Of a stretch of 31,294 nt of DNA, positions 1 through 31,294 are shown piece by piece (within the stretch, counting starts at the first letter, position 1; the number at the start of each line of letters is the position of its first letter). The stretch comes from Dermatophilaceae bacterium (lineage in GTDB: Bacteria > Actinomycetota > Actinomycetes > Actinomycetales > Dermatophilaceae). The stretch spans positions 1 to 31,294 of the forward strand of contig JBIOUP010000110.1 in the NCBI GenBank assembly GCA_044867305.1, written 5' to 3'. The notes under the pieces were generated by a model that worked only from the letters and a program-made list of their open reading frames with translations, made no database searches and was not told the DNA's origin. The translations under genes and the position numbers were made by a program.

Positions 1-275
1 TCCAACCGGGCCCTGGCGTGCTCTGCCGACGCTGCATGCAGTTCGACGCCGTGCAGCTGAGGCATCAGACTGCCCTCGGCACCAAGCTGGCGCAGCCGTC
101 GGCCCACTGCGAGTAGGAAGGCCGCCTCTCCGCAGGACGGCTCCAACACCCTGTCTGCCGGCGTACGAACCGCCCAGTCGACGAGATAACGGGCGACAGC
201 CTCAGGGGTGAAGAATGCGCCGCGCGCCTTGCGCGCCTTGCGCGCAAGGGCGCTCTCCTGCCCAGGCGTGGTCAC
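1..275 (-). CDS. N6-adenine DNA methyltransferase (N-6 DNA methylase, R-M type), N-terminal part; runs off the left edge
   Basis: Not in the ORF track. Manual translation from GTG at 275 gives VTTPGQESALARKARKARGAFFTPEAVARYLVDWAVRTPADRVLEPSCGEAAFLLAVGRRLRQLGAEGSLMPQLHGVELH. GAFFTP (motif X), VLEPSCGEAAFL (SAM-binding motif I) and GVE match amino-methyltransferases. Confidence 0.85.
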   Translation of the reverse strand, partial: MTTPGQESALARKARKARGAFFTPEAVARYLVDWAVRTPADRVLEPSCGEAAFLLAVGRRLRQLGAEGSLMPQLHGVELHAASAEHARARL

Positions 276-281
276 CCTCGC

Positions 282-303
282 ATCCTGCCGGAGTCCTGCG
301 ACA
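282..303 (-). promoter_or_regulatory. Degenerate PafBC/RecA-NDp-type promoter for the methyltransferase (leaderless)
   Basis: Minus strand reads TGTCGC-AGGACTCCGG(10 nt)-CAGGAT-6 nt-GTG. The consensus is TGTCGG-N10-TANNNT, so spacing is exact with two mismatches. Confidence 0.5.
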
Positions 304-371
304 CCGGCATACAGGCGCACCGTAAGGCGCCGAGGCGTGCCTCAGTGCAGCGAGGCACAGACGCCGATCGC

Positions 372-1208
372 TCAGTACGGCGTGGGGATCCAGTTGAGGG
401 CCAGCTTGGGCTCCGCGTAGTCGCCGGCCTTCTGGCGGCGGGGCAGCTTGACCTGCTGCTCGGGCAGCGGTTCGTACGGTACGACGCTGAGCAGGTGGCT
501 GATGAGGTTGAGCCGCCCTCGCTTCTTGTCGTCGGTCCGGACGAGATACCACGGCGCCCAATCGGTGTCCGTCGCCGCAAACATGGCATCGCGCGCCCGT
601 GAGTAGTCATACCAGCGGCTGTAGCTCTTGAGATCCATGTCGGTGAGCTTCCAGACCTTGCGCGGGTCCGTGATGCGGCCCTGCAGCCGTCGGGTCTGTT
701 CCTCAGGGGTGACCTCGAGCCAGTACTTGATGAGGATGATCCCGTTGTCGATCATCGCCTGCTCCACGGCGGGGACCTGCTGCAGGAATCGCTCGGTCTG
801 CTCGGGCGTGCAGAACCCCATGACCCGCTCGACGCCGGCGCGGTTGTACCAGCTGCGGTCGAAGATGACCACCTCGCCCCCGGAAGGGAACTGCGTGACA
901 TAGCGCTGCACGTACATCTGCGAGCGCTCACGTTCGCTGGGAGCCGGCAGCGCGACCACCCGGAACACCCGCGGGCTCACCCGTTCGGTGATCCGCTTGA
1001 TGGTGCCTCCCTTTCCCGCGGTGTCGCGGCCCTCGAACATGATGCAGACCTTCGCCCCGGTTCGTTTCACCCACTCCTGCATGGCGATGAGCTCGCCCTG
1101 CAGCCTTGCCAACTCGGTCTCGTACTTCTTGCGGCTCAGCTTCGAGGCCGCGTCGGAAGGCTCGGCGGGCTTGGACTTCTGCGTGCTCTTGCTCTTGCTC
1201 TTGCTCAT
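372..1208 (-). CDS. ppk2: Polyphosphate kinase 2 (class I type)
   Basis: Motifs FEGRDTAGKGG (Walker A) and FDRSWYNRAGVERVMGFC. Start placed at ATG 1208 (MSKSKSK); the upstream extension of ORF 372..1688 is not PPK2-like. Confidence 0.93.
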   Translation of the reverse strand: MSKSKSKSTQKSKPAEPSDAASKLSRKKYETELARLQGELIAMQEWVKRTGAKVCIMFEGRDTAGKGGTIKRITERVSPRVFRVVALPAPSERERSQMYVQRYVTQFPSGGEVVIFDRSWYNRAGVERVMGFCTPEQTERFLQQVPAVEQAMIDNGIILIKYWLEVTPEEQTRRLQGRITDPRKVWKLTDMDLKSYSRWYDYSRARDAMFAATDTDWAPWYLVRTDDKKRGRLNLISHLLSVVPYEPLPEQQVKLPRRQKAGDYAEPKLALNWIPTPY

Positions 1209-1422
1209 GGCGGGCCTTCCGGTGGTGGCGCGGCGGCGGTTGATACCACGCAACGGTATGCCGTGCCCCACGGCAGACCGTGCATCATCGCCGAGCTGGT
1301 GTCGGCCGTCCTGGGTCAGCCCGGCAGTGGCCGGGCGGTCGTGCCGGTAGGCGAGGGTAGTCTCAGCGAGAGCCGGCGTGCGCCGCAGGCGCGGCCACCA
1401 GCAACGCGATGAAGGAGCCACC

Positions 1423-1749
1423 ATGTCGGATACGGGGTTCGAACCCATCTCCAGCACCCTTGATGTCGGTGGCCGAGCGGGCGGCCGCCAGCGGGGTGTC
1501 GCCGGACGGGCGCCCAGGCACGGTCTTTGCCGACAGCGGCGCAACCCCCGCCGGACCGCGGGGTCGAGAGCCTGGAAGATCTGCCTGATGGCGTCGCGGT
1601 CCCTCAGCCACCCGGTCTGGAAGGAGGGGATGGCGCCGCGGATCGAGGAAACCGAGAAGACCGACTTGGTCACCCAGGACCTGCTCATCGAGATCGTCGG
1701 CGCGCTTGAAGAAGCGCGCGGGATGTGGCAGGCGCAGAACAGCGGCTAG
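1423..1749 (+). pseudogene. dps: Dps (DNA starvation/stationary-phase protection protein) pseudogene with internal deletion, frameshifts and a 90-bp inversion
   Basis: RBS AAGGAG then ATG 1423 (MSDTGFEPISSTLD). A second frame from 1469 gives VAERAAASGVSPDGRPGTVFADSG. The minus strand of 1543-1632 gives IPSFQTGWLRDRDAIRQIFQALDPAVRR. The C-terminus is RIEETEKTDLVTQDLLIEIVGALEEARGMWQAQ. These pieces follow the order of actinobacterial Dps; the HW-containing ferroxidase helix region is missing. Confidence 0.78.
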
Positions 1750-1758
1750 CCGCGCGGC

Positions 1759-2493
1759 ATGTCGGTCACCGAGCACGAGCCCGGCGCGACCGGGCCGGCC
1801 ACCGGCCGCCCACGACTGCCGCGGCGAGTGGCTGTCGCGATGGTGTCGCCGGACAGCTACGGGTTGGTGCTGCTGCTGATCCTGTGCACGTACGTCTTCT
1901 CAGTCTCGGCCAAGGGCGCCTGGGCCAGCTCGATGGTCATCGTCGTTCAGGTCGCCGCCGTCTGGGTGGTCCTGCGCGTCTCTCGGGCCTCGCGTTCGGT
2001 CCGCGCCACAGCCGGAGCCTTCCTCGCCCTGTCGCTCGTCGCCGCCGCGGCCAACTTGTTCGTCGGCGACCAGAACTGGGCCGAGCGGTTCATCCTCGTG
2101 GTGAGCGCACTGCTCTACATGGTTGCCCCGATCTCGATCATGCGCCATCTCATCAGTCGCCGAGAGGTCGACATGAAGACGGTGCTCGGCGTCATCGATG
2201 CCTATCTGCTGGTCGGGATGATGTTCGCCTTCCTGTACCACCTGCTCGGCGTCACCCAGGTGACACCCTTCTTCGGGCCGGGCGTGGAGGAGGCGTTGCC
2301 GCAGGACCTGTTCTTCTCGTTCACCACGTTGACCACGACGGGGTATGGCAACCTCGTGCCACAAGGAAACCCGGGCCAGAGCTTTGCGGTTGTCGAGATG
2401 CTCATCGGACAGCTGTTCTTGGTGACCGTGCTGGCCAAGGTCGTCGGGGCCTACCGCCGGGACAACGGTCCGACTGCCAGCGCGGACGAGTAG
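1759..2493 (+). CDS. Potassium channel family protein (Ion_trans_2 pore domain with N-terminal TM helices)
   Basis: Hydrophobic helices plus the pore signature LFFSFTTLTTTGYGNLVP followed by the M2 helix (EMLIGQLFL). Confidence 0.85.
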   Translation: MSVTEHEPGATGPATGRPRLPRRVAVAMVSPDSYGLVLLLILCTYVFSVSAKGAWASSMVIVVQVAAVWVVLRVSRASRSVRATAGAFLALSLVAAAANLFVGDQNWAERFILVVSALLYMVAPISIMRHLISRREVDMKTVLGVIDAYLLVGMMFAFLYHLLGVTQVTPFFGPGVEEALPQDLFFSFTTLTTTGYGNLVPQGNPGQSFAVVEMLIGQLFLVTVLAKVVGAYRRDNGPTASADE

Positions 2494-2504
2494 GAGTTGC
2501 GGTT

Positions 2505-3017
2505 ATGGGACTGCGTGACCGACTACGTGGGGCCGAGCCCGGCGTGCAGCGCTTTCAGATGCGCGAGAAGCTGATCTCCATAGGGGATGACTACTGGATC
2601 GAGGACGAAGCCGGCCAGCGTGCCTTCAAGGTCGACGGCAAGGCATTCCGAGTCCGCGACACCTTCGTGCTGCGGGGAGTCGGCGGCGAGGAGGTGGCCA
2701 AGATCCAGGAGCGCATGCTCAGGGTCCGCGACTCGATGCAGATCGAACGTGCTGGCGGCAACGCCACCGTCCGCAAGGCGCTCGTGGGTTTCCGGGACCG
2801 GTTCAAGATCGACGTGGACGGTGGTTCCGACCTCAGTGCCCACGGCAACCTGGTCGACCACGAGTACGAGATCGAGCGCGACGGCGACACGGTCGCCACT
2901 GTCTCCAAGAAGTGGTTCCGAGTGAGAGACACGTACGGCGTCGAGATCCAGCCTGGCCAGGATGTCGGGCTGATTCTGGCAGTCACGGTCTGCATCGACG
3001 CCATGACGCACGACTGA
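2505..3017 (+). CDS. LURP-one-related / scramblase (Tubby C-like) family protein
   Basis: RBS AGGAG at 2492-2496 and ATG 2505. FQMREKLISIGDDYWIEDEAGQRAFKVDGK and HGNLVDHEYEI...VSKKWF..RDTYGVEI are typical of the family. Confidence 0.85.
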   Translation: MGLRDRLRGAEPGVQRFQMREKLISIGDDYWIEDEAGQRAFKVDGKAFRVRDTFVLRGVGGEEVAKIQERMLRVRDSMQIERAGGNATVRKALVGFRDRFKIDVDGGSDLSAHGNLVDHEYEIERDGDTVATVSKKWFRVRDTYGVEIQPGQDVGLILAVTVCIDAMTHD

Positions 3018-3091
3018 GCGATGCCGGTTGGGGGCACCCCCTTGGGTCATGCCAACCGCGCGTCACGGCACCCGGTTAGCACGACGGAGCA

Positions 3092-3817
3092 CTACGCGAC
3101 GATGATCGAGACCAGTGCCGCCACGACGACCGTGTTGAGCAGCCACCCCAGCGAGCTGTGCAGGGTGACCACCCGGCGCATCGCACTCGTCGTGACCAGC
3201 GTGTCGGTGGTCCCGAAGGTCGCCGAGCAGCCCATCGCCATGTACAGGTAGTCGGAGAACACCGGCTCTTCGGATCCTGAGAAGGCCAGCCCGCCTCGCT
3301 CGATGTCATGCCGGGCATAGTGCAAGGCAAAACTGAAGGCAATGAGCAGCAGCGCGATCAGGACTGTCAGACCGGCGAAGGCGAGAACCAGCGTCGTCGT
3401 CGCTGCCCGATCCACCAGGACCGACACCATCGAGCCAAACGCTCCCACGGCGATGACCACGGCCCATCCCTGACCTCCACCGCCGGCCAGCAGCCAACGT
3501 CGAACCGGTGACGTCGGCAGCGGGCTGCCCGCCACTCGCCGCACGAGCTCGGCACGACCGCAGCCCAAGAAGGCTCGCAAGCCCAGGGCCAAGTAGGTGA
3601 GCGCGAAGGCGTTCCAGGCAATGAGCTGAGCCCCGAGCCCGACCTCCAGCCTGACCTCGCCGTCCGACGTGCCAAGCTCGACGCTGATCAAGCCAGCCAG
3701 CAGGATCACCAGACCGAAGCCCATCGACAACAGCGCCCCCACCCCGACCGAGGTCCACAGCCGGAAGACATCCGAGCAAGCTCGAGGTATGCCGGCACGC
3801 TTGCTTGACTCGACCAC
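3092..3817 (-). CDS. DUF1345 family membrane protein
   Basis: C-terminal YARH...LAFSGSEEPVFSDYLY...TFGTTDT.VTTSAMRRVVTLHS.LGWLLNT pattern. Start uncertain (GTG 3817 chosen; the ORF extends to 3853). Confidence 0.78.
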   Translation of the reverse strand: MVESSKRAGIPRACSDVFRLWTSVGVGALLSMGFGLVILLAGLISVELGTSDGEVRLEVGLGAQLIAWNAFALTYLALGLRAFLGCGRAELVRRVAGSPLPTSPVRRWLLAGGGGQGWAVVIAVGAFGSMVSVLVDRAATTTLVLAFAGLTVLIALLLIAFSFALHYARHDIERGGLAFSGSEEPVFSDYLYMAMGCSATFGTTDTLVTTSAMRRVVTLHSSLGWLLNTVVVAALVSIIVA

Positions 3818-3894
3818 GCTGCCTATCCCACCAGCACGGGCCCTGGCCGCCAAAGGCGACGGTGCCGGGCGTACTGTGGAACTGAGGCGCCGAC

Positions 3895-4992
3895 ATGACC
3901 AACACGCCCACCCTTGCTGACCCGTTCACCGTGCCGACGAGGTACTGGCATCTCCTCGACGACGGCCGGATCCAGTGCGACGTGTGCCCGCGCGCGTGCC
4001 GGCTGCACGAGGGTCAGCGCGGGTTGTGCTTCGTGCGGGCCCGTGTCGACGACATGGTGGTGCTGACCTCCTACGGGCGCTCGAGCGGGTTCTGCGTGGA
4101 CCCGGTGGAGAAGAAGCCGCTCAACCACTTCCTGCCCGGCTCGCCCGTGCTGTCATTCGGCACGGCGGGGTGCAACCTGGCCTGCAAGTTCTGCCAGAAC
4201 TGGGATATCAGCAAGTCCCGCGAGACCGACACCCTCGCCGACCGGGCCTCCCCGGCAACCCTGGCTGCCCTGGCCGAGTCGCTGGGCTGCCGCAGCATCG
4301 CGTTCACCTACAACGACCCGGTCATCTTCTGGGAGTATGCCGCCGACGTCGCCGACGCATGCCGAGCACGGGGCATCAAGGCGGTCGCAGTAACCGCGGG
4401 GTACATGTGCCCCCAGCCCAGGGCGGAGCTCTACCGGCACATGGATGCCGCGAACGTCGACCTCAAGGCATTCACCGAGCAGTTCTACCGCCAGGTCTGC
4501 GCGGCTCGGCTGGCCGACGTCCTGGACACGTTGCAGTTCCTGCGACATGAGACGGACGTGTGGTTCGAGATCACCACCTTGCTCATCCCTGGTCGCAACG
4601 ACAGCGACGAAGAGCTCGACGCCGAGACCACGTGGATCGCCAGTGAGCTCGGGCCCGACGTGCCGCTGCACTTCACGGCGTTCCATCCCGACTACAAGAT
4701 GCTCGACGTCCCACGGACGCCGGGCGCGACCTTGACTAGGGCCCGCCGGATCGCTCTGGCGAACGGGCTGCGTTACGTCTACACGGGCAACGTGCACGAC
4801 CGCGACGGCGGCACGACCTTCTGCCCGGGGTGCGCACAGGCCGTGGTGGTCCGGGACTGGTACGAGCTGCTCACCTATGCGCTGGATGGGCAGGGCTGCT
4901 GCACCGCCTGTGGCACCCAGCTGCCCGGTGTGTATGCCGGCCCGCCCGGGCGCTGGGGCCGGCGCCGGATACCCGTCTTCGTCGATCGCTGA
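3895..4992 (+). CDS. amrS: AmmeMemoRadiSam system radical SAM enzyme
   Basis: N-terminal CDVCPRAC...C cluster, DPVEKKPLNHF, radical SAM motif GCNLACKFCQNWDIS, FTYNDP, and C-terminal YVYTGNV..CPGC...CTACG. Confidence 0.92.
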   Translation: MTNTPTLADPFTVPTRYWHLLDDGRIQCDVCPRACRLHEGQRGLCFVRARVDDMVVLTSYGRSSGFCVDPVEKKPLNHFLPGSPVLSFGTAGCNLACKFCQNWDISKSRETDTLADRASPATLAALAESLGCRSIAFTYNDPVIFWEYAADVADACRARGIKAVAVTAGYMCPQPRAELYRHMDAANVDLKAFTEQFYRQVCAARLADVLDTLQFLRHETDVWFEITTLLIPGRNDSDEELDAETTWIASELGPDVPLHFTAFHPDYKMLDVPRTPGATLTRARRIALANGLRYVYTGNVHDRDGGTTFCPGCAQAVVVRDWYELLTYALDGQGCCTACGTQLPGVYAGPPGRWGRRRIPVFVDR

Positions 4993-5789
4993 TGCGGCGG
5001 ACACGTCCGGCTGCGGTCGCCGGCCAGTTCTACCCGTCGGACCCAGCGAAGCTGGCCGCCTCCGTTGACTCGCTGCTCGCCGCAGCCGGCCCGGCCGACC
5101 ACACCGGCGCGGTCGTCGCGCTTGTCGTTCCGCACGCCGGTTTCGAGTATTCAGGGCCGGTCGCGGCGAGCGGCTACGCCTGCCTGGCTCACCTGCCAGT
5201 CGCGCCGCGGCGCATCATGGTGCTCGGGCCGGCGCACTTCGTCGATCTGGACGGCCTGGCCGTCCCGACGGTCACCGTGATGGAGACCCCGCTGGGCCCG
5301 GCCGTCCTCGACACGCCCGCGTTCCGAAGCCTGGTGGACGCGGGTCTGGGCGCCTTCTCGGATGCCGCGCACGCCACGGAGCACTCCATCGAGGTGCAGC
5401 TGCCCTTCCTGACCCGGATTCTCGGCGCAGCCGCCAGCTACGTGCCGCTCGCCGTTGGTCGGACCGAGCCGCGGCACGTCGCCGATGCCCTCGACGTGCT
5501 CGGCGGCGATCTCGTCGTGGTGAGCACCGACCTGTCGCACTACCTGGACCAGGCGAGCGCGCAGCGTCGGGACCGGCATACCGCCGAGTCAGTCCTCGCC
5601 CGCCGGGCTGAGCGGATTGGGCCGTGGGACGCTTGCGGACACTACGCGCTGCGTGGCCTGCTGGAGTGGGCCCTCCGCCACGACCACCAGGTCGAGCTCG
5701 TGGACCTGCGCACCTCGGCGGACACCGCGGGAAGCCCAAAGCGGGTGGTCGGCTACGGCGCCTTCGTGCTCACGTCGGCATCCGCCTGA
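4992..5789 (+). CDS. amrB: AmmeMemoRadiSam system protein B (MEMO1 family)
   Basis: TGATG overlap with amrS. Motifs RPAAVAGQFYP, VPHAG, GPAH, EHSIEVQLPFL, STDLSHY, CG and VVGYGA. Confidence 0.92.
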   Translation: MRRTRPAAVAGQFYPSDPAKLAASVDSLLAAAGPADHTGAVVALVVPHAGFEYSGPVAASGYACLAHLPVAPRRIMVLGPAHFVDLDGLAVPTVTVMETPLGPAVLDTPAFRSLVDAGLGAFSDAAHATEHSIEVQLPFLTRILGAAASYVPLAVGRTEPRHVADALDVLGGDLVVVSTDLSHYLDQASAQRRDRHTAESVLARRAERIGPWDACGHYALRGLLEWALRHDHQVELVDLRTSADTAGSPKRVVGYGAFVLTSASA

Positions 5790-5792
5790 CCG

Positions 5793-6593
5793 CTACGCCG
5801 CCGGCACCGGCACCAGAAGGGCCTGCACACCAAGCTCCTCGATGCGCCCTGTGGTGTCCTCGCTCAGCTCGTCGTCGGACACGATGAGGTCCAGCGCCTC
5901 CAGCTCGGCCACCTGGAACTTGGTGAACGTGCCGTACTTCGTGCTGTCGGCCAGCAGTGCGCAGGTCGAGCTGGCCCGCATGACCGCCCGCTTGAGCTGC
6001 ACCTTGTCCAGCGACGGCGCACTCACGCCACGGGCGATGCTCCAGGCGCCCGTGCTCATGAACTGGATGTCGATGTTGACGGCGGCCAACGTGGCCGCTG
6101 CCAAGGCGCCGGCGCTCGAGCCGCTGTCCGGGTCGACCGTGCCGCCGGTGTGGATCACCTCGATCGCCGGGTGCTCGAACAGGCTGGTCACCACGTAGAA
6201 GTCGTTGGTAACCACGGTGAGGTCCGCGCGGTCGGCGATGAACGGGACCATCGACTGACACGTGGTGCCGGCGTCCAGGTACACCACCATGCCGTCCTCG
6301 ACCAGCTCGGCGGCCCGCTGCGCGATCGCTCGCTTACGTGGTCGCTCCAGCACCTCGCGGCGGGGTCGCTGTGAGGGAGGCTGCTGAGCCCGGCTCTCGG
6401 CCAGGCGCACCCCACCTTGAACCGAGACCAGCGCTCCGTCCGCCTCCAACGCCGCAATGTCTCTGCGCACGGTCATGTGCGAGACACCCAGGTATGCCGT
6501 GAGGTTGCGAGTACTCACGACCCCCTCCCGGCGCAGCAGCTCCAGGAGCATCTGATGGCGCTGTTCGGGTATGAGAGGTGCAGCGGAGTTCAC
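5793..6593 (-). CDS. DeoR/GlpR family transcriptional regulator
   Basis: HTH region (EQRHQMLLELL...VSHMTVRRD) plus the DeoR C-terminal domain (KRAIAQRAAELV, YLDAGTT, VVTND, LLADSTKYG). GTG 6593 has a GGAG RBS. Confidence 0.92.
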   Translation of the reverse strand: MNSAAPLIPEQRHQMLLELLRREGVVSTRNLTAYLGVSHMTVRRDIAALEADGALVSVQGGVRLAESRAQQPPSQRPRREVLERPRKRAIAQRAAELVEDGMVVYLDAGTTCQSMVPFIADRADLTVVTNDFYVVTSLFEHPAIEVIHTGGTVDPDSGSSAGALAAATLAAVNIDIQFMSTGAWSIARGVSAPSLDKVQLKRAVMRASSTCALLADSTKYGTFTKFQVAELEALDLIVSDDELSEDTTGRIEELGVQALLVPVPAA

Positions 6594-6621
6594 TCCGTCG
6601 CGCACAGTGCGCCCAGCCATG

Positions 6622-6664
6622 AACAAAGATTAACACGGTGTGTGCAGGAGCGTTGATCTTCGTT
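6622..6664. promoter_or_regulatory. Imperfect inverted repeat, candidate DeoR operator
   Basis: AACAAAGATTAAC (6622-6634) and GTTGATCTTCGTT (6652-6664) are 11/13 complementary. The right arm overlaps the -35 element. Confidence 0.55.
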
Positions 6665-6681
6665 AAAAAATGTTCTAGGAT
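6653..6681 (+). promoter_or_regulatory. SigA-type promoter of the aldolase operon
   Basis: TTGATC (6653-6658), 17 nt, TAGGAT (6676-6681), then 8 nt to ATG 6690. There is no RBS, so the mRNA is probably leaderless. Confidence 0.65.
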
Positions 6682-6689
6682 GTGAGTCC

Positions 6690-7337
6690 ATGAACCAGAA
6701 GTTGCGCAACCTGAACACCATTGATCACACCGGCTGCATCCTCATCGTCAGGCTGGACGACGCCGACGAGGCCTACGAGGTGGCCAAGGCGGCCGTCGCT
6801 GGTGGCATCCGGGCCCTGGAGATCACTCTCTCGGTGCCTGGCGCGATCGAGGTGATCAAGCGGCTGGCGCAGGACTACCGCGGCCAGGACGTGGTCGTCG
6901 GCGCCGGCACCGTGCTCGACGGACACTCCGCCTACGAAGCCGTGTCAGCCGGGGCGCGGCTGCTGGTCAGCCCAAACGTCAGCCCCGAGATGCTCCGCGT
7001 GGCAAACCGCTACCAGGCCGTGTCGATGAGCGGCGCAATGACCCCCACCGAGATCCTCTCCTCGGTCGAGGCCGGCGCCGACGTCGTCAAGCTGTTCCCA
7101 GCCGACCAGCTCGGCCCGCAGTACGTCAGAACCGTCCTCGCCCCACTGGCGCAGGTCCCGATCGCGCCGACCGGCGGCGTCACGCCGGAGAACGCACGCG
7201 ACTGGTTCGACGCGGGAGTGGCGGCGGTCGGGGTCGGCAGCTTCATCACCAAGGCCGCTGCAGGCACCCGCGACTACCACCTCGTCACCAAGGCCGCCGA
7301 GACCTTCCTTGCCGCAGTGGGCGACGCCCGCCGGTGA
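6690..7337 (+). CDS. eda: KDPG/KHG aldolase (2-dehydro-3-deoxy-phosphogluconate / 4-hydroxy-2-oxoglutarate aldolase)
   Basis: Motifs IVR, LEIT, GAGTV, VSP, TPTE, Schiff-base Lys in VKLFPA, and PTGGV. Confidence 0.9.
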
Positions 7338-7339
7338 CC

Positions 7340-7361
7340 GTATGCCGGGCACCCGGCATAC
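7340..7361. repeat. Perfect hairpin built from two inverted CGGCATAC octamers
   Basis: GTATGCCGGG-CA-CCCGGCATAC lies in the eda-MFS intergenic space. Confidence 0.85.
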
Positions 7362-7406
7362 CCCAGAACAGCAACCGCAGCCTCGACCCACAAAGGAGTG
7401 ACCCGC

Positions 7407-8702
7407 ATGGCCAGCCTCTCGCCCACCACCGTCCACAAGGACCAGGAACGAAACCGAAGAGTGCGCCTACGGTGGGGCTTCATCGCCCTGCTCGTCGTCG
7501 GCGGGGTGGTCAACTACCTCGACCGCGGCACGCTCAGCGTCGGCAACACGACGATCGCAAAAGAGCTCGGGTTGAACGCCGCCCAGATGGGCCTGCTGCT
7601 GTCGGCCTTCGCCTGGCCGTACGCCCTGGCCAACCTGCCCGCGGGCTACCTCGTCGACAAGTTCGGCGCCAAGGCCATGTACGCCTGGGCCGCGACCTTG
7701 TGGTCCATCGTCACCATGCTGACCGCGCTCGTGCGCAGCTTCCCCATGTTCTACGCGATGCGCGTGGCGCTCGGCATCACCGAGTCACCGTTCTTCACGG
7801 CCGGGCTCAAGGTGTCCGAGCGGTGGTTCCGCAAGGACGAGCGCGCCATGCCCGTCTCCATCATCAACACCGGCTCGCAGATCGCCAACGCCCTCGCACC
7901 GCCGGTGCTGACCTTGCTCATCCTCACCATGAGCTGGCAGGGCATGTTCGTCGTCGTGGGTGCTCTCGGTCTGCTCACCGTGGCCGTCTGGCTCAAGATG
8001 TACCGCGACCCGACCCCGCAGGAAGAGGTGCTCATCAAGGGGCTGGAGGCCGACGCCACCGCCCAACGAGTCGAGTCGGTCGGCTGGTTCAGCCTGCTGA
8101 AGCTGCCCAACACCTGGTTCATGATGCTCGGCGCGTTCGGCATCTTCTACACGGTCTGGGTGTACCTCACCTGGCTGCCGAGCTACCTGCAGACCAGCCG
8201 CGGCTTCAGCCTCGCGCAGACCGGCGGCATCGCCGCGCTGCCCTTCCTCTGCGGAATCGTCGGCGTGCTCACTGGCGGGTACTTCTCCGGCCGACTGGTC
8301 AAGGCGGGCGTGCCCACCGTCACCGCTCGCAAGATCCCGATCGTCGCTGGTGCGCTGCTGTCCGCTGCTGCGGTGTTCCCGGTCGCCTATGTCGACAACA
8401 CCGTGCTCAACGTCCTGCTGTTGTGCATCGGCTACTTCGCCGCTCAGGTCCCGATCGGGGTCATCTGGACGCTCGCCTCGGACATCGCCGACCCCCGGCA
8501 GGTCGCCTCGCTCGGCTCGATCCAGAACTTCGGCGGCTTCCTCGGTGCCGCCCTCGCGCCCGCGGTCACCGGGTTCATCCTGGAAGCCACCGGCGGCGAC
8601 TTCAAGCTGGTCTTCCTCGTGGGCGGGCTGCTGCTGGTCGTCGGAGCGCTCTCCTACGGCGTCTTCGTGCGGGATCCGCAGGCCCGTCAGGCAAGTGCAT
8701 GA
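7407..8702 (+). CDS. MFS transporter, anion:cation symporter (ACS; hexuronate/galactonate-like) family
   Basis: VNYLDRGTLS, GYLVDKFGAK, RVALGITESPFF, WFRKDER and TWLPSYL motifs with about 12 TM segments. RBS AAGGAG 9 nt before ATG 7407. Confidence 0.9.
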   Translation: MASLSPTTVHKDQERNRRVRLRWGFIALLVVGGVVNYLDRGTLSVGNTTIAKELGLNAAQMGLLLSAFAWPYALANLPAGYLVDKFGAKAMYAWAATLWSIVTMLTALVRSFPMFYAMRVALGITESPFFTAGLKVSERWFRKDERAMPVSIINTGSQIANALAPPVLTLLILTMSWQGMFVVVGALGLLTVAVWLKMYRDPTPQEEVLIKGLEADATAQRVESVGWFSLLKLPNTWFMMLGAFGIFYTVWVYLTWLPSYLQTSRGFSLAQTGGIAALPFLCGIVGVLTGGYFSGRLVKAGVPTVTARKIPIVAGALLSAAAVFPVAYVDNTVLNVLLLCIGYFAAQVPIGVIWTLASDIADPRQVASLGSIQNFGGFLGAALAPAVTGFILEATGGDFKLVFLVGGLLLVVGALSYGVFVRDPQARQASA

Positions 8703-9298
8703 GTATGCCGGGCACGCCCGCCGCGCAAGGGCCGATCGCGTTCTTCGTGATCGGCCCGGCCGGCTCGGGCAAGTCCACGGTGAGCCGGTTCCTCGCCCAG
8801 CGCTACCGCACGGCATACCTGGACAAGGACGCCCTCGCAACCGCCTTCACCGAGGCGCTGCTGTCGGCCACCGGCAACGACCCGCACGAGCGGGACAACA
8901 ACGCCTACTACCAGCAGCACATCCTCCCAATGGAGTACTGCACCCTGCTGCGCCTCTGCGGGGACAACCTGCGGGTCGGCACATCGGTCGTGCTGGACGC
9001 GCCCTTCGGCCGGTTCCTCTCCGACGAGCGCTTCCTGCTCGACGCGGCGCAGCGGCATGGCTGGCCCTCCCACGCCAAGGTCGTTGTCGCCCATGTGCGC
9101 ACCGACGCCGGTGCCGTGCTGCGTCGGCTGCGCGAACGGGGACTGCAGCGCGACGGCTGGAAGATCGAGCACTGGGCCGAATTCTGGCCTGGCGCAACGG
9201 CGCAGCCCTGCTCGTGGCTCGGCGCCAGCCACGTCACCGTCGACAACTCCGGGGCCGAGCCGGACATCGGTGAGCTCGAGTCTGCGGGGTTTCCATAA
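8699..9298 (+). CDS. P-loop kinase-like protein (AAA_33 / gluconate-shikimate kinase fold)
   Basis: ATGA overlap with the MFS stop. Walker A GPAGSGKS, YLDKD, VVLDAPF and a lid-like RRLRERGLQRD. Confidence 0.8.
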   Translation: MSMPGTPAAQGPIAFFVIGPAGSGKSTVSRFLAQRYRTAYLDKDALATAFTEALLSATGNDPHERDNNAYYQQHILPMEYCTLLRLCGDNLRVGTSVVLDAPFGRFLSDERFLLDAAQRHGWPSHAKVVVAHVRTDAGAVLRRLRERGLQRDGWKIEHWAEFWPGATAQPCSWLGASHVTVDNSGAEPDIGELESAGFP

Positions 9299-9299
9299 C

Positions 9300-9392
9300 G
9301 ACAAATCACCCGCTCATCGACGGGAACCGCGCTATTAGCCACGAATTCCGTGCTACCAGCGCGACCAGTTGGCTATCAGCGGGTGAGTTGTC
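9300..9392. repeat. Long imperfect palindrome (REP-like / bidirectional terminator) between convergent genes
   Basis: GACAAATCACCCGCT (9300-9314) pairs with AGCGGGTGAGTTGTC (9378-9392) at 14/15. Inner pairings are CGCGCT/AGCGCG, TAGC/GCTA and ACG-AATTC-CGT. Confidence 0.75.
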
Positions 9393-9394
9393 CA

Positions 9395-11287
9395 CTAGCC
9401 GCCGTGAGCCACGGCGCCGGCGCGGGCATCGGCCCGGCTCACCGAGCCGGCGATGGCGGCAGTGATCCTTGAGTAGTCGGCCGCTGGGTCCTTGCCCAGG
9501 GCGGCGGCCCAGGTCGGCACGAGCTCGGAGTGGTACTGGTGACCGAAGCCGTCGGGCACGCTGTTGGCCACGGCCAGGTCGGCCGACACCTGCCAGAAGG
9601 TCACGAACGGCAGCCAGGACATCTGCTGGATCGGGCCCTCGGTGCGGGTCTCGACCAGCCAGGGCGGGGTGTGCGAGATGAGGTTGGGCGACCACCACAC
9701 CACTGGGTCGGTCGGGTGCTGCACGAACACGACCCGCGGGTACGACCACGCGCCGAGCTCGCGGCCGAACTGGTCGGCCGCCAGCTCGCCGGGGTTGCCG
9801 GTGAAGCGGAAATGCCGACCGTTGTCGACCACAGGGTTCACCTGGGTCGAGCCGCCCTCACGGGTGGCCGTGACTGCCTGGTGCATGGGCGTGAACTCAG
9901 GCGTCCCGGTCCACACGGCGCCGTCGACCCGGCGCAGCAGGTCATCCGCGGAGGAGAAGGGCGCGCTGCTGCCGAACGCCCCCAGTGACTCGCCGCTGAC
10001 GTAGAGCTTGGGGCGGTGCTCGACCGGCATCCGGGCCAGGCGCTGCTCGACTGCCTCGAACAGGAGGGCGCCGGCAGCGGGTGGCTCGCTCTGCGCGCTG
10101 AGCAGGGCCAGCGCAGAGGGCAAGGTGGAGTACTGCATGGCCGCAATGGCCGTGTCACCGCCGCCCAGGTACTCGAACGTCGACGCGTTCCACTCGTTGA
10201 CCCAGCCGCTCCCGGTGGTCGTCACGACGAGGATGGCCGAGCGGTCGAACGCCCCGGTGCGCTCCATCTCGGCTACTACCGCGTCGCGCACGTCGACGAG
10301 CGTGCGACCGGCGGTCAGCCCGGCATACACCCGAACCGGGTCCTGGGCCGGGCGACCTATCGCGGCCGCGATATCCGGGCCGGTCGGTCCGCCGGAGACG
10401 AACTCGGCCCCCTCCAGGCCCAGGCTCGGCCAGCTCTCGCGCGACGCGGGACTGCCCGAACGCAGGGCAGACTGCGGCGGCGCCATCCACTGTGGCGCAC
10501 TGTTGTTCTGGTCCTGCGACATCCGGGTGGCGACCTGCATGATGGCCCGGATGACCACCTGGTTGATGACCCCGAGCACCACCACCGCCACCACGATCGA
10601 GGCCATCACGCGCGCCAGCACCTCACGCATGACCCTGTTACTGAGGCGCAGCACCCAGTCAAACAGGCGTTCGATAACCCACCATAGGCCGAGCAGGGCA
10701 AGGAACACCGCGACCGCGACAAGGGCACTGCCCAGGACGAAGCCCAGACCCGGGCCCGGCAGACCGACGAACTGGGCGGTGCGGTTCTGCCAGCCCACGC
10801 TCGCGAACGGGAAGCCGACTACGCCCACGGCGAGCACCCCGACCCACAGCCGCATCAGCGCACGGCGGGCACCCGGCCGGATGGACACGCGCAGATCGGC
10901 CCACCGGGCAAACCCGGCGAACAGCCACGCCAAGGACACGCCCACGCCGTAGCCGAACAGCGCGCAGATGGCGGCGATGAGCCCTTGCAGGGCCCACGGA
11001 CGCGGCAGCAGCGAGGGCGTGTTGGACGCCAAGTAGGCCAACATCGCGCCGACGGCACCCGGCACCGAGACTGCGCTGCTGCGGGTGCGCAACCACTCGG
11101 CGAGGCGGCCGATCGCCGGCGCGGGCGAAACCGCCGGTTCGCGCGTCAACGTCGGCGACGAGACGGTGGGCACCCAGAACGCCCGGCTGGTCACTGCCGC
11201 CATGGACGCCTTCGACGCCACCCACGCGGAGGCCTTGGCGCGCTCGCCGGCTGCGAGCTCGCCGCCCCCGCCGTGTCCCTCACCCAC
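9395..11287 (-). CDS. Alpha/beta-hydrolase family membrane protein (Abhydrolase_9)
   Basis: N-terminal TM domain (TPSLLPRPW..QG), SPASRESWPSLGLEG, DPVRVYAGL, TTTGSGWVN, QYS.LPS, nucleophile GESLGA, and QHPTDPVVWWSP. GTG start has TATGGT 6 nt upstream. Confidence 0.87.
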   Translation of the reverse strand: MGEGHGGGGELAAGERAKASAWVASKASMAAVTSRAFWVPTVSSPTLTREPAVSPAPAIGRLAEWLRTRSSAVSVPGAVGAMLAYLASNTPSLLPRPWALQGLIAAICALFGYGVGVSLAWLFAGFARWADLRVSIRPGARRALMRLWVGVLAVGVVGFPFASVGWQNRTAQFVGLPGPGLGFVLGSALVAVAVFLALLGLWWVIERLFDWVLRLSNRVMREVLARVMASIVVAVVVLGVINQVVIRAIMQVATRMSQDQNNSAPQWMAPPQSALRSGSPASRESWPSLGLEGAEFVSGGPTGPDIAAAIGRPAQDPVRVYAGLTAGRTLVDVRDAVVAEMERTGAFDRSAILVVTTTGSGWVNEWNASTFEYLGGGDTAIAAMQYSTLPSALALLSAQSEPPAAGALLFEAVEQRLARMPVEHRPKLYVSGESLGAFGSSAPFSSADDLLRRVDGAVWTGTPEFTPMHQAVTATREGGSTQVNPVVDNGRHFRFTGNPGELAADQFGRELGAWSYPRVVFVQHPTDPVVWWSPNLISHTPPWLVETRTEGPIQQMSWLPFVTFWQVSADLAVANSVPDGFGHQYHSELVPTWAAALGKDPAADYSRITAAIAGSVSRADARAGAVAHGG

Positions 11288-11325
11288 GCCCCAACCATAG
11301 AGCGGGGGTGGGGAAGACTGACGGC

Positions 11326-12423
11326 ATGGCCGGTCCTACGACGAGTCGCGTTCCGTGGACGACGATTGCCCCGGTTCCCGCACTGATCGCGTTGGCGCTT
11401 ACCTGGGGCCGGGAGCTGGGCCCGGTCGTCGTGCTGGTCGTGGCCGTCCTGCTCGGAGCATCGGTGCTCGCAGCCGTGCACCATGCCGAGGTCGTGGCTC
11501 ACCGGGTCGGCGAGCCGTTCGGCTCGCTGCTGCTCGCCGTTGCGGTCACCGTGATCGAGGTCGGCCTCATCGTCACCCTCATGCTGTCCGGCGGCGAGAA
11601 GGCGGCGACGCTGGGCCGCGACACCGTCTTCGCCGCGGTGATGATCACCTGCAACGGCATCCTGGGCCTGTCGATCCTCATCGGCACCAAAGGCAGCGGG
11701 TTCAGCAACTTCAACCCCGAGGGCAGCGGCGGGGCGCTGGCCACCGTCGCCACCGTGGCCACCACCTGCCTGGTGCTGCCCAACTTCACCCTCAACCAGC
11801 CCGGCCCGCAGTTCACCGGCGCCCAGCTGGCGTTCGCGGCGGTCGCCTCGTTGGCGATCTACGCCCTCTTCGTCGTCACCCAGACCGTCCGCCACCGCGA
11901 CTTCTTCCTGCCGGTCACCCCCGACGGGCAGGTCATGGACGAGGACGCGCACGCCGAACCGCCGTCGAACCAGTTGGCGATCGCCAGCTTGGTCCTGCTG
12001 GTGGCCTCGCTCGTGGCGGTCGTGGGACTGGCCAAGGTGGAGTCGCCGGCCATCGAGAACGCCGTGAACGCGGCCGGCTTTCCGCAGTCCTTTGTCGGGG
12101 TCGTCATCGCCTTGCTCGTGCTGCTGCCGGAGACCCTGGCGGCCGTGCGAGCGGCGCAGCGTGACCGGGTGCAGATCAGCCTCAACCTCGCCCTCGGATC
12201 GGCCATTGCCAGTGTCGGCCTGACCATCCCAACGCTGGCGATCGCGTCGATCTGGCTGCCCGGACCGTTGGTGCTCGGGCTGGGGGCGACGGAGATCGTG
12301 CTACTGGCGATCACTGTGATCGTCGGGGTCCTGACCGTCGTGCCGGGGCGGGCGACCCGCCTGCAGGGCGGGCTGCACCTGACCATCGCCGCGGCATACA
12401 TCTTCCTGGCGATCAACCCGTGA
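11326..12423 (+). CDS. Ca2+/H+ antiporter (CaCA family, ChaA/y4hA-like)
   Basis: Alpha-1 repeat AVHHAEVVAHRVGEPFGSLLLAVAVTVIEV and alpha-2 repeat LLVLLPETLAA...SLNLALGSAIASVGLTIP. Confidence 0.9.
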   Translation: MAGPTTSRVPWTTIAPVPALIALALTWGRELGPVVVLVVAVLLGASVLAAVHHAEVVAHRVGEPFGSLLLAVAVTVIEVGLIVTLMLSGGEKAATLGRDTVFAAVMITCNGILGLSILIGTKGSGFSNFNPEGSGGALATVATVATTCLVLPNFTLNQPGPQFTGAQLAFAAVASLAIYALFVVTQTVRHRDFFLPVTPDGQVMDEDAHAEPPSNQLAIASLVLLVASLVAVVGLAKVESPAIENAVNAAGFPQSFVGVVIALLVLLPETLAAVRAAQRDRVQISLNLALGSAIASVGLTIPTLAIASIWLPGPLVLGLGATEIVLLAITVIVGVLTVVPGRATRLQGGLHLTIAAAYIFLAINP

Positions 12424-12469
12424 CCGCGGCAGTGCGTCGGGCCACCTGCGCCCGCGGTTAGGCTGAGAC

Positions 12470-13078
12470 GTGTCACAGGCGGCCAGTCCAGCACCCGGTC
12501 CGGACACCGACCGAGTGCTCACCGTCCCCAACGCGCTCTCGGCCCTGCGCCTGGTCGGCGCGCCGCTGTTCCTGTGGCTCATCGTCAGCGGCTCGGACAT
12601 CTGGGCGCTTGTCGTGCTCGCGCTGTCGGGTCTCACCGACTACCTCGACGGCAAGATCGCCCGTCGCTACCACCAGACCTCGCGGGTCGGCGAGCTGCTC
12701 GACCCGATCGCCGACCGCTTGTACGTCATCAGCACGATCGTCGGCCTGGCCTGGCGACAGTTCATCCCGCTCTGGCTCGTGGGACTGCTGGTGCTGCGTG
12801 AGGCGTTCATGGTGGGTCTGTTGCTGTGGCTGCGCAGGAGGGGCCAAACCGGACTGCCGGTGAACTTCGTGGGAAAGGCCGCCACCTTCAACCTGCTCTA
12901 CGCGTTCCCCATCCTGCTGGTCGCCCAGCTTCCGGGAGTGCTTGGCCAGGTGGCCCTACCCATCGGGTGGGCGTTCGCCTGGTGGGGCGTCGGGCTCTAC
13001 TGGCTGTCCGCGGTCCTGTATGCCGTGCAGGCCCGACGGTTCGTCAGTGCGCAGCGCGCAGCCTCGGCGGAGGTGTGA
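12470..13078 (+). CDS. CDP-alcohol phosphatidyltransferase (PgsA2 / cardiolipin synthase-like)
   Basis: TVPNALSALRL and the signature TDYLDGKIARR...GELLDPIAD. First gene of the conserved cluster. Confidence 0.92.
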   Translation: MSQAASPAPGPDTDRVLTVPNALSALRLVGAPLFLWLIVSGSDIWALVVLALSGLTDYLDGKIARRYHQTSRVGELLDPIADRLYVISTIVGLAWRQFIPLWLVGLLVLREAFMVGLLLWLRRRGQTGLPVNFVGKAATFNLLYAFPILLVAQLPGVLGQVALPIGWAFAWWGVGLYWLSAVLYAVQARRFVSAQRAASAEV

Positions 13079-14031
13079 TGCCGCCGCCGCGCCGACTGGA
13101 TGAGTCGATGTCGCTGCTCAACGAGATGATGCAGCGCCCGGTCGACCCGAGCTACGCCACGGCGGCGGCCCGGCGAGTCGCCCGAGGGTTGCCCCGTTCG
13201 ACATCCACCCGCACCGTGCTGGTCTTCGTGACGCTTGCCGTCATCGGCTTCTTGTTCGCGTTGTCGGCGCTCAATGTTCGGTCAGCCACCAGTGTCGCCG
13301 GGCAGGCCCGCGCCGAGCTCCTCGACGCCATCGAAGCGCGTCAGGCCCAAGGCGACCAGCTGGCCGCCCAGGCCGCGGCACTCGAACGGGAAGTGGCCGC
13401 CGCGCAAAGCGCCGCGTTGGGCAACCCGGGCCAAGACCTGCTAGCGCAGGTCTCCGCACTGTCGGTCGCGACCGGTGGCGTGGCGGTGAGCGGGCCAGGG
13501 GTCCAGCTCACCCTCGATGACGCCGAGGAGGCCGCCGGTACGAACGCCGACCCCCGCGGGCAGAACGGGTTCGGCACCGGGCGAGTGACCGCCCAGGACC
13601 TGCAGCTGGTGACCAACGGGCTGTGGCAGGCCGGCGCCGAGGCCATGGCCATCAACGGCCAGCGCCTCACTGCGCGCTCGGCCATCCGCTTCGCCGGCGA
13701 GGCCATCCTCGTGGACTTCCGCCCGCTCGCCCGCCCGTACGTGGTCAGTGCGATCGGCGACCCGGCCGGGCTTCGGGCCCGGTTCGTCGCGTCCAGCACG
13801 GGCAGCTACTTCGCCGCCCTGAGCGCCAACTACAAGATCCGCACCGAGCTGGTCACTCAGGACGCCATGACACTGCCGGGTCACCCCAGCCCGGCGCTGC
13901 GGTATGCCGAGAAGGTGCCTACCGGCATACCCTCGACGCCGACCCCGACGCCGTCCGGCGCGGCGAGCCCGAACGGGACTCGGCGAGCGACGACGAGCCC
14001 TGCCCCCCGGCCCACGGAGACCTCACGATGA
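13078..14031 (+). CDS. DUF881 domain protein
   Basis: SMSLLNEMM..P.DPSY, GPGVQLTLDD, DLQLVTNGLWQAGAEAMAINGQRL and PYVVSAIGDP, plus synteny. Confidence 0.9.
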   Translation: MPPPRRLDESMSLLNEMMQRPVDPSYATAAARRVARGLPRSTSTRTVLVFVTLAVIGFLFALSALNVRSATSVAGQARAELLDAIEARQAQGDQLAAQAAALEREVAAAQSAALGNPGQDLLAQVSALSVATGGVAVSGPGVQLTLDDAEEAAGTNADPRGQNGFGTGRVTAQDLQLVTNGLWQAGAEAMAINGQRLTARSAIRFAGEAILVDFRPLARPYVVSAIGDPAGLRARFVASSTGSYFAALSANYKIRTELVTQDAMTLPGHPSPALRYAEKVPTGIPSTPTPTPSGAASPNGTRRATTSPAPRPTETSR

Positions 14032-14360
14032 TCCCTGCGCTCGGCTTGATCGCCGGCATCGTCATCGGCCTGCTGCTCAACCCCGCCGTGCCGCTCTGGC
14101 TGCAGCCCTATCTGCCCATCGCCGTCATCGCCGCCCTGGATGCCGTCTTCGGCGGGCTGAGGGCGGTGCTCGACGGCAACTTCAGCGACAAGGTGTTCGT
14201 CGTGTCGTTCCTGTCCAACGTCCTGGTGGCGGCCCTGATCGTCTTCCTCGGCGACCAGCTCGGCGTCGGCTCGCAACTGTCGACCGGCGTCGTCGTCGTG
14301 CTGGGGGTGCGCATCTTCTCCAACGTTGCCGCGATCCGACGCCACCTGTTCCGTGCCTGA
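14028..14360 (+). CDS. Small basic family protein (Sbp/DUF1290)
   Basis: ATGA overlap. MIPALGLIAGIVIGL...YLPIAVIAALDAVFGG...FSNVAAIRRHLF. Confidence 0.92.
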   Translation: MIPALGLIAGIVIGLLLNPAVPLWLQPYLPIAVIAALDAVFGGLRAVLDGNFSDKVFVVSFLSNVLVAALIVFLGDQLGVGSQLSTGVVVVLGVRIFSNVAAIRRHLFRA

Positions 14361-14377
14361 TCGAATGACTGACTCGA

Positions 14378-15175
14378 GTGCCTGACATGTCCACCGACCC
14401 CACGAGCTCCCCGGAGCCCCAGCCCACTCCTTCGCAGCCCACGGCATGGCAACGGCTGCGCCGGACGGCGGCGCCGCGGGCCACCAAGGCCAACGCGTTG
14501 GCGGCAATCCTGGCCGTGTCGCTCGGCTTCGCCATCGCCACGCAGATCCAGCAGAACCAGTCGGCCGGTCTGCAGACCCTACGACAGGACGAGCTGGTGC
14601 GGGTGCTGGACGATCTCGGGCAACGCTCGGCCAGGCTCGACCAGCAGGTCCGTGACCTGCAGACCCAACGGGACGGCTTGAGCTCCGGTGCCGACACGGC
14701 GGCCGAGGCGGCCACCCAGGCGCAGCGCAGGCTGGACCAGGTGAGCATCCTCGCCGGCACGGTGGCGGCCCAAGGCCCGGGCGTGCGGCTGACCGTGTCC
14801 GATCCCGGACGCGCCGTGAAGGGCACCGTCCTGCTCGACGTCGTGCAAGAGCTACGGGACGCCGGGGCTGAGGTCATCCAGGTGGGCCAGGTGCGCATCG
14901 TTGCCAGCTGCTACTTCACCGAATCGCAGGGCACGGTCAGTGTCGACGGACAGCCGCTCGAACGCCCGTTTGTCGTGCTGGCTATCGGGGACAGCCAGAC
15001 GCTCGCCTCAGCGATGAACATCCCCGGCGGGATCGTCGACACGGTCCGCCGGGTCGGTGCAAGCGCCCAGGTCGAGCCGCTGGCGAGCGTGCGGATCGAC
15101 GCGCTGCACCCGCTCACGCCGGCACGCTATGCCCAACCTGTCCGAGAACCAGCGGCCAGCGCGACGACCAAGTAG
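14378..15175 (+). CDS. DUF881 domain protein
   Basis: LRQDELVRVLDDL, GPGVRLTV, ELRDAGAE and LASAMNIPGG. The start may be ATG 14387. Confidence 0.9.
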   Translation: MPDMSTDPTSSPEPQPTPSQPTAWQRLRRTAAPRATKANALAAILAVSLGFAIATQIQQNQSAGLQTLRQDELVRVLDDLGQRSARLDQQVRDLQTQRDGLSSGADTAAEAATQAQRRLDQVSILAGTVAAQGPGVRLTVSDPGRAVKGTVLLDVVQELRDAGAEVIQVGQVRIVASCYFTESQGTVSVDGQPLERPFVVLAIGDSQTLASAMNIPGGIVDTVRRVGASAQVEPLASVRIDALHPLTPARYAQPVREPAASATTK

Positions 15176-15261
15176 GGTCGAGCTGAGAGCCTGCCGACGG
15201 TCGGGTAGGGCCACCCGCACTCCCGCGCCCGCGATGCCCAGTCGAACGCCAAAGGAGCACG

Positions 15262-15651
15262 ATGAGCGAGCTGAGCTACCCAGAGGACCTGCGCTACACC
15301 ACCGACCACGAGTGGGTGCGAATCGGTGCGGACGGGACGGCTCGGATCGGCATCACTGCCTACGCTCAGAACGCCCTCGGCGACGTGGTGTACGTGTCCT
15401 TGCCCCAGGTCGGCCAGGCCGTCGTGGCCGGGGAGTCCTGCGGAGAAGTGGAGTCCACCAAGTCGGTGAGCGATGTGTACGCCCCGCTCGACGGCGAGGT
15501 AACCGCCGCCAACGAGGGCCTGGACTCGACCCCCGAGCTGGTCAACAGCGACCCCTATGGCGAGGGATGGATGTTCGAGATGTCCGTCGCGGACAGCGCC
15601 GAGCTGGACGGCCTGCTGGACGCCGCGGCATACCGCGAGACGCTGGGCTGA
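15262..15651 (+). CDS. gcvH: Glycine cleavage system H protein
   Basis: DLRYTTDHEW, GITAYAQNALGDVVYV, lipoyl-Lys motif VESTKSVSD and VNSDPYGEGW. RBS AAGGAG. Confidence 0.96.
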   Translation: MSELSYPEDLRYTTDHEWVRIGADGTARIGITAYAQNALGDVVYVSLPQVGQAVVAGESCGEVESTKSVSDVYAPLDGEVTAANEGLDSTPELVNSDPYGEGWMFEMSVADSAELDGLLDAAAYRETLG

Positions 15652-15783
15652 ACGCTGCAAAACCCAGCCTGACCAGCACAGTCGCTGACCGCCTCGCCAG
15701 CCTGACGGCTAGCCGACCACGGGTCAATGACGTACCCTGGCCGAACGGTCCATGCACTGGTCCAGTCACCGTGGAGAACGCCG

Positions 15784-16218
15784 ATGGCCGAAGACAGCAC
15801 CAACCCGTCGCCCCGTCCGGGGGAGCCGACGACGATGCGTTTCCGCGGCGTCGGAGAACACGACGCGGCGGACGTCGAGCGCGGCCTCACCACCGAGGAC
15901 CAGGCGACGATCGAGGCGCTGCGCCCCGGCACGGCGCTGCTGGTCGTGCTGCGCGGTCCCAACGTCGGTGCGCGTTTCCTGCTCGACGACGCCGAGGTGA
16001 GCTCCGGCCGCCACCCGAACAGCGACATCTTCCTCGACGACGTCACCGTCTCGCGCAAGCACGCGGTCTTCTACCGCGAGGGTGAGGGGTATGCCGTGCG
16101 CGACGTCGGCTCGCTCAACGGCACCTACGTCAACCGGGTGTCCGTGGAGCAGGCGGCGCTGCGCAGCGGCGACGAGGTCCAGATCGGCAAGTACCGCTTC
16201 GTCTACTACACCGGCTGA
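15784..16218 (+). CDS. garA: FHA domain protein, GarA/OdhI-like
   Basis: N-terminal TT phospho-motif (EPTTMRF), FHA core GRHPNSDIFLDDVTVSRKHA...DVGSLNGTYVN, and synteny after gcvH. Confidence 0.85.
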   Translation: MAEDSTNPSPRPGEPTTMRFRGVGEHDAADVERGLTTEDQATIEALRPGTALLVVLRGPNVGARFLLDDAEVSSGRHPNSDIFLDDVTVSRKHAVFYREGEGYAVRDVGSLNGTYVNRVSVEQAALRSGDEVQIGKYRFVYYTG

Positions 16219-16227
16219 CGCCTCATC

Positions 16228-16935
16228 GTGTCGACGCCCCGTCGGGGCCGCAGCATCGGTGCGGTCCTGGACCAGCTCAAGCCGGAGTTCCCCGACCTCA
16301 CCGTCTCCAAGATCCGCTTCCTCGAGAACGAGGGGCTGGTGACACCCGAACGGACCGCTGCCGGCTACCGCACCTTCTCGGGCCGCGACATCGAACGCCT
16401 GCGCTACGTCCTTGCGGCGCAGCGAGACCGGTTCTGGCCGCTCAAGGTGATCCGGGAGGCGCTCGACGGTCTGGACCGTGGCCTGACTCCCGCCGAGGAC
16501 GGCAGCACGGCCGGTCGTCCGGCGCCTCCCACGCCGGTGGCCGACCCGGACGTCCCGAGCATCGAGGAGCTGCGGGCCGCCTCTACTCTCGCGCTCACCA
16601 AGGCTGAGCTGGCCGATGCGGCCGGCCTTGACGACGCGACCCTCGGCGCGCTGCTGAGCTACGGGCTGGTACATCCTGACGGCGACGGGCATTTCGGCGA
16701 GCCGGCCCTCGCCGTGGCCGCCGCGGCGGCGGCGCTCGCGTCCTACGGCGTCGAGCCGCGCCATCTGCGCTTGTTCCGCACGGCTGCCGATCGCGAGATC
16801 GGCCTGGTTCAGCAGATCGTGGCACCTGCTCGAGCGGTGCCGGCATACCGTCGGGAAGACGACCCGGCAGCCGAGGTTCTGCACCATTGCCTGGCCCTGC
16901 ATGCGGCCCTGTTGAAGGCGGCACTTGGACCCTGA
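16228..16935 (+). CDS. MerR family regulator (FtsR/Rv1828-like)
   Basis: SIGAVLDQLKPEFPDLTVSKIRFLE.EGLVTPERT.AGYR, WPLKVIR and EPRHLR.FRTAADRE, plus synteny. Confidence 0.9.
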   Translation: MSTPRRGRSIGAVLDQLKPEFPDLTVSKIRFLENEGLVTPERTAAGYRTFSGRDIERLRYVLAAQRDRFWPLKVIREALDGLDRGLTPAEDGSTAGRPAPPTPVADPDVPSIEELRAASTLALTKAELADAAGLDDATLGALLSYGLVHPDGDGHFGEPALAVAAAAAALASYGVEPRHLRLFRTAADREIGLVQQIVAPARAVPAYRREDDPAAEVLHHCLALHAALLKAALGP

Positions 16936-16970
16936 TGCCTTTGGGCCCCAACGCGAGGTACCGTAATGGC

Positions 16971-17459
16971 GTGATCGAGGTCGACGTCCTCGGCGTCCGG
17001 GTCGAGATGCCCACGAACCAGCCGATCGTGCTGCTGCGGGAGCGCGACGGGGACCGTCATCTGCCCATCTGGATCGGGGCTGCAGAGGCCACCGCGATCG
17101 CTTACGCGCAGCAGGGCGTCGTCTCGCCGCGTCCGCTCACCCACGACCTGATGCGCGACATCCTCGAGGCGTTGGGTCATCAACTGCTCCAGGTGCGGAT
17201 CGACGCGCTGAAGGACAAGGTCTTCTACGCAACGCTGGACATCGACGGCACCGAGATCTCTGCGCGCCCCTCCGACGCCATCGCGCTTGCCCTGCGGGTG
17301 CCGGCGCCGATCCTCGTCGCCGAGGAGGTCTTCGACGACGCGGGCATCGTCGTCACCCCCGAGGAGGATGACGAGGTCGAGAAGTTCCGCGAGTTCCTCG
17401 AGCAGATCTCTCCAGAGGACTTCGAGGACTCGACCGGGGCAGGGGAGCAGGAGCGCTAG
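16971..17459 (+). CDS. Bifunctional nuclease family protein (DUF151, Rv1829-like)
   Basis: GVRVEMPTNQPIVLL, LPIWIG..EA.AI, RPLTHDL, ARPSDAIALA and EKFREFL. TACCGT lies 6 nt before GTG 16971. Confidence 0.92.
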   Translation: MIEVDVLGVRVEMPTNQPIVLLRERDGDRHLPIWIGAAEATAIAYAQQGVVSPRPLTHDLMRDILEALGHQLLQVRIDALKDKVFYATLDIDGTEISARPSDAIALALRVPAPILVAEEVFDDAGIVVTPEEDDEVEKFREFLEQISPEDFEDSTGAGEQER

Positions 17460-17595
17460 CGGGGCGTCCGGGCGCTTCTCGCGTCGCACTGGGCCTGGTG
17501 TGGGTGTGCCGTTCTCGAGCCGAGGCCAACGGTTGTCACAACGGCGGGAAACAACGGCAACGCTGCGTTCGCTCCCGCTCGTCACCGCCGTAAAG

Positions 17596-17620
17596 TCTCA
17601 CGTTAAGGTTGAGGTTGAGA
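17596..17620. promoter_or_regulatory. Candidate MerR-family operator
   Basis: TCTCACGTTAAGGTTGAGGTTGAGA has TCTCA...TGAGA ends and a GGTTGA direct repeat. It lies upstream of the promoter of the second MerR gene. Confidence 0.45.
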
Positions 17621-17667
17621 TCCTGCGATGTGTGGTGCCGGTCATGGCGCGCCGAGGTCTGGGGTCG

Positions 17668-17696
17668 TTGACGCTAGGGGCCGGTGGCCGTACCGT
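17668..17696 (+). promoter_or_regulatory. SigA-type promoter
   Basis: TTGACG, 17 nt, TACCGT, upstream of GAGGAGG RBS and GTG 17764. Confidence 0.7.
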
Positions 17697-17763
17697 CGAA
17701 CAAGAGAACAACGAGGCTGTAGTTACGCACGGTAGGTTTGGGCTGAGGAACTGAGGAGGCGCC

Positions 17764-18327
17764 GTGACCGGTGAGGCTAAGCACGTCCACGTCCCAGCCC
17801 AAGGGGTGCTCTTCGCCGACGACCTGCCTCAGCTCAGCGAAGACATCGGCTACCGCGGACCAACGGCATGCCGGGCGGCCGGCATCACCTACCGACAGCT
17901 GGACTACTGGGCGCGCACGGGTCTGGTCGAGCCGTCGGTGCGCAGCGCCACCGGATCGGGCACCCAGCGCCTCTACGGGTTCCGCGACATCCTGGTGTTG
18001 AAGGTCGTGAAGCGCCTGCTGGACACCGGCGTTTCGCTCCAGCAGATCCGCACGGCGATCACCGCGTTGCGTGAGCGCGGCGTCGACGACCTTGCCGAGA
18101 TCACCCTGATGAGCGACGGGGCCACGGTTTACGAGTGCACCTCACCGGACGAGGTCATCGACCTGCTGCAGGGTGGTCAGGGTGTGTTCGGCATCGCCGT
18201 CGGTCGGGTCTGGCGCGAAGTCGAAGGCACGTTGGCCGACCTGCCCGGCGAACGCGCCGAGGACGAGCAGGTCATCGCCGAAGGCGACGAGCTCGGGGCC
18301 CGCCGGGTGGCCCGCCTGATGGCCTGA
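17764..18327 (+). CDS. MerR family regulator (Rv1830-like)
   Basis: GYRGPTAC.AAGITYRQLDYWART.LV.PS...GSGTQRLY.F.DILVLKVVKRLLDTGVSLQQIR, plus synteny. Confidence 0.93.
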   Translation: MTGEAKHVHVPAQGVLFADDLPQLSEDIGYRGPTACRAAGITYRQLDYWARTGLVEPSVRSATGSGTQRLYGFRDILVLKVVKRLLDTGVSLQQIRTAITALRERGVDDLAEITLMSDGATVYECTSPDEVIDLLQGGQGVFGIAVGRVWREVEGTLADLPGERAEDEQVIAEGDELGARRVARLMA

Positions 18328-18355
18328 GCCTGGTAGATTCGCCAGCGCTGATCAC

Positions 18356-18490
18356 CTCACACGGGAGAGTCCCCGGGACGACTGGAGTCGCCGCTGGGGC
18401 GCCGAAGGGGCAACCTCCCCGGAACCTCTCAGGCGCCAGGACCGTGTGAGCAGGCAACTCTGAACCGGCCTTCGGCCCGACAGAGGGGGA
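18356..18490 (+). ncRNA. Glycine riboswitch (one full aptamer plus a truncated second 'ghost' element) upstream of gcvP
   Basis: P1 CTCACACGG/CCGTGTGAG enclosing GGAGAG, CGCCGAAGGGGCAA, CTCTCAGG and AGGAC. Followed by CAGGCAA-CTCTG...CAGAG-GG with a cUUCGg hairpin. Confidence 0.92.
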
Positions 18491-18526
18491 ACCACCGCGG
18501 TTCACGCCCGAACGTCCGGAGGTTTC

Positions 18527-21433
18527 ATGGATCAGCCAGCCGATCTCGACATTCCTGCCGACTTCCCCACCCGCCACATCGGCCCTAGCGAGCACGACCA
18601 ACGCCGGATGCTCACCCTAGTCGGCCAACCCTCGCTCGAGGCCCTCGTCGACACGGCCCTGCCTCCGCGGATTCGCTCCGCTCAGCCATTGGGCATGCCT
18701 GCCGCGCCTTCCGAGCCAGCGGTCATCGCCGAGCTACGGGCGCTGGCCAACCGCAACACCGTCCTTCGCTCGATGATCGGCCTGGGCTACTACGGCACCA
18801 TCACCCCGCCCGTCGTGCTGCGCAACGTCCTGGAGAACCCGGCCTGGTACACGGCATACACCCCCTACCAGCCGGAGATCTCCCAAGGCCGCCTGGAGGC
18901 CCTGCTCAACTTCCAGACGGTCGTCAGCGACCTCACCGGCCTGCCCATCGCCGGCGCCTCCCTGCTCGATGAGGCCACGGCCGCTGCTGAGGCCATGACG
19001 CTCATGCGCCGCAGCAACCGACGACCGGCAGGCGCCGTGCTCCTCATCGACCGGGAGGTCTTTCCGCAGACGCTCGCCGTGGTGCGCACTCGCGCCACGC
19101 CCCTGGACATCGACGTCGTCGTCGCGGACCTGTCCGGCGTCGACACACCGGATGCGCTGGCCCGCGCCGCAGCAGGACGTGACGTGTTCGGGGTGCTCGT
19201 GCGGTACCCAGCGGCCGACGGTGAGGTGCGCTCCTGGGCGCAGCTGGTGGATGCCGCGCACAACCACGGTGCGCTGGTCACCGTCGCGGCGGACCTGCTG
19301 GCCCTCACCCTGGTGGCTGCGCCGGGGGAGTGGGGCGTCGACATCGCCGTGGGGTCGAGCCAGCGGTTCGGGGTGCCGATGGGCTTCGGCGGCCCGCATG
19401 CCGGGTATATGTCGGTCCGCGCGGGCTTGGAGCGCTCCATGCCCGGGCGCCTGGTCGGGGTCTCCCTTGACGCGTCCGGTGCTCCCGCGTACCGCCTGGC
19501 GCTACAGACGCGAGAGCAGCACATCCGCCGCGAAAAGGCCACGTCGAACATCTGCACCGCCCAGGTGTTGCTCGCCGTCATGGCCAGCATGTATGCCGTG
19601 TGGCACGGCCCGCAGGGGCTGGCCGCGATCGCACGGCGCGTGCACAGGCTGACCCGCCGGCTCGCGTTCGGGCTGTCACGCGGGGGAGTCGAGGTGCTCA
19701 CGTCGGTGCCGTTCGACACGGTCCGCGTCCGGGTCCCCGCCCGGGCGGCTGCGCTGCAACGCGAGTGCGCGGCTCGGGGCGTCAACGTGTGGCTGGTCGA
19801 CGAGAACACCCTCTCGCTCAGCTGTGACGAGACGACGAGCACCGCTGACCTGGCGGCGGTCTGGGACGCGTTCGGTGTTGGGCCGGTTGCCGACGGCGGA
19901 AGCGGTCAGTCCTCATCCCTCGGAACCGGCGCCACCGCTTGGGGCGAGGCGCTCGCCAGGCGCACGGCATACCTGACCCATCCGGTCTTCCATGACCACC
20001 GCAGCGAGACGGCCATGCTGCGCTACCTGCGTCGACTCGCCGACCAGGACTTCGCTCTCGACCGAGGGATGATCCCGCTGGGCTCGTGCACCATGAAGCT
20101 CAACGCGACCACCGAGATGGAGGCGCTGACCTGGCCTGAGTTCGCGCACCTGCACCCGTTCGCACCGCCGGAGCAGACCGAGGGTATTCGCGCCCTGATC
20201 GAGGCGCTGTCCGGCTGGCTGTGCGAGCTGACCGGCTACGACGCGGTCTCCTTGCAACCCAACGCCGGCTCGCAGGGCGAGTTCGCCGGGCTCATGGCGA
20301 TCCACGCCTACCACCAAGCCCAGGGCGAAGGGCACCGCCGGGTGTGCCTCATCCCCGCCAGTGCTCACGGCACCAACGCCGCCTCAGCGGTCATGGCGGG
20401 GCTCAAGGTCGTCGTCGTGGCCACGGCGAGCGGAGGCGACATCGACATGGCCGACCTGCGCACCAAGGTCGACGCGCACCGCGACGACCTCGCGGCGATC
20501 ATGGTCACCTACCCGTCCACGCATGGGGTGTACGAGCCGACGATCGGCGAGCTGTGTGAGCTGGTCCACGATGCGGGCGGGCAGGTGTACGTCGACGGCG
20601 CGAACCTGAACGCCCTCGTCGGGCTGGCGCAGCCAGGGCGCTTCGGCGCCGACGTGTCGCACCTCAACCTGCACAAGACGTTCTGCATTCCGCATGGCGG
20701 CGGCGGGCCGGGTGTCGGCCCGGTCGCCGTGCGGGCCCACCTCGCGCCGTACCTGCCCAACCACCCCCTCTCGGCCGAGGCTGGACCGGCGACCGGCGTC
20801 GGCCCGGTGTCCGCCGCCCCCTACGGGTCGGCGAGCATCCTGCCGATCTCGTGGGCGTACGTGCGGCTCATGGGCGGCGCCGGTCTGACGCGCGCAACGC
20901 AGGTCGCGATTCTGAACGCCAACTACGTCGCGGCGCGGCTGTCGCCGCACTATCCGGTGCTCTACACCGGGCCGGGTGGACTGGTCGCGCACGAGTGCAT
21001 TCTCGATCTGCGCGAGCTGACCAGGCAGACCGGCGTCACCGTCGAGGACGTCGCCAAACGGCTGATCGACTACGGCTTCCACGCTCCGACGATGTCCTTC
21101 CCGGTGGCGGGGACGCTCATGGTCGAGCCGACCGAGAGCGAGGATCTGCGGGAGCTGGACCGGTTCTGCGATGCGATGATCGCGATCCGCGACGAGATCG
21201 AGGCGGTGCACACCACTGGCTTGCTGGTCAGCGAGAGCATGCTGCGCAACGCGCCGCACACCGCTGAGTCACTCGCCGGCAAGTGGGAGCATCCTTACGA
21301 GCGGCGCGACGCCGCCTTCCCAGCGGGCGTCGATCCGAAGTCGAAGTACTGGCCGCCCGTGGCCCGGATCGACGGGGCCTACGGCGACCGGCACCTGGTG
21401 TGCTCCTGTCCGCCGCCGGAAGCGTTCGAATAG
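18527..21433 (+). CDS. gcvP: Glycine dehydrogenase (decarboxylating), P protein
   Basis: [62 protein letters not shown]-Lys motif [19 protein letters not shown] and GFHAPT..F. Confidence 0.98.
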
Positions 21434-21520
21434 TAGCCGACCGCCCCACCGACGAAGTGCGTCATCGGGGTAGGACCTCGACGCCACAGCGTGCACGGTC
21501 TTCCCCAATCTCAGCAGTCG

Positions 21521-24500
21521 TCAGGCGGCGTCGCCCCCCACGAGGCTCACCCGTGACCCCGCCGCGGTCTTGGTGACATGCAGCTGGTTTGGGATCCGGG
21601 CGCGCAGGTCTGCCACGTGGCTGACCACACCCACCGCGCGGCCGCCCTCGCGCAGTCCGTCCAGGACATCGAGGACCTGCTCCAGGCTGTCTTCGTCCAA
21701 GGACCCGAACCCCTCGTCGATGAACAACGTCTGCAGGTCGAACCCGCCGGCCTCTTCACGCACCCCGTCGGCCAGTGCGAGCGCCAGCGCCAATGACGCG
21801 ACAAACGACTCGCCGCCCGAGAGCGTCGCGGTGTCGCGAGCCTGCCCGGTCCAGAGGTCCTCGACCATCAGACCGAGACCGCTGCGTCGCCCGCCGGCAA
21901 CCGGAGCATCGGAGTGGCGCAGCCGGTACCTGCCGTCGCCCATCGCCGCCAGCCGTTCGTTGGCCAGCTCGACGACCCGCTCCAGCCGGGCCGCCAACAC
22001 ATACGCGGACAGTCGCATCCGCAGAGTGTTGTCCGGTCCGAGGCCGCCCGCCGTATCGGCCAGCCGTGCGATGGCGGTGTGTCGGTCGGACAGCTCGGCG
22101 ACCCGGTGCGCGTGCTCGGCCACCAGCACGCGTAGCTGGGTGAGGTCGCGGTCGGACTGCTCGGCGAGGGTTGACGTGCGCTCGGTGAGCTGGCGGGTCC
22201 GCCGGGCATGCGCCAGCTCCTCCTCCAGGGCGGCGAGGTCGGTCTCCTCGGCACGCAACGCCTGCGCGACCTCGGGGTCGGCGAGCACCGTCTGCGCCTG
22301 GACCCGCTCCCGCTCGGCCTGCCTGAGCAGGCGCTCGTGGCTCGCCAGGGTGTCCTGCGCAACGAAGGCCGCCCTGGCCCCGGCAACGGAGTCGAACCCG
22401 TTGTCCGCCAGTCGATACGACACCGCCCGGGTGGTGGCAGACTCATGCCGCGTGGCCTCGGCGCGGGCTTTGCTCGCCTCGAGCAGCTCTGCCACGGCCA
22501 CCGTGACTTCGGTATGCCGGGTCGGGGCGGCACCATGGTCGGCAGACGGCGAGCCGGTCGCACACGGGCATCCGTCGGTATGCCGGCGCCGCCGCTCACT
22601 CAGGTCCTGCTCGGTCCGTTCCGCCTCGGCTCGCATCGCATCGAGCCGCCCGCTCGCCTCCTGCATCGCGCGCTGGGCCTGATCCTGGCGCTCGCGGACG
22701 GACATCAGCTCGTCGACGACCTCGTCGTGGTGGGCCTCCAGCGCAGCGAGCTGGTCTGCGTGGGCCTGCGCGATACCGAGCCGATCCTGGGCGGCTGCCA
22801 GGTCGGCGGCGAGCGCCGCAGCCTCTCGATCGAGCACTCCCGCGTGCTCGCCGAGGGCCAGGACCGCTCCCTCGCTTGCCGCGACGTCGCCCTGAGCCGC
22901 CTCGAGGAGGGCGCGGCGAGCCGTCCACTCCGCCTCGGCGGCCGCGACAGCGTCGTCCGGCACTGCCGCAGCCGAGTCGGCGGGGCTCGGGTGTCGGGCG
23001 GAGCCGCAGACCGGGCACGGTTGCCCGTCGACCAGCTCGGCAGCGAGCCGAGCCGCCAAGGCGTCGAGCTGTGCTTGGCGCATGTCCAGCCAGCGAGCAT
23101 GGGCGACCCGGGCCGCGTCGTCGGCTGCGCCGGCCCGTCCCCTGGCGTCGGAGAGCTGGGCAAGGCGGGCGTCCAGCGTGGTGCGCAGCCGCAGGAGGCC
23201 GAGGACGTGGTCGACATCCCGCAGGGCTTGGGGCACCACGGCAGCTGCCGCCGCGGCCGTGCGCCGCCGTTCCGCGAGCTCGGCCGACACCGCGAGCAGC
23301 CGCTCGGCGTCGGCCTCGACAGCGGCGAGGTTCTGCGCAGCAACGGCCGTCACCTGCTGCTGGGCGCCAACGCGGCGCCGAGCCTGTCCCAGAGCCTGGT
23401 CCAACGCCGCAACCTCGGCGAGTCTGGCGTCGAAGGTGGAGAGGACGCCGGCCAGCTTCTCTGCGGCGGCTGCGTCCATGACGTCCAGACCCGGCCCAAG
23501 CTCGCCGACTCGCTCGGATGCCGCATTTGCTCGGTCCCGCGCGGCCGAAGTCCTCGCTGCTGCGTCGGCGAGGGCACGCAGGTCGCCCGCGACGCAGGCC
23601 GCCCGTCGCGCGAGCGCGACCCGCTCGCCGAGCGCGTTCAGCTCGTCCTCACGGGCGGCCAGGTCGGCAAGGACCGCCCCGGCCTGCTGAGCCTTTTGCC
23701 GGCATACCAGCTGACGGGCTGCCCAGTCGCGCTCGCGGAGCCGGTCGCGCTCGCGTGCCTCGGCGGCGTCGCGCTCGGCGAGCGCGGCAGCGGCAACCCC
23801 GCGGACCCGGCCGAGCACCGTGGCCACTGCACCCTCGAGCTCGCGGTGCGACACGTCTGCCCATGCCGCCACTCCAGCGGACAGCTCTGGTGGCAGCCTT
23901 GCCAGGACGTCATCGACCCTGGTCAGCTGCATCGCCAGCGCCGCCTGCGTCTCGGCCAGACGCACCGCACCGGCGCGGCGCTGCTGGATTAGCCAGTCCT
24001 CGACGTCGGTGAACCGCGACACGTCGAACAGTCGTTCCAGCAGCTCGCGTCGCGACTCCGGCGAAGCTCGCAGGAACGCCGCGAAGTCGCCCTGAGGCAG
24101 CAGCACGACTTTGACGAACTGCTCCAAACCGATGCCCAGGACGTCCTTGACGAGCTCGCCGACCTCGTCGGCCCGGTGCGACAGCGCCTCCCACTGCCCG
24201 CCCACCCGCTCGGTTAGCAGCACCGAAGCCGGCACGGTCGTCTCGCCGGTGCCTCTGCGCTTGGGCCGGCGGAACTCGGGCGAGCGGACGATGCACAGGC
24301 GCCGACCGACCGCGGTGAACTCGAGCTCGACCCGGGGGGCCGCACCGTGGCTGGCGTGGTCGCTGCGCAGGGAACGCCCGGCTGGGCGCGCACCCGGCAC
24401 AGCGGCATAGAGCGCAAAGCAGATAGCGTCGAGCAGGCTGGTCTTGCCGGCCCCGGTTGGTCCGTGGATGAGGAAGATGCCGGCTGACGCCAGCGCGTCG

Positions 24501-24565
24501 AGGTCGACCTCGACGCGCCCCGGAAACGGCCCGAAGGCCTGCGCCGCAAGCCGGTGCAGCCTCAT
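21521..24565 (-). CDS. sbcC: SbcC (Rad50-like SMC ATPase) exonuclease subunit
   Basis: Walker A GPTGAGKT, Q-loop LPQGDF, zinc hook CPVCGS, long coiled coil, LSGGE signature and Walker B LFIDEGFGSLD. Confidence 0.95.
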   Translation of the reverse strand: MRLHRLAAQAFGPFPGRVEVDLDALASAGIFLIHGPTGAGKTSLLDAICFALYAAVPGARPAGRSLRSDHASHGAAPRVELEFTAVGRRLCIVRSPEFRRPKRRGTGETTVPASVLLTERVGGQWEALSHRADEVGELVKDVLGIGLEQFVKVVLLPQGDFAAFLRASPESRRELLERLFDVSRFTDVEDWLIQQRRAGAVRLAETQAALAMQLTRVDDVLARLPPELSAGVAAWADVSHRELEGAVATVLGRVRGVAAAALAERDAAEARERDRLRERDWAARQLVCRQKAQQAGAVLADLAAREDELNALGERVALARRAACVAGDLRALADAAARTSAARDRANAASERVGELGPGLDVMDAAAAEKLAGVLSTFDARLAEVAALDQALGQARRRVGAQQQVTAVAAQNLAAVEADAERLLAVSAELAERRRTAAAAAAVVPQALRDVDHVLGLLRLRTTLDARLAQLSDARGRAGAADDAARVAHARWLDMRQAQLDALAARLAAELVDGQPCPVCGSARHPSPADSAAAVPDDAVAAAEAEWTARRALLEAAQGDVAASEGAVLALGEHAGVLDREAAALAADLAAAQDRLGIAQAHADQLAALEAHHDEVVDELMSVRERQDQAQRAMQEASGRLDAMRAEAERTEQDLSERRRRHTDGCPCATGSPSADHGAAPTRHTEVTVAVAELLEASKARAEATRHESATTRAVSYRLADNGFDSVAGARAAFVAQDTLASHERLLRQAERERVQAQTVLADPEVAQALRAEETDLAALEEELAHARRTRQLTERTSTLAEQSDRDLTQLRVLVAEHAHRVAELSDRHTAIARLADTAGGLGPDNTLRMRLSAYVLAARLERVVELANERLAAMGDGRYRLRHSDAPVAGGRRSGLGLMVEDLWTGQARDTATLSGGESFVASLALALALADGVREEAGGFDLQTLFIDEGFGSLDEDSLEQVLDVLDGLREGGRAVGVVSHVADLRARIPNQLHVTKTAAGSRVSLVGGDAA

Positions 24566-25737
24566 GCCACGCCTTCGTCGGGCACCGCGCCCGCCTCGTC
24601 GCCGCGAAGGCCGCGCGCGACCCGCGACTGCTCGACCGCCTCGGCCAGCACCGCCCGCTCCTGCGCCGTTGCCGGGGTGCCTGCGCGCACGTGGGCCAGG
24701 AAGTCACAGCACACGTCCAGCTCTGGGCGAGCGGGCATCGCGCCGGCCGAGTATGCCGTGCAGCTCGGGATGCGTTGGCTCGGCTGGAACTCGAGCTTGA
24801 GGGTGTGTGGAAACCGCCGGCGCAGCCGGTCCATCGCCCCCAACGGCCGCAGCGGGTCGGTGAGCACGACGTGACACCAAGCCTGCTCGGCGTCCGCGAG
24901 GGTGCGGTCGGCAAGCAACGCTTCCAGGTCGCCACGGAGGACGGCGAGTGGCCTGGGCACCGGGGCATCGACCGGCGCGCACGCGACGCCGCCGGACGCG
25001 TCCAGGTTGACCAGCCAGCTGCCCTTGACGTGGTCGGCCTCCCCGAACGACATGGCGAGAGGGGACCCGCTGTAGCGGACCGCCGCGGTCACCGGCTGGC
25101 GTCGGTGCAGATGGCCGAGGGCCACGTAGTCCGCACCGTCGAACAGGCTCGCCGGCACGACCGCCACGCCACCAACGGAGATGTCGCGCTCGGACTCGCA
25201 CCCGACCGCGCCGGCCACGAAAGCGTGCGCCATGATCACCAACCGTCCGCCGCGCTGGCGGTGCTCAGCGCGGATCGCTGCGACGGCTGCCTGCAGCACG
25301 GCGCGGTGGCTGACCTCGTCGGCGTCGAAAGCGGGTGCCGCCACGGCTGGCTCGAGGTAGGGGATCGGGTATACGGCAACATCGCCGATGACTACCGGCT
25401 GGCCCACCGCGGACACCCTAGAGCAGATGTGCAGCCCCGCGCGGGACAGGAGTCTGTCGGCGAACCCCAACCGGATCGCGGAGTCGTGGTTGCCGCTGGA
25501 CATGACGACCTGCGCTCCGGCGTCGATGAGCCGGGTCACCCCTTCGGACAGCAGCGCGACGGTGTCTGGCGCGGGCAGCGCCCGGTCGTAGACATCTCCC
25601 GAGACGAGCACCGCATCGAGCCGCTCGGACCGCACGACCTCGACGAGGTGGTCGAGGAACGCGGCTTGGGCATCGAGCATCCCCACCTGGTGGAACGACC
25701 GGCCCAGGTGCCAGTCGGAGGTGTGGAGCAAGCGCAC
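24562..25737 (-). CDS. sbcD: SbcD (Mre11-like) nuclease subunit
   Basis: HTSDWHLGR, SGDVYD, SGNHDS, MAHAFV, DYVALGHLH and YSGSP. Overlaps the sbcC start. Confidence 0.96.
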   Translation of the reverse strand: MRLLHTSDWHLGRSFHQVGMLDAQAAFLDHLVEVVRSERLDAVLVSGDVYDRALPAPDTVALLSEGVTRLIDAGAQVVMSSGNHDSAIRLGFADRLLSRAGLHICSRVSAVGQPVVIGDVAVYPIPYLEPAVAAPAFDADEVSHRAVLQAAVAAIRAEHRQRGGRLVIMAHAFVAGAVGCESERDISVGGVAVVPASLFDGADYVALGHLHRRQPVTAAVRYSGSPLAMSFGEADHVKGSWLVNLDASGGVACAPVDAPVPRPLAVLRGDLEALLADRTLADAEQAWCHVVLTDPLRPLGAMDRLRRRFPHTLKLEFQPSQRIPSCTAYSAGAMPARPELDVCCDFLAHVRAGTPATAQERAVLAEAVEQSRVARGLRGDEAGAVPDEGVA

Positions 25738-25743
25738 AGCCGC

Positions 25744-25771
25744 AGGCTAGGGCGGTGCACCGACACCGACA
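25744..25771 (-). promoter_or_regulatory. PafBC-activated (RecA-NDp) DNA-damage promoter of sbcDC
   Basis: Minus strand reads TGTCGG-TGTCGG-TGCACCGCCC(10 nt)-TAGCCT-6 nt-GTG, an exact match to TGTCGG-N10-TANNNT. Confidence 0.8.
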
Positions 25772-25846
25772 TGGAGGTCACCCGGCGCGCCGGACTGCCG
25801 AATCCGCAAAGCCCGCTTGTCCGCTGGCGGGTCATGTGAAACCGTA

Positions 25847-25874
25847 GCGGGTTCCAGTGTGCGGGTTCCGGTGT
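25847..25874. repeat. 14-bp tandem direct repeat
   Basis: GCGGGTTCCAGTGT GCGGGTTCCGGTGT (13/14 identical) in the sbcD / GCS2 divergent intergenic region. Confidence 0.7.
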
Positions 25875-25972
25875 GGTATCACATCGACCCGGGCGAGGAA
25901 AGCGGCCGTGCGTAGTTCGGCCACGCCCCGGCGACCGTCGCGAAGGGTGAGCGAACGGCATACCCTCGCTGC

Positions 25973-27457
25973 ATGGGCAAGGACATCGAAGCGGTCACCT
26001 TCACGAGGGAGCAGCGCCAGCGCTACCGCGAGAAGGTCACCTTGTGCCTGGACGTCTTCGCCCGGATGCTCGCGTTCAGCCACTTCGAGTTCGACAAGCC
26101 GATGACCGGCATGGAGATCGAGCTCAACCTCGTCGGACGCGACTACCGCCCGCGGATGGACAACGCCCAGGTGCTGCGTCGCATCGAGGACCCGGAGTAC
26201 CAGACCGAGCTGGGGCGCTACAACATCGAGTTCAACGTCAGCCCGCGTCAACTGCTCGGGGACACCGCCTTCGAGATGGAACGTGAACTGCGTGCCTCGC
26301 TCAACGAGGCCGAACGACGCAGCGCCGAGCTCGGCACACACATCATGATGATCGGCATCCTGCCCACGGTCACCCCGGGGCACTTCGAGGGCGAGTGGAT
26401 GAGCGCCAACGCTCGCTACCAAGCGCTCAACGACGCCGTACTCGCGGCTCGGGGCGAGGACATCTTCCTCGACATCGAAGGCCCCTCCGGCGAACGGCTG
26501 GCCCAGTATGCCGACTCGCTCGCACCCGAGTCCGCGTGCACCTCGATGCAGCTGCACCTTCAGGTCGCGCCCGGAGAGTTCGCCGACCACTGGAACGGCG
26601 CCCAGGCCCTAGCCGGACCCCAGGTGGCCCTCGCCGCCAACTCACCGTTCTTCTACGGCCGCCAGCTGTGGGCCGAGACGCGCATCGTGCTGTTCACCCA
26701 GGCCGCCGATACCCGCTCGGTGGAGCTGAAGAACCAAGGGGTGCGCCCGCGCGTGTTCTTCGGCGACCGGTGGATCACGTCGATCTTCGACCTGTTCGAG
26801 GAGAACGTGCGCTTCTTCCCCGCACTGCTGCCCGAGCTGTCCGACGAGGACCCGGTGGCCGTGCTCGAGACCGGCGGCGTGCCGGCGCTGGCCGAGATGC
26901 GTCTGCACAACGGCACCATCTACCGCTGGAACCGGCCGATCTACGACATCGTCGGCGGGACACCGCATCTGCGCGTGGAGAACCGGGTGCTGCCTGCCGG
27001 GCCGACGATCGTCGACGCCATGGCCAACGCGCTTTTCTACTACGGGGCGTTGCGGGCGCTGGCGCACGAGGACCGGCCAGTGTGGACCCGGATGAGCTTC
27101 GGTGTGGCGCAAGAGAACTTCCTGGCTGCTGCGCGCGACGGCATCGAGGCCCGGCTGTTCTGGCCGCGCCTGGGTGACCTGCCGGCCACCGAGCTGGTGC
27201 TGCGACACCTGCTACCCCTGGCTCACGAAGGGCTGCGGCAATGGGGAGTGTCCGACGCCGTGCGCGAGCACTACCTGGGGGTGATCGAGGGCCGTTGCTT
27301 GTCCTCACACAACGGCGCCAGCTGGCAGATCGAGACGGTGCATCGGCTGCAGGCCCGCGGGGTCGACCGGGTCGAAGCGTTGCGCCGGATGCTCGAACAG
27401 TATGCCGAGAACATGCACGCCAACGTGCCGGTGCACTCCTGGGAGCTCTCGCCGTGA
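25973..27457 (+). CDS. Glutamate--cysteine ligase family 2 (GCS2) protein
   Basis: GMEIELNL, QTELGRYNIEFN, IGILPT, ESACTSMQLHLQV, ALAANSPF, LHNGTIYRWNRP and LRVENRVLPAGPT. Confidence 0.9.
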   Translation: MGKDIEAVTFTREQRQRYREKVTLCLDVFARMLAFSHFEFDKPMTGMEIELNLVGRDYRPRMDNAQVLRRIEDPEYQTELGRYNIEFNVSPRQLLGDTAFEMERELRASLNEAERRSAELGTHIMMIGILPTVTPGHFEGEWMSANARYQALNDAVLAARGEDIFLDIEGPSGERLAQYADSLAPESACTSMQLHLQVAPGEFADHWNGAQALAGPQVALAANSPFFYGRQLWAETRIVLFTQAADTRSVELKNQGVRPRVFFGDRWITSIFDLFEENVRFFPALLPELSDEDPVAVLETGGVPALAEMRLHNGTIYRWNRPIYDIVGGTPHLRVENRVLPAGPTIVDAMANALFYYGALRALAHEDRPVWTRMSFGVAQENFLAAARDGIEARLFWPRLGDLPATELVLRHLLPLAHEGLRQWGVSDAVREHYLGVIEGRCLSSHNGASWQIETVHRLQARGVDRVEALRRMLEQYAENMHANVPVHSWELSP

Positions 27458-27471
27458 CCGCGCGCAACCGC

Positions 27472-27540
27472 GCAAACTCAACGAGTTTGTTGTTGCTCCA
27501 TGACGCATCGCGGAGTAACGACAAAGTCGCGGAGTTTGTC
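27472..27540. repeat. Nested palindromic REP-like element
   Basis: GCAAACTC-aac-GAGTTTGT, TTTGTTGTTGCTCC/GGAGTAACGACAAA and GACAAAGTC-gcg-GAGTTTGTC. Confidence 0.75.
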
Positions 27541-27611
27541 GGCAGCCGGCCGACGCCTCGACGAAGAGAAGGACGGAACATCCGCTCTCGTCGCAGTGCG
27601 GAGCGCCGCCC

Positions 27612-28109
27612 ATGACCAGCAGCTCGAACACCCCGATCGCCGGCGTCCCTGACCATCTGCACACGGTCACCCCGCGGCTGGTCGTCAGCGACGGCCCTGC
27701 CGCGATCGCGTTCTATCGCAACGCGTTCGGAGCCGAACAGCTCGGTGATGCATTCACGGCACCCAGCGGCCAGCTCATCCATGCCGAGCTGCGGATCGGG
27801 GACTCCGTCGTCATGGTGACCGAGGACGCCGGCGACGACGGCGCGCCGGTCAAGGCCCCGTCATCCCTCGGAGGCATGGTCACCGCCATCATGGCCATGT
27901 ACTGGCCGGACGTGGACGTCGCGTGGGAACGAGCCGTCGCCGCAGGCGCCGAGATCGTCTACCCGTTGGCTGACCAGTTCTACGGCGAGCGCGGCGGGCG
28001 CCTGCGCAATCCGTTCGGTCAGCAATGGATGCTGAGTCAGCGGACCGAGGACCTCACCCCCGAGTCGCTGGACCGGCGCGCCGCAGAGTTCTTCGACTCA
28101 GCCGACTGA
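27612..28109 (+). CDS. VOC family protein (PhnB-like glyoxalase/bleomycin resistance)
   Basis: TVTPRLVV..GPAAIAFY..AFGA, HAEL.IGDS.VM, DVD.AW.RAVAAGA and DQFYGERGG.LRNPFG..W. Confidence 0.9.
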   Translation: MTSSSNTPIAGVPDHLHTVTPRLVVSDGPAAIAFYRNAFGAEQLGDAFTAPSGQLIHAELRIGDSVVMVTEDAGDDGAPVKAPSSLGGMVTAIMAMYWPDVDVAWERAVAAGAEIVYPLADQFYGERGGRLRNPFGQQWMLSQRTEDLTPESLDRRAAEFFDSAD

Positions 28110-28138
28110 CCCCTGCGGCGGCGTGCAAGGCTGTCGGC

Positions 28139-29032
28139 ATGCGCCTGCCGTTCCGACTGCTCAACGTCTTCGCCATCGAGGGCGACCCGTTCTCCGGCAA
28201 CCCGCTCGCCGTTTTCGACGCCCCGGCTGAGCCGCTCGATGCCGCCGTGATGCAACAGGTGGCCCGCCAGTTCAACCTTTCCGAGTCGACGTTCCTCACC
28301 CTCGCAGAAGCGGGGGGCGACCTTGCGGGCATCGACGCCGCGGTCCGGATCTTCACGCCGACCATCGAGATGCCGTTCGCCGGGCACCCAACGCTCGGCA
28401 CGGCATACGTGGTAGGGGAGCGCACGGGGCGCGACGCGGTCGTGCTTCGTATGCCGGCGGGTGACATCCCGGTTCGCGCTGACGCAAGCGGGTGGACCCT
28501 CACGGCCAACCCGGCGACGGTCCGTCCGGATGACACCGACGGTGCCGAGCTGGCCGCGATGCTGGGGGTGGACCCGACAGACGTGGCCGGGCCCGGAGTC
28601 TGGGTCGAGGCTGGCGTCGACCAGCTGCTCGTGCCGTTGGTGTCGCCCGACGCGGTCCGGCGGGCCGTCCCCGACGCCGGCCTGCTGCGCCGGCACGCGA
28701 TGTCGCCTCGGGGGGAAGCGCTGTGTCTTGCCTGGGCACGCGCCGGTCTGGACACCGTCGAGGCGCGGTTCTTCTTCAGCCAGGGCACGTCGGTTGTCGA
28801 GGACCCGGCGACCGGCTCGGCCGCGGCGAACCTGGGCAGCCTGCTCGCCCACGAGGGCGCCCGCTCGACCCGGATGGTCATCTCCCAGGGCGCCGCAGTG
28901 CTGCGTCCCTCGTTGCTCACCGTCGCGATCGACGCGAACGGCGTGGTCACCGTCGGCGGCCGAGTCACCCAGATTGGTGCCGGCAGCGTCGACGTCGACC
29001 TACCAAGCGCCGATTCGGTTGCTGCAGACTGA
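28139..29032 (+). CDS. PhzF family (DAP-epimerase-like) isomerase
   Basis: NVF...PFSGNPLAV, QFNLSESTF (catalytic Glu), RIFTP..EMPFAGHPTLGTA and EDPATGSAA. Confidence 0.92.
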   Translation: MRLPFRLLNVFAIEGDPFSGNPLAVFDAPAEPLDAAVMQQVARQFNLSESTFLTLAEAGGDLAGIDAAVRIFTPTIEMPFAGHPTLGTAYVVGERTGRDAVVLRMPAGDIPVRADASGWTLTANPATVRPDDTDGAELAAMLGVDPTDVAGPGVWVEAGVDQLLVPLVSPDAVRRAVPDAGLLRRHAMSPRGEALCLAWARAGLDTVEARFFFSQGTSVVEDPATGSAAANLGSLLAHEGARSTRMVISQGAAVLRPSLLTVAIDANGVVTVGGRVTQIGAGSVDVDLPSADSVAAD

Positions 29033-29565
29033 TGCCCACCTACATCGCGTTCCTGCGCGCGGTCAATGTTGGGTCCCGGTGGGTTAAGATGGCGCGGATC
29101 AACGCGCTGCTGCCCGAGCACGGCTACGCCGAGGTCGCCACTCACATCCAGAGCGGGAACCTGCGGGTCACCACACCGACACGCAGCGCTGCCGAGGTCG
29201 CGTCACATCTGCAGACGGTGCTGTCGGAGGAGTTCGGCTTCGACATCCCGACAATCGTGCGCACGCCGGCGCAGCTGCGCGAGCTCGTGGCGACGGTCGA
29301 GGGGATGACGCCTCCGCTGCCGGACGCCCGCGTCTACATCGTCTTCCTGCAAGCCGGACCGTCGGCAGAGGCACGCTCTCGGCTGCAGGGCTGGGACAAC
29401 GCGGGGGAGCGCGCGGTGGTCGTGGGGCCGCACGTGATCCTGTGGCTGTCGGTGCCGTTCCACAAGGCCCGGCTGACCAACGCCCGGATCGAGAGCATCG
29501 CCGGAGTCGCCACCACGCGAGACCTCAAGGTGGTTCGTACCCTGGTGCAGAAGTGGGCCGGCTGA
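29032..29565 (+). CDS. DUF1697 domain protein
   Basis: TGATG overlap. YIAFLRAVNVG...M...V.THIQSGN and TTRDLKVV. Confidence 0.9.
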   Translation: MPTYIAFLRAVNVGSRWVKMARINALLPEHGYAEVATHIQSGNLRVTTPTRSAAEVASHLQTVLSEEFGFDIPTIVRTPAQLRELVATVEGMTPPLPDARVYIVFLQAGPSAEARSRLQGWDNAGERAVVVGPHVILWLSVPFHKARLTNARIESIAGVATTRDLKVVRTLVQKWAG

Positions 29566-29578
29566 GTCGGGTCGCCGC

Positions 29579-30343
29579 TCACCTGCTGCGGCGAACGACC
29601 TCGAAGCACAGGACCGCGGCGGCCGCAGAAACGTTGAGGGACTCCACCTCGCCGGCCATGGGGATCGAGACCCAGGTCTGCACCTGGAAAGCGACGTCGT
29701 ACCCCAGACCTGCGGTCTCGCTGCCGAGCAGGTATGCCGTGTCGCGCGGCAGGTCGGTGTCGAACAGGGTCAGCGGGGCAGCGGCATCCAGCCCCACGAC
29801 ATGAAAGCCATTGTCGCGCAAGGTCTGCACCGCCTCGGTCGCAGTCGCAGTCTTGAGGATGGGCGCGCGGAAGGCGACGCCCGCGGAGGCTTTGACGACG
29901 AGCGGGTCGAGCGAGGCGACCCCGCGGCGCGGCACGACGATGCCGCTGAACCCCGCAGCGGTGGCCGTTCGCAGGGTCATGCCGACGTTCGCCGGAGTGG
30001 TGATCCCGTCGAGAACGAGGACCGACCCGGACAGCCCCTCGGCCAGGGCGCGATCGAGTGAGCGCATCCTCGGCGCCACGACGTCGGCGCACACCCCCTG
30101 GTCCTGTTTGCCGTTGCCGGCCAGCTTCTTGACCCGCTCGGCGGAAACCCGATGCAGCGCAACGCCCCGTCGCTGCGCGGCGGCGACGATCTCGTGGACA
30201 TGCGGTCCGCGCGCCTGCTCGGCGACCAGGACCTTGTCGATGTCCAGGGCGTTGTTCTGCAGCGCCTCGAGCACCGGGTTACGCCCGTACACCGTGATGA
30301 ACCGGTCCTTGGGCGACACCGGCGCCCTGGTGCGCTCGGACAT
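29579..30343 (-). CDS. TrmH/SpoU family RNA 2'-O-methyltransferase
   Basis: YGRNPVLEAL, DQGVCA, LDGITTPANVG...RTA, GSETAGL and IPMAGEVESLNVSAA. CAGGAT lies 6 nt upstream of ATG 30343. Confidence 0.92.
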   Translation of the reverse strand: MSERTRAPVSPKDRFITVYGRNPVLEALQNNALDIDKVLVAEQARGPHVHEIVAAAQRRGVALHRVSAERVKKLAGNGKQDQGVCADVVAPRMRSLDRALAEGLSGSVLVLDGITTPANVGMTLRTATAAGFSGIVVPRRGVASLDPLVVKASAGVAFRAPILKTATATEAVQTLRDNGFHVVGLDAAAPLTLFDTDLPRDTAYLLGSETAGLGYDVAFQVQTWVSIPMAGEVESLNVSAAAAVLCFEVVRRSR

Positions 30344-30527
30344 GCCACCATCCTGCCCTTGTTCAGGCCCCGTTCGCCCGAAGGGCGCCGAGCGTCTGAT
30401 CACCTGGCGGCCAGGGGCACTTTCACCGCTTCTGAGCCAGCGCAGCGGCCCCGGCCCTCGCGACGGACTGCGGGACCAACGCCCGGGGGGCTGACAACCG
30501 AGGCGAGGTACCGTGGGAAGTGCCCGG

Positions 30528-30541
30528 TGCAAGCGCTTTAT
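30528..30541. promoter_or_regulatory. Candidate LacI-family operator upstream of the GH13 gene
   Basis: TGCAAGCGCTTTAT has an AAGCGCTT palindromic core and sits just downstream of TACCGT (30509-30514). Confidence 0.5.
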
Positions 30542-30587
30542 GCGCAAACCGCCGGAGGTCCGAGGGAAGGAACCGCCAGCTGTGCCG

Positions 30588-31294
30588 ATGCCGCGTGCCC
30601 CCCTTCAGGGCACCTTTCCGCGGCCCGAAGTCTGCGCCGACTCATGTGGTCAGGCCCTGGAACGCGCCGCGGCGGTCCTGGGTGGCTGCTCGACTGAGCG
30701 GCAGGAAGCGTTCGAGCTGCGCCTGCGCCGCTGGTGGGACGAGCTGACCTGCGGACTCACCGAGCTCTACGACGAGCGGGCAGCAGTCGTCGCGGACCGG
30801 CTCGTGCAGCTGGCGGCGAGGGCATACCGCGACCGTGATCCGGACCTGCACCGGCTCGACACCCGGCGCCTGCTCGAGCCGGACTGGCTGCAGTCGCCGC
30901 GCATGTTCGGCTACGCGGCCTACGCCGACCGGTTCGCGACGGACCTCTGCGGCGTCCAACAACGCATCGGCTACCTCAAGGAGCTGGGCGTCACCTACCT
31001 GCACCTCATGCCGCTGTTGCGCTCCCGAGACGGAGACGACGACGGCGGGTATGCCGTGTCGGACTTCCGGGAGGTCCGCCCCGACCTGGGTACCGTCGAC
31101 CACCTCCGCGACCTGGCGAAGCTGTTGCGCGACAACGGGATCAGCCTGGTGCTGGACCTGGTGCTCAACCACGTGGCTCGGGAGCACGAGTGGGCCCGGC
31201 GCGCCCGAGCCGGCGAACCGGCATACCGCGACTACTTCTACATCTACCCCGACCGCACCGAGCCGGACCGGTTCGAGGCCAGCCTGCCCGAGGT
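30588..31294 (+). CDS. Amylosucrase-like GH13 alpha-amylase family protein, N-terminal part; runs off the right edge
   Basis: Not in the ORF track. Manual translation gives PDWLQSPRMFGYAAYADRF, YLKELGVTYLHLMPLL, DDGGYAVSDFREVRPDLGT and LVLDLVLNHVAREHEWA. The start may be GTG 30582. Confidence 0.88.
   Translation, partial: MPRAPLQGTFPRPEVCADSCGQALERAAAVLGGCSTERQEAFELRLRRWWDELTCGLTELYDERAAVVADRLVQLAARAYRDRDPDLHRLDTRRLLEPDWLQSPRMFGYAAYADRFATDLCGVQQRIGYLKELGVTYLHLMPLLRSRDGDDDGGYAVSDFREVRPDLGTVDHLRDLAKLLRDNGISLVLDLVLNHVAREHEWARRARAGEPAYRDYFYIYPDRTEPDRFEASLPE

Follow-up and report, generated by a model that had tools for sequence, protein, structure and literature searches.

A hyper-abundant, locally strand-alternating octamer in one actinobacterial family as a possible direction-read tag of self-DNA

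The closest described counterparts of the word analyzed here are the uptake sequences of Neisseriaceae (DUS, GCCGTCTGAA and its dialects) and Pasteurellaceae (USS, with the core AAGTGCGGT), the Chi sites of RecBCD and AddAB, the cyanobacterial octamer HIP1 (GCGATCGC) and the words KOPS, SRS and TRS, which load FtsK, SpoIIIE and TraB. Chi is an exact asymmetric word of 5-8 nt that signals self-DNA. A moving enzyme reads it on one strand; its orientation therefore matters, and a second downstream copy is redundant. Known Chi sites are skewed, and to our knowledge none is known for AdnAB, the universal alternative. KOPS, SRS and the Streptomyces TRS are asymmetric, direction-loading words of 8 bp. 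The function of HIP1 is still obscure after long study (PMC5861425). For the uptake sequences of Haemophilus influenzae, orientation was reported to be without effect on uptake, and true uptake sequences show a drop of ~90-fold from perfect to one-mismatch forms (PMC1939737).

The window, which denotes the whole analyzed stretch of 31,294 nt from a soil actinobacterium, contains 34 exact copies of the octamer CGGCATAC, 15 on the plus and 19 on the minus strand (Table 1), while dinucleotide-preserving shuffles of the same stretch yielded 0.80 ± 0.99 copies (maximum 4). All 34 positions listed in a first-pass annotation of this DNA were exact matches, and, as had been claimed, all but one of the GGCATAC heptamers (34 of 35) carry a 5' C, the exception being at 30821. 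The assumed GC content of about 71% was slightly too high (GC is ~0.69), but the enrichment was unchanged by the correction. It also extends beyond the window: across 2.98 Mb in 349 contigs, the genome contains 3,072 copies (1553 + 1519 by strand), which corresponds to approximately one per 970 bp and 29 times the zero-order expectation and makes CGGCATAC the most over-represented 8-mer. Of the 3,394 GCATAC hexamers in the genome, 3,072 are part of the complete octamer. The unit is therefore a discrete 8-mer, flanked only by weak preferences for A or C on its 5' side and C on its 3' side. One-mismatch forms are not enriched (their sum is ~0.8 of expectation, with CGGTATAC at 0.24 and CGGCTTAC at 0.21 as the lowest), which is still compatible with an uptake sequence in view of the steep drop cited above. 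CGGCATAC is also contained in the Illumina P7 adapter, but a search for the longer adapter sequence gave 0 hits and the bases next to the copies differ from it, so that the abundance does not stem from contamination. Literature searches found no published description of this word, which is regarded here as undescribed.

Table 1. Copies of CGGCATAC in the window; every copy is an exact match
Feature	Position	Strand	Kept in	Remarks
Copy	305..312	+		
Copy	1256..1263	-		
Copy	3787..3794	-		
Copy	4335..4342	-		
Copy	4932..4939	-		
Copy	5574..5581	+		
Copy	6492..6499	-		
Inverted pair GTATGCCG-N6-CGGCATAC	7340..7361	7340(-), 7354(+)		intergenic; 9-bp hairpin, -17.8 kcal/mol, z -2.5
Copy	8703..8710	-		gene junction
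Copy	8811..8818	+		
Copy	10321..10328	+		
Copy	12392..12399	+	2/2 aligned congeners	
Copy	13018..13025	-	10/11 aligned congeners	
Inverted pair, 13-nt spacer	13902..13930	13902(-), 13923(+)	3/6, 6/6 aligned congeners	hairpin, -25.9 kcal/mol, z -3.5
Copy	15626..15633	+	8/13 congeners	one-base difference in other 5
Copy	16089..16096	-	10/13 congeners	
Copy	16841..16848	+	0/5 aligned congeners	species-specific
Copy	18852..18859	+	11/13 congeners	gcvP
Copy	19591..19598	-	13/13 congeners	gcvP
Copy	19965..19972	+	11/12 congeners	gcvP
Copy	22512..22519	-	0/2 congeners	sbcC-like gene
Copy	22578..22585	-	2/2 congeners	sbcC-like gene
Copy	23700..23707	+	1/2 congeners	sbcC-like gene
Copy	24751..24758	-	2/9 congeners	sbcD-like gene
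Copy	25956..25963	+	11/12 congeners	
Copy	26506..26513	-	1/12 congeners	
Copy	27400..27407	-	2/11 congeners	
Convergent pair CGGCATAC-N40-GTATGCCG	28401..28456	28401(+), 28449(-)	5/9 congeners each	folds, z -2.65
Copy	29732..29739	-	10/11 congeners	
Copy	31049..31056	-	8/9 congeners	
Copy	31219..31226	+	2/5 congeners	

The pair at 7340..7361 was not called terminator-like because it lacks a T tract.

The proposal that the signal acts on DNA and overrides codon usage was supported. Called genes contain 2,211 copies versus 162 ± 13 after codon-preserving (synonymous) shuffles, a control that the first-pass annotation had suggested and that the enrichment survives. Enrichment extends to each of the six reading frames, at 8-20 fold, and the word contains 42% of all ATA codons and 37% of all TAT codons. 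Sites at which the amino acid sequence permits the octamer are occupied by it in 35-77% of cases. The proteins themselves are reshaped: tripeptides that encode CGGCATAC are 2-3 times over-represented, and their counts exceed those of the reversed order (RHT 193 vs THR 73, VCR 145 vs RCV 38, GMP 225 vs PMG 53). This skew parallels the co-evolution of uptake sequences and proteomes, which has been reported (PMC2817400).

The genome-wide data revealed neither a replichore bias nor a gene-strand bias of CGGCATAC. To this extent the word lacks strand polarity, as had been stated, but the statement fails locally, where neighboring copies lie on opposite strands in 67% of cases and same-strand pairs are depleted below ~1.25 kb. 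Plus and minus counts per contig are under-dispersed, and the spacing on each strand is regular and indifferent to genes. Compatible sites are occupied in 26% of cases when a same-strand copy is close by and in 77% when the nearest one is more than 1.5 kb away, whereas the distance to opposite-strand copies makes no difference. Strand alternation was replicated in the genomes G050, G005 and G017. Such alternation has not been described for DUS, USS or HIP1, and it is impossible for the palindromic HIP1. Given the orientation indifference of H. influenzae uptake (PMC1939737), orientation-specific interference is likewise not a known property of DNA uptake enhancing sequences (DUES). On the 3' side of shared copies, sequence divergence between species is slightly reduced, a weak asymmetry (pooled p ~0.02-0.03) that is non-significant for the second species pair by itself.

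CGGCATAC or one of the one-letter dialects CGGCATCC and CGGCGTAC occurs in most genera of one family, and CGGCATAC is missing from ~69 other families of the class (about 70 were sampled), in agreement with the suggested lineage specificity. G091 uses CGGCATCC, G099 uses CGGCGTAC and G145 contains two forms. The word state changed at least 11 times on a ComEC tree, and many relatives are without any such word. The FtsK gamma domain, EccC-like ATPases, Vsr and four methyltransferase families do not track the word. Orthologous copies are kept far more often than random 8-mers in G005 (82% vs 30%) and G017 (83% vs 32%), and the corresponding values in 13 congeners are 31-86% and 12-31%. The lytic Tetrasphaera phage TJE1 carries the word far below host density and without enrichment.

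The density is comparable to that of DUS, USS and HIP1, as had been pointed out, and the resemblance to DUS and USS goes further. These sequences also occur at ~1 copy per kb, equally in both orientations and without replichore bias; they lie within genes in all frames, against codon preference and with shifted tripeptide usage. Orthologous positions are conserved, related lineages use dialects that differ in one letter, some of the copies are arranged as inverted pairs that fold into hairpins, and far fewer copies are found in a phage. In contrast to DUS and USS, CGGCATAC belongs to Actinomycetota, is shorter (8 nt), has almost no flanking consensus and is known from sequence alone. USS differs further in that H. 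influenzae uptake is orientation-blind (PMC1939737), whereas copies of CGGCATAC in the same orientation interfere over ~1 kb and those in opposite orientation do not.

With ~1 copy per kb placed against codon preference and same-direction copies ~1 kb apart, the word looks like a self-DNA signal that is read in one direction at a time. The favored explanation, possible rather than probable, is that CGGCATAC may be a direction-read, family-specific tag that marks self-DNA during DNA exchange, in the manner of an uptake sequence or Chi. A weak but pervasive force at the level of DNA would act independently on the two orientations, keep ~1 copy per 2 kb per strand and favor a copy wherever no other of the same orientation lies within ~1-1.5 kb. 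The reader would most likely be machinery that handles DNA exchanged between relatives and recognizes the word on one strand or in one direction. The likeliest setting would be natural transformation, with a single strand entering through ComEC. DNA carrying CGGCATAC would preferentially be taken in, kept or recombined, and word-bearing alleles would replace word-less ones through a combination of molecular drive and selection like that of DUS and USS, while a tract with one copy would gain nothing from a second. Exchange as the force, single-strand reading and all statements on the reader are inferred from the observed density (1 per 0.97 kb, matching DUS and USS), codon override, occupancy, reshaped proteins, site conservation, one-letter dialects, restriction to one family and per-strand interference, together with the divergence asymmetry, the presence of ComEC and a ComEA-like gene and the sparse word in the phage. 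Several results count against this reading. ComEC, ComEA, AdnA and pilus-type ATPases are equally present in word-free relatives, so that the comparison with ComEA and ComEC proposed in the first-pass annotation gave no correlation and CGGCATAC differs from DUS and USS in this respect, too. The DNA-binding domain of ComEA is the same whatever the word state or dialect. The orientation-specific interference, being foreign to known DUES, and the weakness of the divergence asymmetry also weigh against this reading. No alternation was seen in the dialect genome G099 (46% opposite, n = 56), and no compensatory same-strand turnover was seen between species (6 vs 6, small numbers). We know of no report of natural transformation in the family of the source genome.

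Somewhat doubtful is a Chi-like signal on single-stranded DNA, at which a helicase-nuclease moving along the DNA, in most of these genomes AdnAB, would stop degrading and load RecA; each orientation would then be needed near any two-ended break or incoming DNA end. An exact asymmetric 8-mer, as in E. coli Chi, interference that fills gaps per orientation and the directional divergence asymmetry all agree with such a role, as do an AdnA/AdnB-like pair in G000 and AdnA in 119 of 121 family genomes. In lineages without the word, RecBCD tends to be retained: RecC was detected in 19 of 27 word-free versus 7 of 34 word-bearing genomes (independent contrasts 5.9 opposite vs 0.6 same, p ~0.06). This tendency and the divergence asymmetry are new, weaker leads. 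However, CGGCATAC shows no leading-strand or replichore skew at all, unlike Chi, and it greatly exceeds known Chi sites in enrichment and occupancy. AdnA is just as frequent in word-free genomes, RecC is missing from most word-rich ones, the phage is not enriched, and no Chi for AdnAB appeared among the titles and abstracts of a literature search.

Unlikely as well is a chromosome-maintenance signal of the kind proposed for HIP1, with no link to DNA exchange, in which selection would act on the spacing of sites along each strand for a strand-specific housekeeping enzyme (e.g., a site-specific topoisomerase I, a nucleoid protein or a repair nickase that discriminates between the strands). HIP1 is likewise a hyper-abundant octamer with 15- to 300-fold-class enrichment, variant spellings in some lineages and sites conserved between genomes beyond codon effects. 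This conservation has been argued to reflect selection (PMC5861425), and the same argument applies to the copies of CGGCATAC, which are conserved far above controls. The regular, gene-indifferent spacing would fit, and selection of about 2Ns = 3.5 per site, estimated from the shuffle and occupancy results, would be enough. Nevertheless, the repeated changes of word state and the many healthy relatives without such a word make an essential housekeeping role unlikely, and no candidate enzyme was found.

It is quite improbable that CGGCATAC loads an FtsK/TraB-like double-stranded DNA translocase in actinomycete-type conjugation, by which word-carrying segments would preferentially be transferred. 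KOPS, SRS and TRS share its length, asymmetry and directional reading, and redundancy per orientation fits directional pumping. KOPS and SRS, however, are strongly polar towards dif while CGGCATAC is non-polar, and exactly one FtsK gamma domain was detected in every genome, word-rich or word-free (by a Pfam model, which a TraB winged helix may escape), with no extra gamma-domain translocase. A second EccC-like FtsK_SpoIIIE protein appeared promising on five genomes but did not track the word across 121.

Highly improbable is a functionless by-product of biased, sequence-specific repair or gene conversion (like very-short-patch repair), by which near-cognates are turned into the word. One-mismatch neighbors at or slightly below background and the concentration of gains and losses at word positions 5 and 7 are in line with it, yet the neighbor depletion is no stronger than the class median and a locally acting bias does not predict same-strand interference up to 1 kb. 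The suggested repair signal also found no counterpart in Vsr, which is sporadic (35 of 121 genomes) and went undetected in the word-rich G000, G006, G033, G034, G036, G041 and G048.

The slimmest chance is given to a target of strand-specific modification (Type III, IIG or BREX-like methyltransferase, phosphorothioation) with an epigenetic or self-marking role, to which the asymmetric site and the T:A pair constant at the center of all dialects (CGGC-R-T-M-C) would be suited. HIP1 is linked to a CGATCG methyltransferase. In a cyanobacterium, it has been connected with transformation that depends on methylation (bioRxiv 10.1101/2024.09.10.611283). For CGGCATAC, by contrast, the methylation signal considered in the first-pass annotation is not supported by the N6_N4, N6, C5 and D12 families, none of which occurs in all three word-rich genomes examined while missing from both word-free ones; the only enzyme of G136 is of the D12 type, and G074 is without the N6 or N6_N4 type. 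Restriction targets are normally avoided, whereas CGGCATAC is enriched.

All 34 positions at which the first-pass annotation had placed the octamer CGGCATAC (hereafter the word; reverse complement GTATGCCG) in the window were exact matches, 15 on the plus and 19 on the minus strand. Dinucleotide-preserving shuffles of the window yielded 0.80 +/- 0.99 copies with a maximum of 4, in agreement with the anticipated single copy, and 34 of the 35 GGCATAC heptamers carried the 5' C, one exception having been reported. The GC content, given as about 71%, was corrected to a measured value of approximately 0.69. The source genome G000, an 80% complete MAG of 2.98 Mb in 349 contigs (the window being contig C110) that was obtained from soil metagenomes, contained 3,072 copies (1553 + and 1519 -) or one per 970 bp, so the enrichment extends beyond the window. 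This number corresponds to a 29-fold enrichment over the zero-order expectation and makes the word the top over-represented 8-mer of this genome. The unit is a discrete 8-mer with sharp edges. The full octamer contained 3,072 of the 3,394 GCATAC hexamers in G000, information in the flanks did not exceed 0.28 bit per position (A or C favoured at -1 and C at +8) and the genome-wide sum of one-mismatch neighbours was approximately 0.8 of expectation, similar to other 8-mers of their class. The word is also contained in the Illumina P7 adapter. Adapter contamination was rejected, because the 16-mer adapter string occurred 0 times in G000 and the flanks differed. A dispersed repeat of the REP or MITE type was rejected based on the same low flank information and on the finding that copies were not mostly intergenic, with densities of 0.97 per kb in called genes versus 1.23 per kb outside them. 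Twelve word-free stretches of at least 5 kb were detected in G000, none with phage or transposon hallmarks. Genes for teichoic-acid-type glycosyl- and glycerophosphotransferases, sulfotransferases, two-component systems, an ECF sigma factor and a sulfatase were found in them, and these stretches may represent islands with accessory-type genes or mis-binned contigs of the MAG.

A simple codon-likelihood caller identified 2,172 genes covering 76% of G000; this gene calling is incomplete and therefore no firm conclusions are drawn for intergenic copies. The called genes contained 2,211 copies, compared with 162 +/- 13 under within-gene synonymous codon shuffles. The enrichment thus persists when codons are preserved, which supports the initial proposal of a signal at the DNA rather than the protein level. 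Two further early observations were substantiated, as all six frame and orientation classes were enriched (8-20 fold) and rare codons were recruited, with 42% of all ATA and 37% of all TAT codons lying inside the word. Sense and antisense copies were equal in number (1111 vs 1100). Between 35 and 77% of the amino-acid-compatible sites were occupied; for example, 72% of Val-Cys-Arg tripeptides were spelled GTA-TGC-CGN, yet GTA accounts for only 2.4% of valine codons. The protein sequences themselves are shifted toward word-encoding tripeptides, which exceeded their reversed counterparts for RHT (193 vs 73 THR), VCR (145 vs 38 RCV) and GMP (225 vs 53 PMG). Overall occupancy of compatible sites was 2,211/3,713, as opposed to 162/3,713 by shuffle, an odds ratio of approximately 32. 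Under a simple mutation-selection-drift model this ratio translates into a rough estimate of 2Ns ~3.5 per site, i.e. a force that is weak yet acts everywhere.

The distribution of the word was followed from the genus to the class. The 18 species sampled from the genus all contained 340-1,500 copies per Mb on both strands, and the word was at control level in 12 other families of the order. The family sample (121 genomes, 73 genera) was bimodal, with 67 genomes from 40 genera above 130 copies per Mb (word-rich) and 54 genomes below 90; genus mates were alike in their word state, one genus excepted. None of 298 further genomes from approximately 69 other families of the class was enriched, a set that includes the unpublished genomes G154, G177, G179, G183 and G190 for background counts only. 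Within this sampling the word is confined to one family, and the suspected lineage specificity is confirmed. Among named sequences of this group, the closest match to GcvP came from an Ornithinimicrobium MAG. Many word-poor genomes carry one-letter variants, termed dialects, in place of the word. The dialect CGGCATCC reached 120 copies per 100 kb in G091 and was found next to the main spelling in its congener G145, and CGGCGTAC amounted to 57 copies per 60 kb in G099. The degenerate form CGGCRTMC gave ratios to control of 3-5.4 in dialect genomes and 1-2.2 in truly word-free genomes. Other hyper-abundant 8-mers were not found in 40-60 kb from each of seven word-poor genera (G031, G038, G040, G044, G046, G060, G082), among which G031 contains CGGCRTMC dialect forms. 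The octamer GAAGCACT was rejected as a second word in the lower-density genome G077, where it belongs to a CRISPR array. In a tree built from ComEC sequences of 61 genomes, the main word, dialect and word-free states were interleaved, and well-supported branches alone required no fewer than 11 state changes; this figure is approximate, because the tree rests on one gene and contains several long branches. The ComEC sequences of G104, G035, G082, G093 and G139 (L218, L226, L229, L239 and L245) formed a very long branch of approximately 3 changes per site with odd composition; they could be diverged orthologues, a paralogue or ORFs whose limits are poorly defined.

The absence of strand polarity noted in the first-pass annotation held for replichore-type polarity and for sense versus antisense copies, but it overlooked a strong local strand alternation. 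Plus and minus counts per contig of G000 were more balanced than binomial (chi2 16.3, 43 df), and an apparent polarity in G077 and G135 was rejected at 34+/33- and 33+/28-. Neighbouring copies in G000 lay on opposite strands in 67.4% of cases. Same-strand pairs occurred at 0.32 of expectation below 250 bp and returned to 1.0 only at approximately 1.25 kb, while opposite-strand pairs occurred at 1.1-1.3 of expectation. Amino-acid-compatible sites were employed to control this interference for coding opportunity. Their occupancy was 26% where the nearest same-strand copy lay less than 100 bp away and increased with distance to 48% (250-500 bp), 65% (750-1,000 bp) and 76-78% (beyond 1.5 kb). With respect to the nearest opposite-strand copy, occupancy was flat or slightly falling (57-67% to 44-53%). 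The alternation was replicated in G050, which belongs to another genus (66%, p = 0.0015), as well as in G005 (68.5%) and G017 (64%), and was not visible in the lower-density genomes G077 and G135 or, on small samples, in G091 and G099, which carry dialects. Inverted pairs form stable hairpins (z -2.5 to -3.5) without a T tract, and close pairs outside called genes of G000 showed the order GTATGCCG...CGGCATAC 33 times versus 16 times for the reverse. A scan of IMG/VR for inverted pairs returned chance matches only.

Syntenic comparisons allowed us to follow individual sites between species. Across 20 kb mapped by blastn to 13 congeners at 74-85% identity, 31-86% of the window copies were kept compared with 12-31% of random 8-mers, and several copies, including the one at 19591 in gcvP, were kept in all 13. 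In 199 kb aligned between G000 and G005 (83.8% identity), 205 copies were common, 44 were specific to G005 and 42 to G000, which amounts to 82% retention versus 29.6% for random 8-mers. The comparison of G000 with G017 gave 162 common and 33 and 32 species-specific copies (83% vs 32%). Orthologues with one mismatch to a species-specific copy differed mostly at word positions 5 (A>G 14, A>C 10) and 7 (A>C 13, A>G 5), the positions that also differ between dialects. Species-specific copies had their nearest same-strand neighbour at 732 bp versus 1,064 bp for common copies (p = 0.03). Compensatory same-strand turnover between G000 and G005 was not seen within 800 bp (6 vs 6). Around the common copies of this pair, divergence within 10-600 bp was lower by 0.010 on the 3' than on the 5' side, the sides being defined on the strand that reads CGGCATAC (p = 0.006 by per-site t and p = 0.004 by random orientation flips), with the same sign in 15 of 19 contigs. 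Gene structure does not explain this asymmetry, because coding fraction and position within genes were symmetric. Using each inter-copy interval once, divergence was 0.147 for '+...-' and 0.161 for '-...+' intervals (pooled p = 0.02-0.03). The asymmetry between G000 and G017 had the same sign and half the size and was not significant. That DNA 3' of the word diverges less between species is suggestive only, because both species pairs include G000.

Taken together, the data call for a force that acts on DNA, depends on all eight bases, handles each orientation separately and saturates over approximately 1-1.5 kb. Such a force would also be blind to genes and replication direction and open to loss or to retuning by a single letter. 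A machinery recognizing the word, here called the reader, fits these properties best if it moves along a single strand or in a single direction while DNA is exchanged. If single strands were imported in a transformation-type process, a second copy of the same orientation on the same tract would be redundant, and word-bearing alleles would spread under such import or under Chi-like reading. One-strand import is our first choice among the readings, and a tentative one. The word resembles the DUS and USS uptake sequences in its density of approximately one copy per kb on both strands (3,072 in 2.98 Mb), its accumulation in genes against codon and amino-acid preference and its lineage-specific dialects among relatives. 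Uptake-sequence function in H. influenzae is independent of orientation (PMC1939737), whereas interference of the word is confined to same-orientation copies. In Haemophilus and Neisseria, one-mismatch forms are approximately 90-fold less over-represented than the perfect form (PMC1939737); the lack of enriched one-mismatch forms still fits an uptake-type drive, because such a drop on a 29-fold enrichment would be invisible. Candidates for the reader were approximately 14 hand-picked families, several of them screened over the 121 family genomes. Neisseria has the receptor ComP, whereas no receptor tracking the word was found among ComEC, the ComEA HhH domain and T2SSE pilus ATPases. The correlation with ComEC and ComEA for which the first-pass annotation had suggested a test was not observed: ComEC, present in 118/121 genomes, was rejected as the reader, the ComEA HhH domain was nearly invariant across word states and a ComEA-like gene precedes comEC in all of them. 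T2SSE ATPases (120/121) were alike in word-rich and word-free genomes and were rejected as well.

Chi-like control of end resection comes second and is considered unlikely. Here too, a tract would gain nothing from carrying the word twice in the same orientation, and word-bearing alleles could spread. The word is an asymmetric 8-mer within the 5-8 nt range of Chi. In contrast to Chi, whose orientation is skewed with replication, the two orientations of the word are balanced per contig. Among Chi-type enzymes, AdnA did not track the word (119/121 genomes, word-free ones included), and RecC is patchy in the family (37/121) and occurs in only 14 of 67 word-rich genomes. Within the tree set, RecC was found in 19/27 word-free versus 7/34 word-bearing genomes, and in none of the 13 dialect genomes. 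Eleven independent contrasts, which rest on the single-gene ComEC tree, gave approximately 5.9 opposite to the word and 0.6 in the same direction (median sign-test p = 0.06). RecC is encoded by G000 but by neither of the congeners G006 and G009. RecBCD itself is evidently not what reads the word; the loss of RecBCD may go together with the word, or phylogeny may account for both.

A housekeeping role with selection on spacing, as has been argued for HIP1, ranks third and appears rather improbable. Sites of both words are conserved beyond control octamers (82% vs 30% and 83% vs 32% for the word). HIP1 differs in being palindromic, with GTATGCCG unlike the word itself, and in its associated methyltransferase. 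No enzyme common to word-bearing genomes was found among the N6_N4, N6, C5 and D12 families, which showed no consistent pattern in three word-rich versus two word-free genomes; the methyltransferase correlation raised in the first-pass annotation did not materialize in these five. A TraB-like translocase is improbable: the translocase signals KOPS, SRS and TRS are polarized toward the terminus and have a cognate translocase, whereas the word lacks such polarity, exactly one FtsK gamma domain is present in each of the 121 genomes and the copy number of FtsK_SpoIIIE/EccC-like proteins, which separated five genomes, failed over 121. Biased repair is still less probable, as its very-short-patch form needs Vsr, and Vsr was rejected as sporadic (35/121 genomes, with no match in G000 or in six further word-rich ones). 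Strand-specific modification is the least probable reading.

By analogy, the word may work like an uptake- or Chi-type self tag and not be a member of either family. It is conceivable, if doubtful, that this is the first word for self-DNA recognition in Actinomycetota, and that a repeatedly lost or retuned reader scans it on a single strand or in a single direction when DNA is exchanged. If true, this would be a new class of uptake- or Chi-like signal with each chromosome strand tagged independently, and would imply widespread, unrecognised homologous gene flow in the family. Understood signature words show how bacteria distinguish their own from foreign DNA, and to our knowledge genome-wide words have been worked out for few groups only (Neisseriaceae, Pasteurellaceae and partly cyanobacteria). 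A word of comparable strength in high-GC Gram-positives from soil and sludge would point to unrecognised homologous gene flow or DNA-end processing in Actinomycetota, and the independent spacing of each orientation is an extra rule that strengthens this case. The state changes, at least 11 in one family, together with the dialects are an unusually good handle on the reader, via comparative genomics or pull-down. In practice, the word offers an inexpensive means of binning these genomes and of checking them for contamination and, should it promote uptake or recombination, could make strains that resist engineering easier to manipulate genetically, as HIP1 does in Synechococcus. The word is new to the literature searched: a full-text search found no description of it or of any uptake-like word in Actinomycetota, and it is absent from a general survey of abundant bacterial octamers (PMC2843746).

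Locations of individual features in the window, in G000 and in compared genomes
Feature	Location	Strand	Remark
PPK2 gene	window, 372-1688
Glycine-cleavage P protein gene	window, 18527-21433	+
sbcD-sbcC-like nuclease pair	window, 21521-25737	-	adjoins the glycine-cleavage P protein gene
Head-to-tail run, (CGGCATAC)x3	G000, C66:476-499		outside called genes
Head-to-tail run, (CGGCATAC)x2	G000, C92:10199-10214		outside called genes
RecC	G000, C295:15939-16925
Second EccC-like protein	G000, C27:10257-14762		~1,350 aa, two strong FtsK_SpoIIIE domains; also in some other family genomes, G006 and G074 among them, absent in others; unrelated to the word
Word-free stretches	G000, C72; C52; C333; C58:3362-17237; C13:4593-11808		5-8.5 kb, GC slightly lower
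CRISPR array	G077, C1:111773-115253 (L085-L086)		~57 repeats, 61-bp period, repeat start GGAAGCACTCCCGCGGACGCGGGA
CGGCGTAC-bearing region	G099, C1:1-60000 (L184-L186)		~1 copy per kb; opposite neighbours 46% (n = 56), unlike G000, G005, G017 and G050

The lytic Tetrasphaera phage TJE1 (L414, NC_019930; 49 kb, ~57% GC) contained 2 copies of the word and 7 and 4 copies of two dialects. CGGCRTMC occurred 17 times versus 7.2 expected, a mild excess that falls well short of a host-like figure of approximately 50. The annotation of TJE1 includes three methyltransferases together with an ERF recombinase and an exonuclease. In the window, the sbcD-sbcC-like pair and the genes for the glycine-cleavage P protein and PPK2 are ordinary housekeeping genes, and each contains copies of the word.
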